From Bacteroidaceae bacterium (lineage in GTDB: Bacteria; Bacteroidota; Bacteroidia; Bacteroidales; Bacteroidaceae): DNA of 64,000 nt. The translations under genes were made by a program, and so were the position numbers. The stretch's first letter is position 1; each line of letters starts with the position of its first letter. The notes beneath the pieces are model-generated. The model had not been told where the DNA came from, made no database searches, and was given only the letters and a program-made list of their open reading frames with translations. The stretch spans positions 87,814 through 151,813 of the forward strand of contig JAFUVE010000026.1 in the NCBI GenBank assembly GCA_017483765.1. Direction: 5' to 3'. Below are positions 1 to 64,000 of the stretch, in pieces.

Positions 1-2
1 TG

Positions 3-10
3 CAAAGTTA
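3..10 (-). promoter_or_regulatory. Bacteroidetes -7 box (TAACTTTG on minus strand) pointing left out of the window
   Basis: Plus-strand CAAAGTTA is the reverse complement of TAnnTTTG. It sits in the same ccgTAACTTTGca context as the pyrE promoter at 38146. Confidence 0.35.
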
Positions 11-128
11 CGGAAAAATCATGAGTTATCGGGTAAATGACATGGAAAAATATTTTTTTTTAAGAAAAAGAGAACATGATGAAGATTGAAATTGAAGAAA
101 TATGCTATGAAAAAAGCAAATGTAGAAC

Positions 129-142
129 GAAAGTGAGGGATT
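129..142 (-). repeat. 14-nt direct copy of the tRNA-Ser 3' end (gaaagtgagggatt)
   Basis: Exact 14-nt match to 389-402 inside the tRNA acceptor/T-arm, in the same orientation, 260 bp away. Confidence 0.7.
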
Positions 143-220
143 GGCTATGCTTCGCTTCGTCTTTCCTGTCACCTTTCGGGATTGGCTTCGCCCATCCCTT
201 CGCTGCCGCGGGCGTCCTGG

Positions 221-386
221 CAGACTAAACGGAGGGAAGAAGGGACTGTCCACTCATGGCTTCGTGGACATCTTTTTAATTGAGTCGAGACTACCCTTTG
301 AGAGCAAGCTCTCAAGATAATCTCGACTCAATTAAAAAGACACCAAATCATAGATTTGGTGCCCTTTCTTCCTTCCGTTTAGTCTG
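221..386. repeat. 166-bp nested-palindrome element (predicted four-way junction); possible MITE or structured RNA
   Basis: An outer ~26-bp imperfect stem (221-246 with 361-386) encloses three hairpins. These are 247-270, 271-340 (20-bp perfect arms tctttttaattgagtcgaga / tctcgactcaattaaaaaga) and 341-361. The element abuts the tRNA 3' end at 387. Confidence 0.6.
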
Positions 387-473
387 CGGAAAGTGAGGGA
401 TTCGAACCCCCGGACCAGTTACCCGGTCACCGCATTTCGAGTGCGGCCCGTTCGACCACTCCGGCAACTTTCC
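387..473 (-). tRNA. tRNA-Ser (anticodon CGA), 87 nt, no encoded CCA
   Basis: Manual fold of the reverse complement. The acceptor is GGAAAGT/ACTTTCC. The anticodon stem is CCGCA/TGCGG with loop CTCGAAA. There is a long variable arm (GACC..GGTC) and a T-arm GGGGG-TTCGAAT-CCCTC. The discriminator base is G. Confidence 0.9.
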
Positions 474-505
474 TTTTATGATGGTGGTCTGTATTTTCTT
501 GATAA

Positions 506-534
506 GAAGAAGGCAGGGGTAGTCTGCCTTCTTC
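506..534. other. GC-rich hairpin (gaagaaggcag-gggtagt-ctgccttcttc) upstream of the tRNA
   Basis: 11-bp perfect inverted repeat with a 7-nt loop. There is no flanking U-run, so its function is unclear. Confidence 0.35.
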
Positions 535-881
535 CTATATATAAAAAGCCGGGAGGAGATGTGATGAAACTCCGAGTAGATAAGATTTGAGTGTCCGCAT
601 ATCTTTGTAATCCACCGACTTACGTTACCCCTAAGGGCGTGGCCCGCCATTGACATGCGAAACCTTCTCGGTTTTCTAGATTAATTTGATGAGTATCCCG
701 ATCGATCCTAACCCCGGCTAGAGTGGTGTCTCGATGTTCAACTGATAATGCAAAGGTAGTTGATTAATTTGATATATCAAACTTTTTTTGCCTTTTTTTG
801 TCAAAGAACCCAATTTTTTCGTCCTTTTCATCCTTTTTTGCCCACTTCTTTGCTCAAATCGCATGGCATCGGGGCTTATTC

Positions 882-1055
882 TCAAGACTGCCCCTCTGCG
901 CCTGCGATGATGTTGATGACGGCCACGATGTCGGAAATGTCCACTTTCTCGTCTTCGTTGACATCGGCGTAGCGGTAAGTGGCGGTTCCAGCAATCTGGT
1001 TGATGATGGCCACGATGTCGCTGATGTCCACCTTTCCGTCCTCGTTCACGTCGCC
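882..1055 (-). repeat. dockerin-type module, copy A (coding)
   Basis: GDVNEDGKVDISDIVAIINQIAGTATYRYADVNEDEKVDISDIVAVINIIAG. This is two EF-hand-like loops, each followed by a helix. Confidence 0.8.
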
Positions 1056-3158
1056 CTTCGTACGTGGCTGCTCCTCGATGACATCTGCCACGCCTTTCAG
1101 GTCCTCAACGTAGTCGGGCAGGTAATAGCTTATATGCGGCGGCTGGTTGTAACCGGTGTTCTGCCAGGCGATGGCCATGCGGTAGTTGTGGTCGTGCATG
1201 AGTGTCGGAACACGGTAGGGCGAGATTTCTGTGGATGAGAAAATGATGATCTCGGAAGGGTCTGCAGTGTTCCACCAGATGACCTCTTCTCTCCAGTCGC
1301 CAAACAGGTCTGCCTGCAGGCAGGGCGTGGATTTCGTGGAGTTGCATGAGGAGAGCGTGCTGATGATGGATGTGAACGTCTTCATTGTCGATGCGGTGGA
1401 GTAGACGCCCATGTTGGTGAAACTCAGTTTTTCTCCGTTCTGCGTGTACTTTCTTATGCTGGTTCCGTCGAGTAGCTCGTCGTAGGGGTCGCCGTCCCAG
1501 AAGATTCTGAAGTTCATGGACGGCTTGTCAGCGGTGATGCCAATGAGCGTGCGTGCATTGATGGTGTTAGCCACCTTGGCCGACCAGAACTCATACCCAC
1601 GGTTGCTGGAGTTGGTGTCGAAGATGTTGGCGGCAAGTCCGCGGCCGTTGTCGTCGTCTCCCGTTGATGCCCACAGCACTTCCCCCGTTGCCGCGTCGAT
1701 GAAGTGTGCGCCGTAGGGATTCTCCTCGTGCACCATGAATATCTCCAGCCCAGGCCGGTCGGGGTTCATGTCGCCGATGTGCAGTGCGTCGCCGTGTCCG
1801 AATCCGGTGGAGTAGAGCATCCATCCGTCGTTGTCCACTGTCGCGCTTCCGTAGATGATCTCGTCGCAGCCGTCGCCGTCTACGTCAGCGATGGTGAGGC
1901 TGTGTGCTCCCTGCCCGTATGCGGTGTAGGCGGCATGGGTATTCTTCGGGTCTGTGGTCTTCGAGTAGGTCCGGGTTCTCTTGGTTCCGTTGGCGTCTGT
2001 ACGTTCCACCTGTGTGGTGCTGATGGAGCCATGTATCCAGTGGGTCTTCAGCTCCTTTCCATCGAAGTCTACCGCCCAGAGGTAGGAGCGTGTGTACATA
2101 CCGCGGCACATGATGGCTGACGGGTTCTTGTCCGGACCGTCGAGGTAGGCCACTCCGGCGAGATAGCGCTCGCCGCGGTTTCCGTAGCTGCCTGTGTCGC
2201 TCTTGCTGCCGAAGGTCCAGTTCAGGGTGCCTGCCGCGTCGCTCAGCACGTAGGTGGCGTTGCGGTTGGGGATGTAGGGGATCGTGTGAATGGCGGCGCC
2301 AGTCTCTCCGTTGAAGACGGTGAGGTACTCATATCCGGCGTTGATGCGTCCGCCGGAAACTCTGCAGTCGCGGGTGTTGCTGGCATTGAGAATCCTCGTG
2401 TCTGTCGCTGCCTTGCTCACGTAGTTGCCGGCTCCGTCTACGCTCCCGGGCGCGGTCTTGCAAATCAGCTCCGCCTTGCCGTCGCGGTCGAAGTCGTAGA
2501 CCATATACTGTGTGTAGTGTGCGCCTGAGCGGATGTTCGTGCCGAGGTCGATGCGCCAGAGCTTCTCGCCGGTAGCGATTTTGTAGCAGTCGATGATGGT
2601 CGCTCCGGTGTAGCCGCTCTGCGAGTTGTCTTTGCTGTTGGAGGGTGCCCACTTCACGAAGAGCTCGTACTGTCCGTCTCCGTCGACGTCGCCCACTGAG
2701 CAGTCGTTAGGTGTGTAGACATATACTGAGTCTTTCAGTTTCGCATCGGTGGTCGTCGGCTGTGGCCTGTCGAGCTTCAGCCGGTGGCAGAGGTTGTTGT
2801 TGAACACCATGGGGGATACGGTGTCCACCGGTACACCGTTCTGCAGTGTCACCAGCTCCACTTTCTTTGATGAGTTGATGATGCCTGACGGACGGAATGA
2901 CGTGCGGTCGCGCAGCGTGTCGCTTTTCACCTCTCCGTCGATAAGAATAAGGAATGACGTGTGCTCGTCGTCAGACCCAAGCAGGCGCCATGAGAAGTAT
3001 GGCTTTGTTGATGTGGTGTTGATGCGTATGAATCCCCTGTCGAGCTTCTCCTGCTGACTGGCTGGCGTGTCCCATGGTGTGGGCTTCTGCCGCTGTGCGG
3101 TGGCCGTGAGTGATGCGGCGAGGAGTAGGAGAGAGAGGATGTGCTTTGTTGTTGCCAT
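882..3158 (-). CDS. PL11-family rhamnogalacturonan lyase-like beta-propeller protein with C-terminal dockerin-type module
   Basis: 758-aa ORF with a signal peptide (LLLLAASLTATAQ). It has YesW-like motifs: EKLDRGFI..FSWRLLG, VGDVDGDGQYELFVKW, GTNIRSGAHYTQYMVYDFDRDGKAELICKTAPGSVDG, ADVDGDGCDEIIYG and PTLMHDHNYRMAIAWQNTGYNQPPH. The dockerin module lies in the last 57 aa. Confidence 0.8.
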   Translation of the reverse strand: MATTKHILSLLLLAASLTATAQRQKPTPWDTPASQQEKLDRGFIRINTTSTKPYFSWRLLGSDDEHTSFLILIDGEVKSDTLRDRTSFRPSGIINSSKKVELVTLQNGVPVDTVSPMVFNNNLCHRLKLDRPQPTTTDAKLKDSVYVYTPNDCSVGDVDGDGQYELFVKWAPSNSKDNSQSGYTGATIIDCYKIATGEKLWRIDLGTNIRSGAHYTQYMVYDFDRDGKAELICKTAPGSVDGAGNYVSKAATDTRILNASNTRDCRVSGGRINAGYEYLTVFNGETGAAIHTIPYIPNRNATYVLSDAAGTLNWTFGSKSDTGSYGNRGERYLAGVAYLDGPDKNPSAIMCRGMYTRSYLWAVDFDGKELKTHWIHGSISTTQVERTDANGTKRTRTYSKTTDPKNTHAAYTAYGQGAHSLTIADVDGDGCDEIIYGSATVDNDGWMLYSTGFGHGDALHIGDMNPDRPGLEIFMVHEENPYGAHFIDAATGEVLWASTGDDDNGRGLAANIFDTNSSNRGYEFWSAKVANTINARTLIGITADKPSMNFRIFWDGDPYDELLDGTSIRKYTQNGEKLSFTNMGVYSTASTMKTFTSIISTLSSCNSTKSTPCLQADLFGDWREEVIWWNTADPSEIIIFSSTEISPYRVPTLMHDHNYRMAIAWQNTGYNQPPHISYYLPDYVEDLKGVADVIEEQPRTKGDVNEDGKVDISDIVAIINQIAGTATYRYADVNEDEKVDISDIVAVINIIAGAEGQS

Positions 3159-3184
3159 AAGAAATGGGGTGTTATTTTGGGTTT

Positions 3185-3238
3185 TCCGGAGATTCCGGGT
3201 TATCCGGGTCGTCCGGAGATTCCGGATACTCCGGTTTG
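3185..3238. repeat. 6 x 9-bp tandem array with TCCGGA-type core
   Basis: Units are tccggagat tccgggtta tccgggtcg tccggagat tccggatac tccggtttg. The array lies between the 988-aa gene terminator and the PL11 start codon. Confidence 0.85.
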
Positions 3239-3245
3239 TGCTTAA

Positions 3246-3278
3246 ATAAAAATAGTGGGTTTTGCCCCACTATTTTTA
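3246..3278 (-). terminator. intrinsic terminator of the 988-aa gene
   Basis: The minus strand reads aaaaatagtgggg-caaa-acccactattttt followed by T-rich sequence. It lies 20 nt after the stop at 3297. Confidence 0.6.
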
Positions 3279-3296
3279 TTGAGAGAATATGTTGAA

Positions 3297-3458
3297 TTAT
3301 TGTGCTGCGATGATGTTGATGACAGCTACGATGTCGGAGATGTCCACCTTCTCGTCACCGTTCACGTCAGCGTTTTCGTAGGTAGCGGTACCTGCAATCT
3401 GGTTGATGATAGCCACGATGTCAGAGATGTCTACCTTCTCGTCCATGTTCACGTCACC
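3297..3458 (-). repeat. dockerin-type module, copy B (coding)
   Basis: GDVNMDEKVDISDIVAIINQIAGTATYENADVNGDEKVDISDIVAVINIIAAQ. Confidence 0.8.
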
Positions 3459-6263
3459 AGGAATAGCCGTGATTGTCGGCTCGAAGTGAGGACCTTCGGC
3501 TACAGAAGCAAATCTGAAGATCTTGAGGTTGTCGAACCAGCAGCGGCGTGCCTGTGCGTTGGTGTTTGCTGAGTTGTAGTTGGATGAGAGTACGAACTTG
3601 GCAACCTTGTTGTCGGTGATGCTGGCGTCGCTGAGGTTGAGCATAGGCATCTCAGCGCCTTCGCACTTACCGTTCTTTCCGTTTTCGACTGTACCCTGCA
3701 GTGCAAGTGCCTTGAAGTCGAATACGAGGGTGAAGTGAGACTTGTTGTCATCAGTGCAGATACCTGCGTTGCCTACTGAGCTTGAGCCAAGACCTGTAGC
3801 ATATTTATAGATATCCATACCTGTACCACCACCCTTTTTGCTTAGTGACGTTTTGTCGTTGGTCTCACCGGTTGCGTTATTGAAATCGTTGTAATTCACT
3901 ACTCCGTTGTAACGGTCGATGCTGAATCCACCGAGACGCTGTCCTTCTGCGTTCTGGCACTCAACGGTGAGGAAGCCCTTGCTGAGGTTTCCGAGCCAGA
4001 GGTCGAACTCGACTTGGATGATTTCTTCGTCGGTAGGAATCTCATCTATAGGGAATTCTACAGTACCAGGAGAGTTAGCACCGCCACCTACGCGGAGCAC
4101 ATCGAGGAATGCGTCGCCGAATCCAAGCTGCCATGAGTGTCCTGACAGGTCGTGTGTCGGGTCTGTATCCACGTTGTTCACGTTGGAGAATACCATCTGG
4201 CCGGCTCCGTCATATGTGTCGGTCTTTCCGTCGATATAGTAGCTGGTGATGATAGTCGGGTCTTCTGCGTCAACGTTTGTAGCGAAAGCGCCGGAGAAGT
4301 CGATGTCGATGAATGGTTTGAGCTCGCCACTGTCGTCGAACACGGCTTTCGCATCATCAAGGTCGGTCAGTAATGTAGCCAGACGCTCTGAGTCTGCTTC
4401 CTTCTTCTCGTCGTTGGTGCTGGCGAGGATTTCAGCAAGAGTGGCCTCAGCCTGTGCGATGGCCTCTTGGTAAGGCTCATGGTCCTTAATCTGGTTCATA
4501 GGATTTTGGTCGTATTGCTTTGCTTCGGCAATCTTTGCCTGTACGTCTGCAATCGGCTTGTTCTGAGCTACGATGTAGTCGTTGGCCTTCTGGTAGCCGC
4601 GAACCACTGCATATTCCTTGTAAGTCTCGTAGTCAGCGTCTTCTCCGTGTTCGTCGAAGGTGTAGCCCTGGACGGTGGTCCACTCAATCAGCTCATCGTT
4701 GGTGGCTACACCTGTGTCGTTACCGTCTGCGTCAATCCAGTTGTCCTCTGTAATCTTGTTGAAGAACGGATCCCAGCGGTCGATTGTCGGCTGGATGGTG
4801 TCGTTAGCCCAAGGGAAGTTGCTGTCGGCTGCCTTTGCAAGCAGAGACTCACGTGCGCTCTTTGCTGCGTCAACCTGTGCCTTGAACGGAGTCCAGGCAC
4901 GGTAGCGCTCCACGCCTGCGATGATATCTTCGCCGAATGAGCGAATCTCCACGGCTCTGATTTCAAAGAAACCACCACCGTTAGGTGCACCTGGCCAGTC
5001 AACCTGTGCGCGGAACTTTCCGTCTTCTGCCACTTCGCCGATGATGTAGAATTTCTGGAACTGCTCACCTGAGATGGGACCGAGATCCTGTGTGGCTTCA
5101 CCAAGTGTCAGCTTACATACGCTTTCCAGCGTGAAGGTTGGATTGCAAGGCCATGAAGTCTTGTCAGTGTTGGCGTTTCTGATTTCGCAAGTCATAAAGT
5201 ATTTTCCTTTCGGGAAGTCCTGTGCAACGACAGCGATTGAGGCTGCTGTCTGACCATAACCAAGCTGGATGGCCCATCTGAGTGCGTTGTCTCCAGAGAG
5301 GTGGCCCCAGTTGCCGTTTCCTCCTACGCGTTCGAAGCAGCCGAAGTCGCCGTCACGTCCACGGCCAATTCCTCCGATGGAGGTGATGTCCACTTTCGGC
5401 AGGAACGAATTCATGTTGTTCGACTCAACGTCCATGAACAGGCCGAGGTCTTCCAAGAGTGCGTTCATGGAATCTTCTGCATCAGTCTTACTGTCGAACT
5501 GACCGTCAGCGATAGCCGCTTCGATGGCAGAGATGTCTTCTTCTACAACAGATTTTGCGTCAGCTGCTGCCTCTGTGTTGAAGTTTTCGTCAGCGATGAT
5601 GCTCTTGGCATAGGCAAGCATACGGTCGGAGATACGGGTGTCGTACACTTCCTCCAATTCAACTACCTGAAGGTTGTTTCCGATCACACACTCCGTGTTG
5701 ATGCGGCTGAAGACGATGTTGAGGTAACCGCCGGGCTGGTCCTGACCATCCGAAGGCTCTGCGTTCACTGCGAGGGTGTCGGCGAATGCCCACGAAATTT
5801 CTGACCATTCGTTGCCCTTGACTGTTGCAGCAGCAGCTACCTGAGTGTAGTCGATGTTTGTGCTTCCCACTCTGATGTTGTAGTCGTCAGGATAGTGAGT
5901 CACCCATGCGTCAATCTGGTTCTGGCCGTTGGTCTCGATAGAGGTTGATCCGTCGGCAGTGGCCTTGAATTTCATCGTAAGGATGTAGTTCTTTCCATAC
6001 TCGATTGGCAGTGCATACGTGATGAAGTCACCTTCATCGCTCCTGGTGCTCTGGATTCCATCGTAGTCGTCCTCTGTCGCTGCGGTGTAGGGCGAGAAAA
6101 TCGCACTGGAGTAGTTGTACCACTCTGTGAATGCAGGGATGTCGAGAATCCTCTTCACCTTGTACTTTGCTGTCGACGTGTAAACATAGTCGTTTACACT
6201 GTACTGCGCGTTCATGCTGACAACAGCAAACAACGCACATAATGAAAGTAGCAGTTTTTTCAT
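3297..6263 (-). CDS. secreted multidomain protein of unknown function (no catalytic motif recognised) with C-terminal dockerin-type module
   Basis: 988-aa ORF with a signal peptide (LCALFAVVSMNAQ). Beta-rich segments alternate with Ala/Glu/Asp-rich helical linkers. The dockerin module is the last 53 aa. Confidence 0.75.
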   Translation of the reverse strand: MKKLLLSLCALFAVVSMNAQYSVNDYVYTSTAKYKVKRILDIPAFTEWYNYSSAIFSPYTAATEDDYDGIQSTRSDEGDFITYALPIEYGKNYILTMKFKATADGSTSIETNGQNQIDAWVTHYPDDYNIRVGSTNIDYTQVAAAATVKGNEWSEISWAFADTLAVNAEPSDGQDQPGGYLNIVFSRINTECVIGNNLQVVELEEVYDTRISDRMLAYAKSIIADENFNTEAAADAKSVVEEDISAIEAAIADGQFDSKTDAEDSMNALLEDLGLFMDVESNNMNSFLPKVDITSIGGIGRGRDGDFGCFERVGGNGNWGHLSGDNALRWAIQLGYGQTAASIAVVAQDFPKGKYFMTCEIRNANTDKTSWPCNPTFTLESVCKLTLGEATQDLGPISGEQFQKFYIIGEVAEDGKFRAQVDWPGAPNGGGFFEIRAVEIRSFGEDIIAGVERYRAWTPFKAQVDAAKSARESLLAKAADSNFPWANDTIQPTIDRWDPFFNKITEDNWIDADGNDTGVATNDELIEWTTVQGYTFDEHGEDADYETYKEYAVVRGYQKANDYIVAQNKPIADVQAKIAEAKQYDQNPMNQIKDHEPYQEAIAQAEATLAEILASTNDEKKEADSERLATLLTDLDDAKAVFDDSGELKPFIDIDFSGAFATNVDAEDPTIITSYYIDGKTDTYDGAGQMVFSNVNNVDTDPTHDLSGHSWQLGFGDAFLDVLRVGGGANSPGTVEFPIDEIPTDEEIIQVEFDLWLGNLSKGFLTVECQNAEGQRLGGFSIDRYNGVVNYNDFNNATGETNDKTSLSKKGGGTGMDIYKYATGLGSSSVGNAGICTDDNKSHFTLVFDFKALALQGTVENGKNGKCEGAEMPMLNLSDASITDNKVAKFVLSSNYNSANTNAQARRCWFDNLKIFRFASVAEGPHFEPTITAIPGDVNMDEKVDISDIVAIINQIAGTATYENADVNGDEKVDISDIVAVINIIAAQ

Positions 6264-6310
6264 AATGGTTTTGTTAAATTAGTTAATAAATTATATTTAG
6301 TTTAGAGGTT

Positions 6311-6338
6311 TCAGTTTTCAGTTTTCAGTGTTCAGTTA
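6311..6338. repeat. 4 x 7-bp tandem array (tcagttt)
   Basis: Units are tcagttt tcagttt tcagtgt tcagtta. The array lies in the predicted 5' leader of the 988-aa gene. Confidence 0.75.
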
Positions 6339-6440
6339 CTTCTCTTTCTTTTCAGTTCTTTCGCTTCCATTTGGATGGGATATTTTCCTTTTTTCTTTTA
6401 TTCGTCCAGTAGTTGTCGTGCTATAAAGCTATAAATTACG

Positions 6441-6448
6441 CAAATATA
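6441..6448 (-). promoter_or_regulatory. -7 box TATATTTG for the 988-aa gene / PL11 unit
   Basis: Plus-strand CAAATATA matches the reverse complement of TAnnTTTG. It lies downstream of the susD terminator. Confidence 0.45.
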
Positions 6449-6572
6449 GGATAAAATTATGTGAAATCATAAAAAATTAACTTAAAAATGCGGAAAAACG
6501 CAATTTTTTGTCTTTGTGAACACGAATATCCATTGTATTGCAAAATTTGAATTCATTCTAATTGACAATCAT

Positions 6573-6662
6573 CTCAGACTCGTCAGACTGGTCAGACAGG
6601 TCGGACTTGTCGGACTTGTCAGACTGGTCGGACTTGTCGGACTGGTCGGACTCGTCAGAAAG
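6573..6662. repeat. ~10 x 9-bp tandem array, unit GTCrGACnn
   Basis: Units are ctcagactc gtcagactg gtcagacag gtcggactt gtcggactt gtcagactg gtcggactt gtcggactg gtcggactc gtcagaaag. Confidence 0.9.
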
Positions 6663-6819
6663 GACGAGGACTCTTACTCCATCATGCTTTACCCGGGAGT
6701 TATTGTGACTGATTGTGGACCGGCAAGTCCGTGTTATGGAATCATTCGCAAAAATACGTCTTTTATATGAGTTCTGTTTTGTCATTTTGTCCGAAGATGT
6801 GGGCTAATGTACGAAAAGC

Positions 6820-6857
6820 AAAAAAAACGCCCCGAAGCAGTGTTTTGCTTCGGGGCG
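6820..6857 (-). terminator. strong rho-independent terminator ending the susC/susD transcription unit
   Basis: Stem gccccgaagca / gcttcggggc with a 7-nt loop. An 8-nt U-run follows on the minus strand (plus-strand A-run 6820-6827). Confidence 0.8.
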
Positions 6858-6878
6858 GGGTGGGGATTATTGAAGGTT

Positions 6879-6998
6879 TTCAGACCTGTCCGACTGGTCG
6901 GACAAGTCAGACAAGTCCGACTGGTCGGACAAGTCAGACAAGTCCGACAAGTCTGACCTGTCTGACCTGTCTGACTGGTCAGACTCGTCCGACCGGTC
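6879..6998. repeat. ~13 x 9-bp tandem array, unit GTCnGACnn, with a 27-bp higher-order repeat
   Basis: The triplet gtccgactg gtcggacaa gtcagacaa occurs twice. It is followed by gtccgacaa gtctgacct gtctgacct gtctgactg gtcagactc gtccgaccg. The array lies between the susD stop (7005) and its terminator. Confidence 0.9.
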
Positions 6999-7004
6999 CT
7001 TACT

Positions 7005-8996
7005 TTATTTCTTGAATGGCAGATACCAGTTCTGCTGGTTGCTGAGGTCCTTCACGGGGTTGTTGTTCTTCACCTTCTTGGCGAGCCATGCGCTTCCTTG
7101 CAAGCCGGCGTTGTTCTTGTGCTTGGCGAATCGCATCAAGTCATACCAGCGGGTGCCTTCGAAGCAGAACTCCATCGCCTCTTCGTCGCAGAGCAGCTCC
7201 TCCATCGCCATGATGGTGTCCTGCTTGGTCAGCATGTCGCCGTAGGGAGCAGGGTCAACGTGGTATTCAGGAATGATGGTCTCGCCTGTCTCTTCGTCCG
7301 TCGTCGCGTTGGCAATCGCCTCCTGGCGGGCTGCCTCAAGGTCGGCCGCATATTTGCGTGAGTGGTCGATTCTCTGGGCGAGGCCTGGATAGAGGGTTGC
7401 GTCGGCAGAAAGCACTCTAAGCATGGAGTCCACTTGAGTCTGGAACTGATAAGGAGAGGAACCGATGTAGTTGGCGTCGCTGGTGAAGCCGTGACCGTGC
7501 TGGTGGATCGGGTAGCTCTTTCCGAAGAAGGTCTCATAGTTGGCGTCGCTGAGGAACGTCTCGTTGAGGTAGTCGAGCGACTTCTGAGAGAGCCATGGCT
7601 GACGGCGGAGTGAGGCGTTGATGCCTTCCTTTAGGAATCCGAAAGCAAGGTCGGGCATCTCCATGCGGTTGAGGGCCTCGCACAAGTGGAGATAGACGGT
7701 GGTCAGACGGTAGAGGATGATGTTTCCGCTCTGGAACTTGTTGATCCACGTGATGTCTTCCTCATCTTCTTCGAGTGTGGTCTGTCCTTGCATCGTGCGC
7801 ATGATGGCGATGCTGCGCATGTCGCCGAACTTGATGGCCTTCACGTCGTTCATGTTGTTCGTCGGACTCGTTCCGACAACCTTGTACCGGTAGTAGTAGT
7901 CCTGGTTCTCGGTGAGGTAGGTGTAGTCGGCCGACGGCTGCAGCTGGAACTCTGTAATCCATGGAGCTGACAGCGAATAATAGTCATAGCCGAATGCCTT
8001 CGGCACGAGGGTGGTCGGACCGTTCACGCTGTTTACTGCCATCGGAATATAAGATATCACGTCGGTAGGAGTTCCGTTGGCAGCGAAAATGCTGGTGTAG
8101 GATGCCGCCCCCGAGAAGTTGTTGTTTCCGTAGTCATAGTCGCTTGGCGGCAGGATGTCCATATTCCGTCGGGTGAAAGTGGCCACGATGTTGGTCATCG
8201 GCTTCTTGGTCATAGTCAGGTAATCCACATAGCACTTGGCAGCGCGCTCGTAGTTGCCTGTCTCCAGGTACATGTCGCCGAGCACCACGCCCACCGGTAC
8301 GAAGATGTTCTTGAAGGTGACGGTCTTCGCACCTCCGCTGTTGGTGTTGCCCACGTTGATGTTGGCTCCGTAGTTGGGCACGTCGAATCCTGTGAACTTC
8401 AGCATCTCAGGTGCCAGTTCGGCAGTGATTTGCTCGAGGTTGTACTCCGGGAAGGTGTTGCCGTTGATTTGTGAGATGGTGGTCAGAGGCTCGGTGAAGA
8501 ACGGAACGGTTCCGTAGTTGCGGCAGAGCTGCAGATAGGCCCATGCTCGGAAGGCAAGCACGGCTGCATATTCTTTCACTGCCACTTTCTCACCTCCGGT
8601 CTGCAGTGTGGTGTCGCGGTGGGCGATGTAGTAGTTGCAGTTGTTGATCACACGGTAGTAAACATAGGCGGAGTCGTATTTGTTCTCCACTCCGGCGCTG
8701 AAGTCTTTCAATTGGTTGAGCGTGGAGTCGGTGTATTGTGTGGTAGCCACGAGCTCACCTCTCATCTCTCCTTGGAAGAAATACTGGTCGGCCAGCAGCT
8801 GCATGGCCTGTCCGATACCGAAGGCATAGAAGACGGAGTCGGTCTTCGCGTTCATGTCGGGGTCGAAGGTCTGCATGTCGCTCTCGGTCTCCATCATGTC
8901 CTCGCAGGAGGATAAGATTGTAGAGGTCATGGGCAGGCAGACGAGGGCTATCAGCAAGGCAAAACCGCTTCTCATATTGAATTTCATCTTTTTCAT
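7005..8996 (-). CDS. susD: SusD/RagB-family outer-membrane lipoprotein
   Basis: 663-aa ORF with a lipobox (ILSSC). It has the SusD-like helical core motif (LAFRAWAYLQLCRNYGTVPFF). It lies immediately downstream of susC. Confidence 0.9.
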   Translation of the reverse strand: MKKMKFNMRSGFALLIALVCLPMTSTILSSCEDMMETESDMQTFDPDMNAKTDSVFYAFGIGQAMQLLADQYFFQGEMRGELVATTQYTDSTLNQLKDFSAGVENKYDSAYVYYRVINNCNYYIAHRDTTLQTGGEKVAVKEYAAVLAFRAWAYLQLCRNYGTVPFFTEPLTTISQINGNTFPEYNLEQITAELAPEMLKFTGFDVPNYGANINVGNTNSGGAKTVTFKNIFVPVGVVLGDMYLETGNYERAAKCYVDYLTMTKKPMTNIVATFTRRNMDILPPSDYDYGNNNFSGAASYTSIFAANGTPTDVISYIPMAVNSVNGPTTLVPKAFGYDYYSLSAPWITEFQLQPSADYTYLTENQDYYYRYKVVGTSPTNNMNDVKAIKFGDMRSIAIMRTMQGQTTLEEDEEDITWINKFQSGNIILYRLTTVYLHLCEALNRMEMPDLAFGFLKEGINASLRRQPWLSQKSLDYLNETFLSDANYETFFGKSYPIHQHGHGFTSDANYIGSSPYQFQTQVDSMLRVLSADATLYPGLAQRIDHSRKYAADLEAARQEAIANATTDEETGETIIPEYHVDPAPYGDMLTKQDTIMAMEELLCDEEAMEFCFEGTRWYDLMRFAKHKNNAGLQGSAWLAKKVKNNNPVKDLSNQQNWYLPFKK

Positions 8997-9034
8997 TTTT
9001 TATCGAATTTGAGATTGTTTTTTTTTCTTTTTTT

Positions 9035-9070
9035 CTGAGTACTCTGAAAACTCAGAATGATTCAGCCATT
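9035..9070. repeat. degenerate 9-bp periodic stretch (ctgagtact ctgaaaact cagaatgat tcagccatt)
   Basis: Lies in the susC-susD spacer. The unit resembles the array at 40851. Confidence 0.45.
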
Positions 9071-9075
9071 GGATT

Positions 9076-12000
9076 TTAGAGGTTCACTCTCACACCGAAG
9101 AGGAAGGTGCGGCTCAGTGAGATGTTGCCGGCGTCGATGCCTTGGAAAAGCACGCCGTTGCCTGCGCTGAACTCAGGGTCGCCGCCTTTGTACTTGGAGA
9201 TGGTGAAGAGGTTCTGTGCCTCTGCCCAGAGGGTGAGTCCCTGAAGCCATGAGCTTGACGACGGAACTGGCACCTTATATGAGATGTTCACGTTCTTCAG
9301 TCTCAGGTAGCTTCCGTCCTCTATCCATCGGTCGCTGAAACGGTTGTTGCCCATCGGGTCGCCGTAGTTCACGCGTGGCATGTCGGTCTGCTGGCCTTCG
9401 TAGCGCCAGTGGCTTGTCTCTGCCACCTGCTGGTTGTAGAAGTTGCTTCCTGAGTTGATGATGGACCGCTGGTAGTTGTAGATGTCGTTGCCTACGCTGT
9501 AGTTGAAGTTCATGCTCAGGGTCACCCGCTTGTAGTTCACGTTAGCGAAGATGTGGCCGTAGATGTCAGGGTTGGGGTCGCCGATGACAACCTTGTCCTT
9601 GTCGTTGATCTCCTTGTCGCCGTTCTGGTCGATGAATCTGACGTCGCCGCCCTCAAAGTAGTTCTGAACGCCTGCTGCATTCTTCACGTACAAGCCGTCG
9701 GCATCGGCGTCAGCCGTCGTTTTGTATACACCGTCGGTCTTGAAGCCGTAGAACACGCCTACCGGTTTGCCAACTGCGGTGAGGATGTTGTTGTCGCCGT
9801 AGATGGAAGAGGTGTAGTCACCGTCGGGCAGTGAAGTCACCTTGTTCTTGTAGTGGCCCATCGTGGCTCCCATCTCGATGTTCCAGTCCTTCGTCACTAC
9901 AGGCTTGAACGAGAGAGCTGCCTCAAAACCTTCGTTCTTGAGGGCGCCTCCGTTGGTCCAGTATGCGTTGATACCTCCTACAGGGTTGTCGAATGTCTTG
10001 AGTGTGAGCAGGTCGCTGGTCTTGTGGATGAAATAGTTGAAGGCGAACGACAGACGGTTGTTGATGAAGTTACCTTCCATACCCAAGTTGAACTTCTTGG
10101 TGAGCTCCCACTTGATCTCGTCGTTACCGATATTGGTGAGCTGTGAGCCAGTCACGTGATAGTGGTATCTGACAGAGCTGAAAGAAGTCCGTGCTGCATA
10201 GTTGGAGATTCCGTCGTTACCGCTGGTGTCGAATCCGGCGTTCAGGCGGAGGTAGTTCACTGCCTTGTTGCGCTTGAACCACTTCTCGTTAGTCAGAACC
10301 CATCCTGCCTGAACGCTGGGGAAGAACGCCCAGCTGACGCCTGCTATCTTGCTTCCGGCCTTTTCGCCGAAGCGGCTGTTGGTCTCGGCAAGGAGCGAGA
10401 GGGTGAGGAAGTACTTGTTCTGGTAGTTGTAGTCAGCGTTTCCGTACCACTGGATTTGTTTCCACACGTCGTTCGATCCGTCGTTGTCGGAGAAGGCCTG
10501 CGAGTCGTCGGTGCTCAGCGCGGCGTTCTTGTCGTCGGTCTGGCCCTTGTACTGTGATGACAGAGCTGTGCCGTCATATTTGAAACGGTTGAACTTGAAT
10601 CCTCCGAACACGTCGATGGTGTGGCTTCCATACTGGTTCCCCCATTTCAGACGTGTGTCGCTGAGGAAGTTGTTCTCAGTGGCCTGGTATGATCCCACCT
10701 TTGCATAGACGGTACCCAGCTCGCTGATGACGAACGGTGGAACGCCGGAGTAGGGGCGGAAATATTTCTGGTTGTTGCGCACGAGTGAGTAAGCCACCAT
10801 CTCAGTCAGGAACAAGTGCTTGTTGATCTCCAGTGTCGGTGCGAGCGTGATGTTGAAGTATGTGTTCTCGTTCTTGTTCTTGTGCTCGCCCGATCCGTTG
10901 GTCAGGATGGCCACGGGGTTGGCAAGCGACTGCGCTGTGCCGAGACCGCCCGTCACGTTGTTCAGCTGGCTGAAGATGTCGTCGTAGTTGCTCAGGATGT
11001 TGGAGAGCTTTCCTGTCTGCGCGTTGTAGGTGTAAGGCGCCACGATAGGCGACTTGATGAGCGCGAGGAAGTTGGGCGATGTGATGGCGCCCTGGCTGAG
11101 GTTGGCAGGAATAGCTGTGTCGAGCACCTTGCTGTTGGTACGCGAGATTGACATGTTGAACACGGTCTTGAGGATCGGCAGAATCTCGATGTCGGTGTTG
11201 AAGCGGATGTTGAACCGGTCGAAGTCGCTCTTCTTCATCGTGTTCTTGGCATTCATGTAGCCAACGGAGAGGTTGTACATACCCACATCGTCACCTCCCT
11301 GCACGTTCACGCTGTAGTTCTGCGTCATGGCCTCTCGGTAGATGTAGTCTTCCCAGTCCGTGTTGTTGTGGTACATATTATAGTAGTAGCCGTTGGGGTC
11401 ATCGTTGAGGAAGTTCATCGTGAGTGTGCGGTTGTAGTCTTTCACTGCGTCGATGGTTCCGATCATCTCAGAGGCATAGGTGCGGTACTGCTTTGCGTTC
11501 ATCATCTTAGGCAGTGTGGGAATGAGCTGAACACCGGCATAGATGTCAGCGTCGATTCTCGTGGCCATCGAGTGGCCGCGCTTGGTCTTGATGAGGATGA
11601 CTCCGTTACCACCTCTTGAACCGTAAAGCGCGGTGGCGTTCTTCACGACTTCCACGCTCTCGATGTCGTTGGGCGAGAGGTTGGCGAGCACGTTCATGAA
11701 CTGTCCCTCGTGCAAGGCCGTGCGGTCGAGCATCATGTCCTGCTCGATTCCGTCGATGACGATGAGCGGCTGGGCGTTGGCGTTGATGGAGTTGAGTCCT
11801 CTGATGAACATCGAAGCTCCGTTCTCTATCATTCCTGACCGTGTGATGGACCTTACGTCTCCCTGCAGTTGCTGGTTGATGTGCCCGTCCGGAGTGGCAT
11901 AGTGGCCCTCCATGTTCACCTTCTTGGTGGCTGTGTATTTCGTGTCGTTCCCATACATTTCATAGAACTTGTCGCTGAGCATCTTGATGCGTATGGGTGT

Positions 12001-12366
12001 CTCCGTGTCATCGGGGTCGACGGGCACCTGCTGGCTGAGGTAGTCAGGAGTGAATACATACAGAGCCGTCACAAAATCTGGTACATTGATTTTGAAATAG
12101 CCTTCCTCGTCGGTCATCGCCGCATAATTGGGATTTCCGAGGGCTTGAACCTTCACACCGGAAATCGGTGCGTTGGTGGCCTCGTCGAGCACCATTCCGA
12201 AGAGCTCTTTCGTAGGATATTTCTTCACCACGCGTGCCACTTTCTCAGGTACTTTCTGCTCCGTGGCTTCCTCCTGAGCGGTCACAGATGCAGGCATGGC
12301 CAGCATGGCGGCTGCGAGAATGAGGAGCATTCTCTTGCGATTCATATGATTAGTTATATTTGCCAT
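9076..12366 (-). CDS. susC: SusC/RagA-family TonB-dependent outer-membrane transporter
   Basis: 1096-aa ORF. It has an N-terminal carboxypeptidase-regulatory-like domain (GMVLDEATNAPISGVKVQAL), a plug (GASMFIRGLNSINANAQPLIVIDG) and a C-terminal beta-barrel ending ..FLFGVRVNL. Confidence 0.92.
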   Translation of the reverse strand: MANITNHMNRKRMLLILAAAMLAMPASVTAQEEATEQKVPEKVARVVKKYPTKELFGMVLDEATNAPISGVKVQALGNPNYAAMTDEEGYFKINVPDFVTALYVFTPDYLSQQVPVDPDDTETPIRIKMLSDKFYEMYGNDTKYTATKKVNMEGHYATPDGHINQQLQGDVRSITRSGMIENGASMFIRGLNSINANAQPLIVIDGIEQDMMLDRTALHEGQFMNVLANLSPNDIESVEVVKNATALYGSRGGNGVILIKTKRGHSMATRIDADIYAGVQLIPTLPKMMNAKQYRTYASEMIGTIDAVKDYNRTLTMNFLNDDPNGYYYNMYHNNTDWEDYIYREAMTQNYSVNVQGGDDVGMYNLSVGYMNAKNTMKKSDFDRFNIRFNTDIEILPILKTVFNMSISRTNSKVLDTAIPANLSQGAITSPNFLALIKSPIVAPYTYNAQTGKLSNILSNYDDIFSQLNNVTGGLGTAQSLANPVAILTNGSGEHKNKNENTYFNITLAPTLEINKHLFLTEMVAYSLVRNNQKYFRPYSGVPPFVISELGTVYAKVGSYQATENNFLSDTRLKWGNQYGSHTIDVFGGFKFNRFKYDGTALSSQYKGQTDDKNAALSTDDSQAFSDNDGSNDVWKQIQWYGNADYNYQNKYFLTLSLLAETNSRFGEKAGSKIAGVSWAFFPSVQAGWVLTNEKWFKRNKAVNYLRLNAGFDTSGNDGISNYAARTSFSSVRYHYHVTGSQLTNIGNDEIKWELTKKFNLGMEGNFINNRLSFAFNYFIHKTSDLLTLKTFDNPVGGINAYWTNGGALKNEGFEAALSFKPVVTKDWNIEMGATMGHYKNKVTSLPDGDYTSSIYGDNNILTAVGKPVGVFYGFKTDGVYKTTADADADGLYVKNAAGVQNYFEGGDVRFIDQNGDKEINDKDKVVIGDPNPDIYGHIFANVNYKRVTLSMNFNYSVGNDIYNYQRSIINSGSNFYNQQVAETSHWRYEGQQTDMPRVNYGDPMGNNRFSDRWIEDGSYLRLKNVNISYKVPVPSSSSWLQGLTLWAEAQNLFTISKYKGGDPEFSAGNGVLFQGIDAGNISLSRTFLFGVRVNL

Positions 12367-12375
12367 AGTGTAATC

Positions 12376-14193
12376 CTATTTTTTAGTAGACTTTCTTGAT
12401 TTCACGTTGCCTTGCTCTTCCAGGTATGCCTCGTAGTCCAACGGGCGGAAGATGATGGAACAGATTCTGATGTCGCGGCTGTAGTTCTCCAGAATGGCCT
12501 TACGCAGCACATTGATTCTGGCTGAGTTGGTCACCTTGATGTTTGGATAGTAGCCTGTTCCGGCATAGCAGTAGGGTATGGTGAGACGTCCCAGGTACAT
12601 GGTATCGACCTTCGACGTGTCGTTGACGAAGTCGGTGTCAGTCAGCTTTGCCGTACCTCCCTGCACAATGGATTCTCCGTCGTAGCGTTCGTTCTTGAAA
12701 GCCAGGTCGGTGGTGGTGTACTGCGTCTTGCCGTTCTCGTCAACATAGTAGCCGTTGTAGCTGAAGTTGAGAATGTTCGGCTTCACGGCGTTGATGGAGT
12801 CGCGAAGGTCAACATTGGCCGGAGGTATGACGGCGTAGATGTTATAGGTAGTTGCCATCAGTCCGTCGATGAGGTAGTCAACCTCTGGCTTTGAGCGCTC
12901 GCCCGACGTGGCCCAGCAGAATGAGAGGTTTTGTCCAGGCTTGAGAGTGACCAGGTCGGTGTTCACATAATCCTCTGGCACGCTCACCCTTGAGAATGTC
13001 AAGTCGTTGAGGTGGCGAATATAATTGAAGTATCCGTCAATCTCCAGTTCCGGGTTGTAGGTCTCCCATGGCTTGAATGCCAGGGTGTCCACAACGAAGC
13101 CGTAGCCGTTGGACAGGCGCTCCTTGCTGACGATGTACTGGTCGCTGAACACCTCGTCGCCGTTGGAGAACTTGTTGAAATAGGTTGTCACAATGGTGTC
13201 GTTGTAATTCACGGCGTCGTTCTTCACCAAGTGCATGTTGTACTTGTTGTTGTTGCTGTAGAACAGGTTGTTGACGATTGCGCGGCGGGTCAAGGAGTCG
13301 GTGAGGAAAGCGAAGTTCACTCCGAGTGTCGCAGCTGTGATGGTCTGTGCGTCGAACTCGTTGGTGGTTTCGTTATACACCTGGCATTTCATTCCGTCGT
13401 AGAACTTGAAGAACGGCTTGATGGTGTTGTAAGTGTTTGTATACGCCTTGTTGGTGGGCAGCAGGATGGAGTAGGTGCTGTCCTCGCTCTCGATGCGGGC
13501 CCTGAGCCTTGTGGTCATCGTGTTGGAGGTGGTGAATACGGAATCCAGGTAGGTCTGCTTACCGTTTACCACCGGGCCGATGACCGAGCTGCGGGTGTCC
13601 AGGGTCGTGTCGTTGTACTGGTTGATGTAGGCAGCGATGGAGTCAATCCCTTCAATCATCGACAGTGCTTCCAGACCGTTTGGCAGGAACTCCGACTCAC
13701 CGTTGATCACGTGCAGCGTTCCGTTGCTGCTGGGAAGGTTGTACATGTTAGCAACCAGCTGCTGGGAGTTGTAGGTATAGTTTCCTTCGCTCAGCATGAA
13801 CTCATACGACTTCTTGTTGAGTGTCTTCACCTTCTCGTAGAGGTTGCCCTTGGCGAGATGGTTGTACTCAGCGATGTGGTTGTTGATGAACTGCTGCAGG
13901 ATGGCTTCGTCCGTGCAGTTGAGCACGGAGTCCACGTTGTATGTTCCGTCGAGCGGGGCCCATATCGTGTAGTAGCGGTTGGCGCTGAGCGTCTCCTGCA
14001 GACCTGCCTTCTTGAGCACCTTCACGAAGTCGGAAATCTGAGACTGGGAGTTGATGTTCTCCCATAGTGTCTGCTCAGCTGCAGGGTTGATGTCCTCTTG
14101 GACCGTGTTCCAGTCGTCGTAGTCCGAACATCCGGTGGCGAGTGCGAAGAGCGGCGTGAGCAGTAATAGTCTTATATATTTGTTCTTTTTCAT
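12376..14193 (-). CDS. fasciclin (FAS1) domain surface lipoprotein
   Basis: 605-aa ORF with a lipobox (LATGC). FAS1 motifs are present: YYTIWAPLDGTY, NNHIAEYNH and SSNGTLHVING. Confidence 0.8.
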   Translation of the reverse strand: MKKNKYIRLLLLTPLFALATGCSDYDDWNTVQEDINPAAEQTLWENINSQSQISDFVKVLKKAGLQETLSANRYYTIWAPLDGTYNVDSVLNCTDEAILQQFINNHIAEYNHLAKGNLYEKVKTLNKKSYEFMLSEGNYTYNSQQLVANMYNLPSSNGTLHVINGESEFLPNGLEALSMIEGIDSIAAYINQYNDTTLDTRSSVIGPVVNGKQTYLDSVFTTSNTMTTRLRARIESEDSTYSILLPTNKAYTNTYNTIKPFFKFYDGMKCQVYNETTNEFDAQTITAATLGVNFAFLTDSLTRRAIVNNLFYSNNNKYNMHLVKNDAVNYNDTIVTTYFNKFSNGDEVFSDQYIVSKERLSNGYGFVVDTLAFKPWETYNPELEIDGYFNYIRHLNDLTFSRVSVPEDYVNTDLVTLKPGQNLSFCWATSGERSKPEVDYLIDGLMATTYNIYAVIPPANVDLRDSINAVKPNILNFSYNGYYVDENGKTQYTTTDLAFKNERYDGESIVQGGTAKLTDTDFVNDTSKVDTMYLGRLTIPYCYAGTGYYPNIKVTNSARINVLRKAILENYSRDIRICSIIFRPLDYEAYLEEQGNVKSRKSTKK

Positions 14194-14214
14194 AACTATA
14201 TGGTTTTTATGGGT

Positions 14215-16329
14215 TTACATCCAGTCTTCCTGATACTGGTCGTTATTGACGATGTCTACTGGAACGAACTCTACGTAGTCGAGCTGCCATTTGAGCGCGT
14301 CGCCGTTGCTGAGCATGTTCTTGATTCTCAGCCAGTATTCCTCGCTCTGACGGAACTGCTGGGTGGTCAGGATCTTACGCAGAACGACGGTACCGTCAGT
14401 ACGGCAGTTTCCGTTGCCGGTGATGGCCTCCACGTATGACTCTGCATGTCCGCGGTATGAGAACGGGCCGCGCATATAGCCCTTGTTGCGCAGGGCTCGG
14501 TCGGTCTCGATGCCTCGGTCGTCCTCCTCGCTCGTGTCGGTCCATCCGATTCGCTCATCGGCGGCTGCGATGCGCACGTCGAGAGGGATGCCGAGCGGCT
14601 GCATGGACGAGATGTCGCTGCTGGTTCCGAGATAGAACTGCATGAATCCGCCGTGCTGCATCGGTGAGTAGAACATACGCATCTCGTAGTTGCCGGTCGG
14701 AATTGGCGGCATCTTGATGGCCAGGTCGTAGTTGCCCCAGCCTTGGAAGGCGTCGGCCTGCAGTGAGCGGAATGCACCCTTCACGTTGTAGCGCAGCTTG
14801 TTCTGGTCATTGTAGCAATGCACGTTGTCGAAGTAGTTCAGAGGGAATGCGATACGTGCTCCTGAGCCGCCTCCGTTCATGGCGCTCACTTCGGTGGCGG
14901 AGTTGTAGCGGAAACCGTTGTTGATGAACTCGGGCAGGAACGTGGTGGCGTCGAAGCGCAGGCGCTCATGCAGCACCTCGTTCTTCACCGACCAGTCGTA
15001 CACGAGCATGTCGGTGATGCCGTGAATATGTCCGTTGTGGGCCTGACGGTTCACGTTGGTGTCGACACGTATGTTCTCGCGTATCGTTCCGTGCATGGCT
15101 GCTGATCCGAGTGTGCCGACTTCGTCGGTGAGCGTGTTGTTTGGGCGGTAGCGGTTGATGTAGAGTCGCTTGCTCGAGCTGTTTGTGCTGGTGCCGCAGG
15201 CGTAGGCCTGGGGCTCCCAGATCTTGATGAGCGTGTGGGGCAGCATGGTCTCGTAGTAGTCGTAGGGCTCACCACCGCAAAGCGTGTTGTTGTAGTTCCA
15301 GTAGATGCTGGAGCCGGACTCGAACACGAGCTGGTCCTTGGCCATGTTCACATACAGGCAGTGGTAGCGTACGAACATGTTCAGGCAGTTCCATTGGTTG
15401 GTGTAGTCGTCGCCTGTGCTGACGGTGATTCCCTTCTCGCTCACGTAGTCATACCACTGTGCGCAGTCCTTGTACTGCTCGTTGGCATAGGCTATCAGGT
15501 CGTCTATGTTGTGGATGCCGTGCTTGGCCAGAACTTCGTCGCTCTCGGCGAAGATGGTGAAGCCCACGCGGCACTCCTCTGGCCAGTACAGCTCGTCGGT
15601 CTTCGTACCGCTTGATGCGCTCACGTCCCAGTTGTCGTTGATGGTGTAGGTCTCGTCTTTCTTGGCCTTCACCATGAGCTTGTCGATGCCGGTGAGTTTC
15701 AGGGCGTCGTTGAAGATGGTGTAGCCTTCCACGTGGTCCATCTCGTCGCCAATCAGGCGCGATGAACGGGCGATCACGTCGTCCACCTTGTGGAAGATAC
15801 CGTTCACGGCCTCGTTGTCGCCGCTGATGATGCGCGAGCTGTTCATCAGCGTGTAGCCGTCCTGCACTTCGGTTGACACCATGTAGCCCAGCAGTGTGTT
15901 GATACTTCCTGAAGACTCTGCCAGGTCCACGATAGTGTATGTTCCGTTGATGAGGTGGTATTTGGCGATGTCGTTGCACAGGCTGTCGGTCAGGCCCTCG
16001 AGCGAGTTCTCTGTCATACCGTTGTGCGGAATGCGGCACTCATCGTCGTTCCACAGACTGTCGAGATAAGCCGTCACGCCGTCGTTGGTTGGGGCGAAGC
16101 ATGTGTACGTTCCCCATGCGCTCAGGTTCTTGTCCATGCCGATTCGCTGAAGTATATACTCAAATGATGAGAGCTCAGCGTCCTCCATGATGTAGTCGTT
16201 GATGGTCTTTCCTGTGGATGTGTAGAGGTCGTCTCCGTCGGGCTCGTTTTCGCACGCGTTGAAGACGAATAGTCCCACTGCCATCATCAGAAGCGCTTTC
16301 ACGTTATATATAAAATTATACTTTTTCAT
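14215..16329 (-). CDS. fasciclin (FAS1) domain protein
   Basis: 704-aa ORF with signal/lipobox (VFNAC). FAS1 motifs are present: TYTCFAPTNDGVTAYL, IAKYHLINGTY and AVNGIFHKVDDVI. Confidence 0.8.
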   Translation of the reverse strand: MKKYNFIYNVKALLMMAVGLFVFNACENEPDGDDLYTSTGKTINDYIMEDAELSSFEYILQRIGMDKNLSAWGTYTCFAPTNDGVTAYLDSLWNDDECRIPHNGMTENSLEGLTDSLCNDIAKYHLINGTYTIVDLAESSGSINTLLGYMVSTEVQDGYTLMNSSRIISGDNEAVNGIFHKVDDVIARSSRLIGDEMDHVEGYTIFNDALKLTGIDKLMVKAKKDETYTINDNWDVSASSGTKTDELYWPEECRVGFTIFAESDEVLAKHGIHNIDDLIAYANEQYKDCAQWYDYVSEKGITVSTGDDYTNQWNCLNMFVRYHCLYVNMAKDQLVFESGSSIYWNYNNTLCGGEPYDYYETMLPHTLIKIWEPQAYACGTSTNSSSKRLYINRYRPNNTLTDEVGTLGSAAMHGTIRENIRVDTNVNRQAHNGHIHGITDMLVYDWSVKNEVLHERLRFDATTFLPEFINNGFRYNSATEVSAMNGGGSGARIAFPLNYFDNVHCYNDQNKLRYNVKGAFRSLQADAFQGWGNYDLAIKMPPIPTGNYEMRMFYSPMQHGGFMQFYLGTSSDISSMQPLGIPLDVRIAAADERIGWTDTSEEDDRGIETDRALRNKGYMRGPFSYRGHAESYVEAITGNGNCRTDGTVVLRKILTTQQFRQSEEYWLRIKNMLSNGDALKWQLDYVEFVPVDIVNNDQYQEDWM

Positions 16330-16355
16330 ATCTTCTTGTCGTTAAGAGTTAATGT

Positions 16356-18104
16356 TTAGTGACGTTCGAACTGACTGGACGAACTGTAGGCAGGGTTCTG
16401 CTTGAGTGCCCCGTTGAGTTTGACTTCGTCCTCTGAAATTGGCATGTAGAGGTAAGGCTCTGTCTTCATCTTGGATATGACGGCGTTGGCGGCTTCCTCT
16501 GTTCGGGCCATCATGTTGAGCATGTTGGCGTCGTTTTCGATGAAGGTTGTCTGGTCGGCCAGGATGGCGTCATAGTTGGTGTTGATGCCTTGCTTGGCGT
16601 TGTTTCGGTAGTTCATACGCAGGAGGTCGAACCAGCGCTTGCCTTCGAAGCAAAGCTCACGAAGACGTTCGCCCATGACCAGGCTCTCCATTGCGTCAAC
16701 TGTGTTGTAGTTGGCGAAGTCGAGCGCTTTGACGCCTGAGCCCTGGAACAAGGCTCTGTCGTTGACTGCCTTGACCAGTTCGAATGCTTGCTGAAGCTTC
16801 TCCTCGCTTCCCTCATGGTCGGCCAGCTCGGTCAGTGCCTCGGCCTTCATCAGCATCACGTCGGTCATGCGATAGATAATCCAGTCGTGAGGGAAGTTGA
16901 CAAGGCCTGACTCACGAAGGCGGCTGTAGCTGGAAGGGTCGGAGCCGGTGATGGTCTCGGAAATCATCTTAGCCACGTTGTAGCTCTCGTCCACGCTGCT
17001 TGTGTTGTAATAGACGGACTTGCGGCGTGTGTCGTAAGTCTGGATGAACACGGCCTGGTCGTTGGTCGTTCCGATGGAGCCGAAGAGGCCCGGTGCCTGC
17101 ATGAATCCGAATGCGTAGTTGGTTCCGCCATAACTGTAGAACATATTGATGAGTGCCGTGTTGTTGGCGTTGAACTCCAGCTCGAAGATGCTCTCTTCGG
17201 CATTCTGGTCGACGAAGAGGGCCTGGTAGTAGTTGTCGATGTCGGCAAGGGCAGGGTAGAGGTTGGTCTCGTCCTGAGTCTGTCCGCCGTGGATGGTGCT
17301 GCTGTGGTAGTCATTTTTGGAGTTGATGACCATGTCGGCATATTCCACGCACTTCTCATAGTCTCTGTAGGCCTGTGAGGGGTTGGAGCCCAGTGTCACG
17401 CTCGCTCTCCAGAGGTAGATGTCGGCCAGGATGGCGTATACGGCGTCGCGGTTCAGATATCCGCGGCTTCTCCAGTTGTTGAGTGCGAAGTTCTGGGCGT
17501 CGTAGATGTCGGCTGAGGCTTCCTCGAGGTCCTTGATGCAGGCTTCGAGCACAACAGACGGAGCCGACTGAGGTATGCTCATCTCCTGGCTGCTGTTACG
17601 GTAGCTCTGTGTGATGTAAGGCACGTCGCGGAAAGCACGTACGAGATAGAAGTAGCATAGTGAGCGGAGTGCCTTCATCTGTGCCACGTCGAGTGCGCAG
17701 TCCCCCTCTGTGTAGTCCGGGTCGCGCTCGATGACGTCCTTCGCCATGTCGATGACGAGGTTGCAGTAGTTGATGACCGAATAGAAATTACCCCATGTGG
17801 AGAACATGTTGGTTGTCTCAATATTAGCGGTCTTGATTTCGGATAGCGCCTGGCGTGTGCGGTTGGCAGCAGGAACCTCGGAGGTGAGCTTCAGCTCGTC
17901 GCTTCGGAAGCTGCCCCAGACAATCATGCGGTTCACGATGTCGGCCGAGGCCATTTCGTGGTATGCCTGGGTCACCACCTGGGCCACTTCCGACTTCTTC
18001 TGCCAGTAGTCTTCCTCAGTCGTCTGACCGTATGGTGTGATATTGGTATCGACGCACGACACGAATAAGATACCAGAAAGGATTGACAAAATATATTTTT
18101 TCAT
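16356..18104 (-). CDS. susD: SusD/RagB-family outer-membrane lipoprotein (second pair)
   Basis: 582-aa ORF with a lipobox (LFVSC). It has the SusD motif ALRSLCYFYLVRAFRDVPY and follows susC. Confidence 0.9.
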   Translation of the reverse strand: MKKYILSILSGILFVSCVDTNITPYGQTTEEDYWQKKSEVAQVVTQAYHEMASADIVNRMIVWGSFRSDELKLTSEVPAANRTRQALSEIKTANIETTNMFSTWGNFYSVINYCNLVIDMAKDVIERDPDYTEGDCALDVAQMKALRSLCYFYLVRAFRDVPYITQSYRNSSQEMSIPQSAPSVVLEACIKDLEEASADIYDAQNFALNNWRSRGYLNRDAVYAILADIYLWRASVTLGSNPSQAYRDYEKCVEYADMVINSKNDYHSSTIHGGQTQDETNLYPALADIDNYYQALFVDQNAEESIFELEFNANNTALINMFYSYGGTNYAFGFMQAPGLFGSIGTTNDQAVFIQTYDTRRKSVYYNTSSVDESYNVAKMISETITGSDPSSYSRLRESGLVNFPHDWIIYRMTDVMLMKAEALTELADHEGSEEKLQQAFELVKAVNDRALFQGSGVKALDFANYNTVDAMESLVMGERLRELCFEGKRWFDLLRMNYRNNAKQGINTNYDAILADQTTFIENDANMLNMMARTEEAANAVISKMKTEPYLYMPISEDEVKLNGALKQNPAYSSSSQFERH

Positions 18105-18117
18105 AATTTCTTCGTTT

Positions 18118-21100
18118 TTAGAATCCTATATTAAGTGTGGCTGTGAACTGCTTTGAACGGGGTGTGCGCGAGTTGTCGGACGCGATTCCCCATCCGCCTA
18201 CGGATACTTCCGGGTCCACACCGCTGTAGTTGGTCCAGCAGTAGAGGTTGTTCATGGAAGCATAGATTGCGAGGCTGCTGATGCCGTACTTCTTCAGCTT
18301 CTTCGGGTCGAAGGAGTAGGAGAGCTGCAGGTTCTGGAAGCGGACGAAGGATCCGTCCTCCACGTATTTGCTTGAGCCCATGTAGTTGTAGCCCGTACCG
18401 TAGAGCGCGCGTGGGATCGGAGTGTCGTCGCCGTCCTTGCGCCAGCGGTAGTTCACGGTTGAGGTCTGGTTGAATACGGTGTACATGTTCTCGAGGTTGG
18501 CTCTTGCCAGGTTCACGATTTTGTTGCCGGTACGGTAGTTGAAACGTGCGACGAGCTTCCATCTTCCATATTTGAATGTGAAGCTGAAACCTCCGTTGAA
18601 CTTTGGCATGGAGTTGCCGAGGTACACGATGTCGAGAGCGTTGATCTGGCCGTCGTTGTTGATGTCCTCGAAGATGGCGTCACCTCCCTGGAAGGCATAG
18701 GTGTAGGCTCCGTCGTCGTAGTTGTAGACGAGGCGCTGAGGGGTGCCGTTGTTGTTCATCACGACGTTGCCGTTGGCGTCACGTACCACTGGGAATGTCT
18801 TTCCGTCCTTAAGCTGTCCGTTAATCCAGTCCTGGTACATGGCAGTGGTGAAGGTCTGGCCGTTCTGGCTGTAGGCCAGCTCCTGCTCCTTGCGGTAGTT
18901 CTCGAGATAGGAGTATGAGTACTGGTATGTGCCCTTGAACTTATAACCGTAGATGGAACCGAGCGGGTTGTTCTCCTGGATGAGGTTGAGGTATTTTGTG
19001 CTTCCGGCCGGGCTACGGACATCGTCCCATGTGGTGTTGATGGCGTCGAGCACACGCTGGTCCATTGACTTGATGTTGTTCACGTTCTGGGCGATGTTGA
19101 AGCTGGCTGAGATGGTGAACTTCTTTCCGATCTTGATGAAGTCTTTTCCGGTGATGTTCATTTCCCATCCGTTGTTGGTCATCTCGCCCACGTTGTACCA
19201 GCTGAGTGAGCCGAAACCAGTGGATGTAGGGATGTTCACGGCTTGCATCAGCAGGTCGGAGGTGTTCTTGCGGTAGTAGTCGAAGTCCATCTGCAACTTG
19301 TCGTCGAAGAGGTTGAGGTTACCTCCAAGGTTGTATGACGTGGTCTTCTCCCATCTGAGGTCGTCGAGGTTGACTCCTGACACCGTTGCGTAGATGTCGG
19401 TGTTGGAGCCTTTTCCGTAAGAGCCCTGGTTCACGTAGTAGTAGTTGTAGATTGCGTTGTTGCTCGTAGGAGCGCGTCCGTTGATACCCCAGCTGGCACG
19501 GAATGCGAGCATCGACACTTCCTTGGGCATCCAGCTGCGAATCCACTTCTCGTCAATCATGTTCCAACGTCCTGACAGACCAGGGAACATAGCCCACTTG
19601 TGGTCGGGGCCGAACTTGGAGTTACCGTCGAGACGTGCGGATACGCCGAGGGAGTAGATACTCTTGTAGGAAGCGTGGGCATTGAAGAGGATGTTCTCGT
19701 CAGCGCTCTTGCTTGTTGAGCTCGACATGCCTCCGTTGGCTGCGTCCACCGTCGGAGCTGTGATGCCCGGAGGGAGGTTGTATACGGTGTTGGACTGTGC
19801 GGTCGACTTCGATGTGTGCATCTGGTAGCGGAGGAGTGACGTGAAGGAGATGTCCTCGTTGTTGAAGTGAGGTGTGAACGTCAGCTTGCCTTCCATTCCC
19901 ATCTTGAATCGGTTGGACTCGGAGCTGGTGCTGATGTTGTAGTTTCCGTCGCGCCAGCCTGTACCGGTGTTGTTACCCGTGGTAAGCTCTGCCGGATACC
20001 ATGTGGGCGATGAGTTGGAGTAGATATCGAAGTCCACGTTGGCGTCCAATGTGAGGCGGTGTTTGTCGGAGCTTGTTCCGAGCAGCTCGTAGCGGAGGTT
20101 GAAGTCAGGAACGATACGGTAGGTCGTCTCCTTCTTCCATGCCTTGTTGGCAATAGCCACAGGGTTGCCCAGGCCGCGTATGCCCGACAGCGACTGTGAA
20201 GAGAAGTTTCCGGCGTAGGGGTCGCCCGACGGCATCATATAGTAGAACTCGTCGGTGTTGTGGCCGTACTCGTCCTGACGGTAGATCGACATGTTCGGAG
20301 CCATTTTCTGCGCGATGGCGAGCAAGTCAGAGTCGTTCTTCTCGTTGTTCGTGTAGGTGAGTGCGAAGTTGGTGGAGAAGCGTATGCGGTTACTTACGTC
20401 GTAGTCGAGCACGAGGCGCGTGGTGAGACGGTCGAGGTGCTGCTTGATGATCGAACCGCTTTGGTTGTCGTAGCTACCCGAGATTCGGAACGTGGCATTC
20501 TCTCCACCGCCCGATATGTTCATGTTGATGTTATGGAGCTTTCCGAAGTCGCTCACTGCGTCCACCCAGTCGGTGTTGTTGTTCCAGTTCTCATACTCAG
20601 CCCATGAGCGGTCGTAGTTGATCTCGGCGATGTTCGTCGTGGCCGTTGAGCGCTGGGCGGGGTTGTAGAACTCTTCCTTGAGCATCATGGTGTAGTCGTC
20701 ACCGTTCAGCAGCTTGTAGCCGCTCGGCATCCATGTGCCTGTGAACTTGTAGGAGAACTGCACTTTCGTCGGGCCTCTCTTACCGCGCTTGGTCTTGATC
20801 TGGATCACACCGTTGGCACCGTAGGCTCCCCATACGGCAGTTGCTGCGGCGTCCTTGAGGACGGTGATGCTCTCGATGTCGTCTACGTTCACGGAGAGAA
20901 GTGACGCGTACTGCTCCTCGTCAGCGTTGGCGAAGTCGAAGTTCTCGTCCGGGTTGTCGAATATCTTGTCGTCCACGACGATGAGCGGGTTTGCGTCGCC
21001 GTTGATGGTGGTGACACCACGCAGGCGCATCTGGGTTCCTGCACCGAGGTTACCTGAGGTTGACACGATGTCGAGACCGGCGATCTCACCTTGCAGCGCC

Positions 21101-21567
21101 TCGTCGGCAGATGTGAAGGCGAGACCTTCCACGTCCTCCATGCTCATGGTCTGGCTGGCCACGGTCATCTCGCGTACGGGAATGGTCAGTCCGCCTGAAC
21201 TCTGTTTGCGCGTCGCCTTGATGACAACTTCCTGAATCTGTCCCTGTGCCTCCATCTTCACATTGAATACAGTGCGTCCTTTCAGAGGCATAGTGACGGT
21301 CTTGTTTCCGACGAATGAGATTTGGAGCGTGTTGTTCTGGCTCTTGATCGCCATGGAGAAATTACCGTTGATGTCGGTTGACGTATGATTGACGATACGG
21401 TTGTTGGCGTCTTTCTCCACCACCGTAGCCATCATGACGGGGCCCATGTCGTCTTCCACCGTTCCTGAGATGCGCTGTGCCATGGCAGTAGCCGACCACA
21501 GTCCCATCAAAACGGTGATAAGGAAAATCCTTAGTTTCTTATTGCCCAATATCAATATATTATTCAT
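18118..21567 (-). CDS. susC: SusC/RagA-family TonB-dependent transporter (second pair)
   Basis: 1149-aa ORF. It has a CarbopepD_reg-like N-terminus (ISGTVEDDMGPVMMATVVEKD), a plug (GTQMRLRGVTTINGDANPLIVVDD) and a terminal ..TATLNIGF. Confidence 0.92.
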   Translation of the reverse strand: MNNILILGNKKLRIFLITVLMGLWSATAMAQRISGTVEDDMGPVMMATVVEKDANNRIVNHTSTDINGNFSMAIKSQNNTLQISFVGNKTVTMPLKGRTVFNVKMEAQGQIQEVVIKATRKQSSGGLTIPVREMTVASQTMSMEDVEGLAFTSADEALQGEIAGLDIVSTSGNLGAGTQMRLRGVTTINGDANPLIVVDDKIFDNPDENFDFANADEEQYASLLSVNVDDIESITVLKDAAATAVWGAYGANGVIQIKTKRGKRGPTKVQFSYKFTGTWMPSGYKLLNGDDYTMMLKEEFYNPAQRSTATTNIAEINYDRSWAEYENWNNNTDWVDAVSDFGKLHNINMNISGGGENATFRISGSYDNQSGSIIKQHLDRLTTRLVLDYDVSNRIRFSTNFALTYTNNEKNDSDLLAIAQKMAPNMSIYRQDEYGHNTDEFYYMMPSGDPYAGNFSSQSLSGIRGLGNPVAIANKAWKKETTYRIVPDFNLRYELLGTSSDKHRLTLDANVDFDIYSNSSPTWYPAELTTGNNTGTGWRDGNYNISTSSESNRFKMGMEGKLTFTPHFNNEDISFTSLLRYQMHTSKSTAQSNTVYNLPPGITAPTVDAANGGMSSSTSKSADENILFNAHASYKSIYSLGVSARLDGNSKFGPDHKWAMFPGLSGRWNMIDEKWIRSWMPKEVSMLAFRASWGINGRAPTSNNAIYNYYYVNQGSYGKGSNTDIYATVSGVNLDDLRWEKTTSYNLGGNLNLFDDKLQMDFDYYRKNTSDLLMQAVNIPTSTGFGSLSWYNVGEMTNNGWEMNITGKDFIKIGKKFTISASFNIAQNVNNIKSMDQRVLDAINTTWDDVRSPAGSTKYLNLIQENNPLGSIYGYKFKGTYQYSYSYLENYRKEQELAYSQNGQTFTTAMYQDWINGQLKDGKTFPVVRDANGNVVMNNNGTPQRLVYNYDDGAYTYAFQGGDAIFEDINNDGQINALDIVYLGNSMPKFNGGFSFTFKYGRWKLVARFNYRTGNKIVNLARANLENMYTVFNQTSTVNYRWRKDGDDTPIPRALYGTGYNYMGSSKYVEDGSFVRFQNLQLSYSFDPKKLKKYGISSLAIYASMNNLYCWTNYSGVDPEVSVGGWGIASDNSRTPRSKQFTATLNIGF

Positions 21568-21608
21568 AAAGTGGGATTTATTTAGTTTAGAAATGTGAGT
21601 TGTGGTCT

Positions 21609-24563
21609 TTATAGTGCGTTAAGCAGATCGTCCACGGTGAAGTCGTCGGCCTTCCATCCTTCGTCATATCTGAGTGAGCTGTCGAAGTAGAATGGCTCGG
21701 TGATTTCGTGTATTACGCAGAATGATGAGGTGAGAATGCTGTTGTTGGCTGCTCCACGGTCTTTGTTGAGCCAGTAGTCGCGTGCCATGATATTGCTCAG
21801 TCGCTGGCCGTTGTTTGCGTCCACTGTGTGCTGCTGGCCTCCGCCGTCGGTGATGGTGAGAACACCACCGCTGCAGCTGACACGGTTTTCCTTCAGCGGC
21901 TGGTTGGCTGGGGCGAACATGCTCTGATATGCGCCGTTGCCGCCGTCGCTTGCGGGGATATACTGGTCGGCATAGAGTGCGATATACTGGAAGTGGTATT
22001 TGCAGAACTCGTTCATCTTCTCCACTTTCTGCTTCAGAACTGAGGCATAAGGCTCAGGGCATTTCTCCTTTGAGCTGGCTTCTGTGGCCTTCTCGTAGAT
22101 CTCGCTGATTTCGTCCCAAGACGGAAGTCCGGCTGCATAGGCCTTCTCCATGGCTTCGTTGTCGGGAGCATAGAGCGTGTAGTTGAATGTGTTGAACATT
22201 TTCACGTTACCTTCCTTGGCAAGACTGCGGTTCTTCACCTGGTTGAAGCTGTAGTCGGTTGAGAAGATGAGCTTGCGCTGCTGGTCGGACACGCCGAACG
22301 GGTCCTTTGCGTAGTCGCTCGAATAGCCAATCCAGTACATGATGTCGGAGTTGGCGAATCCTGCGCACAACTCGTAGAACTCAGAGAAGCGTGGCTCGTT
22401 GGCAAGCACCTGTGACACGCTGTGGATGGTGGGCTGAATCACGTGGTCCACGCGGTAAGCATATCCGTTGTCCTCGCGCTCTGCCACCTCCACGGTGCTG
22501 GCAGGCAGGATGACGTCGCCGCCGGGCACGAGCGGACGGATTTGGCTTCCGCTCTTCACGGTCCAGTTGCCGCCGTTCTGCTCCACGAGCAGCTCGCCGC
22601 CACCCTTGGTCTTGTAGTATTTGTTTCCGGTGGTGATGGGGTCGCCGTTGGCCACGTCCTCGTTCTCAAGCACCACGGTGTGGTTGTCCATGATGTCGGC
22701 GAGTGCTGACTTGATCTGGTCCTTGCTCGAGTTGAAGTTCAGGTCAGACTGGTTGGTCGTGATTTCTCCGGTTTTCAGGTCGATGGTGTAGGCGCGTGCG
22801 CCGAGATACTGCTGGGAGCGCAGGTTGCGGTCTGTGTTGTCATACCAGAAGTGGATTACTTGTCCCTTGTTGGTGTCCCAGTTGATGGATGCCGGGTCGA
22901 GATAGTAGATGTCGGATGAGCCGAATGCGTCGTCATCCGGTACGAAGAATGCGTACTTGGCCTTCATGGCAAGCAGGTAGTACTGGAAGTCGATGCCCAG
23001 GTAGCCGGTGTATTTTTCCTCAACTGCCCAGTCCATGACTTTCATGTCGCGGTACGTAGCCACAGGACCGAGCACAGAGCGGTAGCGGTCGGGGGCGAGC
23101 ACACCGTGAATCTTGTAAATGATACCGTTGTTCGCTATCTTGATGTCGTATTTCCCGTCGGGACGAACAACGAGTGAGTCGATGCTCATGTTGAGCAGCT
23201 CGCTTGCGTCGTTGATGATTTCAGGGAACTTGCTCGGCACGGTTGAGATGAACGAAGTCTTCTCGATGTTGTTTACGAACGATGTGAGAATGACAGGGTT
23301 GGCATTGTGAACGGAGTCGAGGTTCTCAAGCAGGTTTTCCCGTGTGTTTTCCTTCTTGCCGTATTCATTGATGATGAATGCGCCCTTTGTGCTGAAATAA
23401 TTCCACAGCGCGTCGTCTGTTGGCACGAACATGGCTCCCATGTCCGTGATTTTCGCGATGTCGGCTGTCGATCGGTTGGAGTTGGGGTAGTATTCGTTCC
23501 ATCCTGGGTCGTAGTTGAGCACCTCGTTTGTGGCCCTTGCCGTTCCGTTCGGGTCTGTGTTGCCGTCGACACCCTGGGAGATGACGCTGAGGTATCTTAC
23601 CTTATATATATTGTCGTGCTGCGTGTAGCCGTTCTTGTTGGCTGCCTCAGGGTTCTGGGTCACCCAGGCGTTGTACGATGTTGTTGTCGCTGCGTCGGGA
23701 TAAGCCACCTTGAAGTAGTCCAGGATATGGCTGAAGTACTGGGTGTCCTTGTCTTTCTGGATGACCTGGGCCATGTTACCCGGCTGAACGAGCACGTCCT
23801 GCACCTGGTGGATGTATCCGTTGAGGCAGGTGATGTCCTTGTTGATGATCTTGTTGTTGTAGATGTAGACCGGCTTCTCGGCGTCGTCGTATGGTTCGCC
23901 GGTGATGATGGCGAAGTCGGACTGGTCGCCTTGTGTGGAGATTCCGTTGTTCACCATCTGCTCACGAGTGAAATGCACAATGGGAGGAGTGGTGTTGTCA
24001 CACACAGCCCAGATGGGTTGACCGGTTTCTTTGAATGCGGTCCAGTAGCTGTTGTTCTTCGGCATTTCAGCCGGCGTGATTTTGGTGATGGAGTCAATCA
24101 CGCTGATGTTTGAAGGGTGTTTCAGCGCCATGCCCTCAGCGATTCCAGTCGTGGCTGTTGTCGACTCCACGTTGGAGAGCATGCTGGTCAGCAGGGCGTT
24201 GTCGAGCATCGACGAGTAGAGAAGCATCTTCTTCTGAGCATAAGTCAGTTCCTCGTAGGAGGATACGCCCCACTCGTTGCTTTGGAAGAATCGCTTGAAC
24301 GCGTCGTCGTTGGCAGGGAAGATGGTCTTGCTACCAGTCCGGTTGAGCGTCTCGTCATATCCGAGGTCGTCGATGAGCTTCAGATACGTCGTGAACGTTC
24401 CCGTCAGTTTTTTTCCACTCTTGAGTTCGGAATAAATACTTCCTCCGAGCCATGATGGAGTGGAATCCTCGTCCACATCGCCGTAGATGTCCCCATACGT
24501 GTCGTCGCAGGAGACCAATAGCAATGATCCCAAGAATAACGTTAGTAATAGTACTTTTTTCAT
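21609..24563 (-). CDS. large fasciclin (FAS1) multi-domain lipoprotein
   Basis: The start is taken at MKKVLLLTLFLGSLLLVSC (lipobox) rather than the track start at 24620. FAS1 motifs are KTIFPANDDAFKRFF and YTLYAPDNEAMEKAY. Confidence 0.8.
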   Translation of the reverse strand: MKKVLLLTLFLGSLLLVSCDDTYGDIYGDVDEDSTPSWLGGSIYSELKSGKKLTGTFTTYLKLIDDLGYDETLNRTGSKTIFPANDDAFKRFFQSNEWGVSSYEELTYAQKKMLLYSSMLDNALLTSMLSNVESTTATTGIAEGMALKHPSNISVIDSITKITPAEMPKNNSYWTAFKETGQPIWAVCDNTTPPIVHFTREQMVNNGISTQGDQSDFAIITGEPYDDAEKPVYIYNNKIINKDITCLNGYIHQVQDVLVQPGNMAQVIQKDKDTQYFSHILDYFKVAYPDAATTTSYNAWVTQNPEAANKNGYTQHDNIYKVRYLSVISQGVDGNTDPNGTARATNEVLNYDPGWNEYYPNSNRSTADIAKITDMGAMFVPTDDALWNYFSTKGAFIINEYGKKENTRENLLENLDSVHNANPVILTSFVNNIEKTSFISTVPSKFPEIINDASELLNMSIDSLVVRPDGKYDIKIANNGIIYKIHGVLAPDRYRSVLGPVATYRDMKVMDWAVEEKYTGYLGIDFQYYLLAMKAKYAFFVPDDDAFGSSDIYYLDPASINWDTNKGQVIHFWYDNTDRNLRSQQYLGARAYTIDLKTGEITTNQSDLNFNSSKDQIKSALADIMDNHTVVLENEDVANGDPITTGNKYYKTKGGGELLVEQNGGNWTVKSGSQIRPLVPGGDVILPASTVEVAEREDNGYAYRVDHVIQPTIHSVSQVLANEPRFSEFYELCAGFANSDIMYWIGYSSDYAKDPFGVSDQQRKLIFSTDYSFNQVKNRSLAKEGNVKMFNTFNYTLYAPDNEAMEKAYAAGLPSWDEISEIYEKATEASSKEKCPEPYASVLKQKVEKMNEFCKYHFQYIALYADQYIPASDGGNGAYQSMFAPANQPLKENRVSCSGGVLTITDGGGQQHTVDANNGQRLSNIMARDYWLNKDRGAANNSILTSSFCVIHEITEPFYFDSSLRYDEGWKADDFTVDDLLNAL

Positions 24564-24610
24564 AAATGTTATTTTAGTAATAATTGAAGTGTTTTCTATA
24601 GCAGTAAGTG

Positions 24611-24633
24611 CGCTCCGCACCCATGTGCGGAGC
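24611..24633. other. 9-bp-stem hairpin (gctccgcac-ccat-gtgcggagc) in the intercistronic spacer
   Basis: Perfect inverted repeat with no U-tract. It may be a processing or attenuation element. Confidence 0.3.
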
Positions 24634-24723
24634 TCACTTTCAGTTTAGTCAGTTCACAAATTTATGTTTTTTATTTGACATCTGCAAACAAATCTTAATT
24701 TTTTTTAAAATTCATCAATTATT

Positions 24724-24885
24724 TCATTGTGCGGCAATGATATTGATGACTGCCACGATGTCACTGATATCAACATTCTTGTCGTTGTTGACGTCGGCGT
24801 ATCGGTAGGTTGCAGTGCCGGCAATCTGGTTGATGATGGCCACGATGTCGGAGATGTCCACCTGTCCGTCCTCGTTCACGTCGCC
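24724..24885 (-). repeat. dockerin-type module, copy C (coding)
   Basis: GDVNEDGQVDISDIVAIINQIAGTATYRYADVNNDKNVDISDIVAVINIIAAQ. Confidence 0.8.
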
Positions 24886-27800
24886 AGGCTTGTTCGTCGC
24901 CTCAACCACGAAGAGCAGGCCTTCGTTCAGCCGAGAGTCGTCCCATGCGAGGCCCTTCTCCGGGTCGAGCACGTTGCTCGCGAGCTTGGGAGACCCTGTG
25001 CTGCTGGTGGCGTCCCATACACGGATGGAGTCGCCGACAGCGAGAGTGTGTGACTCGCTTACGCTCACCTCCACGGTTCCGTTGCAGGTCATTCTTTCTA
25101 TGTTCATGAGAGTGGAACAACCATTCTTGCTTGCGGATACTTCTTCTTCAGCACATTTGCGTGCATTAATGCGGATGATTCCGGTCGTTCCTACGTTCAC
25201 GTTCCTGCCGCCGAAGTCAATAGCTCCAGTTGAGGAGGTGGCGAGCAGTCCTGGCTGAACGATTCCGTTCAGCGTGTAGCGTGTGTTGGTCAGTGAGCCG
25301 GTACCGGAGAGTATTGCGTCGGGCTGCAGCGTGAGCATGCCTTTTCCAAGACATGACTTGTTGCGAGTGAAGAGTTCGCCTTCAGATATCTTCACGTTTC
25401 CGCTGTTTTCCCATACTCCGGATACGGTCATCTTGCAGCTGCCCACCTTCTCGAACACAGATTTGTTGTTTCCGCTGTCGGTCAGTTTTCCTGCGAACGT
25501 GAAGTCTCCAAGCGTGTCGTTGCCAACAATCCAGGTGTTGCTTCCGCTCACGGCGCTCTGGTTCTGGTAGTTGGAGTTCGGTCCGCAGAGGTTGCCTGAG
25601 CCTGTGAGCTTACCGATTCTGAATGATTTTGCCACGTTGTTGACGTTGCAGTCTTCCGCGATGTCGAGTGTGGCAGCTGGAAGTCCGTAGCTGTTGTCGA
25701 GCGGCAGGGTGATGCTGGTGTTGGTGTGCTTGATAGTGCCTTTGAACTTGCTCCAGTCTCCGGTGATTCTGACTCGGTTGGATGTGTTGGTTGGCTCGAT
25801 GGTGAGTGTGCCGCTTCCTGTCAACTTGTTTTCGTGAGCTGCATAGGCGGTTCCGGACAGGGTCAGCGTGGCGTTGGCTTTTTCAGCTACTTCAATCGGG
25901 CAAGAGATGAATCCATGTCCCTTGAGGTTGCCGGTTCCTTCAAGCAAGACGTTGTATGGGTAAGAGGCAGTGGCGTAGTTGAAGGTGCCGGCCTGAACAA
26001 TGAGTTTCTTGGCCGTGAGGGTACCCTGCATGTCGAATGTACCGGCGCCCTTCTTCGTTGCCTGGGTTCCGGCGATGTTCTTCTCCATCACGAAGTTTTT
26101 CGCGTTGTTGATCACGCCGCCTTCCTCGCCGTCCATGCGGATGGGAGATCCCATCTTCACGTCAGCGGTGGTCTGCAGTTCGGCGCCGTTCTCCATCGTG
26201 AACTTGGCCAGGGTGGTAGTCACAGCTCCGAGGTTTCCGTATGCCTGAGTGCTGTTCGACAGACTGCTCACCTTCACGATACCGCCTTTGAGGAAGTTGC
26301 CTCCTGTGTAGGTGTTGTCGTTGCCCATGGTGAGTGTTCCGGTTCCTTCTTTCACGAGCACGCCGCTGGTGATGGCACCTGTTCCGTTGAAGGTGTATGC
26401 GGTGGTGTTGTTCACGAAGATGGTGTCGGCCGGCAGTTCGTCGCCCGCTTTCAGCTCCACGGTGAATATCTTCGCTGAGTCGTTGAAGTTGACGATGTCG
26501 CCCTTGGCAAAGATGTCCGGAGTCTTGTTTTCGTCAGAGAGAAGGTAGAAGTTCTCGGTTGTTGCATAGTCCCAAATCTTTGATGTGCTGCCAGTCCATA
26601 CGATTTCGCTGGCTCCGCGTACGGAACCGAGAACGAGGTAGAGGTCGCCGTTCTCCTCACGCTCAAGTCCGGACTTGAGGCTGGTGATGCCCTCCACCTT
26701 GATGTTGGCGAGGGAGCCGCTCACTTCTCCCACGTTTCCGATGAGATATCTGCCCGGTTCAAGAGTCTCTGCTCCGTCGAGCTTGTGCTCCACGATTTCG
26801 ATGACCGGCATCATGTACTGAGGTCCGTATTCCCAGGTTTTCTTGACGATGCTGAGTTTCTTGGTCTTGATCTGGTCGGCTGCGAGGTTCTCGGAATAGA
26901 GGTCGATCTTGACGCGGCTTCCGATTCCGAGCGTGAGGATGGAGTCTGCGTTGATGATGCCGACTGCGTCGTCTCCACCCGGCCGGATGACCGATCCGTA
27001 GTCCGCCTTGATGGACTTGAATGTGGCTTCTGGTGCCAGGGAGTTGAGCTGTCCGAAGCGGTTCACCCAAACGTTGGAGTTGGCAGCCGAGCCGTTGAAG
27101 TTGACGGTACCCGCCCATATGTTGGTCTCGCCCGTGTAGGTCATGTCGACAGCGGGCAGGGTGAGGATTCCGTCGCCCTGCTTGATCAGTCGGGTGCTGC
27201 CGGTGAGTGCGCCTCCGCTTACCTCGCAGGTGTAGTATGAGGTGTTGATTGGTGTTTTCTTGACGGTGGAGTTGCTGGCAGCCGTTCCCTCAACCGACGA
27301 CGGCACGTTGAACGTGACGATATACGGGCTGGCTCCGTCTGCGATGTTCACTTTCGTGTCGTTGAACTCGCAGACCATCAGGTGGTCGTCGGTGGTGGTG
27401 ATGGTACCGCCGTTCTTCACCTCGGTCCGTCCGGTCATGGTGTATGGTGGCGGTGCCTGGGTGATTCCCTCAAGCTTACCGAGGAAGTAGCTCTTATGAG
27501 GTGGCTGGTTGTAGCCCATGGTCTGCCAAACCATTGCGTTTCGGTACTGGTGGTCGTGCCAGAGGGTAGGGATTCGGTATTCCGTCGGGTAGTTGGTGGT
27601 GTAGATGACGAATGCGTTGTCGCCGTAGCGAAGTACGAGCTCCTCACGCCAGTCGCCGAGGATGTCGCCGGCCGCTCCCGGGTTGTTCTTGCTGTCGTTG
27701 GCCAATGATCCCACGCACTGTACCAGCCTGGAGCCGGTACCTGGCTTATAGACCACGGCTGCCTTAGCCGTTCCCGGGCTGTCCATATACTCGTCGCAGA

Positions 27801-29388
27801 GGTCGCCGTCCCAGTAGATACGCCAGTTCAGGTCCGACCAGTCCATGAGGTTCAGTGTGGGTATGACCTTGTCGGCAACAGAGCTGATCCAGCCGGATGC
27901 TGTGCTTCGTCCAAAGGAGCCGGGATAGGTGTCCACGAAGTTGGCCATCAGCGCACGTCCGTCGTCACCGCCGGCGTCCACTTTCACATAGATGTCTGCC
28001 GTTGTGGCATTGCGGTAGTTACAGCCGAATTTTCCTCTGCCTTCCTCCAGGCAGGCGAACTGCTCGGCGCCGTGGCGGTAGGGGTTGAAATCGGAGCAGT
28101 GCTGGGCGTCTCCATGTCCGTAGTCGGTGGTGGAGAGGCCCATGCCGTTATCGTCGATGACCATCGATCCGAAGATAATCTCGTCCTTTCCGTCCCAGTC
28201 CACGTCGCCCACGGCGAAGTTGTGGTAGCCGTTGCCGAACCAAGGAGAGCTGCTGTTGTTACATCTCCAGTACCAGCGCTGTTTGAGCTGGTGGGTCTGC
28301 TTGTCAACGTCGAATGCGATGAACTTATGCTGCGTGTAGCAGCCGCGGCCGAGGAAGATGCTGGCATGCCGTCCGTCGAGGAAGGGAGCTCCAAAATAAT
28401 GCTTGGTGGAACGGTGGCCGTAGCTGTCTCCCCATGCCTTTTCCAGGGCATCGTTGTATGCATTGATCTGTGAACTGTATTTGGATTGTTGTGACCAGTC
28501 GATGTACTGGTTGAATTCAGAAGTTTCAAGGCGCTTGAGAGGGTAGTCCATATAATCGGGATGCTCAGCGGGGCCAATCTGGTATGGTTTTCCGGTAGCG
28601 CCATCCAAATAGAGCAGGAACTCATTTCCGGCACTTGTGAAGGCCATGGAACCCGAAGCCAGACGGTTGCGGGTGTCCACATTCATGTTTCCGATTTCAA
28701 GTGTGGTGCCGTCTTCATAGTGGATGACGGTTCCGTCCTCGCAACGGAGGATTACCTCTGCCTTTCCGTCCTCATCCCAGTCGTATGCCACTGCGTCCCA
28801 CTGTTCGTCAGGTCCGGCTATCATGTTCGGACCGAGGTCTATCCACCACAACCGCTTTCCGTTGATGTCGTAGCAGTCGATGTGGTTGAAGCGTACGTTC
28901 TGACCAGTGTTTGTGGCATCGCTGCAGGGACGTTTCACGATGAACTCGGGGACGCCGTCGCCCGTGAGGTCGCCGAGGCTGATGTCGTTCACTGCGTAGT
29001 AGCTGCCGGCAGCGTTTCCGTTCCGGTCAACCGGCTCAATCAGGTTAACCTGCTTGTAGCCGGCACCCCAGCAGGTGACGGCGTCGCATTTAGCCTGCTC
29101 AACGCCTCTGACAACGGGTGCCACCTGATACTGGGTGGACGTGTTGCCGCTGTCGTGGTTGAAGTTGGACCTGGAGAGGTTCGACGCAATCTTCGTGCCG
29201 TTGGCATACAGGTTGTAGGTCACGTCGTAGTATTCCTCTCCGAACACTCTCCAGCTGACGAAGTTGCCACTGGTCCGCGAAGGAACCGCCACCAGGCCGC
29301 GGTCGATCTTGTCGGTCACGCGCTGAGCCTGCAGGTTGTAGAATAGCGGTAGCATCGCCAGGATAAGAATTAGTCGTTTCAGTTTCAT
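24724..29388 (-). CDS. chimeric PL11 lyase-like beta-propeller + autotransporter-associated beta-strand (PATR) repeat region + dockerin-type module
   Basis: 1554-aa ORF with a signal peptide. The N-terminal ~640 aa are YesW-like (DKIDRGLVAV..FVSWRVFG, LGDLTGDGVPEFIVK, YDWDEDGKAEV, GDVDWDGKDEIIFG, PTLWHDHQYRNAMVWQTMGYNQPPH). The middle region has PATR-like repeats (LIKQGDGILTLPAVDMTYTGETNIWAGTVNFNG; LVKEGTGTLTMGNDNTYTGGNFLKGG). The dockerin module is at the C-terminus. Confidence 0.85.
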   Translation of the reverse strand: MKLKRLILILAMLPLFYNLQAQRVTDKIDRGLVAVPSRTSGNFVSWRVFGEEYYDVTYNLYANGTKIASNLSRSNFNHDSGNTSTQYQVAPVVRGVEQAKCDAVTCWGAGYKQVNLIEPVDRNGNAAGSYYAVNDISLGDLTGDGVPEFIVKRPCSDATNTGQNVRFNHIDCYDINGKRLWWIDLGPNMIAGPDEQWDAVAYDWDEDGKAEVILRCEDGTVIHYEDGTTLEIGNMNVDTRNRLASGSMAFTSAGNEFLLYLDGATGKPYQIGPAEHPDYMDYPLKRLETSEFNQYIDWSQQSKYSSQINAYNDALEKAWGDSYGHRSTKHYFGAPFLDGRHASIFLGRGCYTQHKFIAFDVDKQTHQLKQRWYWRCNNSSSPWFGNGYHNFAVGDVDWDGKDEIIFGSMVIDDNGMGLSTTDYGHGDAQHCSDFNPYRHGAEQFACLEEGRGKFGCNYRNATTADIYVKVDAGGDDGRALMANFVDTYPGSFGRSTASGWISSVADKVIPTLNLMDWSDLNWRIYWDGDLCDEYMDSPGTAKAAVVYKPGTGSRLVQCVGSLANDSKNNPGAAGDILGDWREELVLRYGDNAFVIYTTNYPTEYRIPTLWHDHQYRNAMVWQTMGYNQPPHKSYFLGKLEGITQAPPPYTMTGRTEVKNGGTITTTDDHLMVCEFNDTKVNIADGASPYIVTFNVPSSVEGTAASNSTVKKTPINTSYYTCEVSGGALTGSTRLIKQGDGILTLPAVDMTYTGETNIWAGTVNFNGSAANSNVWVNRFGQLNSLAPEATFKSIKADYGSVIRPGGDDAVGIINADSILTLGIGSRVKIDLYSENLAADQIKTKKLSIVKKTWEYGPQYMMPVIEIVEHKLDGAETLEPGRYLIGNVGEVSGSLANIKVEGITSLKSGLEREENGDLYLVLGSVRGASEIVWTGSTSKIWDYATTENFYLLSDENKTPDIFAKGDIVNFNDSAKIFTVELKAGDELPADTIFVNNTTAYTFNGTGAITSGVLVKEGTGTLTMGNDNTYTGGNFLKGGIVKVSSLSNSTQAYGNLGAVTTTLAKFTMENGAELQTTADVKMGSPIRMDGEEGGVINNAKNFVMEKNIAGTQATKKGAGTFDMQGTLTAKKLIVQAGTFNYATASYPYNVLLEGTGNLKGHGFISCPIEVAEKANATLTLSGTAYAAHENKLTGSGTLTIEPTNTSNRVRITGDWSKFKGTIKHTNTSITLPLDNSYGLPAATLDIAEDCNVNNVAKSFRIGKLTGSGNLCGPNSNYQNQSAVSGSNTWIVGNDTLGDFTFAGKLTDSGNNKSVFEKVGSCKMTVSGVWENSGNVKISEGELFTRNKSCLGKGMLTLQPDAILSGTGSLTNTRYTLNGIVQPGLLATSSTGAIDFGGRNVNVGTTGIIRINARKCAEEEVSASKNGCSTLMNIERMTCNGTVEVSVSESHTLAVGDSIRVWDATSSTGSPKLASNVLDPEKGLAWDDSRLNEGLLFVVEATNKPGDVNEDGQVDISDIVAIINQIAGTATYRYADVNNDKNVDISDIVAVINIIAAQ

Positions 29389-29398
29389 AAGTTTAGTA

Positions 29399-29433
29399 TA
29401 GTTTTTAGTTTTTAGTTTTCTGTTGTTTGTTGT
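29399..29433. repeat. 7-bp tandem array (tagtttt x3, then ctgttgt ttgttgt)
   Basis: Lies in the spacer between the two PL11 genes. Confidence 0.7.
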
Positions 29434-29481
29434 TATCCTGGTCTTTCAGGCTGGTGGAGTATCAAAGTCAATTTTCAGCTA

Positions 29482-29643
29482 TTAAGATTCTGCAATGATA
29501 TTGATGACTGCCACGATATCGCTGATATCAACATTCTCGTCGTTGTTGACGTCGGCATACCGGTAGGTGGAGGTGCCGGCAATCTGGTTGATGATGGCCA
29601 CGATGTCTGAAATGTCGACCAGTCCGTCCTCGTTGACGTCGCC
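29482..29643 (-). repeat. dockerin-type module, copy D (coding)
   Basis: GDVNEDGLVDISDIVAIINQIAGTSTYRYADVNNDENVDISDIVAVINIIAES. Confidence 0.8.
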
Positions 29644-31668
29644 TTTCAGCGGTTCAACCTCGTCGATAAGTGGCACTTGCTCCATGTCCATACCGGTTCC
29701 GAGGAAGTAGCCGAGGTTGGTAGGCTGGTTGTAGCCGATGTTCTCGTTCAGTGCCGACATCAGGTATGTGTGGTCGCTCATCAGGTAAGGGAACTTATAT
29801 TCTGTAGGAAACCACGTGGAGAATATCTTCAGGTCTACCAGCCTTGTGGCGTCAGGAACGATGAATTCCTCCCTCCAGTCGCCCAATATGTCTCCGTACC
29901 ATGAGGTGTTGGACTTGGTTCCGTTGATGAAGCTCATGTCGTAGCGGTAGATGGTGAAGACACGTCCGTTCTTCACGCTCTGGATAATGTTCTCGTTGAT
30001 AAGCTGACGCTGCAGAGTGCCGTCGAACCATATGCCCATGTTGCAGGAAGCAGGCTTGTAGCCGAGGTCGCTGCCTTGATAGTCGAAGGCGTTGGAGCCT
30101 GCCATCCAGAACTCGCATCCTGGGTGGTCGGGGTCGATGTCGGCCACCATGCAGCGTCCCATGTCGTTGTCTTCCGTGCCCACCTTGCTCCAGATGACCT
30201 TACCCGTTGCTGCGTCGTGGAGTGCAACCTGTGTCTTTCCGCTTTCAAGGCAGTGGTACATCTGAAGGCCATCGCGGTCGGGCAGGAACTTACCGACGTG
30301 GTTGGCGTCTCCGTGTCCGAGCTTGGTGGTCCAGAGCCCGATACCGTCCTGGTCGAGCGCCATGCTTCCGTACATAATCTCGTCGTATCCGTCGCCGTCG
30401 AGGTCTGCAACGTTGAGTGAGTGGTTGCCCTGGCCGGCATATGCGCTGTTGGGGTTGCCGTCCTTTCCCTTCCCGCTCTTGGAGGTGTCGAAAGTCCAGG
30501 CGATGGAGAGCTTTCCGTCGCGGTAGTCATAGCGCCGGATGACAGAGCGGGCGTACACGCCACGTCCGACCACGACCGACGGCAGCCCCGTGTCGTCGAA
30601 GCAGCCTACGCCGATTCGGAAGGAGCAGGCGCGCTTCCAGTAGCCGTCGCCCCAGGACTCGCTCGTGTCCCGGTTGATGAAGTTCTCTCGGGCCAGCTCC
30701 TTGCCGGTCTGGCCGTCGATGATGGATAGGAATTCCGGGCCCGCCGAGTTATAGTGGTCCACCCATCCGTTATTTCCCCATGTACGGTAGTCGATTTTCC
30801 CGTCGCCGTTCGTGTCGGGGATTGCTTGCCCGTCGCCGAAGACGGTGCCCTCGCAGGTGCGTATCGCCATCTCGGCACATCCGTCGCCGTCGAAGTCGGC
30901 TATGGCGAAACTGGAGCTGTTGCCCAGGATGATACCCGGACCTCCCTTGACGCGCCACAGGAACGTGCCGTCAAGCTTGTAGGCGTCCCAGATCACGGCA
31001 TAGATGGTGGCGGGGTTGGAGTAGCTGCCACCGATTCCGTACTCGTCGCGAAGCGCACCTGTGGAGGTGTTGTAGGAAGTCTGAAGACGCTTCACCACGA
31101 TTTCCATCTCGCCGTCGCCGTCGAGGTCGCCTACGCTCACGTCGTTGGCCTGATAGACGATGGAGTCGATGCTGCATACGTCCTTTGTGTCCTTCAAGGG
31201 GATGGATATAAAGGGAACTTTAGCTTTGTAGATGTTCTCTCCGACCGTGACGGAGTCCACGCAGAAGGACATGAGTCTTGCCTTTTCCTCCGAGTTCGAC
31301 ACCATGCTCTTCGGTGTGTCGGTGTATTCCTGCTTGATGAGGAAATACGTGGTGGCTGACGATGGAGGTGTAGTCTGGAAGCAGGTTGAGTTGACGACTG
31401 CCTTGATGGTCTTTCGGCTGAGAATGCCGCCATAGTTGGTGGCAGACCTGCTGTAGATGTAGAATCCGGTGTCCCATTTGTCGGTGGGAAGCATGCGCCA
31501 TGACAGCAGCAGCTTGTTGTTGTCCTTAGTGTAGTTGCTGGAGTTGGACGTGTTGCCGATGTTGTTGATGGAGGCCCACATCTTTCGTGGTCCCCGGCAT
31601 GAAGTCTGTGCGTCGATACTGCCCGATGCCAGCATAGCGCAAAATGCGAAGGTAAGCAGTTTTTTCAT
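29482..31668 (-). CDS. PL11-family rhamnogalacturonan lyase-like beta-propeller protein with C-terminal dockerin-type module
   Basis: 728-aa ORF with a signal peptide. FG-GAP/YesW-like motifs are present: VGDLDGDGEMEIVVK, ADFDGDGCAEMAIRT, ADLDGDGYDEIMYG and YLMSDHTYLMSALNENIGYNQPTN. The dockerin module is the last 53 aa. Confidence 0.82.
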   Translation of the reverse strand: MKKLLTFAFCAMLASGSIDAQTSCRGPRKMWASINNIGNTSNSSNYTKDNNKLLLSWRMLPTDKWDTGFYIYSRSATNYGGILSRKTIKAVVNSTCFQTTPPSSATTYFLIKQEYTDTPKSMVSNSEEKARLMSFCVDSVTVGENIYKAKVPFISIPLKDTKDVCSIDSIVYQANDVSVGDLDGDGEMEIVVKRLQTSYNTSTGALRDEYGIGGSYSNPATIYAVIWDAYKLDGTFLWRVKGGPGIILGNSSSFAIADFDGDGCAEMAIRTCEGTVFGDGQAIPDTNGDGKIDYRTWGNNGWVDHYNSAGPEFLSIIDGQTGKELARENFINRDTSESWGDGYWKRACSFRIGVGCFDDTGLPSVVVGRGVYARSVIRRYDYRDGKLSIAWTFDTSKSGKGKDGNPNSAYAGQGNHSLNVADLDGDGYDEIMYGSMALDQDGIGLWTTKLGHGDANHVGKFLPDRDGLQMYHCLESGKTQVALHDAATGKVIWSKVGTEDNDMGRCMVADIDPDHPGCEFWMAGSNAFDYQGSDLGYKPASCNMGIWFDGTLQRQLINENIIQSVKNGRVFTIYRYDMSFINGTKSNTSWYGDILGDWREEFIVPDATRLVDLKIFSTWFPTEYKFPYLMSDHTYLMSALNENIGYNQPTNLGYFLGTGMDMEQVPLIDEVEPLKGDVNEDGLVDISDIVAIINQIAGTSTYRYADVNNDENVDISDIVAVINIIAES

Positions 31669-31719
31669 TCGTTTCCTTTTTTAGTCAGTGTCTTGGTCTT
31701 TGATTTAGTTAATTTTGCG

Positions 31720-31727
31720 CAAATTTA
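31720..31727 (-). promoter_or_regulatory. -7 box TAAATTTG for the PL11/susC operon
   Basis: Plus-strand CAAATTTA lies ~50 nt upstream of the ATG at 31668. Confidence 0.5.
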
Positions 31728-31790
31728 ACCTATATTTATATAATAAATCAGGGTCAATTGTCCAAGATTATGGCGAAATGTACAATTTCC

Positions 31791-34700
31791 TTATTTTCCG
31801 TATTTGCTGGGAGTGACGCCGTATGCCGCCTTGAAGCATTTGTTGAAATAGGAGAGGTCCTGTATGCCTACCTTGTAGCACACTTCTGACACGGTGAACT
31901 CACCGGTGTAGAGCAGTTGGCCTGCAAGCTTCATACGTTCGCTGAGAAGGTACTTGTTGGGCGACAGGCCTGTCAGTTCTTTTGCCTTTCCGTAGAATTT
32001 CGTACGGCCCATGTTCATCAGCTGGGCGAGCTGGTCCATCGTGAAGTCCGGATCGTCGATATGCTGCTGCATGATGCTGTTCATCTTCTCCAGGAACATC
32101 TTGTCAATCCGACTGGTGATGATGGTGTCGGCCGATGCGTTCTGTCTGCTTCCCTTTTCAGAGGCGGATTCGACGTCGGATTGATTTGACTTCTCCTGCA
32201 GTTGACCGGCCAAAGCCTTGTCCTGCTCTCCCCACTTGATGAGCTGTGCCATACGGGCGATGAGAACGTTGAAGTTGCAAGGCTTCACCATGTAGTCGTC
32301 GGCTCCTGCCTTATAGCCTTTGATGATGTAGTCCTCTCCGTCGTGACCGGTCAGCATGATCACGGGAATGTGGGATGTCGTGGGTGTGTCTTTGATTTTC
32401 CTTACCACCTCGAATCCGGTGGTGTCTCCAAGTGATACGTCGCAGATGACGATGGAGGGCAGGAGTGCGCACACCTGTTCGTAGCCCTTCGTTCCGTTGT
32501 CGCATCCTGTGGTGTTGAAGTAGGGGCTGAGTTCGCTGATGAGCAGGTCGAGCATGTCGTGGTCGTCCTCGACGACTATCACCTTGTGGTCGTTCATGGC
32601 CTGAGGAAGCAGCTCCTTGATGAGGGGGCTGGTGTCGCGTTCCCGCTCCTTCTTACCTCCTCCGCTTTCATCCTGCTTGTAGTCGCCTGGGCTGTAAAGT
32701 GATGGGTCATCGGGGATAAGGAGTGTGAAGCGTGAGCCGCTGTCTGTTCGTTCGTAAGTGAGGTCACCCTTGTGGATGCGGGCCATCTGCTGCGAGGTGT
32801 AGAGTCCGATACCGATTCCTCCGGGAGAGGCTTCGCCCTCCATGAATGGGTGGAACAGTTTCTGCTGCCTTTCATTGCTGATGCCGGGCCCGTTATCGTC
32901 AACGCTGATGACGATCTGTCTTTTCTGCTGGTCGAGGGCCATTTTCATAGATATACTGCCTTTATCGGGCGTGTATTTGATGGCGTTCGATAGAAGGTTG
33001 TAGACCACGGTGTCGACGATGTGCTTGTCGAACGGAATCCGGTGTTGCTTGTCGAAGGGGGTGAAGGAGATGTTCTGCTGCTTCTGCTGAGCCATGTTCC
33101 AGAAATCCTGGAAGATGTCTCTGACAAAGGATATGATGTCGTCTTCCTGTACGCGCAGCTTGAAGTTGTCGGTGTTCACCTTCTGGAATTCCATGAGCTG
33201 GTTGACCAGCTGGGACAACCGGCGCGAGCCCCGTTTGACGGTCTGTACCGTCTTCCTGGTGATGCTCTGCGGTTGGGAATCCGCCAGCTTGTCGGCTGCT
33301 CCGGTGATGATGGACAATGGGGTACGGAACTCGTGGGCCACGTGTGTGAAGAAGTCGATTCGGAACTGGTTGACTTGCTTGTCCACTTTCATCTGCTGGT
33401 GAAGGTTGAACCGCACTCTCCAGTTGCGGTAGATATAGTAAGTGATTGCTGCGGCTGCAGCGAGGTAGAGGATCCATGCCCACCATGTGTTCCACCAGGG
33501 GTGGTGGATTGTGATTGGGAGAATGCTCTCCTGGGTGTCGGCGTTGTGTCCGCTGACCGACCGCAGATGGAACGTGTAGTCGCCAGGTGGAAGGTTGCCG
33601 TATTCCACGCTGCTCTCGTTCGTGGCTTCGTTCCATCCGCTCTCATATCCCTCGAGGTAGTACTGGTACATGGAGGACTCGATGTGGTCGTAGTCGAAGT
33701 TTGAGAAGTAGAGCTTCACCGTGTTCTCGTTGTGGCTGAGTGTCAATCCGTCCTTGTCGAAATATTGTGCGCGCCTCTCTCCCTGCGACACGATGGTGCC
33801 GTTGACAGCGATGCTGGTGGTAATGGCTTTTGCCGGTGTGCTCTTCTGGCTTCCTATCGCATCCGGGTTGACAACTGCGATTCCGTTAGCTGTTCCGAAA
33901 GCCAGCCTTCCGTCGCTCAGTCTGATGGCGCAGTTCTGGCTGAAGATGTTGCTCTGGATGTCGTTGCCCATCCTGAAGGTTTCGATAGTCCCGTTTTTCT
34001 GGCTGAGACAAGCCAGCTTCCCTTCTGTCGCTATCCATATATTTCCGTCAGTGTCCTCCACGAATGAGTACACGTTGAAATTGGGCAGGCCCTGCTTGGT
34101 GCCGTACACATCCACTTTTGGCGTTCTGATGTCTGACACGTCGAGATGGAGCGCGCCTGTGCCCATGCCTCCAAGCCAGAGTGTACCGTCGCTTGCCACC
34201 ATCATGCAGTGGATCTCATTGAAAGGAAGCAGGCGGTTTTGGGTGTTATAGCATATGAAATCTTTCTCCGTGATTTGCTTGACGTTCGTGTCGACAGAGT
34301 AGAGACCGTTGTATGTGGCAATCCACATTCGCCCTTTCTGGTCGATGTCGATGTCGTTGATGCGGTTCTCGTTCATGTCGCGGTTCAGGAAGTTCTTAAA
34401 CGTGAGCGGCTTACCCTGCTCATAGCTTGTGGAGAAGAGTCCGTGCTCCCAAGAGGCGATCCAAGTCCGGTTCTGCTTGTCCAGCGCGATGTCGTAGACA
34501 GCGACAGCTGGGAAATAGTGGATGGAGTCCAGTCTGGTGTATTGCTGGCCGTCCACAAAGAAGCCGTTGTTGCGTGTGCCGATCCATGTGTGGCCGTTGC
34601 GGTCGGACATGTAGGCGAAAGGACTGGACTTGAATGAAGCCTCCATCTGGCACTGGCCTGACTCTACATCGAGACGGTACAGGTGGTTCGACCTGGTGCT

Positions 34701-36047
34701 GGCCATGAGCGTACCGTCTGGTTTCCTGTAGAGCATATAGATGTGGTTGGCTCCGACATTGTCGTTTTCAGGTTCCGGTTGTATGTATTTTTCCTCGATT
34801 TGGCCTGTGATGTGTATGGATGCCACTCCTGCGTCCTCCTGACTGACCCATAGACCTCCTGACTTGTCGAACATGACGTCTACGAGATAGTTAGAAGCAA
34901 GGACGGGCTTTTCGTCTGTAGACTTGTAGTGGTCGGTCTGGCCGGTGGATGGGTCGTACACAAACAGGCCGTTTCCGTATGTTGCGATGTAGAACTTGCC
35001 GTCGGGGCCTTTCGTGGTGGTGAACCTTCGGTTACGACCGATGGTGATGTTGATGTCGTCCATCAGGCCAAGGCGTTTCACTGGCCCTTTTTCGGGAAAA
35101 ATGAACAGCGTGCCACCTGATGCAACGCAGCTGTTGCCATCCATCTCATCCAGCAGCAGGGCGTTGCTGCCAACCTGGCAATCTGTGGGAGCGGAGAACT
35201 GCCTTGTGCGGAAGTCCATGACGAGTGTCTTCTGCTCAGCGAATATCACCCACTTGTCCTGCCATACGAAATTTCCGTTTTGCGAACCGACGGTCGCCAC
35301 GTCCCTGGGGATTGGGAGTATGGCCTTCTTCCGTTGGTCGGTTCCGTAGACAAGAACCCGGTTGTCTTTTGTGAGGAAATAGCAATGGTCTTTCCATGCC
35401 GTACCCCGGCTCACAGGTATGCCGGACACGATGGTCTTGAGCCGGTGTTCTGAAGTGACGACAAAGATGTTGTGGTCGGTCACCACCCATATTCCGCCCT
35501 TTTGGTCCTCAATGAGCCTGATGATTTTTCCCTCTTTGAACTCGCCGTCTCCCTTGCTGATGTCATGGCACTGCATGGAGCCGTTCTGGCAAATCACCAT
35601 CCTTATCCTCTCGTCGTCGTACATCCAAAAGGTGTTTTCCGTCTGCAGACATCTCCGGTAGCTCATGTGAGGGTTTTTACCCTGTGCGAAGTCCACGAAG
35701 TCGTTTTTCGTCAGGTCATAGCATGAGTAGGTGTACATGGCTGTCCTGGCCCAAAGAAGATTGTTCTTTGCGTCGAGGTAGATGTTCCCCATGTTTGCCG
35801 GTTGGCTGAATTCTCCCTTTCCAAGCTGGTAGAAGCTGTTGAATGCGTATCCGTCGTATCTGCACAGTCCATAAGCAGTTGCCATCCACAGGTATCCGTC
35901 AGGGTCCTGTGTGATGTCATACACTTTGTTGGACGTCAGTCCGTCGTCGGCTGTGAGATAGCGGCTGACCATCTGACTTTTGTCCGCCGCACCAGCTGTG
36001 GCAGCCATGATGCCCAGGAATAAAAACAGGAATAGTCGTTTCAGCAT
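31791..36047 (-). CDS. hybrid two-component system sensor kinase / response regulator with AraC-type output (HTCS)
   Basis: 1418-aa ORF. It has a periplasmic beta-propeller/Y_Y_Y-type sensor region and a TM segment (WWAWILYLAAAAAITYYIY). The HisKA H-box is HVAHEFRTPLS. It also has an HATPase domain (DDNGPGI), a receiver domain (VIVVEDDHDMLDL..VICDVSL) and a C-terminal AraC HTH. Confidence 0.92.
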   Translation of the reverse strand: MLKRLFLFLFLGIMAATAGAADKSQMVSRYLTADDGLTSNKVYDITQDPDGYLWMATAYGLCRYDGYAFNSFYQLGKGEFSQPANMGNIYLDAKNNLLWARTAMYTYSCYDLTKNDFVDFAQGKNPHMSYRRCLQTENTFWMYDDERIRMVICQNGSMQCHDISKGDGEFKEGKIIRLIEDQKGGIWVVTDHNIFVVTSEHRLKTIVSGIPVSRGTAWKDHCYFLTKDNRVLVYGTDQRKKAILPIPRDVATVGSQNGNFVWQDKWVIFAEQKTLVMDFRTRQFSAPTDCQVGSNALLLDEMDGNSCVASGGTLFIFPEKGPVKRLGLMDDINITIGRNRRFTTTKGPDGKFYIATYGNGLFVYDPSTGQTDHYKSTDEKPVLASNYLVDVMFDKSGGLWVSQEDAGVASIHITGQIEEKYIQPEPENDNVGANHIYMLYRKPDGTLMASTRSNHLYRLDVESGQCQMEASFKSSPFAYMSDRNGHTWIGTRNNGFFVDGQQYTRLDSIHYFPAVAVYDIALDKQNRTWIASWEHGLFSTSYEQGKPLTFKNFLNRDMNENRINDIDIDQKGRMWIATYNGLYSVDTNVKQITEKDFICYNTQNRLLPFNEIHCMMVASDGTLWLGGMGTGALHLDVSDIRTPKVDVYGTKQGLPNFNVYSFVEDTDGNIWIATEGKLACLSQKNGTIETFRMGNDIQSNIFSQNCAIRLSDGRLAFGTANGIAVVNPDAIGSQKSTPAKAITTSIAVNGTIVSQGERRAQYFDKDGLTLSHNENTVKLYFSNFDYDHIESSMYQYYLEGYESGWNEATNESSVEYGNLPPGDYTFHLRSVSGHNADTQESILPITIHHPWWNTWWAWILYLAAAAAITYYIYRNWRVRFNLHQQMKVDKQVNQFRIDFFTHVAHEFRTPLSIITGAADKLADSQPQSITRKTVQTVKRGSRRLSQLVNQLMEFQKVNTDNFKLRVQEDDIISFVRDIFQDFWNMAQQKQQNISFTPFDKQHRIPFDKHIVDTVVYNLLSNAIKYTPDKGSISMKMALDQQKRQIVISVDDNGPGISNERQQKLFHPFMEGEASPGGIGIGLYTSQQMARIHKGDLTYERTDSGSRFTLLIPDDPSLYSPGDYKQDESGGGKKERERDTSPLIKELLPQAMNDHKVIVVEDDHDMLDLLISELSPYFNTTGCDNGTKGYEQVCALLPSIVICDVSLGDTTGFEVVRKIKDTPTTSHIPVIMLTGHDGEDYIIKGYKAGADDYMVKPCNFNVLIARMAQLIKWGEQDKALAGQLQEKSNQSDVESASEKGSRQNASADTIITSRIDKMFLEKMNSIMQQHIDDPDFTMDQLAQLMNMGRTKFYGKAKELTGLSPNKYLLSERMKLAGQLLYTGEFTVSEVCYKVGIQDLSYFNKCFKAAYGVTPSKYGK

Positions 36048-36101
36048 CAGGTTAGTGGTCTTGTTAAAGTTGGTTGTAAAAGGTTATAGAGTTATAAAAT
36101 G

Positions 36102-36109
36102 CAAATATA
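36102..36109 (-). promoter_or_regulatory. -7 box TATATTTG for the HTCS gene
   Basis: Plus-strand CAAATATA lies ~55 nt upstream of the ATG at 36047. Confidence 0.5.
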
Positions 36110-36233
36110 TGAAAAAAATATGATAATGCATAATTTTTTCGCTTTTTCCTTTTATTTTGAATAATAATGTAAGATTTCTTATTTTTGAATTCTAAAAGGG
36201 CGCCATGGATGATGACAGTAAAAAAAATAATTG

Positions 36234-36241
36234 TAACTTTG
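36234..36241 (+). promoter_or_regulatory. -7 box TAACTTTG for the DUF418 gene
   Basis: Exact TAnnTTTG match 17 nt before the ATG at 36258. Confidence 0.5.
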
Positions 36242-36257
36242 CAGAAATAAGCAAGAT

Positions 36258-37508
36258 ATGATGGAAGAACAGAAACAAATTAATATAAGCGGTCCTGTGC
36301 GACGGCGCTATCTGGTGCTCGACCTTCTGAGGGGATTTGCGCTGTTGGGCATTATATTGGCCAACTTCCCTGAGTTTTCATTATGGACATTCCAAACGGA
36401 GCAGACTCAGTCTGATATGCCTTCTGCCGGTGTGGACCGTGTACTGCAGTGGCTGCTTGCCATCTTTGTGGACGGCAAGTTCTACACGCTTTTCTCGCTT
36501 CTTTTCGGAATAGGCTTCTCAATCATCATATCCAACTGCATGGAGCGTGGCACAAATGGCCGACGGGTGTTCTACAGGCGTATGGCAGTACTTGTGGTGA
36601 TCGGACTCTTGCATCTGATGTTGCTTTGGAGTGGCGACATCCTGTTGCTCTATGCGCTTATGGGCATGCTGTTACCCTTATTCTGGAAATGTTCCGACAA
36701 AGGGCTGCTAAGATGGGCCTTGTTTTTCCTGCTGCTACCCGTGGTGGTGGAGACCTTCCGCAAGCTGACTGGATTCTCACTTGCTGCCTTCCCGTATGAC
36801 GCATGGTGGGCGAAGTGCGGAGAATATGGCATCACCGAGGATAATTTCGGCACATGGCTGCGTGATTCCAATAGCTATTCAGGTGTACATCAATTTCTTA
36901 TGCAGGGCGCATGGGAGCGCCTCTGGGAATTTGTGGACGGCAACCGTTATTTCAAGGTGCTGGGGCTGTTTCTTTTCGGACTGTATGTGGGACGTCGCCG
37001 GGTCTACGCACAGTTGGAAGCAAAGAAAAAGCAGATACGGCGTGTCTTTCTCCTGGGGATGGCCGTTGGACTCCCCTTGTCGGTTGTCTATGCCTGGAGT
37101 TCGCTCTGCGGACATGCGTGGGGGAGGGTGGCGCACACGGCGCTCTATACCATGAGCGTCTATCCGCTGGGATTCTCTTATGCAGCTGGGCTGGCGCTGC
37201 TGTTTCTTCGCCGCCAGCATCTATGGGTGTGGAAAGCGTTGGCCATGCCGGGCAAGATGGCACTGACGAACTATCTGTTGCATTCCTTTTCCGGCATCGT
37301 GCTTTTCTATGGGGTTGGCTTTGGAATGGGGGCATCAGTGTCGCTGGCAGCTACAGAGTTGCTTGCCATTGCGGTCTACTGCGCTCTTTTGATTCTTAGC
37401 GGGCTGTGGCTGAGGTTTTTTCAGTACGGACCTGTGGAGTGGGGCTGGCGTATGCTCACTTACGGACGAATATTCTCCATCCGAAAGCACAAGGCAGACC
37501 GGTTATAA
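36258..37508 (+). CDS. DUF418/YeiB-like polytopic membrane protein
   Basis: 416-aa ORF with about 10 hydrophobic segments. The N-terminal RRYLVLDLLRGFALLGIILANF is typical of the DUF418 family. Confidence 0.8.
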   Translation: MMEEQKQINISGPVRRRYLVLDLLRGFALLGIILANFPEFSLWTFQTEQTQSDMPSAGVDRVLQWLLAIFVDGKFYTLFSLLFGIGFSIIISNCMERGTNGRRVFYRRMAVLVVIGLLHLMLLWSGDILLLYALMGMLLPLFWKCSDKGLLRWALFFLLLPVVVETFRKLTGFSLAAFPYDAWWAKCGEYGITEDNFGTWLRDSNSYSGVHQFLMQGAWERLWEFVDGNRYFKVLGLFLFGLYVGRRRVYAQLEAKKKQIRRVFLLGMAVGLPLSVVYAWSSLCGHAWGRVAHTALYTMSVYPLGFSYAAGLALLFLRRQHLWVWKALAMPGKMALTNYLLHSFSGIVLFYGVGFGMGASVSLAATELLAIAVYCALLILSGLWLRFFQYGPVEWGWRMLTYGRIFSIRKHKADRL

Positions 37509-37510
37509 AA

Positions 37511-37541
37511 AACTTCCACGCACGATTAGTGCATGGAAGTT
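37511..37541 (-). terminator. 13-bp-stem hairpin, canonical terminator when read on the minus strand
   Basis: Stem aacttccacgcac-gatta-gtgcatggaagtt. On the minus strand it is followed by a TTTTTT run. It may also stop the plus-strand DUF418 transcript. Confidence 0.6.
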
Positions 37542-37566
37542 TGTATGTCGGTTCTTTCAAATTTGA

Positions 37567-37791
37567 TTACCACAATGACTTCGATATGGTCTGCTGCTGT
37601 GCTTCATCCTCTTGGGTCCATAGACCTTCTTGCCAAGGGTCGCGCTCTTTGCCACCAGCTTCGTGGCCGCCACCGCCATATCCCGGACCATCGTCCTCGC
37701 TCTCAACGTTGCTGATCTCATTCTGCATGATAAAATCAAAGGTCACTTTCTGAAGATAGGTGGCCGGAGTCAGATAATTTTTCTTTTCCAT
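37567..37791 (-). CDS. small hypothetical protein (74 aa, acidic/Gly-rich)
   Basis: Codon usage resembles neighbouring genes. A proper intrinsic terminator lies 26 nt after the stop. No clear -7 box was found. Confidence 0.4.
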   Translation of the reverse strand: MEKKNYLTPATYLQKVTFDFIMQNEISNVESEDDGPGYGGGGHEAGGKERDPWQEGLWTQEDEAQQQTISKSLW

Positions 37792-38145
37792 ATTATATAT
37801 AGTTCCTTTTTTATCTTAGTAGTTTTTTTGCTGGATGTCTCACGTTCTGTTTCCTTTTGGGTATACAAAAACGTCTCATGCAAGTGACCGTTTGCCACTC
37901 ATGATGACACAATTCTTTGCAAAGTTTATAAAAATTCTTGAATTAAACAAAAATTTGACGGAAAAAATGGAAACGAATTTTTTTTTGATATTTTTTTTCA
38001 TTAATGGCTTGTTTCTACCAATAAATATGCAATTTTGTCCTTTCTGCTTCTCAAATGTCAGTTGAAAACGATGCTGACAGGTTACTTGCATTCAGAAAAG
38101 CAAAAGGAAAATCGGCTTTTATTTTGCATTTCACTTGTTTTTCCG

Positions 38146-38153
38146 TAACTTTG
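38146..38153 (+). promoter_or_regulatory. -7 box TAACTTTG for pyrE
   Basis: Exact TAnnTTTG match 29 nt upstream of the ATG. Confidence 0.55.
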
Positions 38154-38181
38154 CAAAAATATTAACCAATTCTATATTTAG

Positions 38182-38814
38182 ATGAAGGCATTAGACAAGA
38201 TTTTCGCAGAGAAATTATTGAAGATTAAGGCTATCAAACTGCAGCCGGAAAATCCTTTCACATGGGCAAGCGGATGGAAGTCACCATTCTATTGCGACAA
38301 CCGAAAGACTCTTTCATACCCCGACTTGAGAACGTTCGTGAAGACGGAGCTCACAAGGGTCATCATGGAGAACTTCGATGAAGTGGACGCCATCGCAGGA
38401 GTGGCAACTGGGGCTATACCGCAGGGGGCTCTCGTGGCGGATCTGCTCAATAAGCCTTTCGTGTATGTCCGCTCTAAGCCAAAGGACCACGGACTGGAAA
38501 ACCTCATCGAGGGAGAACTTCGTCCGGGAATGAAGGTGGTCGTTGTGGAGGACCTCATTTCAACGGGAGGAAGCAGCCTGAAAGCTGTGGATGCCATCCG
38601 AAACAACGGTTGTGAGGTTATCGGAATGGTGGCCGCCTACACCTACGGATTCGACGCAGCGAAGGAAGCATTCCAGAAAGCACAGGTGAAACTTGTGACA
38701 CTTACTAACTACGAGGCGGTGCTCGAGGTTGCTCTGAAAACGGGCTATATCACAGAGCCTCAGGTGGCTGTACTGAACGCATGGCGTAAGAATCCGGCAC
38801 AGTGGAAAGGATAG
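38182..38814 (+). CDS. pyrE: orotate phosphoribosyltransferase
   Basis: 210-aa ORF with the PRPP-binding motif VVVVEDLISTGGSSLKAV and the N-terminal PFTWASGWKSPFYCDNR. Confidence 0.93.
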   Translation: MKALDKIFAEKLLKIKAIKLQPENPFTWASGWKSPFYCDNRKTLSYPDLRTFVKTELTRVIMENFDEVDAIAGVATGAIPQGALVADLLNKPFVYVRSKPKDHGLENLIEGELRPGMKVVVVEDLISTGGSSLKAVDAIRNNGCEVIGMVAAYTYGFDAAKEAFQKAQVKLVTLTNYEAVLEVALKTGYITEPQVAVLNAWRKNPAQWKG

Positions 38815-38817
38815 GCT

Positions 38818-39294
38818 ATGGCAAAATATGAAAGCAAGACCAAGGCGATACCGTATCCTCAGAGCGCGGTTTACGCCAAGCTGTCCGACTTGTCGAACCT
38901 TGAAGCGCTGAAGACAAGGCTGGGAGAGCATAATCCTGAACTGCCTGAGGAAATGAAGAATCAGGTGGACGAGGAGCAGATGAACAAGGCACGCGAACTC
39001 GTGCAGAACATGGAGTTCACAACCGACACCATGTCCATCGACATTCCCCCCATGGGCAAGCTGGTCATTCAAATCGTGGAGCGTGAGCCGGAGAAACTCG
39101 TCAAACTATCATCCACCCAGTCGCCGGTGCCTGTCACGCTCTGGATTCAGATTGTACCAACGTCAGAGACAACTTGCGCTATGCGAGTCACACTCGACGC
39201 TGAGCTCAACATGTTTCTCAAAATGGCTATTGGAGGAAAGCTCAAGGACGGTGTCGACAAATTCGCCGACATGCTCGCGAAAATACCATATTAA
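38818..39294 (+). CDS. SRPBCC-like small protein (function unknown)
   Basis: 158-aa ORF, apparently translationally coupled to pyrE (4-nt gap). The family call is from memory of the Bacteroides pyrE-SRPBCC-argH arrangement. Confidence 0.55.
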   Translation: MAKYESKTKAIPYPQSAVYAKLSDLSNLEALKTRLGEHNPELPEEMKNQVDEEQMNKARELVQNMEFTTDTMSIDIPPMGKLVIQIVEREPEKLVKLSSTQSPVPVTLWIQIVPTSETTCAMRVTLDAELNMFLKMAIGGKLKDGVDKFADMLAKIPY

Positions 39295-39322
39295 GTGAAA
39301 AGTAAATAGTGAAAAGTGAATA
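39295..39322. repeat. 2 x 14-bp tandem repeat (gtgaaaagtaaata gtgaaaagtgaata)
   Basis: Lies directly after the SRPBCC stop codon. Confidence 0.7.
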
Positions 39323-39329
39323 GTGTAGT

Positions 39330-39337
39330 TACTTTTG
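39330..39337 (+). promoter_or_regulatory. -7 box TACTTTTG, candidate argH promoter
   Basis: Matches TAnnTTTG. It would give a ~140-nt leader containing the 14-bp repeat array. Confidence 0.4.
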
Positions 39338-39357
39338 GCGATGTTTTCTCTTTAAAC

Positions 39358-39452
39358 GTTCAACTTTAAACTAACAAAGTAATCTCTCTTTCAACTTTAA
39401 ACATTCAACTTTAAACATTCAACTTTAAACTTTCAACATTCAACTTTAGACT
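39358..39452. repeat. 14-bp (7+7) tandem array, unit ttcaactttaaaca, about 5 copies
   Basis: One copy ttcaactttaaact is followed by a 17-nt gap. Then come ttcaactttaaaca x2, ttcaactttaaact, ttcaaca and ttcaactttagact. The array ends 36 nt before the argH ATG. Confidence 0.85.
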
Positions 39453-39487
39453 AAGGAAGGACTCTCTCAACTCAAAACTGAAAATCA

Positions 39488-40822
39488 ATGGACAATATCT
39501 GGACCAAATCCGTCCATATGACAGACGAGATAGAGAAGTTCACCATCGGCAGAGACCGAGAGATGGACATGTATCTCGCCAAATACGATGTCATGGGCAG
39601 CATGGCGCACATAACCATGCTGCAGACCATCGACCTGCTGACGGACGACGAACTGCAAGTGCTGCTCAAAGAGCTGAAAGCCATATACAAAGACATCGAG
39701 GCAGGCAAGTTTGAAATCGAGGAGGGGGTGGAGGACGTCCACTCGCAGGTGGAGCTCATGCTTACGCGCCGTCTGGGCGACATCGGCAAGAAAATCCATA
39801 GCGGACGCTCACGCAACGACCAGGTGCTCGTAGACCTCAAGCTCTTCATACGAGACCAGTTACGAGACATCGCGTCGCTCACCAAGGGACTCTTCGACGA
39901 GCTGATTGCGCAGAGCAACCGCTACAAGGACGTGCTCATGCCGGGATACACCCATTTGCAGGTGGCTATGCCGTCGAGCTTCGGACTCTGGTTCGGAGCA
40001 TATGCCGAGAGCCTCGTCGACGACATGCAGTACCTGCTGGCAGCTTGGAAAATCACCAACCGCAACCCGCTCGGGTCGGCAGCGGGATACGGAAGCTCCT
40101 TCCCGCTTAACAGACAGCTGACAACCGACTTGCTGGGATTCGACAGCATGGACTATAACGTGGTGTATGCACAGATGGGCAGGGGAAAGACTGAGCGAAA
40201 CGTCGCTTTCTCCATGGCCAGCATCGCAGGAACCATAGCCAAGCTGGCCTTCGACGCATGTATGTTCAACAGCCAGAACTTCGGATTCGTCAAACTTCCG
40301 GACGACTGCACAACCGGTTCAAGCATCATGCCCCACAAGAAGAACCCGGATGTCTTTGAGCTCACCAGGGCAAAATGCAATAAGCTGCAGGCGCTTCCAC
40401 AGACCATAACGCTGATTATGAACAACCTGCCGTGTGGGTATTTCCGCGACCTGCAGATTATCAAGGAGGCGTTCCTCCCTGCTTTCCAGGAGCTGAAGGA
40501 CTGCCTCGTCATGACGGCTTACATCATCAACAAGATGAAGGTGAACGAGCACATCCTCGACAACCCCATCTACGACCCCATCTTCTCAGTGGAGGAGGTG
40601 AACCGGCTTGCAAGGGAGGGGATTCCTTTCCGGGATGCCTACAAGAAAGTGGGACTGGACATCGAGGCGGGAAACTTCACCCCCGACAAGAATATCCACC
40701 ACACCCACGAAGGATCGGCCGGCAACCTCTGTAACGACAAGATACAGAAACTTATGGACAGTGTGCTGGACGAGTTCAAGTTCGACAAGATGGACCAGGC
40801 CATCACCAACCTCGTCGGCTAA
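39488..40822 (+). CDS. argH: argininosuccinate lyase
   Basis: 444-aa ORF with the fumarate-lyase signature GSSIMPHKKNPDVFEL, plus GYTHLQVAMPSSFGLW. Confidence 0.95.
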   Translation: MDNIWTKSVHMTDEIEKFTIGRDREMDMYLAKYDVMGSMAHITMLQTIDLLTDDELQVLLKELKAIYKDIEAGKFEIEEGVEDVHSQVELMLTRRLGDIGKKIHSGRSRNDQVLVDLKLFIRDQLRDIASLTKGLFDELIAQSNRYKDVLMPGYTHLQVAMPSSFGLWFGAYAESLVDDMQYLLAAWKITNRNPLGSAAGYGSSFPLNRQLTTDLLGFDSMDYNVVYAQMGRGKTERNVAFSMASIAGTIAKLAFDACMFNSQNFGFVKLPDDCTTGSSIMPHKKNPDVFELTRAKCNKLQALPQTITLIMNNLPCGYFRDLQIIKEAFLPAFQELKDCLVMTAYIINKMKVNEHILDNPIYDPIFSVEEVNRLAREGIPFRDAYKKVGLDIEAGNFTPDKNIHHTHEGSAGNLCNDKIQKLMDSVLDEFKFDKMDQAITNLVG

Positions 40823-40850
40823 CTCCAAAAAGCAAGGCCGTTCAGCCCCA

Positions 40851-40913
40851 CCGATTATTCCGATTACTCTGAATATTCTGAATACTCTGATTACTCCGAT
40901 CACTCTCAACTCT
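40851..40913. repeat. 7 x 9-bp tandem array (ccgattatt ccgattact ctgaatatt ctgaatact ctgattact ccgatcact ctcaactct)
   Basis: Fills the argH-AKR spacer and contains the palindrome GAATATTC. Confidence 0.85.
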
Positions 40914-40924
40914 CAACTGAAAAA

Positions 40925-41896
40925 ATGATCTACAAATATTGCGGAAATAGCGGCGTCCAGCTGCCTCTCCTCTCACTCGGACTCTGGCATAATTTCGGCG
41001 ATGTCGACGACTTCGGCGTGGCTCGCGACATGATTCTCCATGCCTTCGATCAGGGAATCTGCCACTTCGACCTGGCCAACAACTACGGCCCATCACCCGG
41101 AAGCGCAGAGTCCAACTTCGGAAAAGTACTGAAGAGCGACCTCTCTGCCCACCGCGACGAGATGTTCATCTCATCCAAGGCGGGACATGAGATGTGGCCC
41201 GGTGTCTACGGCGACGGCAGCTCGCGCAAGAACATCATCGCATCGTGCGACCAGAGCCTGCGACGCTGTGGACTCGATTATTTCGATATATTCTACAGCC
41301 ACCGCTACGACGGCGTAACACCGGTGGAAGAGACGATGGAGGCACTTATTCAGCTTGTCCGACAGGGCAAGGCGCTCTATGTCGGCATCTCGAAATATCC
41401 GGCCGACAAGCAGCAGCGTGCATACGACATCCTGCGGGAGGCCAAGGTGCCATGCCTGCTCAGCCAGTACCGCTGCTCGATGTTCGACCCCAAGGCACAA
41501 CGGGAGAATTTCCAGGTGGCGGTGGACAACGGCAGCGGCATCATCTGTTTCTCACCTCTGGCACAGGGACTGCTCACCGGAAAATACGACAACGGCATTC
41601 CGGCGAACAGCCGCGCGGCCAAAGCATCGGGATTCTTACAACAGAGCCAGGTGACCCCAGAGCGCGTGGAGGCTGCACGACAGCTGGGAGCAATAGCCAA
41701 GGAGCGCGGACAAAGCATGGCGCAGATGGCACTCGCTTGGGTGCTCGACGACCAGCGAGTCACTTCCCTCATCATCGGAACATCATCCGTGGCGCAGATG
41801 GACAACAACCTCGCCACGCTCTCTAACCTCACTTTCTCCGACGACGAGCGCCAACGCATCAACGCCATCATCTCAAACCCCCAACTCTGGTTCTGA
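40925..41896 (+). CDS. aldo/keto reductase (YghZ/Tas-like)
   Basis: 323-aa ORF with AKR motifs LGLWHNFG, FDLANNYG and LYVGISKY. Confidence 0.88.
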   Translation: MIYKYCGNSGVQLPLLSLGLWHNFGDVDDFGVARDMILHAFDQGICHFDLANNYGPSPGSAESNFGKVLKSDLSAHRDEMFISSKAGHEMWPGVYGDGSSRKNIIASCDQSLRRCGLDYFDIFYSHRYDGVTPVEETMEALIQLVRQGKALYVGISKYPADKQQRAYDILREAKVPCLLSQYRCSMFDPKAQRENFQVAVDNGSGIICFSPLAQGLLTGKYDNGIPANSRAAKASGFLQQSQVTPERVEAARQLGAIAKERGQSMAQMALAWVLDDQRVTSLIIGTSSVAQMDNNLATLSNLTFSDDERQRINAIISNPQLWF

Positions 41897-41902
41897 CAGT
41901 AG

Positions 41903-41922
41903 AGACGCCCCGTGGGGCGTCT
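41903..41922 (+). terminator. GC hairpin agacgccc-cgtg-gggcgtct inside a conserved 32-bp block (copy 1)
   Basis: Starts 7 nt after the AKR stop. An identical block occurs at 57792. There is no U-tract. Confidence 0.5.
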
Positions 41923-41942
41923 TGTAACTAATAATCAGCAGA

Positions 41943-42500
41943 ATGAAGAATATGAATCTCCCATCAAGACTCCTGTCCGCGTTTTTATTTATAATGCTCA
42001 TCTGCCTCTCTTCATGCAAGGAGGATGTCAGCAGTGTCTACTCATCGAAAAACCGTGTGCAGTGCGGGTTCAACGTGGTGTCGTATGCTGAGCTTATTCA
42101 CTGCATCGACAACTACGGGCAGTTCTCTTCCATCCGCCAGTCGGGCAACAAAATCATCATGTCGTCGCCCGTAAGCACCAATGCCTATGACTTCGACGCT
42201 GTGTCGGCACGCAGCTTCTATTTCGGACTGGGAGGACTCATCGTCGGCACGCCCAACCTCACTTCCGACAACAACCCCTACCGATGCTACGACCTCGCTT
42301 GTCCCAACTGTGACCGCGCCAGCCGCAGGCTCGACATCAGCGACAACGGACGTGCCACCTGCCCACATTGCGGCATCGTCTACGACCTCAACAACGACGG
42401 TGTCATCATCGACCGCGGTAACTCCAATTTCGATTCACCCCGTGTGCTCTACCGTTACCGCATCTCATATAACGGAATGATGATCCATATGTACAATTAA
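41943..42500 (+). CDS. lipoprotein with C-terminal CxxC...CxxC (zinc-ribbon-like) motif, function unknown
   Basis: 185-aa ORF with a lipobox (LSSC) and the motif CPNCD..(15)..CPHCG. Confidence 0.65.
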   Translation: MKNMNLPSRLLSAFLFIMLICLSSCKEDVSSVYSSKNRVQCGFNVVSYAELIHCIDNYGQFSSIRQSGNKIIMSSPVSTNAYDFDAVSARSFYFGLGGLIVGTPNLTSDNNPYRCYDLACPNCDRASRRLDISDNGRATCPHCGIVYDLNNDGVIIDRGNSNFDSPRVLYRYRISYNGMMIHMYN

Positions 42501-42603
42501 CGTGGCTTCGGTATATGAAAAGCATTGATGAATTTCAGGTGTAGAGCAACTGTATTTATCAGTGACTAAAACCAGTCTTTAATAGCTCAGCACCACATAC
42601 AAT

Positions 42604-43278
42604 CTATATTCTTGTGGATTGGACATGGCTGAAAACGTGTCCGCAGGTGTCTTGGGCGCTGAATATGATGGCGTCGTCCTTGGCGGTCTGCAGGATATAG
42701 GGTGCTGAACGTTGCTGTGACACGTGCTTGAGGAATGAGAACGTTTTTTTCCCGTCAAACAGCTCGATGGCGTCTTCTGCATACCAGTTGCCGGAGATGA
42801 CGACCTCTCCGTTGTCCAATTCTACGGCATTGGCTATAGCCCGTTTCTTGTCAAGACAGCCGAATCCCTCGAATGTGTGGGTGAGGGGATCGTAGATTTC
42901 TGCCGGGAACGTCTGGCCGATGCCCAGGTCTTTCTCGTGTCCTCCCGCTACCAGGATTTTTCCGGATTTGAGACGGATGGCCACGGGGTTGTCGTGCACA
43001 TAGACGGTGGGCAGCGTCTCCCACTTTCCATCGGAGTATACTTCTGCGGTTTTTGTCAGGGTAAATCCCGTGGTGTGTCCGCCAACGACAACCACCTCAT
43101 CTCCGCATACGAACATGGCGTGCCCTGACCGCGGCATATTCATGTCGGGAAGCCGCTCTGCATGGATTTCCACCATGGGGCACTGGCTATTCCCTGTCTG
43201 TGCCTCAACATGAGAGAAGGCCGCAGTCAGAAGGGTGAGGGTGAGAGCAGTCAGTGTGATGCGGATGTGATGGTGCAT
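42604..43278 (-). CDS. secreted Kelch-repeat protein
   Basis: The start is chosen at MHHHIRITLTALTLTLLTAAFSHVEAQ (signal peptide). Kelch-like motifs are VVVVGGH and ILVAGGH. Confidence 0.65.
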   Translation of the reverse strand: MHHHIRITLTALTLTLLTAAFSHVEAQTGNSQCPMVEIHAERLPDMNMPRSGHAMFVCGDEVVVVGGHTTGFTLTKTAEVYSDGKWETLPTVYVHDNPVAIRLKSGKILVAGGHEKDLGIGQTFPAEIYDPLTHTFEGFGCLDKKRAIANAVELDNGEVVISGNWYAEDAIELFDGKKTFSFLKHVSQQRSAPYILQTAKDDAIIFSAQDTCGHVFSHVQSTRI

Positions 43279-43319
43279 ATAATGAGAATGGGGCCAGTTT
43301 GGTGTACATAGATTTGAAG

Positions 43320-45290
43320 TCAACAGACCTCCCATTCCGTCACGTTGCGCTCCGTGGTGGAGAAGGTCATGCCGATTTTCGTCAGCCGGCGGCCGTCAAT
43401 GGAGTAGGGGATGAGGTAACTTTTGGCGTCTATCTGCTCGAGTGCTTCTTTTACGGGGTGGTCCAGCTTCACTTCCATCACGTAGATGTCGTCCGCCGTC
43501 TTCACCACGATGTCGATGCGACCCTTCGCCGTGCGCACCTGCGACTCGGTGTAGATGCCCAGCAGTGAGAAGACGACGTAGAGCATCTGCGTCCAGTGGT
43601 TCTCGTCGAAATGGCTGTCCTGGTAGGGGATGCCCTCAAGGAAGGCCTGGAGCGTCTGGAACACCTGGTCGAGGTCGTGGTTCAGGAAACCCTCGCTGAT
43701 GCGCCATATGTTTGTGTCGCGGTGGTCGGTGTCAGATGTCACATAGTAAAGGTAGAGATTCTCCATCAGTCCGTTCTTCACCTCCTTGTTCGGAAAGCCC
43801 AGGGTATAGAGTCTGGCCCGCTCATTGTAGCCTTTGATGGTGAGGTAGCCGCTCTGATAGAACAGGGGAAGGATGGAGTGCATGTTCTCCGTGGGTGCGT
43901 CGAAGCTCGACGCCATCGCCTCGCTTCCGTCAACGCATGAGATATCAGTGTTGAACCGTTTGAGCATATGAACAAGGAAACTAGGTGTTCCCGTGGCGAA
44001 CCAGAAATTATCAGTCTTCTTCTTTGCCAAGGCGTTGACAATGCTGTAGGGGTTGTACACTCCAGGGCCTTCGGAAGAGAAATGGTAGCCGTCATAAGTA
44101 TGGCGGAGCTCGTCAAGCGTTTGTTCCCAGGTCATACCTTTTTTCTTTGCCAACTCATTGATGCCGTCCTTGAACACTGTCTCCAGTTCCTGCTGCGTGA
44201 AGCCACACAGGGTGGAGTACTCGTCGTCCATGCTGATGAGGGTCAGGTTGTTCAGCTCGCTGAAGATGCTCAGCTGGGAGAATTTCGTGATGCCCGTGAT
44301 GAACAGGAACTTCAAATATTTGTCGCAGTCCTTCAGTGGGGAAAACAGTGTACGCATGGTCTGACGAACTTCTTTCAGCCTCTCCGGCTCATGGAGCACG
44401 TTTAGCAACGGGGCGTCGTACTCATCGAGAATCACCACTACTCTCTCTCCATATTTTTCATAGCAGTTCACAATCAGATTGTAAAGGCGCTCTCCATGAC
44501 CGTTGCTTTCACGACGGAAACCAAATTCTTTTTCAATGCTCTTCAGACGGTTGCTGATAATCTCGTCTATTTCCTTTTTATTTGTCTCTTTTACCGAAGC
44601 CAGGCTCAGATAGATTACAGGATAACGCTTCCAATCCTTCTCCAGCCGTTCCATGGCCAGGCCCTTGAACATCTCTTTCTCGCCCCGGAAATAGGAAGCG
44701 AGCGTGGAGCACAGCAATGACTTGCCGAACCGGCGCGGGCGGCTCAGGAAAACGTAATTATATGTATGAGTCATGCGATAAATCAGTGCAGTCTTGTCCA
44801 CATAGTATTTACCGTCTGAGATAATCTTCTCAAATGACTGGTTGCCCAAAGGATACCTGGCTTGTTGAAGGTCCATTCCTACTGTCAGGCTTTCCAATTC
44901 CTGACCAGGCCCGCGCGTGTCCATGTGATGTCCGTTTTTGCCCGTTCCCCCGTTAAAAATCAATTCCTCTCTTGATTTTACAGGTAAACCCTCGCTAAAA
45001 CAATTTCCTCCGCCTATCTTGTCGCATAGATAATCTCCTTTGTCGAAATCAACGGTATAGAGATATTCTTCATCCCCGTGAATGCCGATATTCTCAAATT
45101 CGTAAGAGGGATTGGTGTTTTCTAGGTAGGTGCAAAAATCCTCTGATGTGAATTCTTCCTTTGACCCACACCATTTCCTGAGATATCCTCTTAGTTCCTT
45201 CCCGACACCCTCGGGGTAGCCGTCTGTGTGGTGGTAGACATAGCAGGTCCGGTTGTCCTTTATCACTTTGATATGGCATCGTGTACTCAT
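43320..45290 (-). CDS. AAA-ATPase-like + PD-(D/E)XK nuclease-family protein with an extra ~150-aa N-terminal domain
   Basis: The core matches the Bacteroidales multicopy family (YPLGNQSFEKIISDGKYYVDKTALIY..FLSRPRRFGKSLLCSTL..; C-terminal RIDIVVKT..YVMEVKLD). The start is set at MSTRCHIKV because a -7 box lies inside the longer track ORF. Confidence 0.82.
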   Translation of the reverse strand: MSTRCHIKVIKDNRTCYVYHHTDGYPEGVGKELRGYLRKWCGSKEEFTSEDFCTYLENTNPSYEFENIGIHGDEEYLYTVDFDKGDYLCDKIGGGNCFSEGLPVKSREELIFNGGTGKNGHHMDTRGPGQELESLTVGMDLQQARYPLGNQSFEKIISDGKYYVDKTALIYRMTHTYNYVFLSRPRRFGKSLLCSTLASYFRGEKEMFKGLAMERLEKDWKRYPVIYLSLASVKETNKKEIDEIISNRLKSIEKEFGFRRESNGHGERLYNLIVNCYEKYGERVVVILDEYDAPLLNVLHEPERLKEVRQTMRTLFSPLKDCDKYLKFLFITGITKFSQLSIFSELNNLTLISMDDEYSTLCGFTQQELETVFKDGINELAKKKGMTWEQTLDELRHTYDGYHFSSEGPGVYNPYSIVNALAKKKTDNFWFATGTPSFLVHMLKRFNTDISCVDGSEAMASSFDAPTENMHSILPLFYQSGYLTIKGYNERARLYTLGFPNKEVKNGLMENLYLYYVTSDTDHRDTNIWRISEGFLNHDLDQVFQTLQAFLEGIPYQDSHFDENHWTQMLYVVFSLLGIYTESQVRTAKGRIDIVVKTADDIYVMEVKLDHPVKEALEQIDAKSYLIPYSIDGRRLTKIGMTFSTTERNVTEWEVC

Positions 45291-45316
45291 TTTCTTCGGT
45301 TTTTGCGTTCTGACGG

Positions 45317-45324
45317 CAAAAATA
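45317..45324 (-). promoter_or_regulatory. -7 box TATTTTTG of the AAA/PDDEXK gene
   Basis: Plus-strand CAAAAATA. The whole ~70-bp block is conserved at 47440-47510 in front of the deleted paralog. Confidence 0.5.
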
Positions 45325-45430
45325 CGCATATTTTTTCAATTTGCCAAATTATTGGAGAGTTTTCAGGAATACGTCGTCAGGCGCCCATTGGTCAGAACCG
45401 ATAGGTGAAAGTGGACCATATGCGGAAGTA

Positions 45431-47056
45431 TTATGGCCAACGTTTCGGAACGTCGGTCTTCCTGGCCTCTGGCAGAACCAGGCGGAATCCGTCTTCCAAT
45501 CCTACTTTGATAATTTTGTCGTAGTACTCATATATTCCTTGGTAGGGGATGCCTTTATCATCATAAAATGTGGGAAGAGTGATGATGCCATCGGAAAGCT
45601 TTCCGAGATATCCCTCAGCCTTCAGTTTTTCCATGTCGGTTGTCTTGGATAGATAACCGCCATACGAGGCAATATGTGAAAAATACTCTATGCCTGTGGG
45701 TTGGTAGGGAAGAATAACACCGTCTGGGTCAGTGGCGTTAATCTCAATGTCTTCTGTCAGTTTATCGATGCCCTGTTGGTGAAACATCGGGTGTGAGATG
45801 CCGTAAGGACTCCTCATACGGTAAACTCCCGGTTTTTCATTGCTTTCCAGTACTTCCACCTCGTAGGTTACTGATGTTGGAGATTCATTATAATTGAATC
45901 CAGGGGCAAGGAAATTGTCTGTGTAGAGTCCTGTTCCCAATGCTTTCCATGTGGTGCTCTCTCTGGCATCATATTCGAAACTTATGCTGCTGAAGGCGGA
46001 CTTCTGAGAGGAGTCTGTTACGACAAACACCACTTTCAGTTTGCCTGACATGCCGTCAGGTATCGGTACATCAATTGTGGACGGGTTTGAGAAGAATGTA
46101 TTCAGAGAATTTATCCTTCCGGAAAGCATGTCATCCGCCACTGTGTTGTCTTCAGCACTCTCAGGCACAACGGCGAACTGAATCTTCTCTGCATATTCGT
46201 CAATCAGAAGGTCCGTCATCGCATAGACTTCTCCTTCATTGCCTGTCAAGATTCCCTTGAATCTGGACTCCATCTTCATGTCGATGTATGAATTACTAGT
46301 GTATCCGGGAAACTGGATGGTTACGACTCCGTCATCTTTTGTTTGGTCCCATCCCCCGACATCGTCAATATAATAGTAAGGAGCGAGTTTTATCTGTTCC
46401 GGAACACTGGCCTTTGGGGAGAGGACAACTCTGTTGTAGGTGAATGATTCTTCCTCGTCCTTGAAATGTGACGGATGGTACAGATTTATGTAGCCTTTAT
46501 ATGATGAATGCAGGTAACCGGTGTTGAACGGCTCAAAATACACCAGTTCGGACTGTGTGATTTCTGTTCCGAACAGGTTGTCACCAGGATGGAGAATCTC
46601 GATATCGAGGAAAACTGAACGGCTGTCATCGTAGTATTCTTTACCGAATTGTCCATATGGGTCAACAACGCGATAGACATTTGGGTAATCCTTACATTGG
46701 AATAATTCTACGCTGCAACTACCTTCTTCCCAGAAATTGTCGGTGAATGTGCCTGTGCCCAGGTCTTCCCATTCCAACAAATCTGGTTCGCTGCTGTCTG
46801 ATATGATGTTGATGATGGCTGTGATGTCGGAGATATCCACATGCTCGTCGCCGTTCACGTTGGAAAATATATAGTGTACGTTTCCGCTGATGTGGTTGAT
46901 GACTGCCACGATGTCGCTGATGTCAACATTGCCGTCTTTGTTCACATCACCTCGTCGCTGATCAGGCATGTTGTATATGGGTTCTTCTGCCATAACGGGA
47001 CAGAAGGTCATAAGGGCTGCTAACGCCAGAATGGACTTAAAACAGTATTTTTTCAT
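45431..47056 (-). CDS. secreted protein of unknown function with N-terminal dockerin-type module and an internal domain duplication
   Basis: The start is at MKKYCFKSILALAALMTFCPVMA (signal peptide). The dockerin module spans aa 36-85. The motif W.(D/A)LGTG.(F/Y)TDNF...VYR(V/M)..PYG occurs twice. Confidence 0.75.
   Translation of the reverse strand: MKKYCFKSILALAALMTFCPVMAEEPIYNMPDQRRGDVNKDGNVDISDIVAVINHISGNVHYIFSNVNGDEHVDISDITAIINIISDSSEPDLLEWEDLGTGTFTDNFWEEGSCSVELFQCKDYPNVYRVVDPYGQFGKEYYDDSRSVFLDIEILHPGDNLFGTEITQSELVYFEPFNTGYLHSSYKGYINLYHPSHFKDEEESFTYNRVVLSPKASVPEQIKLAPYYYIDDVGGWDQTKDDGVVTIQFPGYTSNSYIDMKMESRFKGILTGNEGEVYAMTDLLIDEYAEKIQFAVVPESAEDNTVADDMLSGRINSLNTFFSNPSTIDVPIPDGMSGKLKVVFVVTDSSQKSAFSSISFEYDARESTTWKALGTGLYTDNFLAPGFNYNESPTSVTYEVEVLESNEKPGVYRMRSPYGISHPMFHQQGIDKLTEDIEINATDPDGVILPYQPTGIEYFSHIASYGGYLSKTTDMEKLKAEGYLGKLSDGIITLPTFYDDKGIPYQGIYEYYDKIIKVGLEDGFRLVLPEARKTDVPKRWP
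46802..46951 (-). repeat. dockerin-type module, copy E (coding, N-terminal position)
   Basis: GDVNKDGNVDISDIVAVINHISGNVHYIFSNVNGDEHVDISDITAIINII. Confidence 0.75.
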
Positions 47057-47087
47057 AACGTAAATTTGTTTGTGTTGTAATAATCTG

Positions 47088-47095
47088 CAAATATA
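47088..47095 (-). promoter_or_regulatory. -7 box TATATTTG for the 45431-47056 gene
   Basis: Plus-strand CAAATATA lies 32 nt upstream of the ATG. Confidence 0.45.
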
Positions 47096-47274
47096 CAAAT
47101 TAATTCTTAAAAAAGTGTCATTCTGAAAAAAAAAACTAACGTGAAAGTAACGTATGGAGACGTGACAGTTATGCAAAAGTAACGAAAAAGTAACGTTCTC
47201 TTTTTTTATATACCTAAAAATGAAGACTTTGGCTTATTGCGTATCTCTGCTTTCCAGAAAAGGTTACTGACGCG

Positions 47275-47510
47275 TCAGCAGGCCTCACATTTCGTCACGT
47301 TGTGCTCCGTGGTGGAGATAGTCATACCGTTTTTTGTCAGCAGGCGGCCGTCAAGGGGGTAGTTCTTTTCATCCATCCCCATGCCTTCCTTCAGCTTCTC
47401 CGATGGGAATTGCATCTCGTTCTCGCCCATGATATTTCCATTTTGCGTTCTGACGGCAAAAATAAGCATGTTTTTTCAATTTGCCAAATTATTGGAGGGT
47501 TTTCCGGAGC
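47275..47510 (-). pseudogene. internally deleted paralog of the AAA-ATPase-like/PDDEXK gene (promoter/5' end fused to the last ~30 codons)
   Basis: The 3' part (DGRLLTKNGMTISTTEHNVTKCEAC) aligns to the end of the 43320 gene (DGRRLTKIGMTFSTTERNVTEWEVC). The 5' leader ttttgcgttctgacggcaaaaata.gcat.ttttttcaatttgccaaattattggag is near-identical to 45301-45357. Confidence 0.65.
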
Positions 47511-47554
47511 ATTCCATTCTAGAGCTCATGATGAATCAGCCGTAATCATATCAG

Positions 47555-48256
47555 TTAGAAATAGTATGAGAATGTGGGCCAAATGTGGAAGATGCGGCGG
47601 TGTCCGGTTTCCACTTTTTGTTTTTTGTTGAGGTCCAGCAGCCCGATGTTGGCTTCAAGTGCGAAGCGGCAGTGACGGTAGTGGTAGGCGAAGCTGGGCT
47701 GGATGCCTATGTTGAAGGTTTTGAGTTTCTTCTCACTGTTGAGTGCGCTCATCCGTTGGGCATAGTAGGTGTTGCCGCCTTTTGTCGGACCGCCGATGTA
47801 GTCCGCATTGTAATCGTATGTGTTGTTCTTGACCGTGAAATTCAGCGAGGGACCGATGCCGAGGATGAGCCTGTGTCGGTTTTCTCTCCATCTGCCCACC
47901 GTGTACTGAAGAACCACAGGCACATGGATGAACATAAAATGGGCCTCGTCCTCATTGTTGATGTTGTGGCTGTGGATGCGGTTGCCCTCCCATACGTATT
48001 CGTCGAAGTCATCATCGTCGCCAATCAGGTCTATGCCGGTGCGGAGGGAAATTAGGTCGTTGAAATGACGGGTCAGCTCCAATCCCACTTTCCATGAGAA
48101 TAATTCATTTGAGGTATGTTCCCATCCATCGAAATACCTTCCGCATTCACCATAGCCGAAGGCGATGTTCGCGCTCAGTTCCCATTTCTTTTCCTGACCG
48201 TTTGCCACTGTGATTGTCAGGAACAATAATACGAATGATAAGATTCGGTTCTGCAT
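47555..48256 (-). CDS. outer-membrane beta-barrel (porin-family/OMP_b-brl-like) protein
   Basis: The start is at MQNRILSFVLLFLTITVANGQ. The sequence has an alternating amphipathic pattern and the C-terminus ends ..PTFSYYF. Confidence 0.7.
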   Translation of the reverse strand: MQNRILSFVLLFLTITVANGQEKKWELSANIAFGYGECGRYFDGWEHTSNELFSWKVGLELTRHFNDLISLRTGIDLIGDDDDFDEYVWEGNRIHSHNINNEDEAHFMFIHVPVVLQYTVGRWRENRHRLILGIGPSLNFTVKNNTYDYNADYIGGPTKGGNTYYAQRMSALNSEKKLKTFNIGIQPSFAYHYRHCRFALEANIGLLDLNKKQKVETGHRRIFHIWPTFSYYF

Positions 48257-48358
48257 ATGTCTATGTGTTTTGTGTATTATGGCAGCTGAAGTAGAGACGC
48301 GCCGCGGTGCGTATTGTAGCTTCATTCCTGCACTTGTCGTATTTAATAATACTTTTTT

Positions 48359-48901
48359 TCACTCACCTTTTTTATTATTCGTTTCCGGACCATAATAAAT
48401 GTATTCTATGTTGTCGCCTTCAAGGTCAATCATGCTGGGAGTCCATTCACTTAGCTCTGAAAGAATTGTGTCATTGTGTGTGCTGACCCATTTCTCTAAT
48501 TTCGGCCGAAAGGGCGATACTGCAATATACAGCCGCTCTATGTCATCGGAAAAATAGTCTCCCCACGTAGTCTGTTCTGTCGTGTGGAGACCAACATCGA
48601 CTTTCTCGATGGCATACACATCGATACTCTTTCCGTAGGCTCCCGGTTTCACCTCCGAGATGACTGGGCGGAAGAGTGTGTAGGATGTTTCAGCATGATC
48701 TGTGACAGGCTTGCCTGCAACGCAAATGAATATGCGGTGTTCCGACAAGTTGCGAACGTGGACCGTGCAAGGCGATTTCATCATCCTGTCGTACTCATTG
48801 TCGTCGTAAAATTCACAACATGTGAAGGACATCATCCCGACTGCCAGGGCTGTGAGAATGGCTGAGACAGTCTGCTTGCCCAATAAAGGATTTTTTACCA
48901 T
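48359..48901 (-). CDS. hypothetical membrane-anchored/lipoprotein
   Basis: 180-aa ORF with an N-terminal hydrophobic segment and Cys (MMSFTCC). No family was recognised. Confidence 0.55.
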   Translation of the reverse strand: MVKNPLLGKQTVSAILTALAVGMMSFTCCEFYDDNEYDRMMKSPCTVHVRNLSEHRIFICVAGKPVTDHAETSYTLFRPVISEVKPGAYGKSIDVYAIEKVDVGLHTTEQTTWGDYFSDDIERLYIAVSPFRPKLEKWVSTHNDTILSELSEWTPSMIDLEGDNIEYIYYGPETNNKKGE

Positions 48902-48922
48902 GGTTAAAAGTTTTTTAGATGG

Positions 48923-49123
48923 TTATTCATCATACTCTTCTTCATTGTCCTCTCCTTTTATTTCTTGTGGAACTCGGTGGGGACGTGCGGTGTTGCCGGT
49001 AGTTGGGCCCACTGTCGGGCGGTCTCTCCTTTTTTTCGGATAATCGGTGTCACAACTAACGAACGTATGTGTCAGCAACATCATGGAAAATGACAATAAC
49101 AATGTGAAAATTTTCTTTTTCAT
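48923..49123 (-). CDS. small lipoprotein with charged Pro/Arg-rich then acidic tail
   Basis: The start is at MKKKIFTLLLSFSMMLLTHTFVSC (lipobox). A -7 box lies 28 nt upstream. Confidence 0.45.
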   Translation of the reverse strand: MKKKIFTLLLSFSMMLLTHTFVSCDTDYPKKRRDRPTVGPTTGNTARPHRVPQEIKGEDNEEEYDE

Positions 49124-49150
49124 GTGATTTATGAATTTAGGATTGTGTTG

Positions 49151-49158
49151 CAAAATTA
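49151..49158 (-). promoter_or_regulatory. -7 box TAATTTTG for the lipoprotein/OMP trio
   Basis: Plus-strand CAAAATTA. Confidence 0.45.
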
Positions 49159-49363
49159 GTAAAAATAATCAAGAAATGCTTGAAAATGTTGTTCCATATT
49201 GTTCCATTTTTTTTAAGATGCTTGAATTGCAGATTTAATATTTTGATTATTATTGTGTTATTGTGAATGATGAAAAACTTAAATAGTTGAATAGGGAGAT
49301 TGAATGGAACTATTTGAAACAATTATTTTTCCAAAAAACTGTACGTGTTTGTTTGAAAATTAC

Positions 49364-49371
49364 TAACTTTG
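49364..49371 (+). promoter_or_regulatory. -7 box TAACTTTG for the TPR regulator gene
   Basis: Exact match 30 nt upstream of the ATG at 49401. Confidence 0.5.
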
Positions 49372-49400
49372 CATCTGTCACCATTCATTTATTTGATTCT

Positions 49401-51131
49401 ATGCAAAAGACTATTTCTATGTTCGTTTTCCTGATGGCCGTATTCTCCTGTGGAAGCAAAAAAGATCTGCTGGAGCATATGGATGAAATCAAGCATACTG
49501 GCGAGACCAATCCTGAACTGGCACTCAGGATGCTGGACTCCATACAGGCTGAGGTGAGCGGAAACGATGAATATATCCAGAATAAATACCATCTGCTGAA
49601 CATTCGTCTGAACGACAAGGCTTATATTCAGCCGGCATCCGACATCATGATACGTCGGTTGGTTGATTATTTTATGGAAGGCGGAACTGAGGCAGAGAAA
49701 CAGGAAGTGCTCTATTATGCCGGCAGTGTGTATCGCGACTTGAATGACACACCCAAGGCATTAGAGTTTTTTCACCAGTCAAAGGACGTGGCAGCCGACA
49801 ACCCCAAAGACTGTGACTCCTTGATGCTGGCAAAGACCTTTTCCAACCTCACATGGCTGTACTACAGCGTACAGGACTATGACAACGCGCTCGACATGGC
49901 AAAGAAGGAGTGGACGGCATTTGCAAACTTGAGGATGGAAAATCCAAGGACCTTGGTACATATCGGAACGGCTCAGCTGAAAAAAAAGGATGAGAATGGG
50001 GCTGCCGAGACTTTCAAGAAAGCACTAAGGATGATACAGAAGTCCAAGTCGGACGATATTGATGAAGATCTCTGTTCCGCCCTGCTTTACCAGTTTTCTT
50101 ATCTGACTATGAAAGAAGAGGCGGCTGTCTGCCGACGGATGATTGTGAGGTTCGAAAAAACGATGTCATATAATGCAGACGATTATCTTGCGTTGGGCGA
50201 ATATTACAAGTTGACGGGACAACAAGACTCTATGGTGTATTGCCTCAATCAAGTGATTGACGGACGGCTTAGCGGAGAGGGGGTGTACGATGCCACCAAG
50301 ATTCTGTTCGACTACTACGACCGCAAGGGGGACATCGTTGAGGCCAACCGCTATGCGAGATGGTTTGTGATGGTAAGCGACACGCTCAACCTGGGAGGAC
50401 GACAGGAACTGGCAGCCACTGTGAATAATCAGTACCAATACCATAGGAACCAAAGAGAAGAGCAGAGGCTAAGAAATGAAAACAGCAGAAACAAGACGCT
50501 TCTCCTTTTTGTTCTTCTTGCCTCATCTCTCATGCTGACTGGCGGACTGCTTTTCTTCTTCTACAGGAAGAACAGAAGGCTGAAAGAGAACGTGGCCATG
50601 CAGAATGAGTTGTTGAAACTCAGAAAGGACAAAAATGCGCTGGAGATGGAAATCAGTGCGCAGCAAAGCCAGATAGACACGATGAAAGCATCCGTACAGG
50701 AAAAAGTAGAGCAGGTGGCTCATTACCAGGCTGAAATCGAGCGATATGACCAGGATTCGGCGGCAAAGGAGAAAGAACTGAAAGAGAAAATCAAGCAAAA
50801 CAAGTCGCTCATCGGAATGCTCAACCAAATGCATTTTACCGTCAACAACGAGGACATCGTGCAGAAAGTGAGAAAGGCGGCTGTAGGCCAGTACACGATG
50901 AAGGAAAAAGACTGGGATGCATTCTGTGGAGCCATCGACTTGCTCTACCCCGACTACAAGGACATTTTAGCAGAAAAACTGGGAAAATTCAACCACAACC
51001 AGATGCTTGTCTGCTATCTCATGCGAATCGGCATCACCCCCCCGCAGATACAACACCTGCTCAACTTGCCAAGAACCACCGTCTGGCGGTGGACCAGCAG
51101 ATACGCACCTATCATCAGCTCTAATTGTTAG
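49401..51131 (+). CDS. TPR-repeat sensor / single TM / coiled-coil / C-terminal HTH regulator
   Basis: The start is at MQKTISMFVFLMAVFSC. It has TPR-like helices, a TM segment (LLLFVLLASSLMLTGGLLFFFY), a long coiled coil and the C-terminal motif WDAFCGAIDLLYPDYKDIL..NHNQMLVCYLMRIGITPPQIQHLLNL..TTVWRW. Confidence 0.72.
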   Translation: MQKTISMFVFLMAVFSCGSKKDLLEHMDEIKHTGETNPELALRMLDSIQAEVSGNDEYIQNKYHLLNIRLNDKAYIQPASDIMIRRLVDYFMEGGTEAEKQEVLYYAGSVYRDLNDTPKALEFFHQSKDVAADNPKDCDSLMLAKTFSNLTWLYYSVQDYDNALDMAKKEWTAFANLRMENPRTLVHIGTAQLKKKDENGAAETFKKALRMIQKSKSDDIDEDLCSALLYQFSYLTMKEEAAVCRRMIVRFEKTMSYNADDYLALGEYYKLTGQQDSMVYCLNQVIDGRLSGEGVYDATKILFDYYDRKGDIVEANRYARWFVMVSDTLNLGGRQELAATVNNQYQYHRNQREEQRLRNENSRNKTLLLFVLLASSLMLTGGLLFFFYRKNRRLKENVAMQNELLKLRKDKNALEMEISAQQSQIDTMKASVQEKVEQVAHYQAEIERYDQDSAAKEKELKEKIKQNKSLIGMLNQMHFTVNNEDIVQKVRKAAVGQYTMKEKDWDAFCGAIDLLYPDYKDILAEKLGKFNHNQMLVCYLMRIGITPPQIQHLLNLPRTTVWRWTSRYAPIISSNC

Positions 51132-51559
51132 GAGTCACTTTGACGAGTTAGCAAGTCAAGAAATTCCTGAGGCTCATAAACCGGGATTATTGATGATTGG
51201 AAGTCACTTTTATTACGTGAGATGATGACATCTGCTCCAGAGTGAAGTGCGGAACTATATTACATGGCATCTTCAAAATCAGTGAATTGTGATGATATGG
51301 CATCACTGATTGTCACTGTGTCAACTGTGGTTATTCGACAAGTGTTTACAAAATTGGCAAAAATGTTTTTGATGGCTTGTTCCGGTATTTTATGATGTGC
51401 TGCCAAAATATAGCTGGTTGTGGCAAAGGACAGAGAAGATACGAGAATTAAATACCCTTTTTGGGAACAACTGATGACACCGCATGCAGAGTTGAAGAAT
51501 TGTGATCTTCTTGCCAAAAAGTCAATAACCACATTTGTGTCAATAAAAATGCGTTTCAT
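51128..51559 (-). pseudogene. PIN-domain (VapC-like) toxin gene interrupted by an in-frame TAA at 51260-51262
   Basis: The N-terminal part is MKRIFIDTNVVIDFL...FTDFEDAM. After the stop, the same frame continues as YSSALHSGADVIISRNKSDF..., which is the canonical PIN C-terminal half. A Gln codon (CAA) would be expected at the stop position. Confidence 0.75.
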
Positions 51560-51882
51560 CCGTGCTTTTGGATTAAATAATCTTGTTTCAATTTGTCAAT
51601 ATCAACGTCTTCAGGCAGAGGCTCAATATCCTTGACAATGTCCAGTATATCCTGTGTGGGAGCAATATCCTCAGCGCTTAGTTTGGGAATGTCTGCCCAT
51701 AACTCAGTTTCTCTCTGTTTCCGAATTTCGGAAATGTTGGCTTGACGGTTTTTATTCTCTTTATTTTGAAGTTCGGTTTTTATGTCTTCGTAAAGATGGT
51801 CAGCAAGCCATTGCTTGTTTCGTGGAGTGAGCGTAAGCCCTTGAAGGTAAGTCCACAAATGTTGGAGTGATGCTGCGTTCAT
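51556..51882 (-). CDS. putative antitoxin partner of the PIN toxin
   Basis: Its stop overlaps the PIN ATG (ATGA). The start is moved to the second Met because the -7 box lies 3 nt from the first ATG. No family was recognised. Confidence 0.5.
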   Translation of the reverse strand: MNAASLQHLWTYLQGLTLTPRNKQWLADHLYEDIKTELQNKENKNRQANISEIRKQRETELWADIPKLSAEDIAPTQDILDIVKDIEPLPEDVDIDKLKQDYLIQKHG

Positions 51883-51905
51883 ATTTCTTCTTTTTGTATT
51901 CATCG

Positions 51906-51913
51906 CAAAGATA
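51906..51913 (-). promoter_or_regulatory. -7 box TATCTTTG for the toxin-antitoxin pair
   Basis: Plus-strand CAAAGATA. Confidence 0.45.
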
Positions 51914-52101
51914 AATAAAATTTCTGAAAATGGCTTCCTTGTTTGCGTTTTTTTTGATATTATGGTCGAATTTGAATTTCAGTTACAAGAAAAGTGTATA
52001 TTTCTTCTTCCTTATGTTTACAATACAGTCAGATGTGATGGGAATGCTGTCTTATAAGTGCATTTTCGTTTTTTTTACATCTTATTTTCGTTTTTTATTC
52101 G

Positions 52102-52109
52102 TAAATTTG
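52102..52109 (+). promoter_or_regulatory. -7 box TAAATTTG for the wzx cluster
   Basis: Exact TAnnTTTG match 41 nt upstream of the ATG at 52150. Confidence 0.5.
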
Positions 52110-52149
52110 CGCTGATAATCGTAAACCTGTGTTTTCGCAGAAGGAATAA

Positions 52150-53643
52150 ATGGACTCCACACTGAAAAACAAGACAGCCCGCGGACTGCTGTGGGGCATG
52201 ATGAACAATGGCGTGATGCAACTGCTGAACATCGTGTTCGGCATCGTGCTCGCACGCCTCCTGTCCGACGCCGACTACGGACTGGCCGGAGAGCTCGCCA
52301 TCTTCTCCGCCATCGCCTCGGCACTGCAGGAGAGCGGATTCATCTCTGCGCTGACCAACCGCAAGAACGCCACCCACGAGGACTATAACAGCGTCTTCTG
52401 GTTCAACGTGGGATGCAGTGCGATGATGTATGTCATACTCTGGTTCTGCGCACCACTGATTGCCAGCTTTTTCCATGAGCCGGAGCTGTTGTGGCTCTCG
52501 CGATATGCTTTTACCGGATTCTTCCTCGCCAGCTTCTCTATCACCCCACGAGCCATGCTCTTCAAGCAACTCAAGGTGAAGGAGCAGAGCATCATTGGCA
52601 TCACCTCCCTGATCATTTCTGGCACTGTCGGCATTACGATGGCGGTATGCGGAATGACCTACTGGAGTGTGGTCACGCAGAACATCGTGTTCGTGGCCAC
52701 CGTGTCCCTCCTCAGCTGGTACTTCTCGGGATTCCGTCCGTCGATGAGTTTCAGCTTCAAGCCCATACGCGAGATGTTCGGCTTCTCATGCAAACTGCTC
52801 GTCACCAACATCTTCAACTGCATCAACAACAACGTGTTCTCGCTGCTCTTCGGATGGTTCTACACGAAGCATGAGGTAGGGCAGTACACGCAGGCCGACA
52901 AATGGAACAAGATGGGCAGCAACATGATCACCGGGATGGTGCAACAGGTGGCACAGCCCATGTTCGTGCAGGTGGGCGACGACAAGGAACGCCTCGTTCG
53001 TGCTTTCCGCAAGATGCTGCGGTTCACATCACTCATTTCTTTCCCTGCCCTTTTCGGACTCGTGCTCGTGGCGCCTGAGTTCATCACCATCGCGGTGGGG
53101 GAAAAGTGGCTGCCCAGTGCCGAAATCATGCAGCTGCTGTGTGTGGCAGGAGCTTTCATGCCGATTGCGGCACTCTATCAGAACCTGCTCATCAGCCGGG
53201 GAAAGAGTGGGGTGTATATGTGGAACATCCTTTGTCAGGGACTGATCGTCATTGCCATGCTCTGCTGCGTCAAGTATATGGACTGGCAAATCACCATACC
53301 TTTTTTCGGCTTATACATCCGCTTGGCTGGCATTCGCCTGATGGTAGTATGCTATGTGGCTGTCTATCTCCTCTGGATGTTCTTGTGGCATGCCTTTTTG
53401 CAGAAGCAGATTCCGCTCCGCCTCATTACGGCATTGAAGGACATCCTTCCGTTCGCATTGGCGGCGGCGGCATCCATGACTGCTACTTATTTCCTCACAC
53501 GGGGTATCTCCAACATCTACCTCCTGCTTATCGCACGCATACTCATTGCGGCTGTCCTCTATCTCGCTGCCATCTGGATCGCCGGAGCCAAAATCTTGCG
53601 CGAAAGTCTTGAATACATCAAAAGCAAGAATAAAGAAAACTGA
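52150..53643 (+). CDS. wzx: Wzx-type oligosaccharide flippase (MOP superfamily)
   Basis: 497-aa ORF with about 12-14 TM segments. The N-terminal motif is KTARGLLWGMMNNGVMQLLNIVFGIVLARLL. Confidence 0.85.
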   Translation: MDSTLKNKTARGLLWGMMNNGVMQLLNIVFGIVLARLLSDADYGLAGELAIFSAIASALQESGFISALTNRKNATHEDYNSVFWFNVGCSAMMYVILWFCAPLIASFFHEPELLWLSRYAFTGFFLASFSITPRAMLFKQLKVKEQSIIGITSLIISGTVGITMAVCGMTYWSVVTQNIVFVATVSLLSWYFSGFRPSMSFSFKPIREMFGFSCKLLVTNIFNCINNNVFSLLFGWFYTKHEVGQYTQADKWNKMGSNMITGMVQQVAQPMFVQVGDDKERLVRAFRKMLRFTSLISFPALFGLVLVAPEFITIAVGEKWLPSAEIMQLLCVAGAFMPIAALYQNLLISRGKSGVYMWNILCQGLIVIAMLCCVKYMDWQITIPFFGLYIRLAGIRLMVVCYVAVYLLWMFLWHAFLQKQIPLRLITALKDILPFALAAAASMTATYFLTRGISNIYLLLIARILIAAVLYLAAIWIAGAKILRESLEYIKSKNKEN

Positions 53644-53651
53644 AGGCCATT

Positions 53652-54572
53652 ATGATACGCATCGCTTACCTCATATCTGCTTTTGCCGACCCGCAACATC
53701 TGAAACGCCTCATCGCGGCGTTGGATGCTGAGGGCTGTGAGTTTTTCGTCCACGTCGACAAGAAAGTGGACATCAGTCCGTTTGTGCAGTTGTGCTCCGC
53801 TGAAAATGTCCATTTCCTGGACAACCGTGTCAACGTGTATTGGGGAACCTACTCGCAGGTGGAATTCCAGATGCGGATGATCCGTGCAGCACTCGATGCC
53901 AACAGTCCGTTCGACCGCCTTTTCATTCTCAGTGGCCAGGACTATCCGTTGTGGAGCAACAAACGGATTGCTGAATACTTGGAAGCTGCAGGAGAGAACG
54001 AGCTGCTTTCCGGCATCTGCATCGACACTGATGACGTTCAGGAGCCTAAAAAACGGATTTACCGACTCTTCCGGCCGCAGACCGATTTCCGATGGCTTTC
54101 TCCCCGGCTGAACGACTCTCTCTCAATGGGCATTCGCAAGCTCTGCAAATGGTTGGGGGTGAGAAAGAAGCTGAATCTGACCGTCGGAGGGCAGAACTGG
54201 CGGCTATATAAAGGCAGCGACTACCTGTGCCTCTCGCGGCCGCTGGCTGAGTATGTATATGCCACGTGGGCTGGCTATCCAGCTATCAGGCGATATTTCC
54301 AGTCCTCTTTCGCTCCTTCCGAAACATGCATACAGACCATCGTCTTCAACCATCCGGAATTCCGACAGCGGGCTGACCTCCACACCGGCGACTACCAGAC
54401 ACTCAAAGCACTCACCTTCCTCCACCACATCGACTACATACCTGTCATCCGAGTGTGGAAGGAACCGGACTACGACGAACTGATGAAGTCTGGAAAGATG
54501 TTCGCCCGAAAGTTCACCACGGCTGACAGCACAACGCTACTCGAACTCATTGACCTGCAACGACGAGGATGA
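53652..54572 (+). CDS. GT14 (core-2/I-branching type) beta-glycosyltransferase
   Basis: 306-aa ORF with N-terminal IAYLISAFADPQHLKRLIAAL and the motifs FFVHVDKK and FILSGQDYPL. Confidence 0.78.
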   Translation: MIRIAYLISAFADPQHLKRLIAALDAEGCEFFVHVDKKVDISPFVQLCSAENVHFLDNRVNVYWGTYSQVEFQMRMIRAALDANSPFDRLFILSGQDYPLWSNKRIAEYLEAAGENELLSGICIDTDDVQEPKKRIYRLFRPQTDFRWLSPRLNDSLSMGIRKLCKWLGVRKKLNLTVGGQNWRLYKGSDYLCLSRPLAEYVYATWAGYPAIRRYFQSSFAPSETCIQTIVFNHPEFRQRADLHTGDYQTLKALTFLHHIDYIPVIRVWKEPDYDELMKSGKMFARKFTTADSTTLLELIDLQRRG

Positions 54573-54612
54573 TTAACAATAACCAATTACGAATCCATCA
54601 ATCTCCATAGTT

Positions 54613-55431
54613 CTATTTTAATAAGTTCCTCTTCTCGTTGTTTTCCAAAATTTGCATCTGCTGAATTGCAATTTTATTGAGTTTAACAAGTCTTTTACTT
54701 TGGGAAACACCCTCATTAATAAGTACCGCATTGATATTTTCCATATTAGAAAGACATATAAGTTCGTTGATTGTGGCATAGTCACGGATATTTCCTTTTA
54801 AGTCAGGATTAGCCTCTCTCCATTGCTTGGCAGTCATTCCAAACATCGCCACATTCAACACATCAGCTTCCTCTGCATAGATGATGCTTGCTTGAGCAGG
54901 GGTGACTTCTTCGGGAACCAGATGATTTTTGATGGCATCCGTGTGTATATGATAATTAATCTTTGATAGTTCCCTTTTTGCGGTCCATCCAATTAATTCC
55001 TGTTCCTTGGCTTTTAGCCGTTGGAATTCCATGACAAGATAAAGTTCAAACTCTACAGATACCCAGTTCGCAAACTTAAAGGCTATGTCGCGTTGAGCAT
55101 AGGTGCCGCCTCCTGCTCCATTCTTTGTGAATATGCCTATTGCCGCAGTTAATTCAACCCATCTGGTAGGACTCATTGTGAAAGAGTTGCTTCCCGCTTC
55201 GGACAAAAGGGGGTCGAATCCGACCCCATTAAAGGTTGGATTATTCAATTTTTCCCATAGACCCAAAAACTCCAAAGTGTTCTTCTGGCGCATCCAGTTT
55301 TTTACAACGTCCTTAGGTTCTGCAGCATTCTTCTGTCGGGCAATATCTGTGATGCAAATATAATCAATGCCGTCCTTTTTCATAGTCTTTATGACTACGT
55401 CTTTGACGATGATTTCGTTTTTCTTTGCCAT
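54613..55431 (-). CDS. KilA-N domain protein
   Basis: 272-aa ORF with ICITDIARQKN...PKDVVKNWMRQKNTLEFLGLWEKLNNP, typical of Bacteroidales KilA-N proteins. It is AT-rich relative to its flanks. Confidence 0.78.
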   Translation of the reverse strand: MAKKNEIIVKDVVIKTMKKDGIDYICITDIARQKNAAEPKDVVKNWMRQKNTLEFLGLWEKLNNPTFNGVGFDPLLSEAGSNSFTMSPTRWVELTAAIGIFTKNGAGGGTYAQRDIAFKFANWVSVEFELYLVMEFQRLKAKEQELIGWTAKRELSKINYHIHTDAIKNHLVPEEVTPAQASIIYAEEADVLNVAMFGMTAKQWREANPDLKGNIRDYATINELICLSNMENINAVLINEGVSQSKRLVKLNKIAIQQMQILENNEKRNLLK

Positions 55432-55463
55432 AGGGTAGTACTATTTTAAATTGTGTGTACGAA

Positions 55464-55721
55464 TTATTTCCATAAATCATCCAGCTTGACAACTCTTCCT
55501 TTTCCGTTTTTTATATCTTCATCTCCTTGACGAAGAATCTCAACCATGGCGGGCGAGGACATAATATACTCTGTCTCATCCATGGATTGTTTCTTTGATG
55601 CTATGCGTTTCAGTGCCTTGACTGCCTTTTTCATTAAGGTTTCATCTCCTGAGATAATCTGGAGCGCACCAAAGAGTTCTGTGTTCAATTGTGCTTGTGA
55701 TGTTGTCATAACCTGTAACAT
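55464..55721 (-). CDS. small protein with YefM/Phd-antitoxin-like C-terminal half
   Basis: ETEYIMSSPAMVEILRQGDEDIKNGKG resembles E. coli YefM [28 protein letters not shown]. There is no YoeB-like toxin next to it. The start could be the second Met at 55709. Confidence 0.5.
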   Translation of the reverse strand: MLQVMTTSQAQLNTELFGALQIISGDETLMKKAVKALKRIASKKQSMDETEYIMSSPAMVEILRQGDEDIKNGKGRVVKLDDLWK

Positions 55722-55735
55722 TGCATTATCAATCG

Positions 55736-55743
55736 CAAAGTTA
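55736..55743 (-). promoter_or_regulatory. -7 box TAACTTTG for the YefM-like/KilA-N pair
   Basis: Plus-strand CAAAGTTA. Confidence 0.45.
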
Positions 55744-55903
55744 AGAAATAAATATTGAATTTACAAAAAGATAGTAAAAAAATGAATTTGTATTCTTGTG
55801 CTGAGTTGTTTGCCAATTCTGAAGCTGGACTTCTTTTTGTTTTGGTCTGATGTGTTTTTCTACGATAATATTCTCAAAATTTGTGAGAATGGAAAGAATT
55901 TAA

Positions 55904-55911
55904 TAAATTTG
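55904..55911 (+). promoter_or_regulatory. -7 box TAAATTTG for licD
   Basis: Exact TAnnTTTG match just upstream of the ORF. Confidence 0.45.
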
Positions 55912-55924
55912 CATTCGCTTATTG

Positions 55925-56767
55925 ATGATATTGCAACCAGCAATCAATGGAATAATGACTGACTCATCCACCATAGACCAAGACGCCCTGAGGCAGAAAT
56001 TCAACCCCGACGGCTCGCTCCTGCGACGCCAGCAGTTGCGTATGCTCGAGCTGCTCGTTGAAGTGGACCGCATCTGCCGTAAGCATGGCATCCGCTACTG
56101 GCTCAGCAGCGGAACCCTTATCGGGGCGGCACGCCATAAGGGGTTCATCCCGTGGGACGACGACCTTGACATCGAGATGCTCCTGCCCGACTACAAACGA
56201 CTCATGAAGGTGCTGCCGCAAGAACTGCCCGACACGATGGCGCTGCAGTCTGTAGAGACCGATCCGAACTACTTCTTCTTTTACGCCAAAGTGCGCGACC
56301 GCCGCTCGCATCTCGAGGAGAGCAACCGCTACGACCGTGTGTGGAAGGAGCGCGGCATCTATATCGATATCTTCCCCTTCTACAAGCAGCCGCTTTGGGC
56401 GCATATCCTCTCTGAGAAGACGCAGGGGCACGTCTATAAAATCATGAACCGGATGGGCGAAGGCGACAAGGAAATGTGGAAAGTACGTGCCATCACGCGG
56501 TTCAACCGATTCATCGTACACCCCGTCCTCAAACTCTTCTGTAAGCTCAGCCGTGCACGCGAGACCTACGGACTCGGAATTCCCTACCACGACCCGCGAC
56601 ACCTTGAGGACATCTTCCCACTCACGGAGATGGAGTTCGAAGGACATATGTTCCCCGTACCCAAAGACACACATAAGGTGCTCACACTCAAATATGGTGA
56701 CTATATGCAGTTGCCCAATGTGGACCAAATCAACCTACACGTGGGAGAACTCAGCATTGATGAATGA
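55925..56767 (+). CDS. licD: LicD-family phosphotransferase
   Basis: Motif YWLSSGTLIGAARHKGFIPWDDDLDIEM. The first ATG is at 55925 because the track start at 55922 is TTG. The true start may be Met at 55955, given how close the promoter is. Confidence 0.82.
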   Translation: MILQPAINGIMTDSSTIDQDALRQKFNPDGSLLRRQQLRMLELLVEVDRICRKHGIRYWLSSGTLIGAARHKGFIPWDDDLDIEMLLPDYKRLMKVLPQELPDTMALQSVETDPNYFFFYAKVRDRRSHLEESNRYDRVWKERGIYIDIFPFYKQPLWAHILSEKTQGHVYKIMNRMGEGDKEMWKVRAITRFNRFIVHPVLKLFCKLSRARETYGLGIPYHDPRHLEDIFPLTEMEFEGHMFPVPKDTHKVLTLKYGDYMQLPNVDQINLHVGELSIDE

Positions 56768-56788
56768 AAACTAACAAAAAGACAAAAT

Positions 56789-57796
56789 ATGCCTATGCAC
56801 TCACCTGTAGCAATGTTTGTCTATAACCGTGCTGACAACACGCGTCGTACACTTGAAGCCCTCTTGCAAAACAAGCATGCGGCCGAGACCGACGTCTATG
56901 TCTTCTCCGATGGGGGGAAGGACGAGCGGTCGTGGAAGAAAGTGAACCAAGTCAGGGCACTGCTTCATGAGGTGGAGCGCCAAGTGGCCGAGACCCACGC
57001 CTTGAAAAGCCTCACCATCGTGGAGCGCCCTGAGAACATCTACCTCGAACGCAATATCATCGAGGGAATTTCCTATGTGCTCGACCGCCACGACACAGTC
57101 ATCGTCCTCGAGGACGACATCGTCACCTCACCCTATTTCCTCGACTACATGAACCAGGCGTTCTATATCTACAAGGACGACCCCGTCGTCATGCATGTGT
57201 CCGGATTCACCAACCTCGACCTCCTGAATGATGAAGAAGAGGAAATCTCCAATGGGAAAGACGCACAGGACACGCAAGACGTGCAGGACGACGACGAGTT
57301 CTATTTCACGCCGCACATGTCGGGATGGGGATGGGGAACATGGGCGCACAAATGGAAAGCACATTTCAAGCACTATCAAAGCCGCGAAGAGGCATTGGAA
57401 GGCATGACACGCGAGGACTGCAACGCCATGCAGTACGACGGAGTATTCCCATGCCTCAAGTCGCTCGACAAAGACCCCATACCGTGGGACATCTGCTGGG
57501 AAATCGCCATATACAAGGCCCACGGATTATGCATCACGCCTTACCACACCCTGGTCAGGAACATAGGGCTCGACAGCGGCACCCATTTCCGAGGCAGCCG
57601 ATGGCTACAGCATTATGAGTTCGACCGAGAGCCGCTCGACCATCCCATCGTCGTCACCTTCCAGACACCACGGAAAGACGAGAAAAAAGAGGCGCTCTTC
57701 AAGCTCGCCATCCGCGACTGGGGGATCCGATACACATGGCTCGGGCGAATCCTCCGTTTCGCCTACAAGCGCTACCGGAAACTCACCAGAAAGTAG
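56789..57796 (+). CDS. putative GT-A fold glycosyltransferase with an acidic low-complexity insert
   Basis: 335-aa ORF with VAMFVYNRADNTRRTLEAL, VYVFSDGGKD and VLEDDIVTSPYFL (DxD-like). The insert is NDEEEEISNGKDAQDTQDVQDDDE. Confidence 0.6.
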   Translation: MPMHSPVAMFVYNRADNTRRTLEALLQNKHAAETDVYVFSDGGKDERSWKKVNQVRALLHEVERQVAETHALKSLTIVERPENIYLERNIIEGISYVLDRHDTVIVLEDDIVTSPYFLDYMNQAFYIYKDDPVVMHVSGFTNLDLLNDEEEEISNGKDAQDTQDVQDDDEFYFTPHMSGWGWGTWAHKWKAHFKHYQSREEALEGMTREDCNAMQYDGVFPCLKSLDKDPIPWDICWEIAIYKAHGLCITPYHTLVRNIGLDSGTHFRGSRWLQHYEFDREPLDHPIVVTFQTPRKDEKKEALFKLAIRDWGIRYTWLGRILRFAYKRYRKLTRK

Positions 57797-57816
57797 AGAC
57801 GCCCCGCGGGGCGTCT
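57797..57816 (+). terminator. GC hairpin agacgccc-cgcg-gggcgtct inside the conserved 32-bp block (copy 2)
   Basis: Starts 1 nt after the stop. Block 57792-57823 equals 41898-41929 except for one loop base. Confidence 0.5.
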
Positions 57817-57905
57817 TGTAACTCGTCCAAAATTGTGTGTAAAACCATAGATTTGGATAATAATCCCCGACAACTCACCCTGTTGTAATGTGAATAATGT
57901 GGTTT

Positions 57906-57933
57906 TTGACGAATTCATCCACTAATTCGTCAA
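57906..57933. other. 10-bp perfect inverted repeat ttgacgaatt-N8-aattcgtcaa
   Basis: Seen directly. It lies ~105 bp upstream of the BspA -7 box. Confidence 0.4.
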
Positions 57934-58037
57934 AGCTCCGCTTCCTTTTCGTCACTGATTTTGGGTGTTTTGTCATCGGGAGACGGACTTTCATCATTAT
58001 CCATGAAAAACAACTCATCTTTTTGATAGGTTTATGT

Positions 58038-58045
58038 TATATTTG
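58038..58045 (+). promoter_or_regulatory. -7 box TATATTTG for the giant BspA-like gene
   Basis: Exact TAnnTTTG match 81 nt upstream of the ATG at 58126. Confidence 0.5.
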
Positions 58046-58125
58046 CAAGATAAAAGATGGCCTGAAAGAAGCATTCGCCTGTTAGGTCATCTCATGTTAA
58101 GCAGATCACCAAAAACAAACCTATA

Positions 58126-61100
58126 ATGAAAGCATTACTATCTCTCTTTTTAATGCTGCTCACAAACGTCTGGACTGCAAGAGCCCAGGGTGAGACGGCA
58201 TCTGTCGTGTGGTGTGCCGACAACACCACACTCTATTTCACCTACCGTCCTGACCTGCCGTCGGCGGGGGGAACATTCACACCAGCTGACGGAGGCAGCA
58301 CACAGACAGTGACCACCGTATGGAGTGGAACGGCTGTTACATCTTCTCCTAATACGCCAGGATGGTATAACACGGTTAGAAACTCGGTTACCACTGTGGT
58401 GTTTGAACCGTCGTTCAGTCAGGTAAGGCCAACCACTATGCGTGCGTGGTTCTATGCTATGACAAAACTCACGTCCATCAACGGCTTGGAAAATCTCAAC
58501 ACATCCTCTGTGACAAGTATGTATCAGACATTCTACAATTGCCAGGGGCTCACCTCGCTTGACCTCAGCGGGTTTGACACCTCATTGGTAACAGATATGA
58601 GCGGTATGTTTCAGGGGTGTTCCAACTTGGAAAGTGTCAATCTGTCTGGTTGGACAAACACGAAAGTCACCAATATGAGCAGTATGTTTAATGGTTGCTC
58701 AAAACTCTCAAGCGTTGGTCTTACAGGATTTAACACCGCTGCTGTGACAAATATGTCCTATATGTTTGTTAACTGCAAGGCATTACAGACGTTAGACCTC
58801 TCCTCGTTCGACACATCGTCCCTCACCAATGCAAGTTATATGTTCCAGAATTGCATATTGCTGGAAAGTGCTGACCTGTCGGGCTGGACTAACCCTAAAC
58901 TCACCAACCTTGGTTATCTGTTCAGTGGATGTTCCAAACTCAGCAGCGTTGATTTCACAGACTTCAACACAGCAGCCGTTCAGAATATGACGTATATGTT
59001 CTATGGCTGCTCTGCAATGACCACCAACAATCTTTCCTCATTCGACACATCATCCCTTACCACAACAGCCAATATGTTCCAGAATTGCTCGATGCTGGAA
59101 AGTGTGAACCTGTCGGGGTGGATTAATCCTAAACTCACCAGCATGAGCAGTATGTTGTACGGATGCTCCAAACTCAGCAGCGTTGATTTCACAGACTTCA
59201 ACACTGCCGCCGTACAAAATATGTCGTATATGTTCTATGGATGCTCTGCTTTGTCTGCGCTCAACCTCTCCTCATTCGACACGTCTTCGCTCACCACTAC
59301 GGCCAATATGTTTCAAAACTGCACATTGCTGGGAAGTGTGAACCTGTCGGGGTGGGCCAATCCAAGGCTTACTAATATGAGCAATATGTTCAATGGTTGC
59401 AGTATGCTTTCATCGCTGAACCTGACAAATTTCAATACCTCAGCGGTCACAAATATGAGCCGGCTATTCAACGCTTGTTCATCCTTGCAAAGTGTGGATC
59501 TCACTGGTTTCAACACAGCGGCGGTAACCGATTTTTCATATATGTTCTATGGATGCTCTGGCCTGCAGACACTGAATCTCAGTTCGTTCAACACCGTTAA
59601 GGCTACGAATATGTCGTGTATGTTTCAGAACTGCTCTGCCCTAACGAGTCTTGACATATCGGGTTTCAACACAACACTAGTCACCAATATGGGCAGTATG
59701 TTCCAAAATTGCTCCTCGTTGACATTGCTTGACCTCAGTTCCTTCAATACTGCCAAGGTAACTAATATGTCCAGTATGTTCTATGGTTGTTCCTTGCTTG
59801 CGTCAATATACGTGAGCGATGCGTGGACTGCAGCGGCAGCCTCAAGTTCGTCGAATATGTTTAACGGATGCAACTCGCTTATGGGAGAGGATGAAACGAC
59901 TCTTGCCTCCTATAGTCCGCAAAGTCTTGACCGTACACATGCCACGGATGAAGCGGGAGGATACCTGAAGACGGGTACCAGCACAGAACTTCCTGAACCA
60001 ATGCCTTATGCCGTATGGGTGGCCGACAACAGCACACTCTATTTCCTGCAGACCAAACGGCAACTCGTGGCGGGGCGCTCGTTCCAGCCGGAAGGTAGTT
60101 CCACACCGTTGAAGATGACTGCTGTGTGGAGCGGTACGTCGGTCACAGCGTCAGGTTCAAACAATCCACAATGGTACAACACGGTGAGGTCTTTAGTGAC
60201 CAATGTGGTGTTCGAGTCTTCTTTTGCCGATGTAAGCCCAAACAGCACCCGGTGCTGGTTCCGCGACTGTAGCTTGTTGGAAAACATCAGTGGAATTGGC
60301 AACCTCAATACGGATGCTGTCACCAATATGGGCTATATGTTCAGCGGTTGTACTACCCTTCCATCACTGAATTTAGCGGGTCTTAACACCGGGGCTGTCA
60401 CCAACATGGAATATCTGTTCAGTGGCTGTGCCGCATTGCAGAATCTCACTCTCACGGGGATGTCAACTGCTACCGTCACTACGATGCAGTATATGTTCAA
60501 CGGATGTTCTTCGCTGAGCTCGCTCGACCTCAGCGGATTCAACACTGAGAAGGTGCAGAATATGGCTTATATGCTACAGAACTGCTCATCTCTTTCTTCC
60601 GCCAATCTCAGCAGTTTCAACACAGAGAGGACACAGAGCATGGCCTATATGTTCAGTGGATGCTCCAACTTGACTGAGTTGCAGCTTAGCAGTTTCAATA
60701 CCAGCAACGTAAGCAACACAGCATATATGTTCAACGGATGCACAAGGCTCAATGCTGTCTATGTCAGCACAACCTGGACTCTCAGCCGCGTTACATCTGC
60801 CAACAACTACAAGGAGATGTTTACCGGATGTGAGGCCATCATAGGGCAGGATGGAACCACATACGACGCGGCGGCTGTCGATAAGACCAAGGCAAACTAT
60901 GCGGTTGGAGGTTATCTGCGTCACGGAACAGACGCTGAGGGTGATCTCACCACCTATGCACTTTGGTGCGAGGGTAACGCCACGCTCTATTTCCAGCAGT
61001 CCACGAAGAAACTATTGGCTGGAAGCACTTTCTTCCCTGAAGGAAGCGAGAACGGCCAGGTTGTAACCAATTTGTGGACTGCCAATGCCGTCACCAACTA

Positions 61101-64000
61101 TTCATGGAACAACACTGTCAGGACGAAGATGACCCGGGCAGTCTATGAGACTTCCTTCGCTGACGTTTCCGTCACCATCACCAGATACTGGTTCAACAAT
61201 TGCACTTTGTTGACAACAGTAGAGGGACTTGACAACCTTAACACATCAGCACTGACCAACATGGAATATATGTTCCAGAACTGCTCATCACTGCAGAACA
61301 TCGACCTTTCCTCGTTCAACACAGAGAAAGTCACATCCATGCAGTATCTCTTTTATGGATGCCAGGCATTGCAGAACGTCAACATGGGAGGTATGAACAC
61401 GGCTGCAGTGACGAATATGCAATACATGTTCAGTGGTTGCTCTTCACTGCAAAATATAAACTTGGCCGGAATGAACACAGCTTCTGTCACCAACATGGCC
61501 TACATGTTCAACGGGTGCGCCAGCCTCACAAGCATTGACCTCTCATCCTTCAATACGAACAGGGTATCCAACATGAATTCCATGTTCAACGGATGTGGAA
61601 ACCTTGTGGAGGCATACATCAGCTCGGCATGGTCCACTGCTAACGTCTCTGCCGGCAATTCCACCAACATGTTCAAGGACTGCATCAATATCGTTGGGCA
61701 GGGTGGGGCTATCTACGACCCTTCACTCACAGATAAAACTCTTGCCGACGACGGGGATGACGGCTATATGCGTAGCGGAACCGACACGGAAATCGAGCCC
61801 ACTCCATACGTCATCTACAGCGAGACGGACAACACGCTCTATTTCCTCGTTGACAACAAAGTGAGAAACAAAGGGAGGTCGTTCTTGCCGCCAGGAAATA
61901 CAAACACAGTGAAAATCACCGCCGTTTATACCGGAAACCAGATAACAAACTATAAAACAAACTATTATTCCACACCTGGATGGTATAGGGAATACGCAAA
62001 CTACATCACAAGGGTGGTCATCGACGAGTCTTTCAGCACCGTTAAGCCGCTGATGCTTAGGAACTACCTGTCGTTGAAGAACATGGAGAGCATCATCGGA
62101 CTGCAATACCTCAACACTTCTGAGGCGACAACGATGGCATATATGTTTGAGGGATGCGCCAAACTGACGGGAACACTCGATCTCTCATCGTTCGACACAG
62201 GAAAAGTGGAAAATCTCAATTTCATCTTTGATGGGTGTTCTTTGCTGCAGACCATCAATGTGACGGGAGTCGTTACATCCACGGCGAATAGTTGCACTTC
62301 TATGTTCCGCAACTGTACGGCATTGGAGAACATTATCGGGCTTGAGTCGTTCGACACGTCAAACCTGACATCATTAAGTGGCCTCTTTGCCAACTGCTCA
62401 TCTCTTCTTGCGCTTGACCTCAGTGGATTCAACGTATCGAATGTTTCCAATATCAATGGCATTTTTTCTGGATGTACTGCGCTTAAGTCAATCAGCATAA
62501 AGGACTGGAATATCGCGAAACTCACGTCTCTAAGTAGTTTGTTTAAAGGGCTCATAGCACTGGAGTCTGTTGATATGAGTGGGGTGGATATTTCCAGCGT
62601 CACGAATCTTGAGACGATGTTCAGCGGCTGTACATCACTTGTGGATTTGGATGTGACGGGGTGGAACACATCTTCTGTAACCAACATGTATGGTCTGTTC
62701 AATGAATGTACGGCATTGGAAAGCATCATGGGGCTTAACTCCCTCGTTGGGGTGAATGTGGCTTCTTCTGCATATATGTTCGCCAACTGTTCATCTCTGA
62801 AGGAAATCGACCTCAGCGGATTCGGACAGGCATATCAGATGACTACTCAGGATTTCAAGACCATGTTCCAGGGATGCACAGCGCTTGAAACGCTCAATCT
62901 TGCAAATTTCGGTGTGTCATCGGTGACGGACTTTGAGTCTTTGTTTGCCGGATTAACCAACCTCAAGACCCTCAATGCCACGGGATGGAATACAAGGAAC
63001 GTCACCACGATGAAATCTATGTTCAAGGGCTGCGAATCCCTGGAGAACGTTATAGGATTCAATCAATTCAACTTCAGCAGGGTGGCTGATATGACGGAGT
63101 TGTTCTATGGATGTAAGAGTTTGGAAAATGTTCCTTTACCTTCTACAACGTTGTATGTGCGTGGAAACTTGTCGTATATGTTCTATGGATGTGAGAGCCT
63201 AACAAACATTGACCTCACCAATGTCATTTCTGGAAGCAGTTCTTACCGCTTGTCTATGAATTCGATGTTTGAAGGCTGTTCCGCGTTGGAATCAGTGAGT
63301 GGTATCAGTTTCTACGGTGTCATCAGTGCGAAAAACCTGTTTAAAGGTTGCTCCAGCCTGACTACTCTCAATCTTCCGGATGATCCGAGAATGGAAATGC
63401 TGACGGATATGACAGGTATGTTCGAAGGTTGTTCCAGCCTCACATCGCTCGATTTCTCAAAAGGCGACACCAGACGTCTTGAGCAGTTCAGCAATATGTT
63501 CAAAGACTGCTCGTCGTTGGAACGTATCTATATCGGGCCGAGTTGGATGTATTATGCGAACACTATCAGCGGTGACAATTTCGATTCGGGCGACGATGTG
63601 TTCCTCGGCTGCACAAGCATTATCGGAAGCGACGGAACCACCTATGATGCGTCGGCGGTGGATTGGCATAAGATGCACGCTGACGTGGGTGGATATCTCA
63701 CTGCGAAAGCTTTCCCGATTGCTGTCTACAGCGAAAGTACACAGGCTCTTTATTTCCTGAAGACCACCAATTGGACAAGCGGCAACTATCATCTCACTGG
63801 CAGTGCCGAGCCTCTTGAAGCAACCAATGTAATCACTGGTGAAGACGTTACCAACAACTTCCGTCACTTCCGTCTCAATAATGTGGGCGATTTAATCACC
63901 AAGGTGGTGTTCGACCAATCTTTCGCCGAAGTCCGGCCGGCATCGTGCTATGGATGGTTTGAAGACTGCGCAAACCTCACCACCCTCATCGGTCTGGAGA
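58126..64000 (+). CDS. giant multi-module BspA-like / DUF285 leucine-rich-repeat surface protein (3' end beyond the window; more than 1958 aa)
   Basis: This ORF is not in the supplied track because it is open-ended. I translated frame 1 by hand from ATG 58126. It starts with MKALLSLFLMLLTNVWTARAQ (signal peptide). About 25-26-aa repeats follow, of the form L..LDLS.F(D/N)T..VTNMS.MF..CS.L. I spot-checked the frame at 60001, 60961, 61801 and 62761-63780 and found no stops. Confidence 0.9.
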   Translation, partial: MKALLSLFLMLLTNVWTARAQGETASVVWCADNTTLYFTYRPDLPSAGGTFTPADGGSTQTVTTVWSGTAVTSSPNTPGWYNTVRNSVTTVVFEPSFSQVRPTTMRAWFYAMTKLTSINGLENLNTSSVTSMYQTFYNCQGLTSLDLSGFDTSLVTDMSGMFQGCSNLESVNLSGWTNTKVTNMSSMFNGCSKLSSVGLTGFNTAAVTNMSYMFVNCKALQTLDLSSFDTSSLTNASYMFQNCILLESADLSGWTNPKLTNLGYLFSGCSKLSSVDFTDFNTAAVQNMTYMFYGCSAMTTNNLSSFDTSSLTTTANMFQNCSMLESVNLSGWINPKLTSMSSMLYGCSKLSSVDFTDFNTAAVQNMSYMFYGCSALSALNLSSFDTSSLTTTANMFQNCTLLGSVNLSGWANPRLTNMSNMFNGCSMLSSLNLTNFNTSAVTNMSRLFNACSSLQSVDLTGFNTAAVTDFSYMFYGCSGLQTLNLSSFNTVKATNMSCMFQNCSALTSLDISGFNTTLVTNMGSMFQNCSSLTLLDLSSFNTAKVTNMSSMFYGCSLLASIYVSDAWTAAAASSSSNMFNGCNSLMGEDETTLASYSPQSLDRTHATDEAGGYLKTGTSTELPEPMPYAVWVADNSTLYFLQTKRQLVAGRSFQPEGSSTPLKMTAVWSGTSVTASGSNNPQWYNTVRSLVTNVVFESSFADVSPNSTRCWFRDCSLLENISGIGNLNTDAVTNMGYMFSGCTTLPSLNLAGLNTGAVTNMEYLFSGCAALQNLTLTGMSTATVTTMQYMFNGCSSLSSLDLSGFNTEKVQNMAYMLQNCSSLSSANLSSFNTERTQSMAYMFSGCSNLTELQLSSFNTSNVSNTAYMFNGCTRLNAVYVSTTWTLSRVTSANNYKEMFTGCEAIIGQDGTTYDAAAVDKTKANYAVGGYLRHGTDAEGDLTTYALWCEGNATLYFQQSTKKLLAGSTFFPEGSENGQVVTNLWTANAVTNYSWNNTVRTKMTRAVYETSFADVSVTITRYWFNNCTLLTTVEGLDNLNTSALTNMEYMFQNCSSLQNIDLSSFNTEKVTSMQYLFYGCQALQNVNMGGMNTAAVTNMQYMFSGCSSLQNINLAGMNTASVTNMAYMFNGCASLTSIDLSSFNTNRVSNMNSMFNGCGNLVEAYISSAWSTANVSAGNSTNMFKDCINIVGQGGAIYDPSLTDKTLADDGDDGYMRSGTDTEIEPTPYVIYSETDNTLYFLVDNKVRNKGRSFLPPGNTNTVKITAVYTGNQITNYKTNYYSTPGWYREYANYITRVVIDESFSTVKPLMLRNYLSLKNMESIIGLQYLNTSEATTMAYMFEGCAKLTGTLDLSSFDTGKVENLNFIFDGCSLLQTINVTGVVTSTANSCTSMFRNCTALENIIGLESFDTSNLTSLSGLFANCSSLLALDLSGFNVSNVSNINGIFSGCTALKSISIKDWNIAKLTSLSSLFKGLIALESVDMSGVDISSVTNLETMFSGCTSLVDLDVTGWNTSSVTNMYGLFNECTALESIMGLNSLVGVNVASSAYMFANCSSLKEIDLSGFGQAYQMTTQDFKTMFQGCTALETLNLANFGVSSVTDFESLFAGLTNLKTLNATGWNTRNVTTMKSMFKGCESLENVIGFNQFNFSRVADMTELFYGCKSLENVPLPSTTLYVRGNLSYMFYGCESLTNIDLTNVISGSSSYRLSMNSMFEGCSALESVSGISFYGVISAKNLFKGCSSLTTLNLPDDPRMEMLTDMTGMFEGCSSLTSLDFSKGDTRRLEQFSNMFKDCSSLERIYIGPSWMYYANTISGDNFDSGDDVFLGCTSIIGSDGTTYDASAVDWHKMHADVGGYLTAKAFPIAVYSESTQALYFLKTTNWTSGNYHLTGSAEPLEATNVITGEDVTNNFRHFRLNNVGDLITKVVFDQSFAEVRPASCYGWFEDCANLTTLIGLE
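58867..59334 (+). repeat. 2 x 234-bp (3-LRR) near-identical tandem duplication inside the BspA-like gene
   Basis: 58867-59100 and 59101-59334 align codon for codon. For example, ggatg(t/c)tccaaactcagcagcgttgatttcacagacttcaaca occurs in both. Confidence 0.8.

Follow-up and report, generated by a model that had tools for sequence, protein, structure and literature searches.

Prevotellaceae dominate the rumen, and it is only partly understood how their enzymes come to lie on the cell or outside it. Dockerins of rumen Prevotella and Bacteroides, some of them in PULs and without accompanying cohesins, are documented in several reports (PMC6487960, PMC6071333, PMC7260996, PMC7480376), and 'dockerins without cohesins' in rumen Bacteroidetes have been flagged since 2016. 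The novelty that the original prediction attached to such modules in a Bacteroidales PUL is thus forestalled by the literature. The reported modules are the same phenomenon as the one described here: they sit on CAZymes and on non-CAZymes, some of them in PULs, in bins without a Pfam cohesin. Their role has been called unclear or not yet defined (PMC7260996, PMC7480376), and the dockerins assayed in PMC6487960 were drawn only from five contigs, chosen among 18 that had both cohesin and dockerin and were all assigned to Firmicutes. Those reports are at the level of a census, whereas here a whole rhamnogalacturonan PUL is resolved, including four proteins with the tag. What appears to be new, judging from sequence comparison and models, is the interchange of the dockerin with a T9SS-like tail and a candidate family of cohesin-fold partners.

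The locus lies in a 64-kb stretch of DNA (the window) from an organism whose nearest relatives by similarity are rumen Prevotellaceae MAGs. Two SusC/SusD pairs, three PL11 lyases and an HTCS are encoded on a single strand from 882 to 36047, and by this predicted gene content the locus is a complete rhamnogalacturonan PUL, in which four proteins are tagged with dockerins (Table 1). An ORF of at least 1958 aa, overlooked in the original prediction, starts at 58126 and runs past the end of the window; it is no candidate scaffoldin, since it encodes a BspA-like leucine-rich-repeat protein (DUF285).

Table 1. Features of the dockerin-tagged PUL and its surroundings in the window (dockerin scores in bits)
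Feature	Position	Strand	Details
PL11 rhamnogalacturonan lyase A, 758 aa	882..3158	-	SPI signal peptide ending AQ, RGI_lyase + RGL11_C, C-terminal dockerin
Dockerin A, 52-aa core	900..1055	-	residues 702-753 of 758-aa lyase; 36.5 bits
988-aa non-catalytic protein	3297..6263	-	SPI signal, 3 CBM-like β-sandwich domains between helical bundles, C-terminal dockerin
Dockerin B	3303..3458	-	residues 936-987 of 988-aa protein; 36.9 bits
SusD-like lipoprotein, pair 2	7005..8996	-	
SusC-like TonB-dependent transporter, pair 2	9076..12366	-	
Fasciclin (FAS1)-domain lipoprotein, 605 aa	12376..14193	-	acidic residues after Cys
Fasciclin-domain lipoprotein, 704 aa	14215..16329	-	
SusD-like lipoprotein, pair 1	16356..18104	-	
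SusC-like TonB-dependent transporter, pair 1	18118..21567	-	
Fasciclin-domain lipoprotein, ~985 aa counted from MKKVLLL start	21609..24566	-	
PL11 lyase C, 1554 aa	24724..29388	-	SPI signal, RGI_lyase + RGL11_C, PATR repeats, long extension, C-terminal dockerin
Dockerin C	24730..24885	-	residues 1502-1553 of 1554-aa lyase; 36.2 bits
PL11 lyase D, 728 aa	29482..31668	-	SPI signal, RGL11_C, C-terminal dockerin
Dockerin D	29488..29643	-	residues 676-727 of 728-aa lyase; 32.7 bits
Hybrid two-component sensor/regulator (HTCS) of PUL	31791..36047	-	
541-aa secreted protein E, outside PUL	45431..47056	-	N-terminal dockerin
Dockerin E, N-terminal	46796..46951	-	residues 36-87 of 541-aa protein; 27.2 bits

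The 758-, 1554- and 728-aa proteins match RGL11_C of Pfam with E = 1e-106 to 1e-167 (357-558 bits), and two of the three (lyases A and C) also have the RGI_lyase N-terminal domain; by these matches they belong to the PL11 family and are predicted lyases with an RGL11 β-propeller domain. The 988-aa protein matches no Pfam domain besides the dockerin. Its AF2 model (pLDDT 89) consists of three CBM-like β-sandwiches separated by helical bundles; the Foldseek matches of the model include SGBP-B, CBM4/22/51 and Cry protoxin, and cohesin is absent from its best 50 fold matches. This is probably a glycan-binding protein, and the idea that it is a cohesin-bearing adaptor is rejected on the same AF2 and Foldseek results. 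The signal peptides of the dockerin carriers are of the plain SPI type and end in AQ. The carriers lack a lipobox, and a Pfam/NCBIfam scan of all five found no recognised T9SS domain; PUL enzymes of Bacteroidetes are normally lipoproteins or T9SS cargo, as the original prediction stated.

Translation of the minus strand confirms that four proteins share a two-segment module, C-terminal in every case, of the form GDVN.D..VDISDIVAIINQIAGT[AS]TY..ADVN.D..VDISDIVAVINIIA. Copies A-D each match Dockerin_1 (PF00404) over profile positions 1-56 of 57 with 32.7-36.9 bits, the gathering cut-off being 22.9 bits. Each 12-residue loop has D1, N3, D5, D9 and D12 and runs into I-S-D-I-V-A, and the two segments are joined by the linker TATYRYA (TATYENA in copy B). 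In the AF2 model dockerin B forms two helices, 946-956 and 975-985, in a block with pLDDT mostly 82-91, and the solved sequences closest to the window modules in a PDB sequence search are dockerins. The type I layout read from the letters in the original prediction is thereby borne out, including the Dockerin_1 HMM check that it proposed, which all four C-terminal copies pass, and by profile, loop residues and model the modules are genuine type I-like dockerins with two Ca2+-loop/helix segments. Identity of the copies at the usual recognition positions also stands: the putative recognition residues are common to all. Behind the core of dockerin A, five more residues and the stop codon reach position 882. 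A fifth copy, dockerin E, was overlooked in the original prediction; it is located directly behind the signal peptide and is 65% identical to copy A.

Dockerins A-D are 77-88% identical, versus 28-34% mutual identity of the three PL11 domains. Among copies A-D, 21-42% of the codons for the same amino acid differ synonymously; the copies are therefore old, and the dockerins have stayed similar through purifying selection on the protein. Modules so alike on PL11 domains so divergent suggest that copies A-D have one shared partner. The 28-nt run noted earlier is indeed exact in A, C and D, with one mismatch in B and a chance expectation of none. The recent spread or gene conversion proposed to explain it does not agree with the synonymous divergence, which rules out wholesale recent conversion; at P ~0.009 per pair for this run, a short conversion tract at most is plausible. 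The suggestion that a clostridial PL11-dockerin enzyme was acquired horizontally is likewise rejected, on the PL11 and dockerin identities, the presence of the same dockerin type on unrelated proteins, and the tail that ~101 of 120 lyase orthologs have (see below). The divergent PL11 domains, the shared dockerin and the tail-bearing orthologs together point to PL11-dockerin fusion by module swapping inside Prevotellaceae.

Dockerin subtypes are uniform within a genome and species-specific, and orthologous enzymes in different Prevotella differ in subtype. The ortholog of lyase C in another Prevotella (L020), 48% identical, bears a different subtype, which is L020's own; this suggests that the partner of a dockerin is probably encoded by the same genome as the dockerin. 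In related MAGs the window-type dockerin is found on LRR, GH and other non-PUL proteins, and N-terminal or internal copies occur in window protein E and in L012, L015, L017, L032, L040 and L043. A search with the bare 54-aa module gave mostly contig-end fragments, with little information on architecture.

For the 988-aa protein, 73 full-length homologs were compared: 50 have a C-terminal tail of the '..IYNLQGQRVQNPTKGLYIINGRKVVIK' type and eight a C-terminal dockerin. The 120 closest homologs of lyase D divide similarly: ~101 have the tail at the C-terminus and ~14 have dockerins of several different subtypes, with tail or dockerin joined at the same junction point. Since the tail takes the exact position of the dockerin in orthologs, these alignments show the two modules to be interchangeable in both ortholog families. 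The tail, with the consensus '..(I/V)YDLxGRxVxxPxKGIYIxNGKKxxxK', is ~45 aa long and occurs on the orthologs as well as on cohesin proteins (see below). Its profile strongly matches the C-termini of two secreted enzymes, 4kca (E = 5e-13) and 7jvi (E = 1e-9); matches to four T9SS-CTD entries of gingipain RgpB are weak (E = 0.1-0.5), the local alignment to the RgpB CTD including 'IFDMNGRRVA'; Pfam and NCBIfam T9SS models run on the tail gave no match. The tail thus resembles a T9SS C-terminal sorting/anchoring domain, and its role in T9SS is putative. A profile search of the window found no tail; in the MAGs closest to the window it is present on other proteins.

The original prediction recognised no cohesin in the window, and none was detected by the methods applied here. 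Pfam Cohesin, a check proposed together with that claim, has zero matches in the window ORFs scanned, and so do two home-made cohesin profiles over the six frames of the window; hhalign of 33 window proteins against cohesin profiles gives a best probability of 2.9%, in a test that by its controls detects only members of the same family; and PDB sequence searches with the 988-aa, FAS1 and E proteins found no cohesin. A cohesin-family gene was likewise not seen in ~205 kb of the two closest MAGs (CAMOTI01, JAEEOB01), in ~50 kb of other contigs with the dockerin subtype of the window, or next to the N-terminal dockerin segment of L056, which belongs to the window's lineage. The lineage DNA scanned (the 64-kb window, ~205 kb and ~50 kb) is estimated at <10% of a genome, so the absence is not decisive, yet a key link is missing.

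Cohesins were found in other rumen Prevotellaceae (L029, L032, L058, L081, L089-L168), and a restriction of cohesin-dockerin assembly to clostridia is not supported. L029, a Prevotellaceae MAG protein that also has a dockerin, matches Pfam Cohesin (PF00963) with 31.5 bits, above the gathering threshold of 24.1; L032 scores 20.4 bits, below it; and L058-type proteins have no match to the model. Pfam Cohesin matches 12 of 55 family members at E <= 0.01, and a database search adds 232 small unannotated relatives. Family members are secreted proteins of ~190-220 aa from rumen Prevotellaceae. In the AF2 model of one of them (pLDDT 84, core >90) the top 50 PDB matches by Foldseek are all cohesins, ScaC and ScaE among them, with probability 1.00, E down to 4.8e-9 and TM up to 0.81; hhalign of the family against classical cohesins gives a probability of 82.6% (E = 1e-5). 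The model shows these proteins to have the nine-stranded jelly-roll cohesin fold. Literature searches found no described Bacteroidales cohesin or T9SS-linked cohesin.

Upstream sequence was sufficient for 67 cohesin genes; in 48 of these a gene for a dockerin segment lies no more than 700 nt upstream on the same strand, at a median gap of 88 nt. These partner genes encode mostly small proteins with a single N-terminal dockerin segment. Of 85 cohesin proteins, 16 have a fused dockerin and 31 have the T9SS-CTD-like tail at their end. Apart from L029, which has two cohesins, each protein has one; no scaffoldin with several cohesins was seen among the Prevotellaceae cohesin proteins, and Pfam and NCBIfam found no SLH or sortase-signal domain in the L058 and L029 cohesin proteins and the 55 members. 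The dockerin segments of the cassettes (e.g. GDVNEDGKVDIADIVAILNIM in L058) are close to GDVNEDGKVDISDIVAIINQI of the window, whose exact 'VDISDIVA' subtype occurs in none of the cohesin loci. The cohesin genes and the single-segment dockerin proteins may form a dedicated system unrelated to the two-segment C-terminal dockerins.

We propose, with the chances about evenly balanced, that the dockerin tethers the four tagged PUL proteins, which are not lipidated, to a cohesin carrier or anchor whose gene lies elsewhere in the genome. In this Prevotellaceae lineage the dockerins stand in for the short C-terminal tail used by most orthologs: three PL11 lyases and a multi-CBM-like protein would be delivered by the SPI route to the periplasm, non-lipidated and lacking a sorting domain of their own, and the dockerin would then bind, with Ca2+, a cohesin-fold protein from elsewhere in the genome. 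The window's genome would thus encode a member of the cohesin-fold family, presumably the one that its dockerins bind. In related rumen Prevotellaceae, proteins with the order 'signal peptide - cohesin - T9SS-like tail' would be small anchors or carriers, and those with 'signal peptide - cohesin - dockerin' would be adaptors. The tail would be a T9SS signal, and the dockerin-cohesin complex would keep the lyases and the binding protein at the cell surface, beside the two SusC/SusD importers of the rhamnogalacturonan locus. The proposal does not account for the route of a non-CTD protein across the outer membrane. A more specific version, which we consider rather unlikely, is that the cohesin-dockerin pair is a split, trans-acting type IX secretion/anchoring signal in rumen Prevotellaceae: a periplasmic dockerin-tagged enzyme, exported by Sec/SPI, would bind a small cohesin protein bearing the sorting tail, and the folded complex would leave through T9SS and be fixed to the surface by the carrier.

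That the module functions with no separate partner, as a Ca2+-dependent stabiliser, a dockerin-dockerin oligomeriser or a Ca2+-bridged pectin binder, is improbable. In favour are the two nearly identical, very hydrophobic segments (IVAIINQIA), the existence of single-segment versions, which would have to pair for a full fold, and the involvement of Ca2+ with both PL11 enzymes and pectin. Against it, many of the proteins that carry the module have nothing to do with pectin, the module is exchanged for a targeting-type tail and not for CBMs, and it is tightly linked on the chromosome, or fused, to cohesin-fold genes.

A receptor other than cohesin within the PUL, for which the FAS1, SusD-like and 988-aa proteins had been put forward, is very improbable. 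The three FAS1 and both SusD-like proteins do have lipoprotein signals with acidic residues after Cys, suggesting surface exposure, and dockerin genes adjoin FAS1-type genes in two further PULs (L016 and L017). The same dockerin, however, is present on non-PUL proteins, such as window protein E and the LRR, GH and other proteins of related MAGs; the FAS1 proteins are PUL-specific, with no conserved domain common to them at E < 1e-10; hhalign shows nothing cohesin-like in the FAS1, SusD-like or 988-aa proteins, the last of which is CBM-like in its model; and the tail in place of the dockerin on orthologous PUL proteins favours general targeting over a PUL-specific partner.

Docking of orphan dockerins onto foreign rumen scaffoldins, e.g. 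those of Ruminococcus cellulosomes on which Prevotella enzymes would hitch-hike, is highly improbable. Rumen surveys repeatedly report Bacteroidetes MAGs without cohesin, and dockerins of Bacteroidetes have been proposed to derive from Firmicutes by lateral transfer; against this, genome-uniform, species-specific subtypes that differ on orthologs point to same-genome partners, cohesin-fold genes of Prevotellaceae's own adjoin dockerin genes, and a PUL needs its products made close to the SusC/D importers that it encodes. That the dockerin is itself a secretion or sorting signal in cis, recognised by an export machine and cleaved off, with no stable partner, is barely credible and is rejected as a general role: the dockerin occupies the position of the T9SS-like tail of orthologs and its carriers show no other export or anchor signal, but N-terminal and internal copies exist, and the helical Ca-binding fold is unlike the β-sandwich of a T9SS CTD.

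If tethering to small cohesins is correct, a diderm that relies on PULs has a working cohesin-dockerin system, and PUL enzymes can be targeted to the surface in a third way, in addition to lipidation and a T9SS domain in cis. The partner would then also be overlooked systematically in surveys with strict cut-offs for the Pfam cohesin model. A split signal, if true, would mean that one carrier gene targets many PUL enzymes, and that module swapping switches enzymes between cis (tail) and trans (dockerin) targeting. The question becomes directly testable with defined proteins: the window dockerin, the candidate cohesins and the tail.

The window modules have the same tandem Ca2+ loop-helix segments as clostridial and ruminococcal type I dockerins (C. 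thermocellum CelS/Xyn10B, R. flavefaciens group I; 2MTE, 2CCL, 5M2O). As in those, PF00404 is matched at full length, the sequences are uniform within a genome and variable between species, and the near-duplication within the module would allow a dual binding mode. Unlike cellulosomal dockerins, they belong to a diderm Bacteroidales host and to PUL-encoded SPI-secreted proteins, have a very short 7-aa linker in a compact 52-aa module, and contain I-S, not S-T, at loop positions 10-11; no multi-cohesin scaffoldin is seen, and the partner is putative. The Prevotellaceae proteins that combine cohesin with an envelope-targeting tail (anchor) or with a dockerin (adaptor) are reminiscent of R. flavefaciens ScaE and ScaC, with a T9SS-CTD-like tail on the putative anchor in place of the LPXTG sortase signal of ScaE; unlike ScaE/ScaC, their genes, which come from genomes other than the window's, usually follow a gene with a single N-terminal dockerin segment. 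The tail, as in T9SS type A cargo (P. gingivalis RgpB CTD, 5HFS; TIGR04183), is at the extreme C-terminus of secreted enzymes; unlike that cargo (TIGR04183 / PF18962), it is ~45 aa long and unrecognised by curated models, and the window proteins are without it. With its HTCS, two SusC/D pairs, surface lipoproteins (FAS1) and endo-acting lyases, the locus resembles the SusCD 'utilisomes' of Bacteroides; in contrast to the surface enzymes and SGBPs of Bacteroides PULs, its lyases and CBM-like protein are not lipoproteins, and the dockerin is their only candidate address tag.

The four repeated stretches, at the ends of the PL11 rhamnogalacturonan lyases A (758 aa), C (1554 aa) and D (728 aa) and of a 988-aa protein without a catalytic domain, all translate, as originally predicted, to one 52-aa module of two near-identical segments, joined by the linker TATYRYA or TATYENA. 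The Pfam Dockerin_1 comparison proposed with that prediction gives 32.7-36.9 bits for the four copies, where the gathering threshold is 22.9, and the matches span nearly the whole profile. The loop residues are D1, N3, D5, D9 and D12, the closest solved sequences are dockerins of R. flavefaciens and C. thermocellum, and AF2 models the dockerin of the 988-aa protein as two helices, 946-956 and 975-985 (pLDDT 89 for the protein). A fifth dockerin protein of 541 aa (protein E), overlooked at first, lies outside the polysaccharide utilisation locus (PUL); its dockerin is complete, of the same subtype, which we call VDISDIVA after the segment core, and N-terminal, directly behind the signal peptide. 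The dockerins on the four PUL proteins and on the fifth protein are genuine. Several proteins in related metagenome-assembled genomes (MAGs) also have the module at the N-terminus or internally, and such copies, like that of protein E, speak against a sorting signal that is solely C-terminal and cleaved off.

Features of the PUL and its surroundings in the window
Feature	Position	Strand	Remark
Inverted-repeat-rich stretch	230-380		beyond the tRNA gene
tRNA-Ser(CGA)	386-473	-	immediately downstream of PUL
PUL	882-36047	-
Hybrid two-component regulator	31791-36047	-	transcribed first in PUL
PL11 lyase D	29482-31668	-	second
PL11 lyase C, PATR repeats	24724-29388	-	third
Fasciclin lipoprotein, then SusC/SusD pair		-	after lyase C
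Two further fasciclin lipoproteins, then second SusC/SusD pair		-	after first SusC/SusD pair
SusC-like transporter	18118-21567	-
988-aa protein	3297-6263	-	after second SusC/SusD pair
PL11 lyase A	882-3158	-	last
AAA-ATPase_like/PDDEXK_9	43320-45329		neighbour of protein E
Protein E	45431-47056	-	N-terminal dockerin
OMP_b-brl_2	47555-48325		neighbour of protein E
180-aa possible lipoprotein	48359-48901		neighbour of protein E
Surface-polysaccharide biosynthesis cluster	52150-57796		Polysacc_synt_3 flippase, Branch, LicD, GT2
KilA-N	54613-55431	opposite to cluster	breaks up the cluster
BspA-like ORF	58126-64000	+	leaves window at its end

All four PUL dockerin proteins have SPI-type signal peptides that end in AQ and lack a lipobox Cys, and no T9SS sorting domain was recognised on the dockerin proteins. 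The three fasciclin proteins and one SusD-like protein have Cys followed by acidic residues; the other SusD-like protein has the lipobox Cys without the acidic run. Between its PL11 domain and its dockerin, lyase C contains autotransporter-type PATR repeats and about 800 unannotated amino acids (residues ~730-1500). The G+C content of the window is 51%, and similarity places it in a rumen-type Prevotellaceae. The nearest dockerin loci are in the MAGs CAMOTI01 ("uncultured Prevotellaceae") and JAEEOB01 ("Bacteroidaceae", Tb.RUG.277); among the close homologs of lyase D, those with a name are MAG proteins of "Prevotella sp." and "Bacteroidales bacterium". The end of the PUL coincides with the tRNA-Ser(CGA) gene, and tRNA genes are a common boundary of acquired islands.

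The SusC-like transporter has a sub-threshold Dockerin_1 match at residues 967-985 (16.7 bits, E = 0.0085), which is most likely no dockerin but a generic Ca-binding loop of the DxDxDG type. The ORF that runs out of the window, of at least 1958 aa and also overlooked at first, was considered as a scaffoldin and rejected: its product is BspA-like, a surface protein containing 15 leucine-rich-repeat units (DUF285). The C-terminus of this protein lies outside the window, and its family ends in a dockerin in two related contigs (L010, L169). Free-standing ORFs of 64 aa, barely more than a dockerin of the window subtype (P0003 at 2552-2746 of contig L170, also contigs L171-L175), recurrently adjoin an ATPase_2/AAA gene in several metagenomes, possibly as remnants or as mobile donors of the module.

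The PL11 catalytic domains of lyases A, C and D are 28-34% identical to one another and their dockerins 77-88%, and unrelated proteins bear the same module. The closest dockerin pair, with 90% nucleotide identity, belongs to the adjacent genes C and D. Synonymous differences occur at 21-42% of the same-amino-acid codons in copies A-D, so the copies are old, and their protein sequence has been conserved, which is what a single common partner would lead one to expect. The 28-nt run noticed earlier is exact in three copies and has one mismatch in the fourth. The age of the copies speaks against the recent spread read from this run; the run itself is improbable under independent codon choice (~0.009 per pair), and a short conversion tract, the other half of that proposal, or a retained ancestral stretch is therefore plausible.

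We searched exhaustively with the 988-aa sequence, stripped of signal peptide and dockerin, and obtained 124 representative homologs, most of them full length. Among 73 full-length homologs, 50 end in a short conserved tail (for example, '...IYNLQGQRVQNPTKGLYIINGRKVVIK') and eight in dockerins of various subtypes; most of the others carry variant tails. In the 120 homologs closest to lyase D (57-96% identity), the tail occurs in 101 and a dockerin, of several different subtypes, in about 14, with the junction at the same point, after '...MDMxQVPL'. Dockerin and T9SS-like tail are thus interchangeable in orthologs. In the MAGs nearest to the window the tail is present on other proteins, so that a single genome contains tags of both kinds.

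Searched against PDB, a profile built from 38 tails matches the extreme C-termini of two secreted enzymes: 4kca (residues 640-682, E = 5e-13), a GH43 endo-arabinanase that we take to be from a rumen metagenome, and 7jvi (residues 801-842, E = 1e-9). It also matches, weakly (E = 0.1-0.5), four PDB entries for the T9SS C-terminal domain of P. gingivalis RgpB, with 'IFDMNGRRVA' of RgpB aligned to 'VYDMSGRRVA' of the tail. Curated T9SS models did not recognise the tail, and we therefore treat a T9SS signal function of the tail as a reasonable inference rather than a result. The tail shared by 4kca and 7jvi, the orthologs and the cohesin proteins described below may represent a short sorting domain, not yet modelled, that is frequent among secreted proteins of the Prevotella type.

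Dockerins without cohesins in Bacteroidetes have been documented before. In the work of Bensoussan et al., 8.8% of the rumen dockerins fell to Bacteroidetes, all contigs with both cohesin and dockerin came from Firmicutes, and no Bacteroidetes dockerin was tested (PMC6487960). Camel-rumen Bacteroidetes bins had 11 dockerins and no cohesins (PMC6071333), and a later camel study again reported cohesins in Firmicutes_A only. Li et al. considered the role of Bacteroidetes dockerins unclear, and their cohesins possibly absent or too divergent for recognition (PMC7260996); dockerins in rumen Bacteroidetes PULs were already reported, with a role that "is not defined yet" (PMC7480376). In view of these surveys, the window locus adds a new, well-resolved case to a phenomenon already documented and still unexplained.

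We iterated a cohesin profile, built from PDB alignments of CipA cohesins, over 1.3 Mb of sequence. Cohesins adjacent to dockerins turned up in five loci from outside Bacteroidales, our positive control, and borderline matches in three Prevotellaceae/"Bacteroidaceae" loci (L029, L032, L058). The L029 protein has a signal peptide, two cohesin-like domains and a dockerin, and scores 31.5 bits on Pfam Cohesin, over the gathering cut-off of 24.1; L032 scores 20.4 bits against the same cut-off, and neither L058 protein is recognised by Pfam. A database search with these domains retrieved 232 proteins, nearly all of 180-230 aa and none with functional annotation; the few names are of the type 'hypothetical protein', e.g. 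'[Bacteroidaceae bacterium]'. They consist of a signal peptide ('...ATAQ|TLSV...'), a domain of about 130 aa, and either the T9SS-like tail or a complete dockerin. A profile made from the database matches alone recovers L029 (E = 4e-13) and L032 (E = 3e-20), and in profile-profile comparison the family matches classical cohesins at 82.6% probability (E = 1e-5). Pfam Cohesin is the top family for the set, matching 12 of 55 members at E <= 0.01. The AF2 model of the domain (pLDDT 84, core >90) has cohesins, of all types, as all of its top 50 PDB fold matches, with E down to 4.8e-9 and target TM up to 0.81. Surveys at E < 1e-5 or at gathering cut-offs reported no cohesins because the sequence scores of the family are marginal.

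The family is linked to dockerin genes. A dockerin-type segment, detected by a regular expression that in the window picked out nothing but true dockerin segments, is also present in 65 of the 88 loci with a family member, many of these contigs being as short as 1-3 kb. Where at least 600 nt of upstream sequence was available, a same-strand gene with a dockerin segment ends no more than 700 nt upstream of the cohesin gene in 48 of 67 cases, at a median gap of 88 nt. The product of the upstream gene is small and secreted, and its single segment is N-terminal, has the form 'GDVNEDGKVDVADI.A.I.IMK.GG' and is close to segment 1 of the window dockerins (L058 GDVNEDGKVDIADIVAILNIM vs window GDVNEDGKVDISDIVAIINQI); a lone segment would need to pair with another for a full dockerin fold. 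The downstream gene encodes a small cohesin-fold protein with tail or dockerin (of the 85 cohesin ORFs left after deduplication, 31 have the tail and 16 a fused dockerin). This two-gene cassette, at times tandemly duplicated, is conserved in rumen Prevotellaceae (L058 8535-11258; L081 6265-10564; L089-L168). A cohesin-fold family with the tail thus exists in the same bacterial family, linked to dockerin genes.

The window has no member of this family, in agreement with the initial reading that it contains no cohesin. Neither have ~205 kb of CAMOTI01 and JAEEOB01 nor ~50 kb more of contigs with the VDISDIVA subtype, sequence that together covers an estimated <10% of any genome of this lineage; the exact subtype was not found among the cohesin loci. 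The 988-aa protein, once suggested as a receptor, is not the partner: its model has three CBM-like jelly rolls with helical bundles between them and resembles B. thetaiotaomicron SGBP-B, CBM4/22/51 and C-terminal regions of Cry protoxins. The protein probably binds glycans. The window dockerins would bind a cohesin-family protein of this organism, which would provide in trans the targeting or anchoring that the orthologs have in cis, and the rhamnogalacturonan lyases and the binding protein would be held at the surface beside the SusC/D importers; to this joint reading we give an even chance. Its bolder version, in which the dockerin-cohesin complex forms in the periplasm and is exported piggy-back by T9SS, seems unlikely.

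The choice of dockerin subtype points in the direction of a partner encoded by the same genome. In another Prevotella (contig L020), lyase C has a full-length ortholog (48% identity) that keeps the PATR and long-extension architecture and has a dockerin of a different subtype; in general, subtypes are uniform inside one MAG and different between MAGs, and this pattern argues for a partner from the same genome. Cellulosome producers likewise have one dockerin subtype per genome, which differs between genomes.
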